A stretch of DNA of 45,494 bases from Clostridia bacterium. GTDB taxonomy: Bacteria; Bacillota; Clostridia; RGIG6154. Location of the stretch: contig JAZNOU010000018.1 of assembly GCA_045589295.1 (NCBI GenBank), positions 1 to 45,494 of the forward strand, given 5' to 3'. The notes beneath the pieces were generated by a model. That model saw nothing but the letters and a program-made list of their open reading frames with translations, did not search any database and was not told where the DNA came from. How positions within the stretch are numbered: position 1 is the first letter of the stretch; each line of letters begins with the position of its first letter. Both the position numbers and the translations under genes were made by a program. Of this stretch, positions 1 to 45,494 are shown piece by piece.

Positions 1-466
1 TTACTTTTTTATCATCAATCTGGCGATACAGATATTCATATACAACCTTTGCACGCTGTTCGGACGCAATGTTACTTAAAAGGTCAGCACACAAATCTCC
101 CGTTACAGTAACATAATCTCCTGTCCAGGAATAGCCTGATGCGTTTATAAGACCGGGATTTAGTCCCAAAAGAACATGGGATTGTATTTCGCCTGCTTGT
201 ACCTTAGTTGCATCTACATCATGACCGTTGAGTAAATTGATGGTTTGTGCAACCATTTCCATATGTCCAAGCTCTTCTGCAGCTATATCCAAAAATAAAT
301 CCTTAATTTCGGGATCCTTGATACGGAAACTCTGCGACATATATTGCATAGCTGCTTTCAGTTCACCATTTCCACCACCGAGCTGTTCCTGAAGCAGTAC
401 GGCATACTGTGGGTTTGGTCTTTCAACTTCTACCGGATGAAAAAGCATTTTTTCATGTTTAAACAT
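1..466 (-). CDS. Manganese catalase family protein (CotJC/YdbD-like), 3' end runs off the window
   Basis: Manual translation MFKHEKMLFHPVEVERPNPQYAVLLQEQLGGGNGELKAAMQY...DIAAEELGHMEMV...ADLLSNIASEQRAKVVYEYL. GGxxGE, EELGHxE and NIAxE are Mn-catalase motifs. RBS GGAGGT at 473-478. Not in the ORF track because it is partial. Confidence 0.9.
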   Translation of the reverse strand, partial: MFKHEKMLFHPVEVERPNPQYAVLLQEQLGGGNGELKAAMQYMSQSFRIKDPEIKDLFLDIAAEELGHMEMVAQTINLLNGHDVDATKVQAGEIQSHVLLGLNPGLINASGYSWTGDYVTVTGDLCADLLSNIASEQRAKVVYEYLYRQIDDKKV

Positions 467-765
467 ATTATTACCTCCAATTGCAGATTTCTGTTTTTAT
501 TTTTAGCAATTTAAGGTATATTATTCACAACGCCGTTTTTCTTTGATTAAGGTATATCATTTTTTTGATATAGTGTTTATGGAATGGGTTTCCGTAATTG
601 GCTCAAAAACGCTTTGTATTGCGTTTGATTTTGTTTGTCGAGTAATTCTGCTAATTTTATTCTGGCGTAATTAAAACGGGCAATTCCGTTTGATTCTATT
701 TGCAATTTCATAGAATTTATGTTATACTAAAATAAAATTACGAGCGTCGTTCTTTTGGCAGTTGG

Positions 766-811
766 GCATCAAATTTGATGAGATATTTACATAGCATCAA
801 TAAAGCATCAA
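766..811. repeat. Short GCATCAA repeats (3 direct, 1 inverted TTGATG); candidate arm-type sites of an upstream tyrosine-integrase island
   Basis: GCATCAA at 766-772, 794-800, 805-811 and TTGATG at 775-780, about 85-130 bp inside the tRNA fragment. Confidence 0.35.
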
Positions 812-894
812 AAGGCATAAGGTTCAAAAGAGCAAGTAGCACAAACGGCTCAACATTGGGAACAAATTGGACGGTCTTTTTAATTTGACATGAC

Positions 895-939
895 CTCCAA
901 AACCGCGTGCCGAGGGTTCGAATCCTTCTGCCCCTGCCA
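895..939 (+). pseudogene. 3' half of tRNA-Trp(CCA); att-site remnant
   Basis: CTCCAAAACCGCGTGCCGAGGGTTCGAATCCTTCTGCCCCTGCCA contains the anticodon loop CT-CCA-AA, T-loop GTTCGAATC, acceptor 3' strand and CCA. No D-arm or 5' acceptor strand upstream. Confidence 0.9.
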
Positions 940-953
940 TTCATATCCACAAT
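927..953 (+). repeat. attL: 13-bp core repeat plus attP half-arm TCATATCCACAAT
   Basis: Core identical to 19359-19371; arm is the reverse complement of 19336-19348 with one mismatch. Confidence 0.85.
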
Positions 954-967
954 GTTGGATGACATAG

Positions 968-995
968 ACCACGATGTTTTGGCATCGTGGTTTTT
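968..995 (+). terminator. Rho-independent terminator supplied by the element downstream of the tRNA 3' end
   Basis: ACCACGATG-ttttgg-CATCGTGGT-TTTT. Confidence 0.7.
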
Positions 996-1029
996 ACGTA
1001 TAATACAGTAGATAAGAGGGAATTTGCAT

Positions 1030-1698
1030 ATGTCGAAAGAAGAAAGTCGTGTTGTGAAAAAAATTATTGTTGAATCTGTGGAAATTGGCGCAAAAACTTT
1101 TCTTAGTGCCATTCCTGTTGGGGGTACACTTATTACTTCAGTATGGGATTCTATTAAGTCCAATTGTGCTCAAAGTAGATTAGAGAACTGGCAAAATTTA
1201 ATAGAAGAAAGATTGGCTACTGTAGAGTGTACACTAGAAGAAATAGGACAAAACGAAAATTTCACAACTGCAATTTTAAATGCAACAGAAATGGCGATAA
1301 AAACAGCAGAAAAAGAAAAACACATTTGTTTAGCAAATGCAGTTTTCAATTCTATTTCTTGTAATATAGAAGAAGGTATAATGATGATGTTTATGAATAT
1401 AATAAACGATTATACTACTATGCATTTAAAAACACTTATTTTTTTACAAGAGCCACAAATGCATATTTCAAATGATAGTTATAAGTTTTCGATGGGGTCA
1501 CCAAAATCATTATTATATAATGCGTTTCCAGAATTCACTGATTATGATAAATTGATTGATAAAATTATCAATGATTTGTATAATGATGGTTTGATTAGTA
1601 CCCAGAATTTAAATACAACCATGTCTTATCAAGGAGCAATTTCATCTCGAACCACACAACTGGGCAACCAATTCATAAATTTTTTTACAAATAACTAA
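1030..1698 (+). CDS. Hypothetical protein, Abi-alpha/DUF4393-like candidate defence protein
   Basis: 222-aa ORF with RBS AAGAGGG. N-terminal IPxxG helical pair, LANAV segment and C-terminal wHTH-like ending (DLYNDGLI...TQLGNQFINF) recall DUF4393-type proteins; the family call is tentative. Confidence 0.55.
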   Translation: MSKEESRVVKKIIVESVEIGAKTFLSAIPVGGTLITSVWDSIKSNCAQSRLENWQNLIEERLATVECTLEEIGQNENFTTAILNATEMAIKTAEKEKHICLANAVFNSISCNIEEGIMMMFMNIINDYTTMHLKTLIFLQEPQMHISNDSYKFSMGSPKSLLYNAFPEFTDYDKLIDKIINDLYNDGLISTQNLNTTMSYQGAISSRTTQLGNQFINFFTNN

Positions 1699-1739
1699 AA
1701 ATAAAAGAACAACTTGCGTTTCAAGTTGTTCTTTTATTT
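1699..1739. terminator. Bidirectional terminator between convergent genes
   Basis: Perfect 18-bp inverted repeat AAATAAAAGAACAACTTG / CAAGTTGTTCTTTTATTT with 5-nt loop. Confidence 0.8.
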
Positions 1740-3257
1740 GCGAGGTACGTCCTCTTTAAAAGAGTATGTATCATTTATATTGTACTCAATTTCTATTCTG
1801 TCTTTGTATACAGTAACTTGTTTTACATATTGCTCAACAATTGCTTTTTTGTTTTTCAGAGTGCCGCTTCTAAGCATTTCTTTTGCCTTTCTGAAAGCGG
1901 ATTTGATACGGTTTTCATCAACTTTCATAGCATCAAGTCGCTGATTCGTTTCTGCGATTGACTGCTCTAACTGTGCTTTTGTATCTTCAAGTTCTTTAAG
2001 TTTATCTGTCAGTGCGACAGATCCTGTTGCAACAACAATTTCTACTATGTTTGCAATACCCTTTTCAGTTTCGGATAACTTGAGTTTAAGCCCATCACAG
2101 ACGCGTAAATATTCTTGGTTTTTACTTAAAGCATAGTCGTTGTATTCTTTAAGTATAACAGGAAGTATTTTTTCGTTGAAAACGGTATCTGATAATTTAT
2201 TGAGAATAAGTTCTTCAATTTCATCTCGTCGGACTCCGGGATTTTTGCATGAATTAGAGTGGTTTTTCCTGGTGCAATTGTATGAAATGTACAAGGGGTT
2301 TTTCTTATCTGGTCTTCTGGCATTTCCGGCATAAGCAGAGGCACATTCTCCGCATTTTATTTTACCGGATAAAAGATAATCATGCTTAGCCTTGAAAGAA
2401 GCTGTCTTATGCTTTCTTGCTACCATTTTTGCTTGTACTTTCAGAAAATCTTCTTTAGAAATAATCTGTGGCACACCGCCTTCAATTCTGATTATTTCAT
2501 CTTCGTTTTTTGTTTGATGACGGTTCCATTTTCCACTTGAATCTACAGCTACAGATTTGTTATAAATATAAGTGCCTGTGTACCTTTCATTTCTTAAGAT
2601 TTCGTATAGGCTATTCTTACCAAAATTTTTTCCTCGTTTGGTCTTAAAACCACGACGATTCAGTTCATTTATAATTGCAGTGTAGCCTTCTTCCTCAAGA
2701 TACATCTTGAAAATAAGCTTTACTGCTTCCGCTTCATATTCATTGATTTCATATTTCAGAGTTACTTTGTTTATGTTGAAACCTAATGGGGGAATGCCTC
2801 CGGTAAAACGGCAAGTAAGTGCATTTTCTTTTAAACCTTTCATTACTTCTCGGCGAAGATTTTTACTGTAGTATTCATTATAGCCTTCAATGACACTCTG
2901 TAGTATTATCGATTCTGGCGAATCATCAAAATTCTCAAGCACAGATAATAATCTAACACTACATTTTTCAAGCTCTTTACGATATATCGCGCTATCAGCG
3001 CGGTTTCGTGCAAATCTGTCGTACTTGTGACAGATTACAGCATCGAAATTATTATTTTTAGCATCATCAATCATCTGTAAAAATTGGGGTCTGTTATCAG
3101 TTGTTCCGCTGATACCTCTGTCTACGTAAGTGTGGAGCAGAGTATAGCCATTACGCTCTGCGTATTCTTTGATTGCACGTAGCTGCCCTTCTATAGATTC
3201 TTCACGCTGCCCGTCTGACGAGTATCTGGCGTAAGCCACTGCTCTGAGTTTGACCAT
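1734..3257 (-). CDS. Large serine recombinase (integrase)
   Basis: YARYSS catalytic motif, DRGISG, DRFAR, PPLGF recombinase domain, LLSGKIKCGEC zinc ribbon and coiled coil. ATG 3257 has RBS GGAGG (track start 3266). Confidence 0.95.
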   Translation of the reverse strand: MVKLRAVAYARYSSDGQREESIEGQLRAIKEYAERNGYTLLHTYVDRGISGTTDNRPQFLQMIDDAKNNNFDAVICHKYDRFARNRADSAIYRKELEKCSVRLLSVLENFDDSPESIILQSVIEGYNEYYSKNLRREVMKGLKENALTCRFTGGIPPLGFNINKVTLKYEINEYEAEAVKLIFKMYLEEEGYTAIINELNRRGFKTKRGKNFGKNSLYEILRNERYTGTYIYNKSVAVDSSGKWNRHQTKNEDEIIRIEGGVPQIISKEDFLKVQAKMVARKHKTASFKAKHDYLLSGKIKCGECASAYAGNARRPDKKNPLYISYNCTRKNHSNSCKNPGVRRDEIEELILNKLSDTVFNEKILPVILKEYNDYALSKNQEYLRVCDGLKLKLSETEKGIANIVEIVVATGSVALTDKLKELEDTKAQLEQSIAETNQRLDAMKVDENRIKSAFRKAKEMLRSGTLKNKKAIVEQYVKQVTVYKDRIEIEYNINDTYSFKEDVPRK

Positions 3258-3410
3258 GCTCTGCACCTCCTTTATTGTTTAAATTCAATGTGTATTATCA
3301 GTCGTTTAAAATGTTGTAGATAGCTTCAAGGATAAGCTGAATCGCATCATAATTCATATATACATTTCTCCTTTCTGAAAGATAATATATAACTCCGGTT
3401 AAGTATTCTA

Positions 3411-5138
3411 CTAACTGCGAAGATCCTCCCAAAAATTCGAAGATGGTATGTAATATCCAAACAAATTTATTCTTCTTTCAGTAACCATTCTCTGGAATTC
3501 TGCTTTGATGATTTTTACATATCTGTTTGGGGTTGCTTTACCATTAATACTTACTACATGAGTGTTATTACGTGCAGTTGACTGAATTAATCCATGTTCT
3601 GCAAGCTGGGATAAGATAGCATGTTTTGTAATGATATACTTACAGTTGTTATCTTTGTTGAAACATTTAGTAATATCATCCGGGGCAATGCAAATATAGC
3701 CATCTGTTTCGAAAAATATTTTCCTCTTTTTTGGCCTGTTTTTATATTTTTCAAAATTTTTTGCAACAACATCCTTGTAGTTGTACATTAAATAGTCCAG
3801 TATTGTATTAGTATACCAGGTTCCGGCTGAAGCTTCTTCTTGTTTCAGCAGTTTAAGTGTTGAGCAGATGCTTTCATCAACTCCGATTTGCAATGAATTA
3901 CCAATCTTTTTCATCTGTGGATAAGGCAATTTGTAAACCTCCTTTAAATAATCCATAATAATTTTCACTGTCATATTAAGAATATTATAAATATTCTGAG
4001 TGCGATGTATACTCCCGTTATACGAATCTTCATCTTCAACATTCAAAGGCTTGAAGGTCCAGTTTGGAACCAGCACTTTATATTGGTTGTATGATCCGCA
4101 TATCCAGTCAATAAATTTATCAAGAAATACAGTGTAGTATTCCTGATGTTCCTGCAACCAGGAAAGTCTTTCAGGCAAAAAATTGTTCGGGAATTCCACT
4201 ATCAGGCATCTGTTGATAGTACTTGGGTTCTTAACCATATATTCTGCAGTAACAACAGGGGTGGCAGAGAATTTTAGAGTTTTTCCGTCAATGTTAAGGG
4301 TGTCGTTTGATTCGTACCTTTGCACCATGGTTGAGAAAATTTTTTCATTTCTGGACTTTACCTCTGTAGATGATGTCTTGTTTAACTCTTCAATCAGTAT
4401 CGGGCAATGCCTGAATGATGATAGTTTTTTAAAGAAATCCTTGCGGTCATCACAAAAACTACATCCTCTTGTTATACCTTCGTACGTTGTGAGCAACTTC
4501 CCGTATGAAGTTTTTCCGCAACCGGTTGAGCCGATGAGCACTATACATATTTTCTGTTTTATATTCTTCAATTCCAAAAATGGACTTGTATACGAACTTA
4601 ACGCTGCTACTAAGAACCCTGCGTATGCTGGTTTATCAGATATAAATTTTTCAATAAACTCTAACTCATTGGTGATTTCATCTGATGGGGTATAGGGTAT
4701 CATTTCGTTACAATGTATTGACATTATATCTATATTTCCTACGTCTCCATAGGTTTTGAATTCAGATACGCATATCAGATTACCGTTTAACATGTAATAT
4801 CCGGGAAAACATTTATGAACCTCCTTATCTTTGCTTGCTTCAAGTTCTGCCATAATTATTTTTTCTAAAACTGTTTTCCTTGCCCTGGTTCCGTCTATGT
4901 TGAAGGCAGAAAAGGGGACTGATTTGAAAATTTTATCAATATCCAACTTTTCAAATGTTTCGTGCAATACTATATGACCATTATCAATCACCTCAAGAAC
5001 ATAAATTAACTTATCCCCCGTTTCTTCTGATATGATTTCTTTATGAATTGTAATAGCGTGATTGGTGAGCCTTATCTCGTTGTCGCTCCAATAAACTCCG
5101 TCATCACTTTTTTGTATATTATTTAAAGTTAAGCTCAT
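3411..5138 (-). CDS. DUF927/Cch2-like AAA+ ATPase, putative replicative helicase
   Basis: Walker A GSTGCGKT, Walker B ILIEEL, sensor VVTAE, Arg finger STINRCL. ATG 5138 follows AAGGAGGT. Confidence 0.7.
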   Translation of the reverse strand: MSLTLNNIQKSDDGVYWSDNEIRLTNHAITIHKEIISEETGDKLIYVLEVIDNGHIVLHETFEKLDIDKIFKSVPFSAFNIDGTRARKTVLEKIIMAELEASKDKEVHKCFPGYYMLNGNLICVSEFKTYGDVGNIDIMSIHCNEMIPYTPSDEITNELEFIEKFISDKPAYAGFLVAALSSYTSPFLELKNIKQKICIVLIGSTGCGKTSYGKLLTTYEGITRGCSFCDDRKDFFKKLSSFRHCPILIEELNKTSSTEVKSRNEKIFSTMVQRYESNDTLNIDGKTLKFSATPVVTAEYMVKNPSTINRCLIVEFPNNFLPERLSWLQEHQEYYTVFLDKFIDWICGSYNQYKVLVPNWTFKPLNVEDEDSYNGSIHRTQNIYNILNMTVKIIMDYLKEVYKLPYPQMKKIGNSLQIGVDESICSTLKLLKQEEASAGTWYTNTILDYLMYNYKDVVAKNFEKYKNRPKKRKIFFETDGYICIAPDDITKCFNKDNNCKYIITKHAILSQLAEHGLIQSTARNNTHVVSINGKATPNRYVKIIKAEFQRMVTERRINLFGYYIPSSNFWEDLRS

Positions 5139-5337
5139 ATAAGGCACCTCCTTTCTTAATTGATAACCTTTTGGTCTCATTAATATTATAAGGCATACTG
5201 ATACTGTGTTTTTCCGTAATTATAAAAAAGTCGCCTTCGGCAACTAATGTTCGCTTTGTTCACTTTTTTTAGAGGTAGACTTTTATGAAACAAGCAAAAT
5301 TACTCACAAAGTGAGCAATTTCCTATGTTATAAAAAA

Positions 5338-5379
5338 ATAATAAATCCTATGATAGTGAAATATCATAGGATTTATTAT
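5338..5379. terminator. Stem-loop downstream of the 5385-6767 gene
   Basis: 18-bp inverted repeat ATAATAAATCCTATGATA / TATCATAGGATTTATTAT. Confidence 0.65.
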
Positions 5380-5384
5380 AGTGA

Positions 5385-6767
5385 TTATTCTTTTATTTGT
5401 TTTTGCACGGATTTTGCAATCTTGTAATTATACTCTATTTCCTTCTTATCCTCATTCCGCAATCTTTCTATTTCATCAGATGAAATAGGGAAAGAATAGT
5501 TTCCTAAAAATTTTGCCACATTTATAAGGTTCTGTTGTTTACAATTCTTAATGGCTTCTTCAAGTTCAGTTTCATCAAAACTGCTGACTTTAATCCACGG
5601 TTGATAATCAGCAATATCACACGTTTGCGAATCTTTCTTTTTTTGCAGTCTTTCTGCTTTTGTGTATTCTTCTTTCTTTGAAAGTCTCATATTGTGATCT
5701 TTATTTCGATCTTCAGTTTCTTGTTTGATCATATCTTCTTGTTCTAACAATAGTTTTTCCGCATACTCGTCTAATTCAATTGCTATGTTGCACCACATTT
5801 TAGTACTTTCATCCAGATTGTCGTAGCAGCTTTTTTCTATAGCCGTAAATATATCTTGGTGCTTTGTCTCATCAAGTGCCACAAAATCATCAATTATTTC
5901 TTTCTTTTCATCAGTATGGAGGTTTATAATATATTTGGCTGCGTTAAATCGGTATATTGCGGGATATAACAATTTTTCGCACAACATATCGCGGTATTCA
6001 CCACATTGGAACCATTTTCTTGATTTTAAAACATGCCAGAGTTTACGAAACAATTCTTTTCTCCATTCATAATCCAGTATCTCCCAATGGTCACGATTAA
6101 GCATCTGGCGGTCTTGGGGTGAAAGTTCATCGTATTTTAATATCAGGTATAAAAATAAATCCTGTTCCTCTTCTGAATTCTTTGAATCAAAAATAGCAAT
6201 AGGTTTGTTTGAGGAATATCTTTCATCTAAGTTTTCGTAATATTCAATTGAAAAGCCAATTTTCATAAAACGGATAAAGGCTTCGGTTACTTCTGCACTT
6301 ATTTCATTCTTATCAGTAATTTCATGGTCTTTAATAAAGAAAAAACCTTTATAAAACTTCATATAACCGACGTTTTTATGATATTCGTCAGTTTTAAACA
6401 ATGAGCTTACAGCTTCTAAAAAATCATATTTAGCGGTGATGTATTTTGTAGCATCATCTTTTTCATAATTGCGTTTTTCAAAGCGTGTCCGTTCTACCAA
6501 TGTATCTGTTACAATATAGTCGCCAATATCAATTCTGCGATCTTTAAACATTGTACCACGAGGCTTGTATATACTCAATGAAGATGAAAAGGGAGTCATG
6601 CGTCTGTTATAGAATAAGTATCTTAAAAAAGCAATTACCTTATCTTTGCAATATCTCTCAAAATCATCCTTCATTGCTTTTTTGTATGTTATATCATCTT
6701 CGTTTTTATAATCAGGTGTTTTGCTGATTATCTCACAGTATTTTTCAATCCATTTGCATTCTTTCAT
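5385..6767 (-). CDS. Hypothetical protein (460 aa, charged, helical)
   Basis: Long ORF in AT-rich DNA; likely ATG 6767 after GGTGG; no motif recognised. Confidence 0.75.
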   Translation of the reverse strand: MKECKWIEKYCEIISKTPDYKNEDDITYKKAMKDDFERYCKDKVIAFLRYLFYNRRMTPFSSSLSIYKPRGTMFKDRRIDIGDYIVTDTLVERTRFEKRNYEKDDATKYITAKYDFLEAVSSLFKTDEYHKNVGYMKFYKGFFFIKDHEITDKNEISAEVTEAFIRFMKIGFSIEYYENLDERYSSNKPIAIFDSKNSEEEQDLFLYLILKYDELSPQDRQMLNRDHWEILDYEWRKELFRKLWHVLKSRKWFQCGEYRDMLCEKLLYPAIYRFNAAKYIINLHTDEKKEIIDDFVALDETKHQDIFTAIEKSCYDNLDESTKMWCNIAIELDEYAEKLLLEQEDMIKQETEDRNKDHNMRLSKKEEYTKAERLQKKKDSQTCDIADYQPWIKVSSFDETELEEAIKNCKQQNLINVAKFLGNYSFPISSDEIERLRNEDKKEIEYNYKIAKSVQKQIKE

Positions 6768-6875
6768 AATACCACCCGATACTATTATATCATAACAAAA
6801 ATAAATGTGCAAAATTAAAAACACACAAAATTAATGTGTTTATGTGTGTTTTTTCTGAGAATTTTGTGTAATTTA

Positions 6876-7856
6876 TCATTTTATATATCCGTAATGACTT
6901 CCAACCCTGATGCGATTAAGCTGACCTTTTTGTGCATATGCGGTTAAGATTCTTGTAGCAGTTGCCGATGATACTCCAAGGAGTTTCTGTACATCACTGT
7001 TCATAATATATTCATGTTCGTCAAGGAATGCGTATATCTGGCTTAGTCGTGTGTCAGCCTTATTGCTTACAGAGGTTATCTGAAATTCCCCGGCTTCAAG
7101 AAGCGCCTGCTTTATAACTGATAGCATGAATTCTATAAATATGGTTGATTCGCATGTGTTGTTAGATGTGTTTATAGCCTCATAATAAGCTTTTTGGTTA
7201 TTATGGATTATTGATTCTACCGGAAGCCAGGCAAATATAGGATTCCATTTTGATAAGAGTAATGTGTGCCACAGCCTGCCCATTCTTCCGTTACCATCAG
7301 AAAAGGGATGAATCAATTCGAATTCGTAGTGAAATACACAACTTTTTATAAGCATATGCAAATTACTTTCACGAACCCAGTCCATAAGCTCGGATACAAG
7401 TTTTGGAACATATCTGGGAAGGGTTCCAAAATGCAGGATTTCACCTTTGCTATCAACCACACCAACAGGTCTGGATCTGAATTCTCCCGCTTCGTTCACA
7501 AGCCCTTTTACCATGATTCCGTGAGCTTTTAAAAGGTCATCTGTTGAATATGGATTAAGGCTATCCATACATTCGTAAATTTCATAAGCGTTTTTAACTT
7601 CTGCAATGTCCTTTGGAGGAGCAATAATTCGCTTGCCTGATAATACTGCGGTAACCTGCTCCAAGTCAAGAGTATTTTGCTCTATGGCAAGGGAAGAGTA
7701 TATTGTCCGGATTCTGTTTGTTCTTCTTAAAGTAGGATTTACAGATATCTGGTTTCCTACACTTACTTTTCCCACAAGCTCTGCAATTTCTATTACATCT
7801 GTCATTATTTTTTCGGTTATTTCAAATGGTGGTTTTTTGTTTTTCACATGATTCAC
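6876..7856 (-). CDS. Fic family AMPylase with C-terminal HTH (class II-like)
   Basis: Canonical HPFSDGNGRMGR motif, N-terminal inhibitory-type SLAIEQN motif, C-terminal HTH (LLGVSSATATRIL). Start may be GTG 7847. Confidence 0.92.
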   Translation of the reverse strand: MNHVKNKKPPFEITEKIMTDVIEIAELVGKVSVGNQISVNPTLRRTNRIRTIYSSLAIEQNTLDLEQVTAVLSGKRIIAPPKDIAEVKNAYEIYECMDSLNPYSTDDLLKAHGIMVKGLVNEAGEFRSRPVGVVDSKGEILHFGTLPRYVPKLVSELMDWVRESNLHMLIKSCVFHYEFELIHPFSDGNGRMGRLWHTLLLSKWNPIFAWLPVESIIHNNQKAYYEAINTSNNTCESTIFIEFMLSVIKQALLEAGEFQITSVSNKADTRLSQIYAFLDEHEYIMNSDVQKLLGVSSATATRILTAYAQKGQLNRIRVGSHYGYIK

Positions 7857-7930
7857 CTCTTAGTTATTGTACCATTTCATCAATCAAAAATCAAGTCATA
7901 AATCATTTTTTTGGTTGATGACTTGATGCA

Positions 7931-9022
7931 TCACCAAAACAACTGATTTTTATCTTTTGGTTTAATGTACGCAAATCTTGAAATTTCTTCATCAGTTTTG
8001 CCATCTAATATATCACTGAATGAGGGAATGTAAGGAAATACTGTATACACAGGTGAAAGTTTTATGCTTTCAAAATGTCTCAATGCTCTGTATGCTTTGT
8101 CAGTCGTGAAATCATATTTATTTTTGTTATTGACTGCATCACGGTATGTTTTCATATTTTTGATACGCACGTTTTTGCCATCAAATTTCATTTTAAGGTA
8201 CTTGTTTTGTAGTTGTTTTGATACCATACTTCCATCCATAAGTACCTGTTTAAAATAGTTGCTTATGATGCTTTCACTGGCACGAGTGACTTTGCACAAA
8301 GGAACGCTTAAGTCCTTTAGTTGTATTTGCTTTGAATTTATATAACCATTTTCAATCAAAGGTTTGGTCTTTAAAGATACTTCGAATCTCAGTAGTCCTT
8401 TATTATCAATATCAAGGGAAAAATTATGATTAACAAGGTCTTGCTTTTTATTGTATACTTTAGCATTGATGTTTTTACTGTAATACATGGATGAATCTTC
8501 CAATCTCCACTTTTTCTTTTTTGACTTTTCATCGGGAGTATAGTTAGTGTATCCGTATTTCTTAGGTGCCAATCTGGATAATCGAATAATTTCCAATGTA
8601 TATTCATCACTTGGCGTAATGACATCTTTGGCTATGTCAACTCTTTTTAAAATTAAGTTATCGTGCAGATAAATTCCTGATTCAGAGTGTATTGAATTTA
8701 AGATTTCAATAGCGTTGTTGATTGCGGACTCAATATCATTTTCCTTTGTAATCATTCCGTATTCCATTCCCGGGTGTAAGAGTTTAAATAGATTTATTAT
8801 TATCTCAACTTTATACTTGTGATGTTGTTTGTCAAAGGTTTCTTCCGGCTTACTGTTTTTAGCTATTTTTAAGGTGATTCCAAGATTGCTGTACTTGTGC
8901 ATAATGTAATTCTTTTCAGTAGCAAGCCATAATGTGTTATTTTTATATACTTCTGTAAGTTTTGTTTTATCTGTTGTGTTTATGTATTTTTTTAATGAAA
9001 TTGTATGAATGAATGTATTCAT
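7931..9022 (-). CDS. Rolling-circle-type replication initiator (Rep_trans / phage CRI-like)
   Basis: Motifs LKRVDIAKD, KVYNK and LLRFEVSL in the expected order. ATG 9022 after AGGAGTG. Confidence 0.7.
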   Translation of the reverse strand: MNTFIHTISLKKYINTTDKTKLTEVYKNNTLWLATEKNYIMHKYSNLGITLKIAKNSKPEETFDKQHHKYKVEIIINLFKLLHPGMEYGMITKENDIESAINNAIEILNSIHSESGIYLHDNLILKRVDIAKDVITPSDEYTLEIIRLSRLAPKKYGYTNYTPDEKSKKKKWRLEDSSMYYSKNINAKVYNKKQDLVNHNFSLDIDNKGLLRFEVSLKTKPLIENGYINSKQIQLKDLSVPLCKVTRASESIISNYFKQVLMDGSMVSKQLQNKYLKMKFDGKNVRIKNMKTYRDAVNNKNKYDFTTDKAYRALRHFESIKLSPVYTVFPYIPSFSDILDGKTDEEISRFAYIKPKDKNQLFW

Positions 9023-9236
9023 AATAATCACTCCTTTTACTGTATTGTTTAAACCAAATTAAAATATATTAAACTCTGATGAACATAAACAAATAGATAA
9101 AAAAGATATAAGCATGTCCTGTATAAAACATACATTAAGGATATAAGGTTACTACTGCCTGTACTATACAACAAAACACGGATAAAATAGTATAAATATA
9201 TATATGCAGATCGAAGTTTATTGTTTGAACAAAGAC

Positions 9237-9265
9237 AAGACGATAGAGAAAAACTCTATCGTCTT
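9237..9265. terminator. Hairpin between the HTH gene and rep (terminator or origin hairpin)
   Basis: AAGACGATAGAG-aaaaa-CTCTATCGTCTT. Confidence 0.55.
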
Positions 9266-9273
9266 TTATGATG

Positions 9274-9456
9274 TTACAATCCTTTCAGATACTCTATTAA
9301 TGCATAACGGGTTATACGCCACCTATTTTTGATACGAAATGCATCGATGTATCCCTTGTGAAGCAGATCAAGCATGGTGTTTTTTCCTACCTTCAACACC
9401 GCTCTTGCTTCATTAAATGTCATGATATCAGGGATATCAGAGAAACTTCTGTACAT
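9274..9456 (-). CDS. Excisionase-like HTH (HTH_17) DNA-binding protein
   Basis: 60 aa PDIMTFNEARAVLKVGKNTMLDLL...AFRIKNRWRI; RBS AAGGAGTG. Confidence 0.85.
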   Translation of the reverse strand: MYRSFSDIPDIMTFNEARAVLKVGKNTMLDLLHKGYIDAFRIKNRWRITRYALIEYLKGL

Positions 9457-9597
9457 AAAATCACTCCTTTAAAATAAAAATTTGTTTTATATAAGTGTTT
9501 AACATTTTAAAACTAATTGTATTGGTTTTGTCGCATAGTGCAAACGATAAACTATATATTATTTATACAAGTAAACTAATAAGGAGGGAAAAACGTT

Positions 9598-9891
9598 GTG
9601 AAAAGGTTTGAAAATAAACGATTTATCACCAATGGGATCGCAAAAAACATCGAACCACTTCTGCAGGTTTTTATGTGGCATTGCATTGATGAGATGCCGT
9701 TTCCCAAAGATTATCTTCAGGTGTTTGATTTGGTGATAGAAAGCCGTAAAGCCAAAGTTAAACATAGTCAGGAAGAGCCTGAGTACAAAAAGGAGTATCT
9801 GCTTAACGTGGATACTCCTTTTTATGTGGGGAAAATTTTTGTAATTGATGATGAAACTCACTCTACCATGTTGTTGGCAGAGGAATATTGA
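9598..9891 (+). CDS. DUF960 family protein
   Basis: RFITNGI...DYLQVF...KIFVIDD...TMLLAEEY signature; RBS AAGGAGGG. Confidence 0.85.
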   Translation: MKRFENKRFITNGIAKNIEPLLQVFMWHCIDEMPFPKDYLQVFDLVIESRKAKVKHSQEEPEYKKEYLLNVDTPFYVGKIFVIDDETHSTMLLAEEY

Positions 9892-9905
9892 AAGGAATGA
9901 AAATT

Positions 9906-11012
9906 ATGGAAGAAAAAATGTTTTGTTATGTTTGCGGTGTTGAGCTTACAGAAGAAACCGCAAGAAATTTTGACGGTCAGGTTATGTGTGAACACTGTCT
10001 TATTGAACAAACGGTCGTCTGCGATAATTGCGGGGACAGAATCTGGAGGGACAACGCAGAGGGAAATAGCGTTTACACACTATGTTCCGACTGCTATGAT
10101 AACTGCTACACAACCTGTGAGGATTGCGGAAGACTCATCCATAATGACGATGCATATTACGAGGATGGTGGGGACTACCCGTACTGTCGGGATTGTTATG
10201 AAAAGTTAAACGATTATACAATTAAGAACTACAGTTATAAGCCTGAACCTATTTTTTATGGTTCTGGTAATATTTTTTATGGCGTTGAATTGGAAGTTGA
10301 CAAAGGTGGCGAAGAAGGAGCAAAAGCTCAACAGTTACTTGATATTGCCAACGAAACTGACGAAAGAATATATTGCAAACATGATGGATCTATCAACAAT
10401 GGCTTTGAAATGGTATCTCACCCAATGACACTTGATTACCATATAAACAATATGAATTGGCTTGATGTGTTTGAAAAAGCTATTGAAATGGAATATCGTT
10501 CTCATAACACTTCTACGTGTGGTTTGCATATTCATTGTTCCCGCTCTGCTTTTGGAAAAACCTACGAGCAACAGGAACAGGCAATCGGCAGAGTTGTGTT
10601 CTTTGTAGAAAAGCATTGGAATGAGATTGTTAAATTCAGCCGCAGAACTTTGGATAACTTAAATCGTTGGGCCGCAAAATATGCGACTATTTCAAGCACA
10701 ACAGAAGAAACTTACAAAAAAGCGAAGGATAAGTGCTTAGGAAGGTATGTGGCTGTCAATCTTGAAAACTGCGGCACTATTGAGCTCAGATTGTTCAGAG
10801 GTACACTCCGCTACAAAACATTTCTTGCTACCTTGCAGTTTGTTGACGAAATTTGTTACTGTGCTATCAATATGACAGACAAAGAAATTGAAGATATGTC
10901 CTGGTTAGATTTTGTACAGCGCATTCCACCTAAAAAAGCGGAACTTATTGAATACTTAAAAGAAAAAAGATTATATGTGAATGAAGTAATAACAGAAAGT
11001 GAGGAGATGTAA
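9906..11012 (+). CDS. Putative amidoligase (COOH-NH2 ligase fold) with N-terminal tandem Zn fingers
   Basis: Six CxxC pairs, then GVELEVD, HDGS, FEMVSHP, CGLHIH, RYVAVN and TIELRLFRGT. ATG 9906 (track start 9888). Confidence 0.85.
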   Translation: MEEKMFCYVCGVELTEETARNFDGQVMCEHCLIEQTVVCDNCGDRIWRDNAEGNSVYTLCSDCYDNCYTTCEDCGRLIHNDDAYYEDGGDYPYCRDCYEKLNDYTIKNYSYKPEPIFYGSGNIFYGVELEVDKGGEEGAKAQQLLDIANETDERIYCKHDGSINNGFEMVSHPMTLDYHINNMNWLDVFEKAIEMEYRSHNTSTCGLHIHCSRSAFGKTYEQQEQAIGRVVFFVEKHWNEIVKFSRRTLDNLNRWAAKYATISSTTEETYKKAKDKCLGRYVAVNLENCGTIELRLFRGTLRYKTFLATLQFVDEICYCAINMTDKEIEDMSWLDFVQRIPPKKAELIEYLKEKRLYVNEVITESEEM

Positions 11013-11966
11013 ATGTGCGGATTATTTGGTTTTTTAAATTACAGCGGTGATAAAATTAAGGATTTATCAAAATTAACAAATTATCTGGCAAGAGAATCTA
11101 CTGCCAGAGGAACAGACGCCACCGGAATTGCTTATGTCAATTACGGTGGTATTCATATTGAAAAAGATAATAAATCAGCTTACAGAATTGATTTTAAACA
11201 TTCAGATGACATCAAAAGTTTGATCGGGCATACACGTCATTCTACGCAAGGGAGCGAGAAACACAATTACAACAATCACCCTTTTATAGGTAATTGCAAA
11301 GATTCAAGATTCGCACTTGCACATAACGGAGTAATTTCAAATGATAAGGAACTTCGTAAAAAGCACAAATTGCCCAGAACTAAAATCGAGACTGATTCAT
11401 ACATATCAGTTCAGTTAATTGAAAGTAAAAAGTTTCTTGGCTTTGACAGTCTTAAGTTTACTGCAGAGCAAATAAATGGAACATTCAGCCTGGCTCTTCT
11501 TGATGAAAACTCAAACGTGTATCTTGTTAAAGGCGACTCGCCGCTTTCAATCCTTAATTTCCCAAAATTGAAAATCTATGTCTACGCTTCTACAGATGAG
11601 ATACTTTACAAAGCTATTGTGGACTATCCGCCTTTGTTTAATGCTTTGAAAAATGGTGAGTATGAAAAGATAAGCATATCTGAGGGGGATATTTTAAAGA
11701 TAAGATCTGACGGCGTTATTGAAAAAAGCACATTCGAATACAACACTTACTACGGCAGAGACTGGTGGTATTATGGTTCGTACTCTTTGTTAAGTACAGA
11801 AAATGATGTAAAGGGATACACAAAGGATGCGTACATAGAAGATATTAAATCGGTGGCTTGCTATTTGGGGTATTCTCCTGAGGAGATAGATATTCTTGTT
11901 GCTGAGGGGTATACTCCTGAAGAGATTGAAGAGTACATATATTGTTGTACTGGTGGTGATGTATAG
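11013..11966 (+). CDS. Class II (Ntn) glutamine amidotransferase
   Basis: MCG N-terminal nucleophile, RGTDATG, GHTR, HPF, HNG, TDS. Start abuts the amidoligase stop codon. Confidence 0.9.
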   Translation: MCGLFGFLNYSGDKIKDLSKLTNYLARESTARGTDATGIAYVNYGGIHIEKDNKSAYRIDFKHSDDIKSLIGHTRHSTQGSEKHNYNNHPFIGNCKDSRFALAHNGVISNDKELRKKHKLPRTKIETDSYISVQLIESKKFLGFDSLKFTAEQINGTFSLALLDENSNVYLVKGDSPLSILNFPKLKIYVYASTDEILYKAIVDYPPLFNALKNGEYEKISISEGDILKIRSDGVIEKSTFEYNTYYGRDWWYYGSYSLLSTENDVKGYTKDAYIEDIKSVACYLGYSPEEIDILVAEGYTPEEIEEYIYCCTGGDV

Positions 11967-12135
11967 ATAAAATGAAGTACATTAAGTTATGCTTAATAGC
12001 ACTGATAGAACTTTTCGTAGAAGCCTGGGTAAATCGGAATGATAAAGGTAGTAGTTGATAAGAGTGTAAGTGTTTATGCGGTTTATGTTGATGTGTCAGC
12101 TTTTCTTTCCTCCCCCGAAACGATTAAATTAAACG

Positions 12136-12176
12136 AATAGCCGTAAACCTTTGTAATATGTGGGTTTACGGCTATT
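12136..12176. terminator. Stem-loop between convergent genes
   Basis: AATAGCCGTAAACC...GGTTTACGGCTATT, 14-bp inverted repeat. Confidence 0.6.
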
Positions 12177-12193
12177 ATGAATTTAATCGATTT

Positions 12194-13060
12194 TTATTTT
12201 GAACATGATTTCATATTATCAATCAAGTAATTAACAAAAGCACTGCATGAAACAAGCATAAACTTTGCTTCTGCAAAAGTAGCATCTTTTCCGTCAATTC
12301 TTCCGGCATGTCTAATTCCACTTTCGTCACTTGTATATCCATATAATTTTTCAAATGCAGATTTAAGAGATGGGTGTATTGAGATGCTAGATTCTTCAAG
12401 TTTTTTCAGACTTGCTCCCAATGTACCGGATTTACCCAAGATGATATTACACATTTCTTCAACAGCAGAAATACTTTCCTTTATGGAATTTTCATAATCA
12501 GGATTTGCTCTATCAGACAAAAGTGATGTTGCTTTGTTTAAAAACTCGGTTACTTTTACAAATTTAGAATTTGAAGCTTTTTCTATTTCTTTAATCTCAA
12601 TATCATTTGTTATAGGCGTAATGGCATCATTTACATAACGATATCCTACATATTCCTTCTCTAAAAGATTATTTAGATAGATGTTTAAATTACATTCTTC
12701 ACACTCCTCTTCTTTAAATATATTTTTAACTTTCTTTACGATGAATTCTATGATAGTTAAAATATCATCATATTCGTCTTTGCGAATGGTTTCTTTTATT
12801 ATTTCTAAAACTTTTTTTGAATTATAAGAACCACCAAAATTTATCTCTTGTACATATACATCTTTTAATATGCTTTGTAATAAAAATTGTTGGTTATTAT
12901 ATGTAAAATTCACAATCCAACCATTAAAAATTAAATCTATGAAATTACATAATTCAATTCGTGTTCGTTCATCGAAATTCGTTAATTGCATAGTAGTGTT
13001 TTCTTTTTTTATATTGTTTCTATCCGAAAATCCGTTTCTTAACCTAACTTTTAGACCCAT
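12194..13060 (-). CDS. AbiJ-NTD4-like protein with HEPN-like C-terminus (candidate abortive infection)
   Basis: N-terminal FSDRN...RIELCN, central E..GYR, C-terminal NSIKESISAVE...KLYGYTSDESGIRHA...AKFMLVSCSAFVNYL. Confidence 0.7.
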   Translation of the reverse strand: MGLKVRLRNGFSDRNNIKKENTTMQLTNFDERTRIELCNFIDLIFNGWIVNFTYNNQQFLLQSILKDVYVQEINFGGSYNSKKVLEIIKETIRKDEYDDILTIIEFIVKKVKNIFKEEECEECNLNIYLNNLLEKEYVGYRYVNDAITPITNDIEIKEIEKASNSKFVKVTEFLNKATSLLSDRANPDYENSIKESISAVEEMCNIILGKSGTLGASLKKLEESSISIHPSLKSAFEKLYGYTSDESGIRHAGRIDGKDATFAEAKFMLVSCSAFVNYLIDNMKSCSK

Positions 13061-13286
13061 ATTTTTTCTCCTGTATAAAATTTAATTATATTACTCATCT
13101 CATTATATCACACATATAAAGTAGACTCAAGCCTTTTTGATGAGCAATGTGAAAACTCATCATTATCAGTTATATATTATACTCTTGAAATTAACAATGT
13201 AAATTTCAATGAATTTTACAAATGGTGATTTCAAAGAAAAAAGTCTAAAATTATAATAATGAGTATAATTAGGAGGTGAATTTCAA

Positions 13287-13529
13287 ATGGAAGCAAAAGA
13301 TTTTGCAGATATTTATGAGGAAATTGCCGTTGAAGCGGGAGCGGAAACCGCTGTTAAAATACATAAATTATTTAAAGGTCAACAGATTTTGTTTCCGCAG
13401 AAGTTATATAAAAAAGATTACATATATAACTATATCAGAGAAAATTATAACGGCAAGAATATTCGTGAACTATCCAAAATGTTTGGATATTCAGATAGAC
13501 GAATACGGCAAATTTTAAGCGAAGTTTAA
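13287..13529 (+). CDS. Mor transcription activator family protein
   Basis: FKGQQILFP...NGKNIRELSKMFGYSDRRIRQIL HTH; RBS AGGAGG. Confidence 0.85.
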   Translation: MEAKDFADIYEEIAVEAGAETAVKIHKLFKGQQILFPQKLYKKDYIYNYIRENYNGKNIRELSKMFGYSDRRIRQILSEV

Positions 13530-13552
13530 TTTAAGTTTGGAGGAATATTAAA

Positions 13553-13738
13553 ATGGAAATTGCATTAATTATTGCGTATGTTGTACTGAGTTATTGGGCA
13601 GCCGGTCAAACCATTTATGCTAACAAAATAAGAATAGGAACATTCAATAATTTATTTTTAAGCAGATTTATTGTAGGTTGTCTTTTGGGCATTGTCCTTA
13701 TTCCAGTTGCAATTATTAGAAAAATATTTAATGTTTAG
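13553..13738 (+). CDS. Small membrane protein (2 TM)
   Basis: 61 aa with two hydrophobic segments; RBS GGAGG. Confidence 0.7.
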   Translation: MEIALIIAYVVLSYWAAGQTIYANKIRIGTFNNLFLSRFIVGCLLGIVLIPVAIIRKIFNV

Positions 13739-13767
13739 TAAGTAGATTCTTTAAGGAGGAAATTAAT

Positions 13768-14430
13768 ATGGCTATTATAAATTGTCCCGAATGTGGGAAC
13801 TCTATCAGCACAAAAGCAGTGTCTTGTGTGAAATGTGGATTTCCATTAAGTGAAATATTTATATGTCCTGAATGTAATAATGTTGAAGCCAAAAATGATT
13901 CAGGGGTATGTTCAAAGTGTGGTTGTCCTATTGATGATAATACGAATAGTAAGCAGGAAACAAATAAAGCAAATAACACTTCAAATGAGTCCGGCGAACA
14001 ATCACTTGAAGAGTATATTAGAATTGCTGAAAAAATAGTATCTGAAGTTTTAGCACATCATACTTTTGGTGGAAGTGGTATATTATCAGAATCTGGCAGA
14101 CTAATCTCTGATTTGAGAAAGGTTAAGGCAGCAAAAACAGCATTTAGTATACCAAATGAAGATAATGTTTTCTTTATTGCGAGTGGAAATATTTGGGGAG
14201 GAATTAATGAAAATAGCAAGGGTTTTGCGTTGACTTCTAGAGGTATTTACGGTGTAGATGACCATAAAAAGCAAGTCTTTTTCTGGTATGACCAATTTGC
14301 TCAACTAAAAGTCAGTATGTTTATGTCATATGTAAAATTAGACGAATACGAATTCAATGTAACAGATACCAAAAAAATAAAAAACATGCTCTTAGATTTA
14401 CAGGATGAATTATTGGCTCATATGGACTGA
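13768..14430 (+). CDS. Double zinc-ribbon domain protein
   Basis: CPECG..CVKCG..CPEC..CSKCG; C-terminal GFALTSRGIY domain; RBS AAGGAGG. Confidence 0.8.
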   Translation: MAIINCPECGNSISTKAVSCVKCGFPLSEIFICPECNNVEAKNDSGVCSKCGCPIDDNTNSKQETNKANNTSNESGEQSLEEYIRIAEKIVSEVLAHHTFGGSGILSESGRLISDLRKVKAAKTAFSIPNEDNVFFIASGNIWGGINENSKGFALTSRGIYGVDDHKKQVFFWYDQFAQLKVSMFMSYVKLDEYEFNVTDTKKIKNMLLDLQDELLAHMD

Positions 14431-14529
14431 AAATATAAATAAGTATAAACCCTATTTTCGCCTTGCTATCGTTGTGCTGAAAGGATTTATTCCTGTATCT
14501 GAGAAATTGTCAAAATGATATTGCGGACT

Positions 14530-14560
14530 GAAGGACTTCCAACTGGAAGTCCTTCTTTTC
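14530..14560 (+). terminator. Rho-independent terminator
   Basis: GAAGGACTTCC-aact-GGAAGTCCTTC-TTTT. Confidence 0.7.
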
Positions 14561-14733
14561 TATTATTATAATACTTTCAAATAATCTAGCACCGCTTCTT
14601 TTAAATTTTTTGTTTTATATTAGTGGTCGTTTGTTTGTAAAAGTTTATATCTTACCTGTAAATAAATTCAAAGTTGTTTATATATTATACCTTTGGTTAT
14701 AAACCAACATAAACTTAGGAGGATTATCTAAAT

Positions 14734-15026
14734 ATGAGAAAATTTAACAACAAAAAATTTATTACAAAAGGGTTAACAGAAAATATTAATCCGCTTCTAC
14801 AGGTCTTTATGTGGCAGAATATTAACAGATTGCCACTTCCTTAAGACTATTTACAGATAGTTGATTTAACCATAGCTAATGGGAAACAAAAAATAACACA
14901 CATTCAAGAATGTCAGAATATCGAAAGGAGTATATACTAAACATAGACACGCCTTTTTATATTGGCAATGTTTTCGTAATTGATGATGAAACCCGCTCTA
15001 CTATGTTAATGCCAGAGGAATATTAA
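14734..15026 (+). pseudogene. Second, disrupted DUF960 gene
   Basis: MRKFNNKKFITKGLTENINPLLQVFMW...LP*DYLQ... with in-frame TAA at 14842-14844 and a frameshift near 14913, resuming EYRKEYILNIDTPFYIGNVFVIDDETRSTMLMPEEY. Colinear with 9598-9891. Confidence 0.85.
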
Positions 15027-15199
15027 AACAGAAAGAAGGAAAAATGTGAAAATTATTAGATTTATAGTAACCGCTATCGACTTGCTTGTAGATGTAGCTG
15101 TTGAGGTCTACATAAAACGGAGACGTTAGAGGATTTAAAGATGTAGCTTTATGCACAATTAAAATGTAAAACAGGAAATATGATAAGAGGTGAATTTAA

Positions 15200-15745
15200 T
15201 TGATTTATGGATATGCAAGGGTATCTACGGCAGACCAATGCTTGAATCGACAGACAGATGCTTTGAAAAATTATAGAGTTGACAAAATCTTTTGTGAAAA
15301 GATTTCAGGCACTAAAAAAAACAGACCTGAACTCGATAAACTTCTTTCAGAAGTCGGTTCGGGAGATACAATAGTTATTGAATCCCTTTCACGATTAGGA
15401 AGGTCTGTAAAAAACCTCGCTGAGCTTATGGAGTTTTTTAACGATAATAATATCAGGCTTGTATCATTAAAAGAAACCATTGACACAACATCATCTACTG
15501 GCAGATTATTATTTACTATAATTTCAAGTCTATCACAGTTTGAGCGTGATGTGTTGGTTGAACGTACCCGTGAGGGGTTGAACGCGGCAAGAGCTCGTGG
15601 TAGACGCGGAGGCCGACCAAAATCTGACAGAGATAGTACCGCAAAAGCTATTGCCCTTTATAATACAAAGCAATATACGTTAAAAGAAATTACTGATTTA
15701 ACAGGAATTTCAAAATCAACACTTTACCGTGCAATAAAGGGTTAA
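15200..15745 (+). CDS. Small serine resolvase/invertase with C-terminal HTH
   Basis: YGYARVST, EKISG, SLSRLGR, GRRGGRP, TGISKSTLYR. Confidence 0.95.
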   Translation: MIYGYARVSTADQCLNRQTDALKNYRVDKIFCEKISGTKKNRPELDKLLSEVGSGDTIVIESLSRLGRSVKNLAELMEFFNDNNIRLVSLKETIDTTSSTGRLLFTIISSLSQFERDVLVERTREGLNAARARGRRGGRPKSDRDSTAKAIALYNTKQYTLKEITDLTGISKSTLYRAIKG

Positions 15746-15765
15746 ATTATGGCACTTTGATATTG

Positions 15766-15860
15766 AAACGAGTATTGGGACTGAACTGTTTCCCAATACT
15801 CGTTTTTGTATTTGGTTTTGGAACAATCGTCAAAAGTTTCAAAAACCTTCGTTTATGAAA
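15766..15860. promoter_or_regulatory. Inverted repeats after the resolvase gene (candidate res site and/or terminator)
   Basis: 15-bp inverted repeat AAACGAGTATTGGGA / TCCCAATACTCGTTT (15766-15805), plus imperfect palindrome TTTCAAAAAC..GTTTATGAAA (15837-15860). Confidence 0.5.
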
Positions 15861-15947
15861 TGGTAATCAATTTGATTTTTTTCTGGTTTGTGATATAATT
15901 GGCATTGGAGATTTAATATTTTTATAATCATAGATTGGAGAAGATAT

Positions 15948-16121
15948 ATGTCAAAGAAAAAGAAGTCTCCAAAGAATTACAAACAATATCCTATTTATAA
16001 ATTAGAAGAAGGAATGGTGGTTCTTGGTTCACTTATAAGTGGTGTAGCTGTAAACTTAAAAAAATATAAAACTTATGGTGAAGAAGTAAGTGCTTTAAAA
16101 TTTGTTGTATTTATGGTATAA
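15948..16121 (+). CDS. 57-aa ORF, probable gene fragment
   Basis: MSKKKKSPKNYKQYPIYKLEEG..., RBS GGAGA, extended -10 TGATATAAT at 15891-15899. Confidence 0.4.
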   Translation: MSKKKKSPKNYKQYPIYKLEEGMVVLGSLISGVAVNLKKYKTYGEEVSALKFVVFMV

Positions 16122-16160
16122 TTAACTATCATTTATTACTTTTTGCGAAGGAGAAGCAAT

Positions 16161-16469
16161 ATGTCTAAAATAACAGATATAAAAGCTAAAATTACCGAAT
16201 TGGAAGGCGGAGCTTTTCAGGAACTGTGCGATGCCTTGCTATCACGTAAAGGTTACGAAGGAATTACATCTTATGGATTACACTCTAGTTCTATGAAAAC
16301 AACAAAGGGGAATCCTGATACATATTTTAAAAGTAAGACAGGAAAGTATATTTTTGTAATGTATACAACGCAACAAAGCGACGTTTTTGAAAAAGCAAAA
16401 GAAGATATAAAAAAATGTCTGGATTCATCAAAAACAGGAATTGCAGAAAGGGATATCAGGAAATATTAG
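16161..16469 (+). pseudogene. Truncated N-terminal Mrr-like/PD-(D/E)XK domain of a REase-STAND NTPase type gene
   Basis: LEGGAFQELCDALL..KGY...KTTKGNPDTYF...YTTQ...DIKKC resembles the N-terminus of large nSTAND proteins. Stops after about 100 aa with no P-loop. Confidence 0.55.
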
Positions 16470-16518
16470 ACTTTGCCAAAGATTGGTTTGGTAAAAAATA
16501 AGTAAAGGAGTATAAAAC

Positions 16519-17061
16519 ATGTGTAATTTTAAAGAAAAAATATATGTTATTAAAGGACAAAACTTGAAACATATTTCAAGAGCAGGTTCTATGGTTAATA
16601 TCGGAGTTGGAGAAATGGTAAAACATAAAGTTGCTCACAAAGAGGATAACGGAAAGTTTTCGGTCAAAGAAGTTTTAGCACCAAAGTATGCCCTTCATAT
16701 TGATAGTTTTTTCAGAATATATAAAGAAAATGAACTTTTAATTGCAAAAGGTGATATGTTTTGCCCTTGCAATGGAATTGAACAAGGAAAAGATTTTGAT
16801 ATTGATAACTTTGATTGGGAAAAACAAGGGTCAAATGCTTTGGACGCAAAAATAAAAGAATATTTATCTTCGGAGGATTTGATTGTGCAGGAAATACTTT
16901 TAAATGATTTTAATGATTTGAAGATAGTTTTTACAAATGGAATATGCATAGAAATCTTTGCAGATTGTACCGAAGAGCAAGAATGTTGGAGATTTTTTGA
17001 GGTAGGAAACTCCGATAAAAAGCATATAGTGGTTACTGGAAAAGGTATTTTTGAAGAATAA
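16519..17061 (+). CDS. Putative immunity protein
   Basis: 180 aa, acidic, DLKIVFTNG..E.WRFF; RBS AAGGAG; preceded by a short ORF tail (..QEILDFAKDWFGKK*, ending 16501). Confidence 0.55.
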   Translation: MCNFKEKIYVIKGQNLKHISRAGSMVNIGVGEMVKHKVAHKEDNGKFSVKEVLAPKYALHIDSFFRIYKENELLIAKGDMFCPCNGIEQGKDFDIDNFDWEKQGSNALDAKIKEYLSSEDLIVQEILLNDFNDLKIVFTNGICIEIFADCTEEQECWRFFEVGNSDKKHIVVTGKGIFEE

Positions 17062-17649
17062 GTAGGTGGCGGAGGAAATTTCGGGAATACCTACGGGGCA
17101 AGTTTAGATGCTTTAAGTAACTTTTTAACTGCAGTATCGCTTATACCAGGTGTAGATACCATCGCAGACTTTTTAGCAATTCCCGTTGACCTTGCAAGAG
17201 GAGACTTCACATCTGCAGGGCTTGATGCGCTTGGAGTGATTCCTGTTTTAGGTGAAATTGCAGACACTGCAAAAATCGCTAAAGTAGCAGATAAAGCTGT
17301 GGATGCTGCGAAGGCAGTAAATAAGGCTACAGATGTTGCGAAAGGAACTAAAAAAATATCGTTACCAGATAAACCTGCTCAAATAAAACATATATTCGGT
17401 AATAGAACCGGTCATTTGCCCGATACGCCAAGCAATCGAAAACTTTTAACCGAGACTGCAAATACGCCTAAATATTATCAGGGTACAGATAAATACGGGA
17501 ATGACTGGCATGCAAAAATAGACAACAAAGGAAGACAAGTTTGGGTACGAAGTCGAAATGGTAAAATTAATGAAGGAGGAAGAAATAACACTCCTCGTTT
17601 ATGGGATAAAGAAACAGGATTAAATAACAATCCGTTTAGAACAAAATAG
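17062..17649 (+). pseudogene. Orphan polymorphic toxin C-terminal cassette 1 (pre-toxin segment plus putative RNase toxin domain)
   Basis: Frame open from 17062 with no credible start/RBS: SLIPGVDTIAD...ARGDFTSAGLDALGVIPVLGE (PT-TG-like), then KHIFGNRTGHLPDTPSNR...DKYGNDW...QVWVR..GGRN. Confidence 0.75.
17192..17331 (+). repeat. Pre-toxin homology block, copy 1
   Basis: 140-bp imperfect direct repeat of 18051-18190; differences mostly at third codon positions. Confidence 0.9.
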
Positions 17650-17663
17650 AAAGGAAGAAGTAA

Positions 17664-17984
17664 ATGAATATTTATAAAGCATTCGTATATATGTTTTATG
17701 CAATGGACGCTATGTATGATAACAATTCCAGTAAAACTTTAGGTAATTATTTGAGTGGGCTTAATCCTTTTTTGTTTAATGACGAAAGTTCTGCAGACCC
17801 TGCCGAATATGAAAAATTTAAAAAGGAATATTTTTTGGCTTTTAAAGAATCAGTTCCAACATCATCTGAAGTGTATGATTTTTGTATAACTTATCTTTCA
17901 AAATATGCACCTAAAGCAGCATATGATGCGTTTAAAAAAGTCGAAAAAGGAAAATGGATATCTTCTTTTGAAGAAAAAAATTGA
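17664..17984 (+). CDS. Cognate immunity protein for cassette 1
   Basis: 106 aa directly after the toxin; MFY.MD..Y...LSGLNPF...SADPA motif typical of immunity proteins. Confidence 0.7.
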   Translation: MNIYKAFVYMFYAMDAMYDNNSSKTLGNYLSGLNPFLFNDESSADPAEYEKFKKEYFLAFKESVPTSSEVYDFCITYLSKYAPKAAYDAFKKVEKGKWISSFEEKN

Positions 17985-18049
17985 TAAACATTAGTTCTAA
18001 GCCACCTTCTTTTCAAATGCAGATGGCTTAGATAGCAATCCTCGCCTAA

Positions 18050-18496
18050 TTTGCAAGAGAAGACTTCACATCTGCAGGACTTGATGCACTTGGAGTGATT
18101 CCTGTTTTAGGCGAAATCGCCGACACTGCAAAAATCGCCAAAGTAGCGGACAAAGCTTTGGAGGCGACGAAGGCAGTAAACAAAGCAACAAAAAAGAGCA
18201 AAAGTATTATTACTGCAACAAAAAAGAGTTCTGCTTTAAAAAGTGTTGCTGAATTACCATCAAATATTCAAAAAAGTGCAAAGTCATTCTTTAAAGGTAG
18301 TTCTAACAACTACAATAATTATTCTGTAATAAAAAACAAGAATAATACTTATACAATAAAAATGGAAAATCCGGGTAAAGTCCCTGGTTCAAAGGCGGTT
18401 TACTACAAAATTGTTGACAGTAATGGTAAAACTATAAAAGTTTACAAGGATACTTTTGATCCTTTAGGAAATCTTGTTCATAGAAAGGATAAATAG
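18050..18496 (+). pseudogene. Orphan polymorphic toxin C-terminal cassette 2
   Basis: Same pre-toxin segment, different basic tip PGKVPGSKAVYYKIVDSNGKT...KDTFDPLGNLVHRKDK. In-frame stop at 18047-18049 upstream. Confidence 0.75.
18051..18190 (+). repeat. Pre-toxin homology block, copy 2
   Basis: Imperfect direct repeat of 17192-17331, offset 859 bp. Confidence 0.9.
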
Positions 18497-18498
18497 AT

Positions 18499-18861
18499 AT
18501 GAAAGCAGTATTAAGTGATTTTTTGAAATTAAAAATAGATTTAAACCAATTAAAAGGAAAGTTAGGGGAAGACCTTTACAATATTAAAATTACAAAACCT
18601 GAAAAGGTATGTGCAAAAGATCTGATATTCTTAATAAATCAATATACTTCAGGAAAAATTTCCATGCAAGCTGTTGTGGATTGGGTTAATGTTGTTTGGT
18701 TTACTGATTTGTATGAATATAATCCGTTGGAAGAAGAATCTATAGCAAGTGTTATGTCATTGCTTGAAACACTAGACGAAAGCGATGTTGATATCTCAGA
18801 TAAAGAATTCTCAAAAATGGTCGAGTGTCTTATAACCAATACGATATATGGGTTATGTTAA
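18499..18861 (+). CDS. Cognate immunity protein for cassette 2
   Basis: 120 aa, acidic, starts 2 bp after the toxin stop. Confidence 0.65.
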   Translation: MKAVLSDFLKLKIDLNQLKGKLGEDLYNIKITKPEKVCAKDLIFLINQYTSGKISMQAVVDWVNVVWFTDLYEYNPLEEESIASVMSLLETLDESDVDISDKEFSKMVECLITNTIYGLC

Positions 18862-18878
18862 TAAAGTGGTGATATCCA

Positions 18879-19244
18879 ATGACAAGTAAAGAACTTAAAT
18901 TAAAACTAATAGAAGCTTTGCCTGAAATCAAAGATGTATACAATGAAGAAACAAGTTGGCAGGAAGGTGATGAAACAGGCTCACATGTTGTTTATGAAGA
19001 TGTATTTGTGCCTTTTATAAAGGAGCAAATAGAAATTAAAAATAAAAATTCACTAACTAAAATATTTGAGTTTCTTGAGGAATTAATCAAATCTGGCAAT
19101 GATTATGCAATTGAAGTAGTTACATTAAGCGTTCTTGAATCGTTGCTTTTTGATGAAGATACAGACACAAAATTTTTTCTTCAATTTGCAAAAGAAAAAA
19201 CTTTGAAAATTATTCAGGAGATTGTGCAGGATTTAGAAACTTAA
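18879..19244 (+). CDS. Putative orphan immunity protein
   Basis: 121 aa acidic helical protein (HVVYEDVFVPF...IFEFLEEL...SVLESL); no adjacent toxin. Confidence 0.55.
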   Translation: MTSKELKLKLIEALPEIKDVYNEETSWQEGDETGSHVVYEDVFVPFIKEQIEIKNKNSLTKIFEFLEELIKSGNDYAIEVVTLSVLESLLFDEDTDTKFFLQFAKEKTLKIIQEIVQDLET

Positions 19245-19335
19245 TATTTGTAAGATAGGAGATGTGTTGTATTTTTGTTGAAATACAATTGTTTGCAAAC
19301 CTACAAATTTGTGGCAGTTGTATGATTTATAGTAT

Positions 19336-19371
19336 ATTGTGTATATGACAGGTAGCGCTCTGCCCCTGCCA
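19336..19371 (+). repeat. attR: attP half-arm plus 13-bp core repeat (displaced tRNA 3' end)
   Basis: ATTGTGTATATGA-caggtagcgc-TCTGCCCCTGCCA. Confidence 0.85.
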
Positions 19372-19374
19372 CAA

Positions 19375-19401
19375 AAAGAGACCGCTAATAGCGGTCTCTT
19401 T
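19375..19401 (+). terminator. Probable original tRNA-Trp terminator
   Basis: AAAGAGACCGC-taata-GCGGTCTCTTT immediately after the CCA repeat. Confidence 0.75.
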
Positions 19402-19528
19402 GTTGTATTGTTTACTTATAAATTTATAGAATAAATTACTTTTCTGTGTAATTTTATTTTTATTACAAATAAAAGATTTTGCAAGGATAATAATTCCTTT
19501 TGAATAGAACAATTTTTTTATATTTTTA

Positions 19529-19557
19529 TTGCATTTTTTTGGAAATTAAGGTAAAAT
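19529..19557 (+). promoter_or_regulatory. SigA-type promoter of the atp operon
   Basis: TTGCAT-17-TAAAAT. Confidence 0.55.
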
Positions 19558-19609
19558 ATATTTTGTATGCAAGTAGTATGACTAAAATTTAAAGTCGGAG
19601 TAAATAATA

Positions 19610-19987
19610 ATGGAAAAAATAGATAAAGTAGTGTTAAAAGAAACATATTTCATTTTATATGTTTCAGTAGTTTTAAGTACGTTGATGCAGGCGGTTATAT
19701 TGATTGCTTTTAGTTGGAACTACACACATCTTTTAGGAAATATTTTTGGGATTTTTGGTGCTGTTTCAAACTTTTTATTAATGGGAGTTACCGTGCAGAA
19801 AGCGGTTTTAAAAGAGCCAGATGATGCAAAAAAACTTATAAAGCTTTCCCAGGGGCTAAGGCTGTGGTATATGCTTTTGATTGCATTAGTCGGATATCTT
19901 GTGCCTGTTTTTAATTTGTTTTGTGTTGTAATTCCGTTTTTGTTTCCAAGAATTGCAATAGCACTTAGAACGATAAAAAAGAAATGA
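19610..19987 (+). CDS. atpI: ATP synthase protein I
   Basis: 4-TM 125-aa protein, first gene of the atp operon. Confidence 0.75.
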   Translation: MEKIDKVVLKETYFILYVSVVLSTLMQAVILIAFSWNYTHLLGNIFGIFGAVSNFLLMGVTVQKAVLKEPDDAKKLIKLSQGLRLWYMLLIALVGYLVPVFNLFCVVIPFLFPRIAIALRTIKKK

Positions 19988-19997
19988 GAATAATGAG

Positions 19998-20897
19998 GTG
20001 AATATTTTGGCAAAAACAAACATAAGATTTAAGCTTATTGACACCTTTTATATTATAATGATGATTTTACCTTTAGCGTTTGGAATGGTGATTAACACAC
20101 TTACAAAGCCTTTGAGCGAGGGAATAACGCTAAAGGGGGCAAGAATATTTTTTACAATTCCTATGCCAATCCAAAATCTTCCGATTACTGAAGCTCAGGT
20201 AAATTCTGCTTTGGTTGTTATAACTGTGTTGTTTTTCTGCTTATATATGACGCACGGAATAAGCGAGCATATAAAGCTCAAAAGACAACATTTTGCAGAG
20301 TTGATTATAGAAAAGGTAGATGGACTTGTTGTCGCAAATATGGGTGAGCATTTTAAAGGATACTCGTCATTTATAATAGCTATAATGGCACTTTCTGCTG
20401 TGTCAAGTCTGTCTTCGCTGTTGGGATTGTTCCCGCCTACATCAGACCTTAACATAGTAGGAGGATGGGCACTTCTGGTTTTCATTTTAATAACATATTA
20501 CAAACTAAAATGCGGACCGCTTTATTATTTAAAAGGCTTTACACAGCCAATAGCCGTTTTAGCACCAATAAACTTTATAAGCGAGTTTGCTACACCTGTT
20601 TCAATGAGTTTTCGTCACTACGGGAATATACTCTCAGGAACGGTTATTTCAACTTTGATTGCGGCAGGTCTTTCAGGTCTTTCTGCGATGCTTTTAAAGT
20701 TTTTACCAGGGTTTTTATCGGAAATTCCATGGTTGCAGATTGGTATCCCTGCTGTGCTTTCAATTTATTTTGATGTGTTCAGCGGATGTCTGCAGGCGTT
20801 TATCTTTGCGATGCTTACAATGCTTAATGTATCGGGAGCATTTGATATAGATGAGTTTAAAAAAAGAAAAACAAAAAAACTTGCAATAAACAAATAA
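19998..20897 (+). CDS. atpB: Fo subunit a
   Basis: PPTSDLN, PVSMSFRHYGNI, LQAFIFAMLT. Start may be TTG 20007. Confidence 0.95.
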   Translation: MNILAKTNIRFKLIDTFYIIMMILPLAFGMVINTLTKPLSEGITLKGARIFFTIPMPIQNLPITEAQVNSALVVITVLFFCLYMTHGISEHIKLKRQHFAELIIEKVDGLVVANMGEHFKGYSSFIIAIMALSAVSSLSSLLGLFPPTSDLNIVGGWALLVFILITYYKLKCGPLYYLKGFTQPIAVLAPINFISEFATPVSMSFRHYGNILSGTVISTLIAAGLSGLSAMLLKFLPGFLSEIPWLQIGIPAVLSIYFDVFSGCLQAFIFAMLTMLNVSGAFDIDEFKKRKTKKLAINK

Positions 20898-21206
<309 letters not shown>

Positions 21207-21233
21207 TTTTGTTTTATACAAGGAGTAGGAAAA

Positions 21234-21732
21234 ATGCAAACATTAGATATTATTTCAATTAACATCTGGCAGACGCTTATTTCTCTTGCCAATCTTTTGA
21301 TTATGTTTTTGCTGGTTAAAAAGTTTTTATATAAACCTGTAAAAAATATGCTTGAAAAAAGACAGGAAACAATTGATGGCAAATACAGCGAAGCGGAAGA
21401 AGCAAGAAACAAAGCATTGCTTGATAAAAAAAGCTATGAAGAGAAGTTGTCGGGGGCTAAGAAAGAAGCTGACAGCTTAATTCAGTCTGCTGTGGATATT
21501 GCACATTCAAGAGAAGATGAAATTTTAAGTGAGGCAAAACAAAAGGCTGACGGAATTATTCGTCAGGCACAGCAAAATGCTGAACTTGAAACCAAAAAGG
21601 CAGAAAAGGCAATAAAAGATGAGATTGTTAAAGTGGGTACTGTTATTGCCGAAAAAATGCTGGGTCGTGAAGTAGATGTAAATGACCACAAGCAGATGAT
21701 TGATTCCTTTATTGAAGAAATAGGTGGCGAAA

Positions 21733-21746
<14 letters not shown>
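21234..21746 (+). CDS. atpF: Fo subunit b
   Basis: N-terminal TM, KFLYKPV, coiled coil. Confidence 0.93.
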
Positions 21747-23750
<2,004 letters not shown>

Positions 23751-23753
23751 TGA

Positions 23754-24551
23754 ATGGGAAGCACTAAAGAGCTGAGAGTCAGAATTAAAAGTGTAAATTC
23801 AACACTTCAGCTTACAAAGGCTATGGGGCTGGTTGCGTCATCTAAAATCAGACGTGCAAACGATGCAATGAACAAAGCAAGACAGTATGTATCTGCTTTG
23901 GAAAACGCGGTAAAAGTTTTAACGTCTTCATCTGATACTTTGAAAAGTCCTTATATGAGAACAGGCGAAAATAACAGAACCAGGATTATCGTCATTGCAG
24001 GCGATAGAGGCTTGGCAGGTGGTTATAACGCAAATGTGTTTAGGCTTGCTGCAGAATTTCCTGAGGCTGAGTTCATTCCTATAGGAAAACGTGCCTGTGA
24101 AAGATATTCACAATCTGTTATATCATCTGAAAAATATAATTTTGATGATGCAAATACCTTGGCACAAAAGCTTTGCGAGGATTTTAAACAAGATAAGTTT
24201 GACAGACTTGGAATTATTTATACGAAATATATTTCGGTTATGTCTTCAGAAGCTCAAATTAGATGGATTTTGCCGTTTGAAAAAAGTGAAAGCAAGGAAA
24301 CGGGACTGGTTTTTGAGCCTGATCCTTTAACTGTTTTAAACAACGTAGCACGCGAATATGTGGCAGGTATGATTGTTTCTTATGTAAGAGAAAGTTTTGC
24401 CAGCGAAGTTGCGTCAAGAAGAATGGCTATGGACAGTGCAGGCAAAAATGCAAAACAGATGATAGATGACCTTAGTCTTGAATACAATCGAGCAAGACAA
24501 GGTGCAATCACTCAGGAAATTACTGAAATTGTTGCCGGAAGCGGTAACTAA
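23754..24551 (+). CDS. atpG: F1 subunit gamma
   Basis: DRGLAGGYN, YNRARQGAITQEITEIV. Confidence 0.96.
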   Translation: MGSTKELRVRIKSVNSTLQLTKAMGLVASSKIRRANDAMNKARQYVSALENAVKVLTSSSDTLKSPYMRTGENNRTRIIVIAGDRGLAGGYNANVFRLAAEFPEAEFIPIGKRACERYSQSVISSEKYNFDDANTLAQKLCEDFKQDKFDRLGIIYTKYISVMSSEAQIRWILPFEKSESKETGLVFEPDPLTVLNNVAREYVAGMIVSYVRESFASEVASRRMAMDSAGKNAKQMIDDLSLEYNRARQGAITQEITEIVAGSGN

Positions 24552-26227
<1,676 letters not shown>

Positions 26228-26233
26228 TTTGTG

Positions 26234-26259
26234 AAGGGGCTTTTTAAGTCCCTTTTTTT
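26234..26259 (+). terminator. atp operon terminator
   Basis: AAGGGGC-tttttaa-GTCCCTT-TTTTT. Confidence 0.7.
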
Positions 26260-26290
26260 ACAAATTTGCTAAAAGTATGTATAAATTTGC

Positions 26291-26319
26291 TTGCTTTTTC
26301 AGCGTTTAGGATATATAAT
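26291..26319 (+). promoter_or_regulatory. SigA-type promoter
   Basis: TTGCTT-17-TATAAT. Confidence 0.6.
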
Positions 26320-26378
26320 ATAGTTGTAACTGTAAAAATATTTGGAATTTTCCAAACAGTAAAGGAGATGCAGATATA

Positions 26379-27368
26379 ATGTTAAAAGTAGGAATTATCG
26401 GAGCAGGTGGCGGCATTGCAAAAAATCATTTCAATGCATATGACGAGCTTGCAAAGAAAGGTATGGCAGAGGTTGTAGTTTGTTGCGATGCGCATCCTGA
26501 AAATATTGAAGCTAAAGAAAATGTGCGTATATATAGCGATTACAACGAACTTATTGAAAAAGAAAAAGGAAACCTTGATATCATAGATATTTGTCTTCCA
26601 ACTTTCTTACATAAAGAAGTTTCAATAAAAGCATTGGAAGCAGGTTTTCACGTGCTTTGTGAAAAACCTATGGCACTTAATTATGAAGATGCAGCTGCAA
26701 TGGTTGAAGCTTCAAAAAGAACTGGCAAAAAACTTATGATTGCACAGGTTGTACGTTTTATGTGGGATTTCGAGCTCATGCGCGAATATATTAAAAACGA
26801 GGAATTAGGAAAAATAAGAAACGTTAAAGTAACCGAATATATCAAGGGATTGCCACTTGGACAAGACGGTTGGTTCAGAAAGAGAGAACTTTCCGGTGGA
26901 GCTATATTTGATGTTCATGTTCATGCAGTAGACTCATTGATTTGGTTCTTTGGTGTGCCTGAAAGCGTTAGCACAATAGCTAATTACAATGATGGTGTAA
27001 AATATGACGCGATTTCTACAAACGTTGTATACAAAGACGGAACATTTGTAAATATACAGGCAGACTGGGCAGCAGCAAGTGCAATGCACAATCCAGGACG
27101 TACATTACGTCTTAACTTTGAAAATGGATACATAATCAGAGACGGTTCACAGGTAGTAAAAGTTGACAGAGATGACAATGTTGTACCTTTGACAGTTGCA
27201 AATGCACAAAATTGCTACAACAAAGAAATTGAGTATTTCGTTAATTGTGTAATAAATGACGAACCTTTGGATGTGTGCCCACCTGAAGAATCTGCTATGG
27301 CTATAAAATTTGTTTGTAACGAAATTAAGTCAGCAGACAATAAAGGCGAAAAAGTAATGTTTGACTAA
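26379..27368 (+). CDS. Gfo/Idh/MocA family oxidoreductase
   Basis: GIIGAG, HVLCEKP, GGAIFDVHVH. Confidence 0.93.
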   Translation: MLKVGIIGAGGGIAKNHFNAYDELAKKGMAEVVVCCDAHPENIEAKENVRIYSDYNELIEKEKGNLDIIDICLPTFLHKEVSIKALEAGFHVLCEKPMALNYEDAAAMVEASKRTGKKLMIAQVVRFMWDFELMREYIKNEELGKIRNVKVTEYIKGLPLGQDGWFRKRELSGGAIFDVHVHAVDSLIWFFGVPESVSTIANYNDGVKYDAISTNVVYKDGTFVNIQADWAAASAMHNPGRTLRLNFENGYIIRDGSQVVKVDRDDNVVPLTVANAQNCYNKEIEYFVNCVINDEPLDVCPPEESAMAIKFVCNEIKSADNKGEKVMFD

Positions 27369-27371
27369 TAA

Positions 27372-27398
27372 AAAAAGCAGACCTTAAAGGTCTGCTTT
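27372..27398. terminator. Bidirectional terminator
   Basis: AAAGCAGACC-ttaaa-GGTCTGCTTT between convergent genes. Confidence 0.75.
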
Positions 27399-27402
27399 AA
27401 TT

Positions 27403-28287
27403 TTATTCATTTGCAACTGTAACAATTATCTTATATTCAATACTTTCATCAAGCAGTAAAAAGTTTGATTCAAAAGGAATGTTGTTTTCAGTTAGTTTTT
27501 GCTGTGCCTGATATAAAAGATAAGCATTGTCACCTAACAGCTCTGTTGCGCGGTCTAAAAACTGTTGTGAAACAAATACAGTAGCTTGTATTTCTTCTTT
27601 TGCTTGTTCAACAGGATTTTCTTCATCTGCTGTTACAGGTTCGGGCAATATTCTCGCATAGCTTGCTGAACCACCACCGCTTGCAGAAGCAGTTTGCGTA
27701 TCAGTTTCGTCAGAAGCTGCAGCAATTGGTGTATTTTCAGTTGTGGGTTGCTCTGCGGCTATTGCAACATCTGTGGTTAATGTTGACTCAGACGATGTAT
27801 TTGTTTCAGGAATTGGTTTCTGTTCCTTTGCGGCGTTGGTTTTTGACGTAGTATCGGCTGCGATTTCAACGTTTTCTTGTTGAGTGTTTTCTGATGCCGA
27901 TAAGGTTTGTTCCTGATAGCTTTGGTTGCTTATTTGTGGGGGCATAAATTTGTCCTCTTCAAGCAATCCGCTTTTTAAAACAAATGCAAATACAAATACT
28001 GCCGCAATAGCGGTATACAGACGGTAGTTTCTGTAAAAAGGAACGACCTTTTTTTCTTGTTTTTCGGCATTTTCTTTGTATTTAAGGAAATCCTCAAACA
28101 AATTTTCGGGAACGGGCATAGCAGGAGAATCTTTAAGTATTTGTTTTGAGTTTAATAAAATCTCAAGCTTTTTATTGCATTTTTCACAAGTTTGAATGTG
28201 GTTTTCTACTAAAGCTTTTTCTTCCTGTGTGATATTATCGTCGCAGTATGATGTAATTAAATCGCTTAATTTATGGCAATCACTCAT
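27403..28287 (-). CDS. Zinc-binding (zf-HC2) anti-sigma factor
   Basis: HIQTCEKC motif, one TM, low-complexity extracellular region; downstream of an ECF sigma gene. Confidence 0.88.
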   Translation of the reverse strand: MSDCHKLSDLITSYCDDNITQEEKALVENHIQTCEKCNKKLEILLNSKQILKDSPAMPVPENLFEDFLKYKENAEKQEKKVVPFYRNYRLYTAIAAVFVFAFVLKSGLLEEDKFMPPQISNQSYQEQTLSASENTQQENVEIAADTTSKTNAAKEQKPIPETNTSSESTLTTDVAIAAEQPTTENTPIAAASDETDTQTASASGGGSASYARILPEPVTADEENPVEQAKEEIQATVFVSQQFLDRATELLGDNAYLLYQAQQKLTENNIPFESNFLLLDESIEYKIIVTVANE

Positions 28288-28334
28288 TTTTTGCCCTCCC
28301 TTCATTTAAATTAAAGTTTGTTTTCATCACTTAA

Positions 28335-28359
28335 GACGAAAGTATTTCAAAAAAGTTCC
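28335..28359 (-). promoter_or_regulatory. ECF-type promoter in front of the anti-sigma gene
   Basis: GGAAC-N16-CGTC on the minus strand, overlapping the sigma gene stop codon. Confidence 0.6.
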
Positions 28360-28913
28360 TTGTTTTTTGAAATAATTTCATAAAGTGCATTTCTTGCACG
28401 ATTTATCCTAGATTTTACAGTTCCCTCATTGCACATTAAAATTTCCGAAATTTCTTCATAGGATAAGCCGTTTATGTCACGTAAAACTAAAACAGTTCTG
28501 TGATTTTCAGAAAGTTTGTTCATTGCCTCGTGAACCAATTTTTTGGTTTCCTCTGTGTCTAGCACTTCTTCGGGGGTAGGAGCAGTGTCTTTGATATTTT
28601 CGATATAAGTGTCTCCCTCAGCGTCCATTTGTGCATTTAAAGAAAACACGTTGCTCTTTCTGTGTTTTTTAATATAGTCCAGTGCGGTGTTGGTCACAAT
28701 TCTGTAAACCCAGGTAGAAAACTTTGATTTGCCCTCGAAATACTGAATGTTTTTATATATTTTAAGCAAAGTTTCCTGAGAAATATCATAAGCATCATCT
28801 GCGTTTGTGCAGATTTTAAAAGCAGTGTTATAAATAATACTCTGGTATTTAACAACAATTTGCTCAAATGCACTCATATCGCCTTGCTGGGCTTTTTTAA
28901 TTATATCTTCCAT
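28347..28913 (-). CDS. ECF RNA polymerase sigma factor (SigW/RpoE-like)
   Basis: DAYDISQE, FSTWVYRI, GLSYEEI, GTVKSRINRAR. Confidence 0.93.
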   Translation of the reverse strand: MEDIIKKAQQGDMSAFEQIVVKYQSIIYNTAFKICTNADDAYDISQETLLKIYKNIQYFEGKSKFSTWVYRIVTNTALDYIKKHRKSNVFSLNAQMDAEGDTYIENIKDTAPTPEEVLDTEETKKLVHEAMNKLSENHRTVLVLRDINGLSYEEISEILMCNEGTVKSRINRARNALYEIISKNKELF

Positions 28914-28947
28914 TTACCGCACCTCCTTTGCTTTTTGGTAAAATTAA

Positions 28948-30105
28948 TCAGTTGCCGAGCAGTTTGTCAACAGAAGTTTCGCTCATTTCGCCTGTTTTTA
29001 AGTTTCTCATTATAGCGGTTTCTTCGTTTACCCATATAATAATGGTAATTCCTTTTTCTTCACCGTATTCTATAGCCTCAATCATTGATGCACCTGAAAC
29101 GTAGTCTTCAACTTTAAGCCCTTGTGCACGAAGTCCGAATGAAACTTTGTAAGCGAGCTTTGGAATGTCAGATGCAACAAGCGCTAAAGGAGTAAGTTTT
29201 GCATCGGTATCAGCATCTGAATGTATCAGCTCTGTGATTTTGCTTATTTCCAGATGTCCTGCTACAAGAGGGATGTTTCTGCCGAAGTTTTTTGCCAAAG
29301 AGGAACATCTTCCGCCTGAACATACGGTAAAATCTTCTGTTTTGTTAACAGTCCCTTTAAAAAGCATTCCATCATAGTAGTTTTCATTGTCCGCGATAGA
29401 TAAGTCAACCTGAATATATTTTTCCATATCGTAGTCGCACAAAAGCTTGTAAATTCTTTTGATGTTTGAAATAGCATTTCTGGATTTTTCACCTAAAATA
29501 TCCATATTTATTTCATCAAAAATATTAAGGTCGCCAAAAAGGGTAGGTAGTGACAGAATAAGTTTTTTAATATCACTTTCCATATTGTTTTTATCAAGAT
29601 ATTCTTCAAGTTTCTGAGCGTTATTTTCGCAGATTAGTTCTTTTAAAGCTTCTAAGTTTAAACCATACTTTTCTGCGATACCTGAAATAAACTCTGCGTT
29701 TGAAACAGAAATTGTAAATTCTGTCATTCCGATTCCAAGAAGTGAGTTAATCATAATGGAAATGACTTCTGCATCGGCTTTGGGATTGCTTTCGCCTGCA
29801 AGACATACTCCGGAAAGCGAAATTTCGCCTATGTCACATCCCATATAGGATTTTTGTTTATATACGTTGCCTGAAAAGTAGAGTCTTTCAGGTAAAATAC
29901 AATCTTTTAATGTTGTAGAAAGCTGTTTTGCGACAGGAACAACCAGGCTTTCCCTTATTTTTGCATCAGTAGCACATAAAAGGGGTAAGTCGATCTCGTT
30001 GTAGCAATAACTTTCAAATATTCCTAAAATGTTTTTTTCAATGCTTCTTTTTAAGGTGCATTTGCTGCCTTCAAAAACAAGCGGTTGTATATTAATATTT
30101 TTCAT
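28948..30105 (-). CDS. hisZ: ATP phosphoribosyltransferase regulatory subunit (HisZ-like, divergent HisRS paralogue)
   Basis: PERLYFSGNVY, ADAEVI, YYDGMLFKG, SGGR; motif 2/3 catalytic residues eroded. Confidence 0.7.
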   Translation of the reverse strand: MKNINIQPLVFEGSKCTLKRSIEKNILGIFESYCYNEIDLPLLCATDAKIRESLVVPVAKQLSTTLKDCILPERLYFSGNVYKQKSYMGCDIGEISLSGVCLAGESNPKADAEVISIMINSLLGIGMTEFTISVSNAEFISGIAEKYGLNLEALKELICENNAQKLEEYLDKNNMESDIKKLILSLPTLFGDLNIFDEINMDILGEKSRNAISNIKRIYKLLCDYDMEKYIQVDLSIADNENYYDGMLFKGTVNKTEDFTVCSGGRCSSLAKNFGRNIPLVAGHLEISKITELIHSDADTDAKLTPLALVASDIPKLAYKVSFGLRAQGLKVEDYVSGASMIEAIEYGEEKGITIIIWVNEETAIMRNLKTGEMSETSVDKLLGN

Positions 30106-30205
30106 AGTACACCTCAGTTACAAGTATACAGATTTTTTGGCATTTTGTCAATAATGCACTTGCAATTTTGGGGGCATAGAGTAAATACAAAACGAGCTTT
30201 TTAAT

Positions 30206-30238
30206 AAAAAAAAAGAGAGTGTAAAATTTACACTCTCT
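30206..30238 (-). terminator. rpsF-ssb-rpsR terminator
   Basis: AGAGAGTGTA..TACACTCTCT hairpin followed by a poly-T run on the minus strand. Confidence 0.75.
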
Positions 30239-30250
30239 AAAACGCAATTA

Positions 30251-30505
30251 TCAATCGCTTGAATAAGGAAGTAATGCAATATGACGAGCTCTTTTGATAG
30301 CTTCTGTAAGCTGTCTCTGATGTTTTGCACAAGTTCCTGTAATTCTTCTTGGAAGAATTTTAGATCTTTCAGATACAAATCTTCTTAATTTTGCAGTATC
30401 TTTGTAGTCGATATGTTCAACTTTATCTGCACAGAACTGACAAACCTTTTTCTTAGGTTTTCTGTTTCTGTTAAATTTTTCTTTGTATTCTTTAACTTCT
30501 GACAT
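30251..30505 (-). CDS. rpsR: 30S ribosomal protein S18 (Zn-binding form)
   Basis: [25 protein letters not shown]. Confidence 0.98.
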
Positions 30506-30521
30506 TAGTTACACCTCCGTT

Positions 30522-30959
30522 TTAAAATGGTAAATCGTCGTCATCCGGCGAAATTTCGAAATCAGGACTTTTTGGCATCTGCTGAGCGGCAGGAGCTTCT
30601 GTAGGCATTGGTGCCTGATAGCTTGTACCTGCGTTATCTCTCTTGCCTTCTGCGAAGTAAACTTCATCTGCAACAACTTCTGTTACATAATGTCTTTTGC
30701 CTTCGTTATCGTCCCATGTTCTCGTCTGAATACTGCCGCTTAAGGCCATAAGCTGACCTTTGGAAAAATATTTTGCAACAAACTCGGCTGTGGTGCGCCA
30801 TGCAACGACATTGATAAAGTCTGTCTGACGCTGCTCGCCTTGACGGGCATAATTTCTGTCAACTGCAACCGTAAAAGTAGTTACGGCAACATTTGACGGT
30901 GTGTATTTTAGCTCAGGGTCTTTAGTTAAACGACCCATTAAAACTACTTTATTCAGCAT
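30522..30959 (-). CDS. ssb: Single-stranded DNA-binding protein
   Basis: NKVVLMGRLTKDPEL; C-terminal DDDLPF. Confidence 0.98.
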   Translation of the reverse strand: MLNKVVLMGRLTKDPELKYTPSNVAVTTFTVAVDRNYARQGEQRQTDFINVVAWRTTAEFVAKYFSKGQLMALSGSIQTRTWDDNEGKRHYVTEVVADEVYFAEGKRDNAGTSYQAPMPTEAPAAQQMPKSPDFEISPDDDDLPF

Positions 30960-30985
30960 TTACACAAACCCTCCGTTTTACAAAA

Positions 30986-31279
30986 TTAGTCTTCCTGCTT
31001 AATTACGATGTATCTTAAGATGCCATCAGTAATTTTGTACTGTCTTGAAAGCTCTGCAGGAAAATCAGACTGAGCAGTAAACTCAACTAAAGTGTAGTAG
31101 CCTTCTGTTAAATCATTGATAGGATAAGCGAGTCTTCTTTTACCCCAATCGTCAGCTTTAACGATTTCACCGTTAGCTGAAATCAATGATTTAAACTTTT
31201 CTACTAAAGCACTAACCTGTTCTTCGCCTTTAGTTACATCTACGATAAAGATAGTTTCGTATTTGTTAGTTTTAACCAT
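30986..31279 (-). CDS. rpsF: 30S ribosomal protein S6
   Basis: KYETIFI, WGKRRLAYPI. Confidence 0.98.
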   Translation of the reverse strand: MVKTNKYETIFIVDVTKGEEQVSALVEKFKSLISANGEIVKADDWGKRRLAYPINDLTEGYYTLVEFTAQSDFPAELSRQYKITDGILRYIVIKQED

Positions 31280-31285
31280 TTAAAA

Positions 31286-31333
31286 ACACCTCCTTCTGGA
31301 CTATTGACCTATTCACTTGAATAGGTAAGGATA
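31286..31333 (-). ncRNA. S6:S18 ribosomal leader (autoregulatory RNA)
   Basis: UCCUU-[ACCUAUUCA ag UGAAUAGGU]-caauaguCCAg-AAGGAGGUG: outer stem pairs with the SD, inner hairpin, CCR in the internal loop. Confidence 0.75.
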
Positions 31334-31346
31334 AAACTGCCTAAAT

Positions 31347-31375
31347 ATTATATTATAAAGAATACTTTTTGTCAA
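31347..31375 (-). promoter_or_regulatory. Consensus SigA promoter of rpsF
   Basis: TTGACA-17-TATAAT on the minus strand. Confidence 0.85.
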
Positions 31376-31455
31376 GAATTATTTTTTAATTTGATAAAGT
31401 TGTTGAAAACTAATATTGCTTTGTGGTATACTAAACAGAAGAAAGGATTTTTATT

Positions 31456-32229
31456 ATGAGAATTTTATTTATTGGTGACATTGTAGGCAGACCCGCAAGA
31501 GAGTATCTTACAAATAATCTAGGAAGAATTAAAAATGAATATAAAATAGATATGTGCATTGCAAATGGAGAAAATGCGTCACACGGCAAGGGAATTACTT
31601 TAAACAACGCAAATGAACTTAATATGTGCGGTGTTGATGTAATTACTCTGGGCAATCACTGGACAGGCAGGGATATGAGAACTGTTTTTGATGATTTTAA
31701 GTTTATGGTACGTCCTGCCAATTTCCCTGACAGCCATCCGGGAGAGGGAAGTTTGGTTTTTGATGCAGGAAAGGCAAGAGTTGGCGTTATAAATGTTCAG
31801 GGCAGAGTTTATTTAGACCCTTTAAATTCTCCATTTGAGGCGGCTGAAAAGGAAATTGAGAAGATAAAAGACGAGTGCGATATTATTTTTGTTGATTTTC
31901 ACGCAGAAGCAACAAGTGAAAAGGCGGCACTTGCGTACTTTTTAGACGGCAAAGCCACTGCAGTTGTTGGTACTCACACACATGTTCAGACTGCAGATGA
32001 AAAGATTTTAAAGGGCGGTACTGCGTTTATTTCAGACGTTGGAATGACAGGGGTAGAAGATTCTATCTTAGGTGTAAAAAGTGAAATTATTGTTGACAGG
32101 TTTGCTTTTATTAAACCAGGCAAATTTGAACTTGCAGAGGGCAAGGTTCAGTTTAATGCGGTGGTTGTTGAGGCAGACGAAAAGACCGGCAAGGCGGTAA
32201 GTATAGAAAGGATTAATATAAGGCCATGA
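31456..32229 (+). CDS. ymdB: YmdB-family metallophosphoesterase
   Basis: GDIVG, NGEN, TLGNH, DFHAEATSEK, GTHTHV, DVGMTG. Confidence 0.93.
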   Translation: MRILFIGDIVGRPAREYLTNNLGRIKNEYKIDMCIANGENASHGKGITLNNANELNMCGVDVITLGNHWTGRDMRTVFDDFKFMVRPANFPDSHPGEGSLVFDAGKARVGVINVQGRVYLDPLNSPFEAAEKEIEKIKDECDIIFVDFHAEATSEKAALAYFLDGKATAVVGTHTHVQTADEKILKGGTAFISDVGMTGVEDSILGVKSEIIVDRFAFIKPGKFELAEGKVQFNAVVVEADEKTGKAVSIERINIRP

Positions 32230-33683
32230 AAAAACTTTTGTGTCTTTTAATGATATGTGTGCTTTTTCTATGCGGTTGCGGTAAAGAAAAGATGCCTGTT
32301 AATGCAGATTTTGGAGGTACTTTAAGTCTTTCTGCATACGAAGATGATACAATTAATCCGCTTAAAACCAAATACAAGACAAATGCACAGGTGTTTAGTG
32401 CGTGTATGCACAGAGGACTTTTGAAAATTGAACCTAATCATGAAATAGGCTGTGATTTGGCTGAAAGCTACAGTTTTTCTGACGATAAAACTTTTGTTAC
32501 CTTTAAGCTTAAAGATGCGTTGTTTTCAGACGGTACAAAAATATCAGCTCAGGATGTAATTAGCGCGCTTGACAGTATAAGAGAAAACAACGAGAGTATG
32601 TATCATATTATTTTTGATTTTGTTGATACGTATTCTGCGACAGGAGGTAGTGTTACATTAAAGCTTTTTGCCCCTAACAGCGGAGTTTTGGCATATATGA
32701 ATTTCCCAGTTGTGAAAGAAACTGATGGAAAGGTTATCGGTGCAGGATATTACAAGCTTGATGAAATTCAAAGCGACAGGGTTTTGCTAAGTGCGGTATC
32801 TGACATCAATACAAATTTTGAAATTGTGACAGTAATGATGTATCCTAAGCAGGATATGGCTGAAAATGCGTTTTTGAGCAATGAAATTGATATTATAAAC
32901 GCCGACTATTCAAACCTTGCAAGACTTCAGGGAAAAACAGGTGTAAAGACTACCGAATACGTATCTGACAACCTTGCTTTTGTAGGTTTTAACACGCAAA
33001 ACGAAATTTTAAGTGATGTTAATGTAAGGAGAGCTATTGCCTGTGCTATTGACAAAAAGGATATGGCAGAGGTATTGATGGCAGGGTATGCAAAGGCGGT
33101 AAATTCACCATTCAAACCCGATACCGTGTACGGGAATTTGTATGCGGGTGAATATCAGAAAGACATTGATATGTTAAATAAATATTTAGCAGAATCAGAG
33201 CTTAAACCAGGCGATCTTACCTTTAAAATTTTAGTGAATAAAGATAGTATAACAAAGAAAAAAGTAGCTCAGTATTTAAGTAAGAGCTTAAATGAAGCTG
33301 GAATGAACACAAGTGTTGAGGAGTTAGATTTTGAAAATTATATAACCAGAATCAATGCTAAAGAGTATACAATTTTTATAGGTGAGACAACTGTTGCCTT
33401 AAACCAGGACTTTGGGTTTTTGGCGCAAAGTGGAAAAAATTTTTTTGGATATGAGTCTGCAGAAGCGGACATGCTTTTGGAGAGATTCAGGTCTGATATA
33501 AATGTCCAAAGCAAAAAGGAAGTTGCAAAACAGCTTTCAAAGCATTTTGTTGACAATCTTCCGTTTATAAGCCTTTATTATCAGGTGAACTCAATTTTGA
33601 CAGATGGAGATATATCAGGTGAGTTCAGTCCGATGCAGACACAAATACTTGGTGATATAAATTTGTTTAAAGTTAAAAAGTAA
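32226..33683 (+). CDS. ABC transporter substrate-binding lipoprotein (family 5, peptide/nickel type)
   Basis: Lipobox LCGC, DLAES, FSDGT, VRRAIACAID. Confidence 0.85.
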   Translation: MKKLLCLLMICVLFLCGCGKEKMPVNADFGGTLSLSAYEDDTINPLKTKYKTNAQVFSACMHRGLLKIEPNHEIGCDLAESYSFSDDKTFVTFKLKDALFSDGTKISAQDVISALDSIRENNESMYHIIFDFVDTYSATGGSVTLKLFAPNSGVLAYMNFPVVKETDGKVIGAGYYKLDEIQSDRVLLSAVSDINTNFEIVTVMMYPKQDMAENAFLSNEIDIINADYSNLARLQGKTGVKTTEYVSDNLAFVGFNTQNEILSDVNVRRAIACAIDKKDMAEVLMAGYAKAVNSPFKPDTVYGNLYAGEYQKDIDMLNKYLAESELKPGDLTFKILVNKDSITKKKVAQYLSKSLNEAGMNTSVEELDFENYITRINAKEYTIFIGETTVALNQDFGFLAQSGKNFFGYESAEADMLLERFRSDINVQSKKEVAKQLSKHFVDNLPFISLYYQVNSILTDGDISGEFSPMQTQILGDINLFKVKK

Positions 33684-33736
33684 TTTTTAAAACCCTTCGG
33701 AAATATAATTTACAAGTGTAAATTGTACCAAGAAGG

Positions 33737-34537
33737 GTGATTTTTTTGGAAAAAACCAAATGGATAACTTCGTTTTTAGCTTTTTGTTTAGTGTCTGTTA
33801 CTTGTACATTTGTTGCAACAAAAAGTGCGGAGCAAAAATACATTGAAGTTTCAAATGAGTTTTCTTTGCCTATAAACAATTATATTCTTTTGATGAAAAA
33901 TGCCGATGTTGATGGCGACGAAAAAGACGATGATATATATGTTTACGGCGAAAAAAGTAACGAAAGCGCAGAATATGCTGAAAAAATCAATGTAGCAGTT
34001 GTATATAAGAAAAATGGGTTTGTTAAAAAGACCAATATATCATACTTAAAAGGATTCGTTTCGGAAATTGAAATTGCAGATTTTACTGAAAATAAAAATA
34101 AAGATATATTGCTTAAAGTGTTTACAGACCAGGACAAAACTGTTTTGATGGGACTTGTTGTGGATTTTGGGTATGAAATTCCCAAAATAATTTTCAACAA
34201 ATTTTCGGGGATTTCACCTAATATTTCGTTTGTAGACGGATATTTGGTAAATGTAAAGCTGGTAGACGGACAGGAATTTGCGGTTAATTTGAGTGCAAAA
34301 AAAGATACGCTTATAGAAAAAGGCTTTTTTGATGCTACAGGGAAGTGTCTGAACAATACAAAAATTTACACAAAGCCTTATTTTGAACTTTCGGCAGATG
34401 GTGCTGGCAAAAATATGCTTAAAGGGTGTCAGCAAGCGGTGACATCGGTTGGGGAAATCGAGCTTTTTAAAATGTACTCGAGCCAGGAATATGTAAATGG
34501 AAATTGGGATATAACAAAAATAGAAATTAAGTATTAA
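33737..34537 (+). CDS. Hypothetical exported protein with FG-GAP/VCBS-like motifs
   Basis: Signal-like N-terminus, DVDGDEKDD and DFTENKNKDIL repeats. Confidence 0.65.
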   Translation: MIFLEKTKWITSFLAFCLVSVTCTFVATKSAEQKYIEVSNEFSLPINNYILLMKNADVDGDEKDDDIYVYGEKSNESAEYAEKINVAVVYKKNGFVKKTNISYLKGFVSEIEIADFTENKNKDILLKVFTDQDKTVLMGLVVDFGYEIPKIIFNKFSGISPNISFVDGYLVNVKLVDGQEFAVNLSAKKDTLIEKGFFDATGKCLNNTKIYTKPYFELSADGAGKNMLKGCQQAVTSVGEIELFKMYSSQEYVNGNWDITKIEIKY

Positions 34538-34562
34538 AAAAACGGGCACAGCCCGTTTTTTT
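34536..34562. terminator. Bidirectional terminator
   Basis: AAAAAAACGGGC-aca-GCCCGTTTTTTT. Confidence 0.75.
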
Positions 34563-34791
34563 ACTGTTCGTTTTCCCAGTTTGTTTTTTGATCTTGTGTG
34601 AGTGGGATTATTTCTTCATCTGGGTACTTGCTTTCTTTTCCTCCTACGCAGTAAAGAAAGTATGCCCCCTTTTTGGTTATATAAAGCTTTTCTTCGTAAC
34701 CTGTTTCATCACCGAAAATCCCTTTCGTTTTTGATTCTAAAAGCTCCGCGGTGTCAGTGTTGTAGGTAACTTTTCCAATGATTTTTTTCAT
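34561..34791 (-). CDS. Small hypothetical protein
   Basis: MKKIIGKVTYNTDTA...EKLYITKKGAYFLY; RBS AGGAGG. Confidence 0.75.
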   Translation of the reverse strand: MKKIIGKVTYNTDTAELLESKTKGIFGDETGYEEKLYITKKGAYFLYCVGGKESKYPDEEIIPLTQDQKTNWENEQ

Positions 34792-34963
34792 AAATTTAAA
34801 GACCTCCTTTGTTATATTATATACATGCAAAATGCTTTTTAACCGAAAAATTTTAATTTTAAACTAAATTTAGAAAATATGCCCAAAAACCCTTTTTATT
34901 TTTTAAGTTTTATGTTATACTATAATATAAGAAAGTATTGATTAATCTGGCGAGGTGACTTTT

Positions 34964-37693
34964 ATGGGAATATTTACTAGTATATTTGGCACATATAGTT
35001 CAAGAGAAGTAAAAAGAGTTAAACCGCTTGTTGATAAAGTTTTAGCATTGGAAGAGGAATATAAAACACTTTCAGACAGTCAGCTTAAAGCTAAAACAAA
35101 TGAGTTTAAGGAAAGATATAAGAGTGGAGAAAGTTTAGATGACCTTTTGCCCGAGGCTTTTGCAACTGTAAGAGAAACATCAAGCAGAGTGCTTGGCATG
35201 CGACATTTCCCTGTGCAGATTTTGGGTGGTATAATTCTTCATCAGGGAAGAATTGCGGAAATGAAAACTGGTGAAGGTAAAACATTAGTTTCAACACTTC
35301 CGGCATATCTTAATGCGCTCTCCGGTGAGGGTGTTCATATTGTTACTGTAAATGATTACCTGGCAAAGCGTGACAGTGAGTGGATGGGCAAGGTTTACAC
35401 ATTTTTAGGGTTAACTGTCGGGCTTGTTATTCACTCGGTTGAAGGTGAAGCTAAAAAAGCAGCATATAATGCAGATATTACCTACGGAACAAATAACGAG
35501 TTTGGGTTTGACTATTTAAGAGATAATATGGTTATTTACAAGGAGGATATGGTTCAGCGCGGTCACAATTTTGCTATTGTGGACGAAGTTGATTCAATTT
35601 TAATTGACGAGGCGAGAACTCCTCTTATTATATCTGGGTTGGGCGATGAGTCTACAAAGCTTTACCAACTTGCAGATATGTTTGCTAAAAAACTTACAAA
35701 AAAGGTTATAAAAGAAGAAGATAAAAAAGTTTTAGATGAGTCTGACGATGCTGATTATATAATTGACGAAAAGGCAAAAACAGTTAATTTAACACCAAGA
35801 GGTATTAAAAAAGCTGAAACTGCGTTTAATATTGAAAACCTTTCAGACCCTGAAAATATGACAATTTCTCACCATATCAATCAGGCACTCCGTGCAAACG
35901 GAATTATGAAAGCGGATAAGGATTATATTGTTTCTCCTGACGGTGAAATTTTAATTGTAGATGAGTTTACAGGGCGTATTATGGAGGGTAGACGCTATTC
36001 AGACGGACTTCATCAGGCAATTGAAGCAAAAGAAGGAGTTACTGTTCAAAGAGAAAGCAAGACTTTAGCTACCATTACATTCCAGAACTATTTCAGAATG
36101 TATAAAAAGCTTTCAGGTATGACCGGTACTGCTCTTACCGAAGAAAAAGAATTTCAGGCAATTTATAAAATTGATGTTGTAGAAATTCCAACAAACAAAC
36201 CTTTAGCAAGAATAGATGACGAGGACATTATTTATAAAACCGAAAAAGGCAAATTAAATGCAGTTGTGGAACAAATTAAACAATGCTACGCTAAAAAACA
36301 GCCTGTTTTGGTGGGTACCGTTACAATTGAAAAGTCAGAAGAACTTTCTTCACTTTTAAAGAAAAACGGAATTCCTCATAATGTTTTAAATGCAAAGCAT
36401 CACGAAAAAGAAGCAGAAATTGTAGCTCAGGCGGGCAAAAAAGGTGCGGTTACAATTGCCACCAATATGGCAGGCCGCGGTACTGACATTATGCTTGGCG
36501 GAAATCCTGAATTTATGGCAAAAAAAGAAATGCGGAAACAAGGATTTACCGAAGAAATGATATTAGAGGCTACAAGCTACGGCGAAACAACTGACGAAGA
36601 AATTTTGTCAGCGCGTGAAAAGTTCAAGCAACTCTATGAAAAATACAAAGAGGAAATTGCACCCGAACATGATGAGGTTAAGGCTTTAGGCGGACTTTAC
36701 ATTATCGGTACAGAAAGACACGAATCAAGACGAATTGATAATCAATTAAGAGGTCGTGCAGGTCGTCAGGGCGACCCGGGTACTACAAAGTTTTACATTG
36801 CTATGGAAGATGATATTATGCGTCTTTTCGGCTCTGACAGATATATCGGAATTGTAGAAAAAATGGGATTTGCCGATGATATGCCACTGGAAGCAAAGAT
36901 GCTCTCAGGTGCAATTGAAACTGCGCAAAAACGTGTTGAGGGTATGCACTTTGACCAGAGAGAAAATGTACTCAAATACGACGATGTTATGAACACCCAA
37001 AGAGAACTTATTTATAAAGAACGTCGACAGGTTATTGATGGTGCAGACATCACCGAAAATATCAAAAGCATGATTGAAAGTTATGTCATAGATTTGGTTG
37101 ACAGATACACCTCAGGCGGTGAGTTTGTTGATGATTGGGATTTAAATGGGCTTATAAAAGAGGCTGAAGGTGCATTTTTGCCTGAGGGCGCAATACACTA
37201 TACCAAAGATGATATGCAAAATCTTGAAAAAACTAATATTATAGAAGATTTTACTTCCAAAGCTTTTGAGCATTACAAAAAGAAAGAAGAAGAGTTCGGA
37301 AGTGATGCAATAAGAGAGCTTGAAAGAATAATTATGCTTCGTGTGGTAGACACAAGATGGATGGACCATATTGATGAAATGGATCAGCTAAAACAAGGCA
37401 TATGGCTCCGTTCATACGGACAGAAAGACCCTGCTATGGAATACAAACAGGTAGGTTCTGATATGTTTGATGAAATGATTGAAAATATCAAAATTGATGT
37501 GGGCAGATATGTTCTTACCGCAAGAATTAATACACAAAGAACAGAAGTTGCAAAACCTGTTTCAGAGTCAAGAGAGGAACAACCAGGTGTTAAAAAGAAG
37601 GTAGTTGTTCAGGCAAAATCTGAAAAGGTTGGCAGAAATGACCCTTGTCCTTGCGGCTCGGGACTTAAATACAAAAAATGCTGTGGTAAATAA
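34964..37693 (+). CDS. secA: Preprotein translocase ATPase SecA
   Basis: [28 protein letters not shown]-terminal [23 protein letters not shown]. Confidence 0.99.
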
Positions 37694-37728
37694 AAAGTAT
37701 AAAAATAAATTATAAAGGTTGTGAATAC

Positions 37729-38842
37729 ATGCTTGAATTTGACGAAATTAAAGCTCGTCTTTCAGAAATGAAAGACGGAGTAGAAGAACTGAGGGATTCA
37801 CTTTGACATCGCTGGACTTGTGGCGAAAATAAGAGAATTGGAAGAGCAGGCTACCAAAGAAGATTTTTGGAACGATATGGAAAAATCGCAGAAAGTTTTG
37901 CAGCAGACAAAACAGTTAAAATCAAAGGTAGAGGCTTATGAAAGTCTTTATAGTGATTATGTAGATGCAGGCGAACTTACGCAAATGGCAGATGAAGAAG
38001 AAGATCTTTCAATGCTTGGTGAAATAAAAGATAGTGTAAAAGACATTGAAAAACGTCTTGAAGAAATGACTTTGGAAACTTTGCTTTCAGGTGAATATGA
38101 CAAAAACAACGCTATTTTAACACTTCATTCAGGTGCAGGCGGAACAGAATCTCAGGACTGGGCGCAAATGCTTTACAGAATGTACACAAGATGGGCAGAA
38201 AGAAGAGGTTTTACGGTTTCTACCATCGACTTTTTAGAGGGCGATGAAGCGGGTATAAAAAGTGTTACATTCCAGGTAAGCGGTCTTAATGCATACGGTT
38301 ATGCAAAATGTGAAAAAGGTGTACATCGCCTGGTTAGAATTTCACCTTTTGATGCAGCAGGCAGAAGACACACATCTTTTGCAAGTCTTGAAGTTATGCC
38401 CGAAATTGAAGACGATACTACCGTTGTAATTAATCCTGACGATATCAGAGTAGATACTTATCGTGCATCAGGAGCAGGTGGTCAGCATATTAACAAGACC
38501 GATTCTGCAATCAGAATTACACATATTCCTACAGGGGTTGTTGTTTCCTGTCAGAATGAACGTTCTCAGCATAAAAACAGAGAGATGGCAATGAAAATGC
38601 TCAAAGCAAAACTTGCTGAAATTATGGAAAGAGAACAAAAAGAAAAAATTGAAGATATCAAAGGAGAACAAAAGGACATTGCATGGGGAAGCCAGATAAG
38701 GTCTTATGTTTTCCATCCGTATAACCTTGTTAAAGACCATAGAACAAGCTACGAAATGGGTAATATAGGAGCGGTTATGGATGGCGATATTGACGGATTT
38801 ATTAACGAATACTTAAAGCAAAAAGCAACGGATAAGATTTAA
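37729..38842 (+). CDS. prfB: Peptide chain release factor 2 with programmed +1 frameshift
   Basis: ORF0 from ATG 37729 to CTT TGA C (37801-37807) with internal SD-like AGGG; +1 frame has SPF and GGQ. Confidence 0.97.
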
Positions 38843-38861
38843 TACGCGAAAGGAGTTTAGC

Positions 38862-39932
38862 ATGATTGAAAAGTTAGAGGCGATATATGAGAGGTTTTTA
38901 GAAATTGAAAAGAATATGACTGACCCCGAAATTATATCAGACCAGGAGAAAATGACGCAGCTTTATAAAGATAATGCTGAACTTTCACCAATCGTGGAAA
39001 AGTATCTTGAATATAAAAAGGCCGAAACTGCACTTGAAGAGGCAAACGAGATTTTGGCTACAGAAACAGATGCAGAGCTTAAAGAAATGGCGGAACTCGA
39101 AGCAGATGATGCCAAAGAAAAAATGCCTGCAATTTTAGAAGAGCTTAAAATTATGTTGTTGCCTAAAAATCCTGATGATGAGAAAAACGTTATTGTTGAA
39201 ATCAGAGGTGGTGCAGGTGGCGATGAGGCTGCGCTTTTTGGTGCAGATTTGATGAGAATGTATACAAGATACGCAGAAAGAAACCGCTGGAAATTTGAAA
39301 TGCTTTCTTCAAATATCACTGATATAGGTGGTGTAAAAGAAGTTTCGTTTCTGTTGCAGGGAAAAGGTGCATACAGTCGTTTGAAATTTGAAAGCGGTGT
39401 TCATCGTGTACAAAGGATTCCGACAACCGAATCGGGCGGAAGAATCCACACTTCAACAGTAACTGTTGCAGTGCTTCCTGAGGTTGAAGAGGTTGAAGTT
39501 GAAATCAATCAGAATGACCTTAGAATTGACGTGTTCAGAGCAGGCGGACCTGGCGGGCAGTGTGTTAACACAACAGACTCTGCTGTAAGAATTACTCACA
39601 TTCCTACGGGGTTGGTAGTTTCTTGTCAGGACGAAAAGTCTCAGCATAAAAATAAAGATAAGGCTATGAAAATTCTTCGTTCAAGACTTTTTGATTTGAT
39701 GCAGGAACAGCAAAATAGCGAAATCGCAAGTCAGAGAAAAAGTCAGGTAGGTACAGGCGACAGAAGTGAGAGAATAAGAACATATAACTTCCCGCAGGGA
39801 AGAGTTACTGACCACAGAATTGGTCTTACACTTCACAGACTGGAAGGTATTTTGGATGGAGATCTTGATGAGGTAATTGATGCTTTAGTTACAGCCGATC
39901 AGGCGGAAAGATTAAAGCAGACAAGCGAATAA
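38862..39932 (+). CDS. prfA: Peptide chain release factor 1
   Basis: PxT (RIPTTE), [15 protein letters not shown]. Confidence 0.98.
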
Positions 39933-39942
39933 GGGGAAAACA

Positions 39943-41340
39943 ATGACTAAATTTTTCAAATCCAACAAGTATGCATGCATAACATCAGGTGCGGTGTTCT
40001 TAGTTATGTTAACTACGTTGTTTATTTTAAGGCTTGGTGTTGCAGATAACGGATATTTAACGGGACGGCTTGTTTCGATGGGGCTATATGATGCTCAAGG
40101 TGCATCGGGAACAGGGTATTACTCTATGCTGTTTGGAATTGCGGATAAAACAATCAGTTTTATGCCTTCGGATATTGTTTATAGTATTTTTAAGATGGTG
40201 CTTCCTAAAGACGCAGTTATCCCTGCATTGTTTCCTGCAGTCATATATATGATCTTGGCAGTTTGGGGAGTATTTATGATTGTAAAAGCACTTGTTTCAG
40301 AAACTAAATGGAACAATATTTTGCTTTGTGCTTTACTTGTACTTATTGTGGCAGAAACAGGATATGTAACATTTTTTAACACTCCTTATGAGTGTGGTGC
40401 GGCGATTAGTTACTTTATACCTATGATGGGTGCTCTTTTGATGAGCATAAAATATGAAAAGGTAAGATATGCGATTATTTTTGGCGTTTTTGGAATACTT
40501 TTTTCAGGAACAATGCCACAAAGCGGTGCAGTTGGAATAATTATTGCATTTTATTCGTTATACCTTGCATTTAAACAAACAAGAACACAAAGAATCATAT
40601 TTGCTTTAACAGGTGTTTTAATAATTGCAGGAAGTGTTTTGGGCCTCACTCGCATTTCTGATGCAGACAAGTACAACAGTGTATTTTATGGTGTTGCAAA
40701 TAGTGAAAATGCAGCATATTCTGCTGTTTTGAGCGAACTTAAAATTATTGGGAAAGACGAACTTGCAGGTGTTGATTACTTTAAGAAAGATGCACAGGAA
40801 TTTATTACATCGCCTGATTTTGATGGGATTATGAGAAATGTTAATCCTTTGAAAGCGGCAAAACTATATGCAAAAAATCCTGAGTATATGCGCCTTTCAT
40901 TTAAATCAGCATGTGATAATTCGGTGTTTATAAAAACTGAGTATCTCGGCAATTATCCTGTTTCATCAGGGAAAGCGGGAGAAGTAAGTAGCTTTTTTTC
41001 AATGTACAGCACAGTTAAAAAAGCGATTGTACCTACAAACTTTGTAGTCTTAGCAGTAATGTTTGGTGCAATAATATTGTTTGCGCTTGATTACAAGAAA
41101 AAATATGCATTTAATGACGCTACAAAAAACACATGTGTTTTTTGTGTGTTTTTAACAGTTGCAGCATTGATATCGCTTGTAGTTCCGCCTTTGTATTTTG
41201 GCAGAGCGCAGATAGGCTTTAATCTTATAATTTATAACCTTGTTTTTGATGCGTTGGTTTTTGGTTGTGCTGTTGGAGGCACAAGACTTCTTGCTGTAAA
41301 AAGGAATATTTTGAGAGAAAAATTCGGTGTAAATCAGTAG
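39943..41340 (+). CDS. Polytopic membrane protein, WsfD-like GT-C glycosyltransferase candidate
   Basis: Many TM segments; GVADNG and YLGNY motifs. Confidence 0.55.
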   Translation: MTKFFKSNKYACITSGAVFLVMLTTLFILRLGVADNGYLTGRLVSMGLYDAQGASGTGYYSMLFGIADKTISFMPSDIVYSIFKMVLPKDAVIPALFPAVIYMILAVWGVFMIVKALVSETKWNNILLCALLVLIVAETGYVTFFNTPYECGAAISYFIPMMGALLMSIKYEKVRYAIIFGVFGILFSGTMPQSGAVGIIIAFYSLYLAFKQTRTQRIIFALTGVLIIAGSVLGLTRISDADKYNSVFYGVANSENAAYSAVLSELKIIGKDELAGVDYFKKDAQEFITSPDFDGIMRNVNPLKAAKLYAKNPEYMRLSFKSACDNSVFIKTEYLGNYPVSSGKAGEVSSFFSMYSTVKKAIVPTNFVVLAVMFGAIILFALDYKKKYAFNDATKNTCVFCVFLTVAALISLVVPPLYFGRAQIGFNLIIYNLVFDALVFGCAVGGTRLLAVKRNILREKFGVNQ

Positions 41341-41350
41341 GGGGGATAAA

Positions 41351-41974
41351 ATGGCAACCAATTACGAAACTTTGGATGACGTTACGCTTGTTGAAATGTC
41401 CAAAAGCGGAGACAGGCGTGCGGCAGATACACTGGTTGACAGATATAAAGCTTTTGTCAGAGCAAAAACAAGGGCCTATTTTTTAGTTGGTGCGGACCGT
41501 GATGATGTTGTTCAGGAGGGAATGATAGGCCTTTTTAAAGCTATTAGAGATTTTTCTTCTGAAAAGCAGGTTACTTTTAAGCATTTTGCGGATATATGCA
41601 TTACAAGACAGATAATAACTGCGGTTAAAACTGCTACAAGGCAAAAACATTCACCGCTTAATTCATACATATCGTTAAGTAAACCTGCTTATGATGATGA
41701 ATCGGAAAGAACTTTGATTGAAATGCTCAGTATCAGAACAAGCTTAAACCCCGAAGAAATAATGATTGACAGAGAAAATCTTAAAGCAACTGAACAAAAA
41801 ATAAGAAAATTTTTGAGTAAATTTGAACTTGAGGTTATGGAACTCTACATAAGGGGAAAATCTTACACAGAAATTGCACAAAAGCTTCAGAAGGAACCTA
41901 AAAGCATTGACAATGCAATACAACGAGTAAAAAAGAAAATACAAAAAAATCTGGAAGAAAAACAAGCAGATTAA
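41351..41974 (+). CDS. sigH: RNA polymerase sigma factor SigH
   Basis: QEGMIGLFKAIRDF, TATRQKHSPLNSYISL, KSIDNAIQRVKKK. Confidence 0.96.
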   Translation: MATNYETLDDVTLVEMSKSGDRRAADTLVDRYKAFVRAKTRAYFLVGADRDDVVQEGMIGLFKAIRDFSSEKQVTFKHFADICITRQIITAVKTATRQKHSPLNSYISLSKPAYDDESERTLIEMLSIRTSLNPEEIMIDRENLKATEQKIRKFLSKFELEVMELYIRGKSYTEIAQKLQKEPKSIDNAIQRVKKKIQKNLEEKQAD

Positions 41975-41997
41975 AAGGCGGCTTTGGCCGCCTTTTT
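41973..41997 (+). terminator. Terminator after sigH
   Basis: AAAAGGCGGC-tttg-GCCGCCTTTTT. Confidence 0.8.
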
Positions 41998-42045
41998 GTA
42001 ATAAAAATGCCCTTTGTTTTATATTATAAAACGGGGGAGTTTTTT

Positions 42046-42624
42046 ATGATGAACTATATTTGGGGCGGTATTATAGCAATTTCTGTGATTGTCAGCATTT
42101 TTACAGGTAAAGTGTCAGAAACATCAACAGCAGCAATGAATAGCGCCAAAGAGTGTGTGGAAACTGTGCTTTCAATGATTGGTGTAATGTGCTTTTGGAT
42201 GGGGCTAATGGAAATTGCAAACAGAAGCGGACTTATGGATAAGTTTGCTAAATTGTTGTCACCTGTAATTAATTTTTTATTTAAAGATGTAAAATCTGAA
42301 AAAGCCAAAAAAGCAATTTCTATGAATATGGCGGCAAATATATTTGGCATAGGAAATGCCGCAACTCCGTTTGGGCTTGCTGCAATGGAAGAACTTGCAA
42401 AAGAAAACAAATTCAGGGCAACTGCAAGTAATTCCATGTGTATGATGGTTGTTATTAACACGGCGTCAATTCAGCTTATTCCAACAACTCTTTTGGCTTT
42501 CAGGAGTGCGTATAATTCATCAAATCCTTTTGAAATTATGCCTGCGGTTTGGATAACTTCAGTATTTTCGGTTGTACTTGGAGTTGTTTCTGCTAAAATC
42601 TTTGAAAAAAGGAGTGGCATATAG
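42046..42624 (+). CDS. spmA: Spore maturation protein A
   Basis: MNYIW, ANIFGIGNAATPFG, NTASIQLIPTT. Confidence 0.93.
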   Translation: MMNYIWGGIIAISVIVSIFTGKVSETSTAAMNSAKECVETVLSMIGVMCFWMGLMEIANRSGLMDKFAKLLSPVINFLFKDVKSEKAKKAISMNMAANIFGIGNAATPFGLAAMEELAKENKFRATASNSMCMMVVINTASIQLIPTTLLAFRSAYNSSNPFEIMPAVWITSVFSVVLGVVSAKIFEKRSGI

Positions 42625-43148
42625 TGGAATACATAAGTATGCTTTGCGTTCCCTCCATCATATTAATTATAATAGTAAGCGGTTTTTGTGGGAAAGTCAG
42701 AATTTATGACGCATTTATGGACGGGGCAAAAGAGGGGCTTGTGACAGTTTTTAAAATTTTTCCGGCATTAGTAGGACTTATCGTTTCTGTTGGTATGTTG
42801 CGCGCTTCAGGGACACTAGAAATAATAACAAGCTTCTTAAAACCCGTTACAAGTCTTATAAATATGCCGTCCGAGGTAGTACCTCTTGCTCTTATGCGTC
42901 CTGTTTCAGGCAGTGGTGCTTTAGCGGTTATAACAGACATATTTGAAAACTACGGTCCGGACAGTTTTGTCGGGAGATGTGCGTCTGTTATGATGGGTTC
43001 CACCGAAACAACATTTTATACAATAGCGGTATATTACGGCTCTGTGGGTATAAATAAGGTTCGGCATACAATAAAATCCGCATTAATTGCGGATTTTACA
43101 GGTATGGTTTTAGCAGTAATTTTTACTTTGATTTTGTTCGGAAAGTAA
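42624..43148 (+). CDS. spmB: Spore maturation protein B
   Basis: RPVSGSG, GSTETTFYTIAVY. Confidence 0.93.
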   Translation: MEYISMLCVPSIILIIIVSGFCGKVRIYDAFMDGAKEGLVTVFKIFPALVGLIVSVGMLRASGTLEIITSFLKPVTSLINMPSEVVPLALMRPVSGSGALAVITDIFENYGPDSFVGRCASVMMGSTETTFYTIAVYYGSVGINKVRHTIKSALIADFTGMVLAVIFTLILFGK

Positions 43149-44576
43149 TTATCTTACAGTTATAACTTCCTCGGATTTGTTAACTTTTGCCTGCCATGCT
43201 AATGTCATTGGAGAAGCAGAATCATAATATCCAAAGTAAAGTTCATCAATTGTTATGTTTTCGTGCTTGGAACTCAGTTTGGTATAAAGCTCATCAATGA
43301 GTTCAAGCGGGTCACGGCTTATTCCACTTTCTGAGAGTGTATAGTTTTTAAGTTCTGCTTTTAGTGAGGTTATATATCCGTTTTTTACAGTAACTTCAAG
43401 GCCGTGCATATCAGATGCAACAGGGTTGCCACTGAATAAGTAGTCAAAAGTAAAGGTATACTCTCCTTCGGGATTTTCTAAAAGAGGTGAACTTATGAAC
43501 AGGGTGGTGTTCTTGTCAGCACGCGTATAACTCAGCATTGTGTCAATGAGCTTTGCACTGCCTGCGGCAGCAGTCGTTACACTGTTGTCTTCTCCTATCT
43601 TTATTCCTTTTGAAGAAACCGATGGAATGTATTCAATGTGTCCATTGTTGCCTAAAAGTAGTGTTGAGTTAGAATCAACATATAATGTAGTGTTGTCAGC
43701 CTGAACGAGTTTTCTGGCGGTGTATAGATTAAGTCTGAATAATTTCAAAAAATCATCCAGATTGTCCGAATTGCGCATATCAGTAAAAGATCTGTTTATA
43801 ACACTTAAGTTCACGCTGTTAAGAGGTAAAAGTACATAAGAGTCAATAACAATCTTCTGATGATTTCCTCCAACACCTTCAACACGCTTGTCTAGATTAA
43901 GTTCAAAGGAATAAGAAATATTGAACTGGCTTGCTGATGCAGATGCTAAAAGTATTTGCTCGAAAGTGTTTGGGTTTATAGGTGCATACATTGCTATTTG
44001 CTTGTTAGAAGAGCTGTTTCTAAAGTAAATAGGAACAGAAGAAGATGTAGCGGTATGCAAATTGACACAAATTTTATCAAAAGTGTCCATTATTTCAAAG
44101 TCAGTAGATTTTCCATTTAAGAAAACAGAAATTGCGTGAAAGCTTACAGGTACAGAATAGTCAGCGAAAATGCTTTTGTCTTTCAAAGCACTTTGCCACT
44201 CGTCTTCTGATATTTCTACTTGCTTGCTTTTTAAAAGAGCTTTTGAAATAGCGTTGTTTATCTGTTTTGTAATATCTTCACTTGTGGCTTGAGTGCTGTT
44301 ATAGCTTATACGACTTCCGTCGGCATAAGAAAGCATTGTGGTTTGTGGCGCAAAAATACTTTTTAAAGCACCGGTGTCGTCTATGTTCAAGGCCAGATCA
44401 TCTTTGCCTGTAATTCCATTCCACATACGACCTAAAAAAGTTTCAGAATATACAGAAAAGAAATCATAGCCGTCAGGCCACAATTTCTCGTCAAACCATA
44501 TTAAACCTGTAAGTATCATGCTGCTGCAAACGAGTACGGTGAGCAACAGTGATTTAATACGCTCCTTGGTTGTCAT
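43149..44576 (-). CDS. YycH-like membrane-anchored regulatory protein
   Basis: ERIKSLLLTVLV..S..LT..IW N-terminal anchor typical of YycH; large extracellular domain. Confidence 0.55.
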   Translation of the reverse strand: MTTKERIKSLLLTVLVCSSMILTGLIWFDEKLWPDGYDFFSVYSETFLGRMWNGITGKDDLALNIDDTGALKSIFAPQTTMLSYADGSRISYNSTQATSEDITKQINNAISKALLKSKQVEISEDEWQSALKDKSIFADYSVPVSFHAISVFLNGKSTDFEIMDTFDKICVNLHTATSSSVPIYFRNSSSNKQIAMYAPINPNTFEQILLASASASQFNISYSFELNLDKRVEGVGGNHQKIVIDSYVLLPLNSVNLSVINRSFTDMRNSDNLDDFLKLFRLNLYTARKLVQADNTTLYVDSNSTLLLGNNGHIEYIPSVSSKGIKIGEDNSVTTAAAGSAKLIDTMLSYTRADKNTTLFISSPLLENPEGEYTFTFDYLFSGNPVASDMHGLEVTVKNGYITSLKAELKNYTLSESGISRDPLELIDELYTKLSSKHENITIDELYFGYYDSASPMTLAWQAKVNKSEEVITVR

Positions 44577-44578
44577 GT

Positions 44579-45046
44579 TTAGCGTCCTTTCACTAATAAC
44601 TCATTTGCTATATTGATAGTGTAATCTCTCATCTTATCAGATAAACTGTAGCCTAATACATTAATTTCTCTTTTTACGATCTGGTGCTTTCCGTTTTTCT
44701 CGGCATAAACTATAACTTTATGAGCGCCTGTAGTAAAATTAACTTTCTTCCAGAAAACTCCAGAGGCATTTATTGTTACAGTAACGGGTTGAGCACCTGA
44801 CATAATAGGCATATATGTATCGTTTCCGTACATATAAAAAGTAACTTTTGTTCCTGGAGTACCATATCCACAGAATACAACACCTTTTTGAGTAGTAGAT
44901 GTAAAGTAAGGTGGATTAGTAATAACAATTATATCCGAAGTAGTAGAAGTAGTGCTTGGAGAGAGAGTTGCAGGAGCTGCCGACACATAAAGTGGTGCCA
45001 TCAAAACAACTATAGTACAAAGCAATAAAGATAAGATTTTTTTCAT
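44579..45046 (-). CDS. Hypothetical exported protein (Ig-like)
   Basis: Signal peptide MKKILSLLL...VSA; RBS AAGGAGG. Confidence 0.7.
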   Translation of the reverse strand: MKKILSLLLCTIVVLMAPLYVSAAPATLSPSTTSTTSDIIVITNPPYFTSTTQKGVVFCGYGTPGTKVTFYMYGNDTYMPIMSGAQPVTVTINASGVFWKKVNFTTGAHKVIVYAEKNGKHQIVKREINVLGYSLSDKMRDYTINIANELLVKGR

Positions 45047-45217
45047 TTCCAAGCCTCCTTTTATCAATAATTTAACATAATATCCTACAATCATTATAAT
45101 ATATTATTGTTACAGCAGTGTTACATCGCGGTTAAAATATGCTAACATTTAAAAGTTGCAAATTCTATATAATATAATAAGGAAGAAAAATATTTTAAAA
45201 ATTTTTTATAAAACCTA

Positions 45218-45368
45218 TTGACAAACAACATTAAAAGTGTTAAAATAATCAAGCTGTCGAAAAACAGCGAACACAATTTTAAAATATTTTAAAAATCTAT
45301 TGACAAAGTATTTTAATTGTGTTAAAATAAAATTCCACCGCAAAAAAGTGGTGATTGGACATTGAAAA
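45218..45368 (+). promoter_or_regulatory. Tandem rRNA-operon-type promoters P1/P2 with boxB/boxA-like leader
   Basis: TTGACA-17-TAAAAT at 45218-45246 and 45300-45328, both with TG extension and AT-rich UP elements. Hairpin CCAC..GTGG, then GACATTGAAAA (45358-45368). No ORF follows. Confidence 0.75.
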
Positions 45369-45494
45369 TTATATAGCAACCAGCAAAGGTTCTCGTAAAA
45401 TTTTACAAAGCAGTAAAATCAATTAATTTGAGAAGTACAGATTTGAAATGAGCTAAAGCTTGTTTATGAATTTGAGTTTAAGTTAATTCTTGAT

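Follow-up and report, generated by a model that had tools for sequence, protein, structure and literature searches.

The 45,494-nucleotide stretch of clostridial DNA analysed here, referred to as the window, harbours an 18,432-bp island (929/940 to 19360/19371) that was most probably inserted at the 3' end of the host tRNA-Trp gene by its own large serine recombinase, a reading to which we assign a probability of about 0.85. The tRNA-Trp 3' end is an unusual target for a serine integrase. To our knowledge, the sites of most computationally predicted integrases are single inferences; the integrase/attP/attB set reported here is cross-checked, being consistent across six elements, one empty site and one natural attP, and it concerns a serine integrase landing at a conserved tRNA gene end without damage.

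The island is bordered by two exact plus-strand copies of TCTGCCCCTGCCA, at 927-939 and 19359-19371, which make up the left and right 13-bp cores, common to attP and attB, within attL and attR, respectively. Two copies were found in the window against 0.02 expected, two or more matches occurred in none of 100 shuffles, and the span from 940 to 19371 is 18,432 bp, so that the repeats and the length put forward in a first-pass annotation of this DNA were both recovered. The P arm of attP (19336-19358, plus strand) consists of ATTGTGTATATGA at 19336-19348 and a 10-nt inner part, and the P' arm (940-953, plus strand) of a T and TCATATCCACAAT at 941-953, one base past the repeat. When every centre in the repeat was scanned at 30 arm offsets, the arms were complementary at 12 of 13 positions and the best symmetry centre was C928|T929 (equivalent to C19360|T19361), between repeat bases 2 and 3. 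This degree of complementarity was reached by none of 2000 shuffled flanks and by 3 of 2000 random window pairs, and the terminal inverted repeats centred on CT that had been annotated earlier are thus well founded. Around C|T, 17 of 25 attP positions are symmetric; attB shows little symmetry (3-6 of 25 positions), as is common for attB sites.

The direct repeat at the island ends corresponds to the tRNA-Trp 3' end, and the related elements and the contig L087 described below place the island among the tRNA-gene genomic islands. The earlier assignment of tRNA-Trp as target held in so far as the repeat represents the last 13 nt of this gene, but the window copy adjoins only a displaced 3' part and no intact gene. 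This native part of 45 nt (895-939, plus strand), from the anticodon loop to CCA, forms the B arm of attL and matches the final 45 nt of tRNA-Trp in the same-genus genome G002 with 100% identity. No tRNA-Trp 5' half was found upstream of 895, ARAGORN found no tRNA gene in the window and Rfam had no match there at gathering score. The intact tRNA-Trp of the genome lies on another contig, C9, at c[646,721].

The half-tRNA in the window is accounted for by a second, unrelated integrative element, X, that split the gene. The right end of X occupies 537-894 (plus strand), outside the serine-integrase island, and is matched at 76-86% identity by stretches in G007, G008, G009 and, at four places, G012, all four being genomes of other genera. 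In the cases shown, this homology ends at, or no more than 2 nt from, the tRNA 3' end (939-941), and in G008 it is lost at 907 and recovered over 918-940. The X-like stretch in G007 is the far end of a unit of about 10 kb, which has an intact tRNA-Trp at its start and carries genes for a tyrosine integrase, a MobL relaxase, DUF6076 and Fic. Judged by these sequence relationships, element X is of the tyrosine-integrase type and split tRNA-Trp at the anticodon loop.

A search with the island integrase returned 30 loci, 14 of which had an integrase at least 53% identical. Five of these close relatives, with 68-72% identical integrases, have an intact tRNA-Trp downstream of the integrase gene and on the other strand. 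Directly after the tRNA-Trp CCA, the motif YTCATATCCAC is found in all five and in L087, and the attP of L086 also contains the P' arm. The far end of each of the five presents a ATTGTGKATATGA-like arm (GTTGTGGATATAT in G045) separated by 10 nt from the core, with a terminator beyond it. Both ends are located on one contig in two of the five, 16.6 and 13.4 kb apart. In the metagenome contig L086, P arm, core and P' arm form one continuous sequence and hence a related attP, whose flanks resemble the right and left element ends in G041 and G043. The sibling metagenome contig L087 is 99.5% identical both to positions 646-1057 of C9 (412 nt, covering rpsT and tRNA-Trp) and to 895-1096 of the window (202 nt, with one base differing), and therefore the island abuts an intact tRNA-Trp in that strain. 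An empty attB is present in G002, where rpsT is followed by a tRNA-Trp with the same 13 terminal bases and then by a terminator homologous to 19372-19405. The comparison with related genomes called for in the first-pass annotation has thereby yielded agreeing boundaries, and the boundaries, attB and attP that it predicted were each met independently in other genomes or metagenome contigs. Pattern scans of IMG/VR and a first metagenome pattern scan gave no att site of this kind.

The association with tRNA characterizes one clade and not all relatives, since tRNA was absent from the available DNA of eight of the 14 close relatives. The flanks of these eight were below 600 bp in three cases and about 2.1-2.5 kb in L022 and L029, and none was found within 17.6, 11.1 and 5.2 kb in L031, L033 and L035, respectively. 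In a tree of 18 integrases, that of the window, the five associated with tRNA-Trp and that of L022 grouped together (support 87/99). One relative, whose integrase is 64% identical, adjoins the 3' end of tRNA-Ser(GGA), and its P'-like arm matches at 12 of 14 positions. The integrase was present in one of 18 genomes of the order (E<=1e-120), and its relatives belong to other Clostridia.

The related elements also bear on the position of strand exchange. In G043, attL reads AC|TG and attR TC|TG, which places the exchange rightward of the differing base and agrees with C|T; as no polymorphism constrains the right-hand limit, it is the symmetry that points to C928-T929 as the predicted crossover dinucleotide. 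With boundaries and integrase as proposed, exchange might instead take place at another dinucleotide within the 12 bases common to every attL/attR pair: the inner attP halves are weakly symmetric, and the G043 polymorphism rules out positions left of C928 and nothing rightward. We consider this unlikely, as the outer arms are equidistant from C|T in all six elements and in the intact attP of L086, and as crossover occurs at the dyad centre in the characterised large serine recombinases phiC31, Bxb1, TP901-1 and A118. In each of the six elements, the P and P' halves mirror one another around this C|T at 13-18 of 25 positions.

The integrase gene (1734-3257, minus strand) encodes 507 aa, with an ATG 7 nt after AAGGAGG. 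Its product matched the Pfam families Resolvase (PF00239, residues 9-149, 2.1e-28), Recombinase (PF07508, residues 178-281, 3.7e-25) and Zn_ribbon_recom (PF13408, residues 298-358, 2.4e-13), and thus has the resolvase-type N-terminus, the subsequent Recombinase and zinc ribbon domains and the C-terminal extension of more than 300 aa of a large serine recombinase. Near the N terminus it reads A-Y-A-R-Y-S-S-D-G-Q, and by the R-x-S-x-x-x-Q motif we take Ser13 to be the putative nucleophile. The protein matched the PHROG 95 integrase family at 9.4e-118, and its nearest solved relatives are SPbeta YokA and the TP901-1 and A118 integrases. The same domain order is found in the large serine recombinases of phages and ICE/IME (phiC31, Bxb1, TP901-1, A118, SPbeta SprA/YokA, CcrAB, TnpX), which likewise use short att sites of about 40-50 bp with an imperfect dyad around a non-palindromic dinucleotide. 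The island integrase is nevertheless distant from the solved members (YokA 3.1e-15, TP901-1 1.4e-13, in the catalytic domain only), scored 173.6 against a cut-off of 900 for the NCBIfam CcrB family, and is 44% identical to the best phage record. Among the 23 island ORFs tested, Pfam identified no tyrosine integrase, and the sole other recombinase is a 181-aa protein of the resolvase/invertase type.

These observations are consistent with conservative site-specific recombination between the island attP and the 3' end of the tRNA-Trp gene, which the 1734-3257 protein would have catalysed. The attP would span about 50 bp, with two mutually inverted 13-nt outer arms and an inner 24 bp that include the last 11-13 nt of tRNA-Trp, whereas attB would comprise the tRNA T-arm, the acceptor 3' strand and the first bases of the terminator. 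Strand exchange would most likely occur at C|T, the junction of the T stem and the acceptor stem, and the tRNA would remain intact because the island supplies its last 11 nt and a terminator hairpin of its own. This element-borne hairpin with U-run (966-998, plus strand) has a 12-bp stem; 940-1005 folds with an MFE of -21.3 kcal/mol (z = -4.0), equalled by none of 200 shuffles, and all five relatives have a G+C-rich hairpin with a T-run after the P' arm. A simple terminator scan gave no call for the 966-998 hairpin, which probably terminates the tRNA after integration. The native tRNA-Trp terminator, homologous to the sequence 3' of the G002 tRNA-Trp, constitutes the B' arm (19372-19405, plus strand), now 18.4 kb from the gene, and the scan called 12 pairs within it at 19375-19401. 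Element X would later have entered the anticodon loop of the same tRNA, supplying a new 3' half and separating the old one and the adjoining island from the gene. That the 1734-3257 protein is the catalyst, that this copy can still excise, where precisely the crossover falls and which insertion came first are inferred.

Alternatively, the island may have arrived as proposed and since become a fixed relic that no longer excises or transfers, the repeats being scars. No contig in four runs, which offered short contigs only, joins 939 to 19372 or 19358 to 940, as would an empty site or an excised circle of this element, and the adjoining tRNA has since been split by another element. Moreover, the 23 ORFs include no recognised relaxase, replication initiator (Pfam, PHROGs, NCBIfam; five ORFs above 100 aa had no family) or phage structural gene, unlike the relative L083, which encodes a PF03432 relaxase (MobA/VirD2, 1.3e-20) and a D5-like primase-helicase. 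On the other hand, the integrase ORF is full length and retains each of its three domains, both arms fit the family consensus, and L087 differs at one of 202 bases, which indicates a recent insertion. The neighbouring 589-aa protein (3411-5180, minus strand) may in addition be a replication helicase of the DUF927 type. It had no match in Pfam, PHROGs, NCBIfam or PADLOC, its language-model neighbours were DUF927 clusters (score 0.99), and its gene sits where the relative L082 has a D5-like helicase with which it shares no BLASTP similarity; the helicase assignment is possible and to be taken as a lead only. Loss of mobility is on balance the less probable outcome, yet the most plausible of the alternatives discussed here.

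The cargo of the island appears, from sequence matches, to consist mostly of candidate phage-defence genes. A Fic-domain protein with a C-terminal wHTH (6876-7856, minus strand; Pfam Fic 7.6e-19, PADLOC SoFic 3.6e-41) is a SoFic-like candidate, and an AbiJ-N-terminal-domain protein (12194-13060, minus strand; Pfam AbiJ_NTD4 1.9e-18) matched the PADLOC candidate system PDC-S32 at 2.1e-87. An Amidoligase_2 and class-II glutamine amidotransferase gene pair (9888-11966, plus strand) belongs to the conserved backbone of the element family, with amidotransferase homologues in L082, L083 and L084 (42-54% identity) and amidoligase homologues in L082 and L083 (50-64%) and L084 (67% over the 96 aa available). 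A Mor-family transcription activator (13287-13529, plus strand; Pfam Mor 5.9e-11) has a homologue in L083, and the small serine recombinase of resolvase/invertase type (15200-15745, plus strand; Pfam Resolvase 2.4e-43 and HTH_7, PHROG 125 DNA invertase 6.8e-66) has homologues in L082-L084 (32-37% identity). A 60-aa HTH_17 (excisionase/MerR-like) DNA-binding protein is encoded at 9274-9456 (minus strand; Pfam HTH_17 2.3e-10); no recombination directionality factor was identified for the island, and a role of this protein in directionality is a guess. PHROGs matches of the 23 ORFs comprised the integrase, the invertase, the Mor-like activator, HTH, amidoligase, amidotransferase and unknowns, with no structural, packaging or lysis family, and the island does not qualify as a prophage.

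Relatives differ almost wholly in cargo, having in common no more than the integrase, the amidoligase-amidotransferase pair, Mor and the small recombinase, and in the window this module runs in the opposite orientation to that in three relatives. Such variation, together with two extra tRNA-end copies just past attR in G041, could suggest that the 18.4 kb arose by accretion of at least two units sharing outer att sites, of which the integrase moves only a part. This is very unlikely given that the 13-bp core occurs just twice in the window and that the complete relatives are of similar size (13.4 and 16.6 kb); no further arm motif was noticed on direct reading of the island sequence.

The island shares features with several known systems. 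As in tyrosine-integrase islands of the P4/SaPI/NBU1 type, it carries a tRNA 3' end and a terminator, such that the gene survives, and the native 3' end, once displaced, lies at the far border. Classes of tRNA-targeting tyrosine-integrase islands were reportedly described by Williams in 2002. Tandem occupation of one tRNA is also known from tyrosine-integrase islands, element X being such an island itself. The differences are the serine enzyme and the compact, symmetric 50 bp site devoid of arm-type sites; the common core is 13 bp in the island and 45 nt for element X. A stretch of 12-13 bp common to attP and attB is long for large serine recombinases. According to PMC5704250 and PMC5357655, serine-recombinase elements integrate within protein genes and disrupt them, in contrast to the tRNA gene 3' end that is rebuilt upon insertion of the island. 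In size (13-18 kb) and in defence-type cargo, with SoFic and AbiJ-like/PDC-S32 in the window and AbiE, GmrSD and HEPN in relatives, the elements resemble Firmicutes defence islands and integrative mobilisable elements; no relaxase or oriT was recognised with Pfam and NCBIfam in the window copy, in which five ORFs above 100 aa had no family.

Serine integrases are the favoured tools for inserting large DNA unidirectionally, and a landing site at a tRNA 3' end conserved across many gut Clostridia could serve the engineering of uncultured or poorly tractable anaerobes. The use of one tRNA gene at two positions by two unrelated recombinase families is also a warning for automated island callers. 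More speculatively, and in our view improbable, the island may represent a clade of serine integrases dedicated to tRNA 3' ends by means of a modular attP, in which the outer arms (ATTGTGKATATGA and its inverse) would be conserved as zinc-ribbon contacts, some 24 bp in the middle would copy the targeted tRNA end, and the B arm would be read largely through the near-universal T-arm (GGTTCGAATCC). If so, a change of core would switch the target between tRNAs, and nearly every bacterium would possess attB sites.

A 224-aa ORF (1024-1698, plus strand) separates attL from the integrase gene; this accessory insert had no match in Pfam, PHROGs or NCBIfam. It is missing from one contig of run X2, where 968 is joined to 1765, and in L023 and L026 the integrase stop is located 58-68 bp from the tRNA.

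The 13-bp repeat TCTGCCCCTGCCA that bounds the island is present in two copies in the whole 45,494-base window, at 927-939 and 19359-19371, both on the + strand. It is expected 0.02 times in a sequence of this kind, and two matches were obtained in none of 100 shuffles. On the island side of the right-hand copy, 10 nt before it, lies ATTGTGTATATGA (19336-19348), while a single T separates the left-hand copy from TCATATCCACAAT (941-953), and these two arms of the putative attP are complementary at 12 of 13 positions. When the two 40-nt flanks were shuffled 2000 times, a match of this quality never arose, and 3 of 2000 pairs of random window pieces reached it. When all centres within the repeat were scanned at 30 arm offsets, the highest score fell on C928|T929, between repeat bases 2 and 3. 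Every coordinate that the first-pass annotation had given for the repeat, the arms, the centre of symmetry and the recombinase was confirmed, and the span from 940 to 19371 amounts to 18,432 bp.

The integrase ORF (1734-3257, - strand) starts with an ATG 7 nt past AAGGAGG and encodes a 507-aa protein with Resolvase, Recombinase and Zn_ribbon_recom domains, an order which defines a large serine recombinase. It matches PHROG 95 'integrase' (9.4e-118). Among solved proteins it comes closest to SPbeta YokA (3.1e-15), the TP901-1 integrase in its catalytic domain and the A118 integrase. For CcrB, XisF and other NCBIfam models, its scores fall far short of the cut-offs. The one other recombinase of the island is a 181-aa protein of resolvase/invertase type, and no tyrosine integrase was found within the island. 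Among 18 genomes of the order, the integrase was detected in the source genome only (E<=1e-120), as expected for acquired DNA. The nearest integrase in the phage collection, from a Moorella phage, is 44% identical. Phage records with the nearest integrases (44% and 41%) were considered as possible instances of the same type of site; however, the annotated attL of phiCT453B is located within the integrase gene, and these phages do therefore not represent the same kind of site.

The target proposed by the first-pass annotation, tRNA-Trp, is only half present in the window. Positions 895-939 are the final 45 nt of a tRNA-Trp, from base 1 of the anticodon loop to CCA, and are 100% identical to the tRNA-Trp of G002, a genome of the same genus; the sequence upstream of 895 is unrelated to tRNA. 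ARAGORN identified zero tRNAs in the window, and Rfam revealed none, either over the full window at gathering score or in 400-1100 at E<=10. An intron-bearing tRNA or a decayed 5' half at 470-894 was rejected, the Rfam matches at E<=10 all being at chance level. The single tRNA-Trp of the source genome (22 contigs, 1.54 Mb) is located on another contig, C9, at c[646,721], where it follows xerD-like and rpsT genes, and its T loop reads TTCAAGTCC as opposed to TTCGAATCC in the window fragment and G002. The ends of C9 share no overlap of 12 nt or more with the window contig or any other contig, and the DNA leading from the working tRNA-Trp to window position 1 is absent from the assembly. The window itself opens with a manganese catalase gene (2-466) truncated on the left by the contig start.

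The origin of the half tRNA is suggested by the sequence next to it. The stretch 537-894 has counterparts of 76-86% identity in four genomes that belong to other genera of the same family, G007 (C82; L018 1884-12088), G008 (C11), G009 (C150) and G012 (C4, C99 and C84), the last of which matches at four places and hence holds at least four such ends; in the window the corresponding end spans 537-939. At three junctions (L002, L003 and L005) the match takes in the 3' half of tRNA-Trp and ends no more than 2 nt from CCA, beyond which a terminator and then unrelated DNA are found, and in G008 (L004) it is interrupted at 907 and back at 918-940. In G007, the stretch is the distal end of a unit of about 10 kb whose start is marked by an intact tRNA-Trp. 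The genes of this unit code for a tyrosine integrase along with another tyrosine recombinase, a MobL relaxase, an HTH protein, DUF6076 and Fic. Because this counterpart terminates an integrase- and relaxase-bearing unit, 537-894 is, on comparative grounds, the end of a second element, a classical integrative mobilisable one termed X. X recombines in the anticodon loop, brings a new 3' half of the tRNA, to which the altered T loop of the C9 gene is due, and pushes the native 3' half away. Elements of this family (about 10 kb, tyrosine integrase/MobL) leave a conserved end of about 350 bp beside the displaced 45-nt tRNA half. No close homologue of the X integrase was found in the source genome (best 25% identity). 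The first-pass annotation was right in substance; the main correction is that the half tRNA in the window was left by X.

Both an unoccupied and an occupied site were found elsewhere. G002 has the gene order xerD-like, rpsT and tRNA-Trp followed by CAATAAAAGACCGCTTAAAGCGGTC..., and in the window CAAAAAGAGACCGCTAATAGCGGTC... stands directly after the right-hand repeat, with a terminator called at 19375-19401. These two sequences are clearly homologous, and the right flank is therefore the native tRNA-Trp terminator. The attB predicted by the first-pass annotation is present in G002 with two differences in its flank. An F-type ATP synthase operon (atpI, B, E, F, H, A ...; 19610-23750) begins 240 bp past the tRNA terminator, and in G002 tRNA-Trp and the atp operon lie on separate contigs. 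A metagenome contig, L087, is 99.5% identical to C9:646-1057 over 412 nt and 99.5% identical to window 895-1096 over 202 nt; in this sibling strain, which lacks X at this place, rpsT and an intact tRNA-Trp lead directly into the left end of the island. Most simply, the island would have arrived first and X later.

A scan for the integrase in one genome per species gave 30 loci, 14 of them at 53-72% identity. Downstream of the integrase gene in the five with 68-72% identity (L023-L027), at distances of 58 to about 2030 bp from the stop codon, an intact tRNA-Trp is encoded on the other strand, with YTCATATCCAC immediately past its CCA and then a hairpin with a T-run. Searching these five genomes for the far end with the final 11 nt of the tRNA revealed in each one extra copy of the tRNA end, placed after ATTGTGKATATGA (GTTGTGGATATAT in G045) and 10 nt and followed by a terminator. 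Both ends share a contig in G041 (16.6 kb apart) and G043 (13.4 kb apart), and the far end is on a different contig in the remaining three. Five related elements thus share the two ends of the island. The rebuilt attP halves are symmetric about the same C|T in six of six elements, at 13-18 of 25 positions, and the attB halves of the six are not symmetric, with 3-6 of 25 positions matching. In G043, two positions left of the centre, attL carries A, as does its tRNA, and attR carries T, as do the other elements, which places the exchange to the right of that base and is just compatible with C|T, the polymorphism bounding the crossover on the left only.

The rebuilt attP also has a natural counterpart. 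L086, a metagenome contig of 1122 bp, contains ATTGTGTATATAA, 10 nt, the 13-bp core, TTCATATCCAC and a terminator hairpin in uninterrupted succession, and of its flanks, one is similar to the right ends of the G041 and G043 elements (75-83%) and the other to their left ends (81-86%). It represents a related element in un-integrated form, in which the attP design of the first-pass annotation occurs as real contiguous DNA. The pattern of P arm (the attP half at 19336-19358) plus core gave 0 matches in IMG/VR and 0 in JGI metagenomes, and that of core plus P' arm (940-953) gave 0 in IMG/VR and 2, both used here, in metagenomes. A short inverted self-copy follows the P' arm at 944-961 (ATATCC..GGATAT in the window, TCCAC..GTGGA in G041), and a small hairpin in this place is kept, by differing sequences, across L023-L027, L086 and the window; it may be a second protein-binding site or a part of the tRNA trailer. 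In G041 (C66 27920-28248, L059), three tRNA-Trp 3' ends, each with its own terminator, are found within 330 bp beyond the island, and copies two and three, without a P arm, look like remnants of elements that occupied this tRNA earlier.

For eight of the 14 close integrase relatives, no tRNA was found in the flanking DNA examined, which measured less than 600 bp for L028, L030 and L034, 2.1-2.5 kb for L022 and L029, and was extended to 17.6, 11.1 and 5.2 kb for L031, L033 and L035, respectively. L032 (64% identity; L075, G047:C74, 3550-3655) adjoins the 3' end of tRNA-Ser(GGA), where TTTATATGCACAAT right after CCA agrees with the P' arm of the window at 12 of 14 positions and precedes a hairpin. 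In G047 the tRNA-Ser end was matched five times, at none with a P-type arm, and the arm motif three times, once as the P'-like arm at attL and twice without a subsequent tRNA end. As the far end was not found, evidence for the tRNA-Ser case is confined to attL. A maximum-likelihood tree of 18 integrases, including L034 despite its internal stop, united the window integrase with those of L022 and the five tRNA-Trp cases in one group (support 87/99), with L032 and the remaining integrases outside it.

At the level of sequence comparison, integration of the island at the 3' end of tRNA-Trp is demonstrated; we infer the catalytic step and the exact crossover. The integrase would bind attP at both outer arms as well as at the inner halves, and attB on the T-arm and acceptor end of the tRNA, with strands exchanged at C|T. 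In the inserted state, the tRNA would retain its own sequence through C928, its last 11 nt and terminator (hairpin 966-993) would be supplied by the island, and the native tRNA end and terminator would remain at the far border. The relevant passages of a review (PMC5704250) and a further paper (PMC5357655) describe site-specific serine recombinase elements as integrating inside genes and disrupting them, and tyrosine integrases as targeting the 3' ends of genes, those for tRNAs among them. In a serine-integrase survey, targets are sorted by clusters of protein-coding genes and the word tRNA is absent from the main text (PMC10083194), and TIGER/Islander assigned 33.8% of its islands to tRNA or tmRNA genes with no breakdown by integrase type (PMC12424338). 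No description of a serine integrase at the 3' end of tRNA-Trp was found in the literature searched, from which nonexistence cannot be claimed. The gene-sparing tRNA target is unusual, and comparative support for both att sites is unusually good.

All 23 sequencing runs listed were available as Logan contigs, and four runs (X1-X4) include parts of the island. Their pieces are short, most of those listed being below 1.4 kb; on 300-20200 they contained no join of 939 to 19372, as in a repaired site, or of 19358 to 940, as in the circle, contigs being unable to reveal rare forms, and none spanned attL with 31 nt on each side. One X2 contig fuses 968 to 1765 and therefore represents an island variant without the 224-aa ORF 1024-1698.

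Phage structural, packaging and lysis families had no match among the 23 ORFs, and the island is therefore not a prophage. Its recognised cargo comprises a SoFic-like Fic protein, an AbiJ-N-domain protein (PADLOC PDC-S32, 2.1e-87), an Amidoligase_2/class-II amidotransferase pair, a Mor-type activator, an HTH_17 protein and DUF7674. Genes shared with relatives are limited to those for the integrase, the amidoligase-amidotransferase pair, Mor and the small recombinase. The relatives have different defence genes, namely AbiE, GmrSD and HEPN, along with a D5-like primase-helicase and, in L083, a MobA/VirD2 relaxase. Owing to this cargo in the window and its relatives, the family looks like one of small integrative, probably mobilisable, defence islands. 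In the protein atlas, the neighbours of the 589-aa ORF beside the integrase are of DUF927 type, a relationship that is only a lead; the 479-aa ORF had no usable match there, and BLASTP found no similarity of either to the D5-like helicases of L082 and L083.

Compared with three relatives, L082-L084, the module at 9888-15745 (amidoligase, amidotransferase, Mor, small recombinase) is flipped with respect to the integrase in both strand and gene order, an inversion of at least 6 kb; no inverted repeat was found flanking it. A 105-nt direct repeat (81%) precedes the amidoligase (9789-9893) and the small recombinase (14924-15028). The copies of a 158-nt direct repeat (85%; 17174-17331 and 18033-18190) lie upstream of and extend into two small ORFs, 17236-17649 and 18095-18496, which look like paralogues.

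Follow-up and report, generated by a model that had tools for sequence, protein, structure and literature searches.

Two enzymes encoded side by side in a four-gene operon, a zinc-finger amidoligase and a class II glutamine amidotransferase (GATase), may work as one glutamine-dependent amidoligase that acts on a protein-type target and serves a mobile element. We favor this reading tentatively. The operon lies in the window, that is, the whole 45,494-nucleotide stretch of Clostridia DNA that was analyzed. ORF calls place three intact genes at positions 9598-11966, coding for a DUF960 protein, the ligase, and the GATase. These three had been described in an earlier note on the same DNA as tightly linked, with a 14-bp gap followed by a TAA-ATG abutment, and the gene calls and both junctions (9892-9905 and 11010-11013) bear this out. 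The note missed a coupled 28-codon gene at 11972-12058, recognized from its translation and added here as the fourth gene of the operon, as well as a decayed second cassette at 14735-15129. The features referred to below are the following.

9274..9456, minus strand: divergent gene of the HTH_17 (excisionase) type, Pfam E 2.3e-10
9598..9891, plus strand: DUF960 gene (PF06124), 97 aa, GTG start with AGGAGG about 10 nt ahead; facultative first gene
9888-11012, plus strand: ligase ORF, giving a 368-aa product from the ATG taken as start at 9906
9906..10217, plus strand: zinc module of the ligase, residues 1-104, six CxxC pairs predicted to form three Cys4 sites, LIM-like, strongly acidic
10218..11012, plus strand: catalytic domain of the ligase, residues about 105-368, Amidoligase_2 (PF12224), a predicted carboxylate-amine ligase of the glutamine synthetase fold
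11013..11966, plus strand: class II (Ntn) glutamine amidotransferase, 317 aa, GATase_6
11972..12058, plus strand: gene for a hydrophobic or amphipathic peptide, 28 codons, by translation; facultative fourth gene
12136..12176, no strand assigned: terminator-like 15-bp hairpin, by fold energy, between the operon and a convergent AbiJ-like gene
14735..15026, plus strand: decayed second DUF960 copy, PF06124 in two frames, with an in-frame TAA and a frameshift
15046..15129, plus strand: second copy of the peptide gene, by translation, GTG start, between the dead DUF960 copy and the resolvase gene
15200-15745: resolvase gene, Pfam E 2.4e-43

The operon is compact. A 14-nt gap (9892-9905) separates the DUF960 gene from the ligase ATG at 9906, the ligase TAA (11010-11012) abuts the GATase ATG (11013), and the peptide gene, which starts 5 nt past the GATase stop, is translationally coupled to the GATase gene. 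The hairpin downstream has a folding energy of -23.8 kcal/mol (z -5.3), a value equalled by none of 200 shuffles. ARAGORN and Rfam searches of the window returned nothing.

The Pfam families expected for the three proteins, DUF960, Amidoligase_2, and GATase_6, were all matched above cut-off. In the case of the ligase, the Amidoligase_2 match covers residues 149-315 (30.2 bits versus a cut-off of 22, E 5.4e-7), and PHROG 16683 matches over the full length (E 5.5e-89). The structure model of the ligase (pLDDT 92) was closest to the YbdK-type ligase 1tt4 (Z 12.7, rmsd 3.9, 215 residues aligned), followed by glutamine synthetase (GS; Z 11.8), glutamate-cysteine ligase (GCL; 11.5), Dop (10.0), and PafA (9.9), with the next unrelated fold at Z 5.4 (VIA-align); Foldseek agreed on the fold (1r8g, E 1e-5). 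As modeled, the ligase thus has the glutamine synthetase/YbdK/PafA, or COOH-NH2 ligase, fold that the earlier note had proposed. The ExE, DGS, HxH, RY, and ExR motifs that were part of the same proposal are present and conserved. Residues E128, E130, D160, S162, E168, H208, H210, and R295 are invariant in 52 sequences, and conservation of R280, Y281, and E293 is 90% or higher in the same set; G161 is invariant among 13 close relatives only. Together, the conserved acidic, His, and Arg residues match a putative metal, ATP, and acyl-phosphate site. The family is large (10284 cluster representatives at E 0.001 or better), and no ligase-GATase fusion was seen among 83 longer ligase relatives in precomputed Pfam annotation, which counts against the favored reading, though only weakly.

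The six CxxC pairs ahead of the catalytic domain, likewise pointed out before, are real. All 12 Cys are invariant in the ligase and its 13 close relatives. When 52 relatives of wider diversity were aligned, the list of positions conserved in 90% or more of the rows included 11 of these Cys but not C10, and none of the 12 was listed as invariant. The module matched a LIM-like domain (Pfam E 1.2e-5; PDB profile E 0.008) and was modeled with a pLDDT of 82-97, depending on the block. Its pI is 4.05, with 24 D/E residues versus 7 K/R, and the same acidity is found across the family, where the median pI is 4.22, values below 5 occur in 47 of 52 rows, and values above 7 in none. Because the module is so acidic, recognition of a protein-type target would fit better than recognition of nucleic acid; a nucleic-acid-binding zinc module was considered and appears unlikely, since the charge speaks against it.

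The partner enzyme matched GATase_6 with 49.5 bits (cut-off 27, E 5.6e-13), and Pfam places it nearer GATase_6 than GATase_4. The protein begins with MCGLFG. Cys2, the Ntn nucleophile that had been reported as intact, directly follows the initiator Met and is invariant in 18 of 18 aligned sequences, as are R75, N105-G106, and D128. The corresponding motifs, HTRHST, HNG, and TDS, do not vary, and their counterparts in an alignment with human GFAT1 are HTRWAT, HNG, and TDT; the Arg, Asn-Gly, and Asp of GlmS are residues of the glutamine pocket. A PurF/GlmS-like core (about residues 1-245) is followed by a disordered linker and a three-helix tail (about 268-317) that is acidic in every copy (pI 4.05-4.13 in 18 of 18). 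The best fold matches of the model (pLDDT 82) were PurF (Z 25.5), GlmS (24.4), the GlmS glutaminase domain 1xff (23.7), and the hydrolase EgtC (20.9), and Foldseek matched PurF with E 1.2e-14. Alignment and model together show the partner to be an intact amidotransferase of class II (Ntn) and of the PurF/GlmS type, with an N-terminal Cys.

The two enzymes belong together. A linkage of the ligase with a class II GATase had been expected, and a GATase gene follows the ligase gene in 71 of 71 genome loci with room for it. An Ntn-Cys gene does so in 60 of 68 viral loci with room, where a second partner family turned out to be a divergent class II GATase (hhalign 94.9%, E 4.6e-8). Divergence of the ligase goes together with that of the GATase (rho 0.52, n=68). 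The pair is also common in lytic phages, where it is found in early regions: in phage MEP401 it makes up genes 5-6 of 67, ahead of the primase gene, and in LUZ24-like phages the amidoligase and GATase genes are placed inside an "early genes module" (excerpt of PMC3890496).

The suggestion that all three genes are conserved as a unit held for the enzyme pair and, in part, for DUF960. Among 16 DUF960 sites sampled from 300 genomes of the class, 13 have the ligase gene directly after them. However, DUF960 adjoins the ligase upstream in just 30 of 71 loci and is absent there in 41 (in 5 of these it lies further off), and its divergence does not track that of the ligase (rho -0.27, n=30, versus the 0.52 obtained for the GATase). 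DUF960 is, then, a one-sided accessory, rare without the ligase in the class and missing next to many ligases. Of the 68 loci that offered enough room after the GATase gene, at least 26 have a peptide gene of this family there and at least 35 lack one, as counted with a sequence pattern that misses divergent copies. On the ligase tree, the DUF960 and peptide traits change state 13 and 15 times, respectively, with DUF960 labels set by tblastn. We conclude that the core of the operon is the enzyme pair, and that DUF960 and the peptide are accessories that come and go.

DUF960 matched PF06124 over model positions 1-94 of 94 (96.3 bits, E 1.6e-27), and its family profile matched the solved structure 2r41 (E 4.5e-4), which makes it a folded domain. 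The protein ends in Glu-Tyr in 36 of 36 aligned copies; DUF960 copies without a ligase end in the same way, and the tail is therefore a trait of the family. Differences among 25 distinct copies of the peptide gene are distributed over codon positions 1/2/3 as 2114/889/3761, a coding-type pattern, and the peptide carries two conserved acidic residues four apart. The second cassette retains a peptide gene but has neither enzyme gene. The domain DUF3846 is fused to one ligase relative (P0125) and occurs near the pair in 9 of 149 loci; kinship between DUF960 and DUF3846 was not detectable (hhalign probability 0.1%).

The operon probably belongs to the backbone of an integrative element that resembles SCC, in a gut Clostridia bacterium with a small genome. 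Its neighbors in the window and in related loci are backbone genes: serine recombinases, Xis-type HTH genes, a MobA/VirD2 relaxase with NikA, a D5 primase, and DUF1643. The HTH_17 family is the conserved left neighbor and lies upstream in many related loci. In the window itself, a large serine recombinase has the Resolvase, Recombinase, and Zn_ribbon_recom domains (Pfam), and a 589-aa ORF at 3411-5180 resembles DUF927 (Atlas feature match 0.99; no Pfam match). DUF927 is the Cch helicase of SCC. In related loci, the cargo varies while the pair stays in one place in the backbone, with the Xis-type gene on one side and the resolvase gene on the other; in the window, the operon is flanked by cargo of the defense type, SoFic (E 3.6e-41) and the AbiJ-like PDC-S32 (E 2.1e-87). 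The ligase was detected in 21 of 300 further genomes from the class; 11 genomes of the window's own family were scored there, and none of them had it. For DUF960, a check of 17 other genomes belonging to the order gave no match. Recombinases, the relaxase context, and this distribution uphold the earlier view of the operon as mobile, and the element is probably mobilizable. Comparison with relatives gave neither element ends nor an empty site, because the relatives share only a catalase gene to the left of the island.

The element resembles SCC in its large serine recombinase, in DUF960, in the DUF927-like protein, and, in relatives, in DUF1643. It differs in its Clostridia host and in the relaxase and NikA genes carried by its relatives. 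We know of no amidoligase pair reported in SCC. Pairs of Amidoligase_2 and GAT-II genes, with or without a gamma-glutamyl cyclotransferase, were reportedly predicted in phages and mobile elements by Iyer, Abhiman, Burroughs, and Aravind (Mol Biosyst 2009). The operon is like those pairs in both families, in their adjacency, and in its mobile-element home. It differs from the triads that include a cyclotransferase, since none was found among the ORFs scanned around it. The subfamily described here is further set apart from the known pairs by its triple Cys4 LIM-like zinc module, by DUF960 ahead in about four of ten loci and a gene for a peptide of about 28 residues behind in about four of ten, and by its location, the backbone of gut-Clostridia islands that resemble SCC. 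The LUZ24-like Pseudomonas phages UFV-P2 and tf also carry Amidoligase_2 near GATase_6 among their early genes (in UFV-P2, ORF23 is the amidoligase and ORF25 the glutamine amidotransferase), but there the GATase has 486 aa, an HNH gene lies between GATase and ligase, COOH-NH2_lig and ATP-grasp genes are found alongside, and the excerpt of the report makes no mention of a zinc-finger module (PMC3890496). A literature search for amidoligase, DUF960, and DUF3846 turned up an experimental function for neither the pair, DUF960, nor DUF3846.

In the reading we favor, the N-terminal Cys of the GATase would hydrolyze glutamine and pass the ammonia on to the ligase. The ligase would use ATP to activate a carboxylate as an acyl-phosphate and would then close the amide, so that the net reaction would be glutamine-dependent amidation. 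The acidic LIM-like triple zinc module would pick the target, most likely a protein or peptide and not DNA or RNA. Going by gene position only, the enzymes would serve the element itself, in its establishment or in conflict with the host after entry, and not host metabolism. MurT has a Mur-ligase fold, and GatD is a class I (triad) amidotransferase. The MurT/GatD pair of Staphylococcus aureus is the working model that we favor by analogy: the families are unrelated and the likeness is functional only, in that a co-transcribed ligase and glutamine amidotransferase amidate a glutamate carboxylate with ATP (excerpt of PMC3267633). If the acid were free glutamate, the pair would run a futile cycle, which we counted against amidation.

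The same two enzymes could instead act as a writer and an eraser, the ligase joining the gamma-carboxyl of glutamate to an amine and the Ntn hydrolase removing it later; we consider this rather unlikely, although it is the strongest competitor. The amine could come from the cell wall, from a polyamine, or from a lysine in a protein of the host or of the element. The hydrolase pocket would recognize the free glutamyl moiety, and the logic would be that of PuuA/PuuD or EgtA/EgtC. To our knowledge, every characterized enzyme of the ligase fold activates the gamma-carboxyl of glutamate; among members of this fold family, GS, GCL, gamma-glutamylmethylamide synthetase, 1-naphthylamine GS, and PafA all do so. 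This precedent, together with the gamma-glutamyl cyclotransferase genes found beside the amidoligase in other phage and transposon versions (excerpts of PMC11318856, PMC10945688, and PMC3485107), favors gamma-glutamyl ligation. In the window, however, no GGCT/AIG2 gene was matched by Pfam among the ORFs of at least 100 aa scanned at 738-19984 (the scan left out two shadow ORFs), which agrees with the earlier observation that no such partner is visible here. The partner enzyme gives evidence in both directions. EgtC is a gamma-glutamyl amidohydrolase, and its match to the GATase is still strong and counts against an amidotransferase; the closer likeness to PurF and GlmS, and to GATase_6 over GATase_4, counts for one. 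In addition, a writer and an eraser made in a 1:1 ratio by translational coupling would cancel each other out unless separated in time or space.

That the target is encoded in cis, with DUF960 or the small peptide as the substrate or tag of the ligase in the manner of Pup or of tubulin tails, seems improbable. In its most specific form, in which the ligase would use ammonia from the GATase to amidate or extend the C-terminal Glu-Tyr of DUF960 or the two acidic residues of the peptide, the idea is just as hard to credit. The close succession of DUF960 and ligase at most DUF960 sites, the uniform Glu-Tyr end, and the coupling of a coding-type peptide gene to the GATase gene all point towards it, and so does the ligase fold, which is common to PafA and Dop and brings with it the idea of an activated protein carboxylate joined to an amine. 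Nevertheless, most ligases have no adjacent DUF960, at least half of the loci with room have no peptide gene by pattern, both traits flip repeatedly on the ligase tree, and DUF960 diverges out of step with the ligase. Its Glu-Tyr end is also present where there is no ligase, it is a folded domain, unlike Pup, and the second cassette keeps the peptide gene without the enzymes. The comparison with pupylation fails in two further respects: the partner here is a class II GATase and not a Dop-type paralogue, and a disordered tag like Pup, with GGQ or GGE at its end, was not found beside the ligase, where the neighbors are the folded DUF960 and the hydrophobic 28-mer. If the substrate were nevertheless encoded in cis, gut-Clostridia mobile elements would own a Pup-like or tubulin-tail-like switch for establishment or host takeover.

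A role as anti-phage defense or abortive-infection cargo, which upon infection would burn ATP and glutamine or modify a phage protein, we also hold to be improbable. The operon does sit between two defense-type cargo genes, and a survey of Clostridium prophages classed amidoligases as "phage defence" (excerpt of PMC11318856). Yet at E 0.001 or better none of DUF960, the ligase, and the GATase matched a family among the 5027 models of PADLOC-DB 2.0, and the pair keeps its backbone position where cargo varies. Its presence in the early regions of lytic phages fits offense or takeover better than defense of the host.

Least probable of all is a part in DNA base hypermodification, or in host nitrogen or glutathione-type metabolism as an auxiliary metabolic gene: amidoligase and glutaminotransferase genes co-occur with thymidine hypermodification genes in phage contigs (excerpt of PMC8989533), and a role in nitrogen metabolism was proposed for a phage-borne set (excerpt of PMC10945688), but Pfam found no 5-hmdU kinase, amino-acid:DNA transferase, hydroxymethylase, or TET/JBP gene among the element ORFs of at least 100 aa, the acidic zinc module is unsuited to DNA, and a metabolic enzyme would have no need of three zinc fingers or of a constant location within the backbone of a mobile element.

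Among the enzyme modules that lack a known substrate in phages and mobile elements, pairs of Amidoligase_2 and class II GATase are some of the commonest. The operon described here offers a clean system, with intact enzymes, an acidic module for target recognition, and two small candidate partners encoded in cis, and its fixed backbone position in a small island makes it well suited to heterologous expression. Identification of the substrate would allow thousands of genes in phages and islands to be assigned a function in one step, and would reveal whether amide formation is generally used as a weapon when mobile elements and their hosts come into conflict.

The operon under study lies on the plus strand and consists of the following features:

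9598-9891, plus strand, DUF960 gene with a GTG start and AGGAGG about 10 nt before it
9888-11012, plus strand, amidoligase ("ligase") ORF, likeliest start ATG at 9906, 14 nt past the DUF960 stop
11013-11966, plus strand, glutamine amidotransferase ("GATase") ORF, whose ATG abuts the ligase TAA (11010-11012)
11972-12058, plus strand, peptide ORF of 28 codons, 5 nt past the GATase stop
12136-12176, 15-bp hairpin (z -5.3), separating the operon end from a convergent AbiJ-like gene

ORF calls and a reading of the DNA confirmed the three linked genes, with the 14-nt gap and the TAA/ATG abutment, that had been described in the earlier note. Pfam searches matched all three of the families named there: DUF960 (E 1.6e-27, whole model), Amidoligase_2 (E 5.4e-7, above the cut-off, together with a LIM-like match) and, for the third protein, GATase_6, GATase_7 and GATase_4. 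We conclude that the earlier finding is real and intact, and that its families were correctly read.

Conservation of the genes was followed in 79 genome loci and 77 viral loci; a genome locus was counted as having room if 900 nt or more lay past the ligase. A GATase comes after the ligase at every genome locus that has room (71 of 71), and of the 68 viral loci that have room, 60 show a gene for an N-terminal-Cys Ntn protein there; the ligase is truncated in at least two of the eight viral loci that lack one (L112, L122, L123, L149, L150, L156, L161 and L162). A family without a Pfam match accounts for 28 viral partners, and profile comparison identified it as class II GATase, though a divergent one (94.9%, E 4.6e-8). 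Identities of ligase and GATase to the window's copies co-vary (rho 0.52, n = 68). Near-constant adjacency and covarying identity thus make the ligase-GATase pair the core of the operon.

The proposal that all three genes are conserved together stood for this pair but only in part for DUF960. Its end lies no more than 100 nt before the ligase start at 30 of 71 loci with room; at 5 it lies farther off, and at 36 it is missing from the flank. DUF960 divergence does not track ligase divergence (rho -0.27, n = 30), and on a FastTree tree of the ligase the presence of DUF960 (27 of 65 positive) flips at least 13 times (with shuffled labels: mean 21.2, minimum 15). Among 300 genomes drawn evenly from the class, the ligase was present in 21 other genomes, and DUF960 in 13 others at 16 sites, 13 of which have the ligase directly after it. 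DUF960, often absent beside the ligase yet followed by it at most of its own sites, is thus a dispensable accessory that scarcely occurs without the pair in Clostridia. One of the three ligase-less sites retains about a dozen ligase-like codons. At L184, a locus on contig C33 of genome G182, the ORF behind DUF960 agrees over its first dozen residues with the beginning of a ligase of the same genome and then diverges; this looks like a recombination scar of enzyme-pair loss. All 36 aligned DUF960 copies end in -EY, as do all three ligase-less copies, so the tail is a trait of the DUF960 family. The family profile matches 2r41, a solved but unnamed structure (E 4.5e-4).

The ligase structure model (pLDDT 92) was compared over residues 120-368. 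Its matches were the YbdK-type carboxylate-amine ligase 1tt4 (Z 12.7, rmsd 3.9, 215 residues aligned), glutamine synthetases (Z 11.8), glutamate-cysteine ligases (Z 11.5), Dop (Z 10.0) and PafA (Z 9.9), and the next, unrelated fold scored Z 5.4; Foldseek agreed. The COOH-NH2 ligase fold, earlier proposed as related to glutamine synthetase and PafA, is thus borne out by the model. The motifs listed for it are conserved as well: in 52 relatives E128, E130, D160, S162, H208, H210 and R295 (numbered from the ATG at 9906) are invariant, and R280, Y281 and E293 are shared by 90% or more of the sequences. The presence of the six CxxC pairs is confirmed: all 12 cysteines are invariant in 13 close relatives, and 11 of the 12 are on the list of positions retained by 90% or more of the 52 more diverse ones. 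For residues 1-104, which carry this zinc module, the matches to LIM, FYVE or zinc-ribbon folds were only weak.

The GATase model (pLDDT 82) matched PurF (Z 25.5; Foldseek E 1.2e-14), GlmS (Z 24.4), GFAT1 (Z 22.9), EgtC (Z 20.9) and AsnB (Z 19.5). Its Ntn nucleophile is intact, as had been noted, with Cys2 invariant in 18 of 18 relatives. The HTR, HNG and TDS motifs are equally invariant and can be aligned to those at the glutamine site of GFAT1; the roles of these residues are those described for GlmS. The C-terminal 50 residues are modelled as a small acidic three-helix bundle, whose weak likeness to CUE/UBA-like folds (Z ~4) was given no weight. The pI of this tail is 4.05-4.13 in 18 of 18 relatives, as acidic as the zinc module, which has a pI of 4.05 in the window copy and a family median of 4.22 (below 5 in 47 of 52 rows, above 7 in none). 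The acidity of both parts makes DNA or RNA an unlikely object of recognition and suggests a protein instead, possibly one that is basic.

Both folds have a well-established chemistry. In class II GATases the N-terminal Cys hydrolyses a gamma-glutamyl amide, and ligases of the glutamine synthetase fold use ATP to turn a carboxylate into an acyl-phosphate, whose acyl group passes to an amine or ammonia. The pair would form a two-subunit enzyme for glutamine-dependent amidation, a reading that we tentatively favour because the GATase is nearest to true amidotransferases, retains the full glutamine pocket, has no other synthase to serve and shares a 1:1 translational coupling with the ligase. The main rival is less probable: here the ligase would make a gamma-glutamyl linkage that the partner then hydrolyses. 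It is favoured by the known characterised members of the ligase's fold, which activate glutamate. Three papers likewise describe a gamma-glutamyl cyclotransferase partner in other phage versions (PMC11318856, PMC10945688, PMC3485107), but none turned up here among the ORFs of at least 100 aa scanned between 738 and 19984, in agreement with the earlier note. A role of DUF960 or of the peptide as the ligase's substrate is quite improbable, since both genes are missing from many ligase loci, the -EY tail is kept without the ligase and DUF960 divergence does not track that of the ligase.

Of 68 related loci with room, 26 or more have the same kind of peptide gene behind the GATase by a sequence-pattern count, and reading by eye adds five (L001, L012, L015, L043 and L070) and two divergent candidates. 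Differences among 25 distinct copies number 2114, 889 and 3761 at codon positions 1, 2 and 3, a pattern of the translated type, inflated because the copies were chosen by a protein-level pattern. The surrounding island has a catalase gene on one side and the atp operon on the other and contains, besides Mor, a zinc-ribbon protein and a small resolvase, the following:

1734-3266, large serine recombinase
3411-5180, 589-aa protein, grouped by ESM Atlas with DUF927 proteins (0.99)
6876-7856, minus strand, Fic protein (PADLOC SoFic, E 3.6e-41)
7931-9031, 366-aa protein, weak rolling-circle Rep lead
divergent from the operon, HTH_17 excisionase-type gene
12194-13060, minus strand, AbiJ-like (AbiJ_NTD4) gene (PADLOC candidate system PDC-S32, E 2.1e-87)
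14735-15026, DUF960 pseudogene with an in-frame TAA and a frameshift, its end still -EEY
15046-15129, second peptide gene, intact, before the resolvase gene

No ligase or GATase lies between the DUF960 pseudogene and the resolvase in this decayed cassette (14735-15129). Elsewhere in the same genome, an HTH_17/DUF960/ligase cassette (C12:1-1100, locus L085) is cut by the contig end, its ligase being 72% identical; the 1.54-Mb genome thus has at least two such elements. The defence-type cargo genes (SoFic Fic and AbiJ_NTD4) bracket the operon on the opposite strand. PADLOC models gave no match to the DUF960, ligase or GATase proteins.

Recurring neighbours at related loci are resolvase, large serine recombinase, Xis-type HTH, MobA/VirD2 relaxase with NikA, D5 primase, tyrosine integrase, DUF1643 and DUF3846. 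The gene content of these loci varies, but the pair stays in place with the Xis-type gene on one side and the resolvase on the other, and we read it as backbone, not cargo. The island is patchy, DUF960 being found in 0 of 17 other genomes of the order and the ligase in 0 of 11 sampled genomes of the taxonomic family to which the window belongs. At 895-939 (within 537-940), 45 nt resembling a tRNA 3' half (GGTTCGAATCC, CCA end) precede a hairpin; the stretch drew no call from ARAGORN or Rfam. Many genomes of the class have it too, at 87-100% identity, and some relatives hold several copies of the preceding 400 nt. It may be what is left of an attachment site. At 37820-39932 are tandem release-factor genes (PCRF and RF-1 domains), the first GTG-started with a short N-terminus, as would be expected if it were prfB with its usual programmed frameshift.

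The ligase family is very large: of 5526 similarly long candidates that were scored, 4446 match at E 0.001 or better, as do 10284 representatives at 50% clustering (1834 at 1e-30). At the same threshold, 68 viral structure models match, many of them named amidoligase, from crAss-like, Pseudomonas, Cellulophaga, Vibrio and mycobacterial phages. The pair forms genes 5 and 6 of 67 in phage MEP401, before the primase, and lies at the right genome end in mycobacteriophage Marvin; in LUZ24-like phages it falls within the early module, according to PMC3890496. Five viral loci (L131, L133, L140, L142 and L163) have the order ligase, GATase, second longer amidoligase, an arrangement that hints at two successive amide-forming steps. 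Some relatives of the ligase (P0125, P0157 and P0255) carry a fused DUF3846 domain at the N-terminus or BspA-type leucine-rich repeats at the C-terminus, and free DUF3846 genes stand a few genes past the pair at several loci (L043, L050, L062, L105, L108 and L119 being listed).

Iyer et al. 2009 reportedly described an association of amidoligases with GAT-II proteins in phages and mobile elements, and the window's pair is the same association. The literature searched gave annotation-level mentions only, with no experimental function for the pair, DUF960 or DUF3846, and none of any kind described for DUF3846. To the old and broad question of what such amidoligase/GATase pairs act on, this analysis contributes a measure of how one-sided the DUF960 link is, evidence that the peptide gene is coding but labile, the acidic character of the recognition module, and the decayed second cassette.
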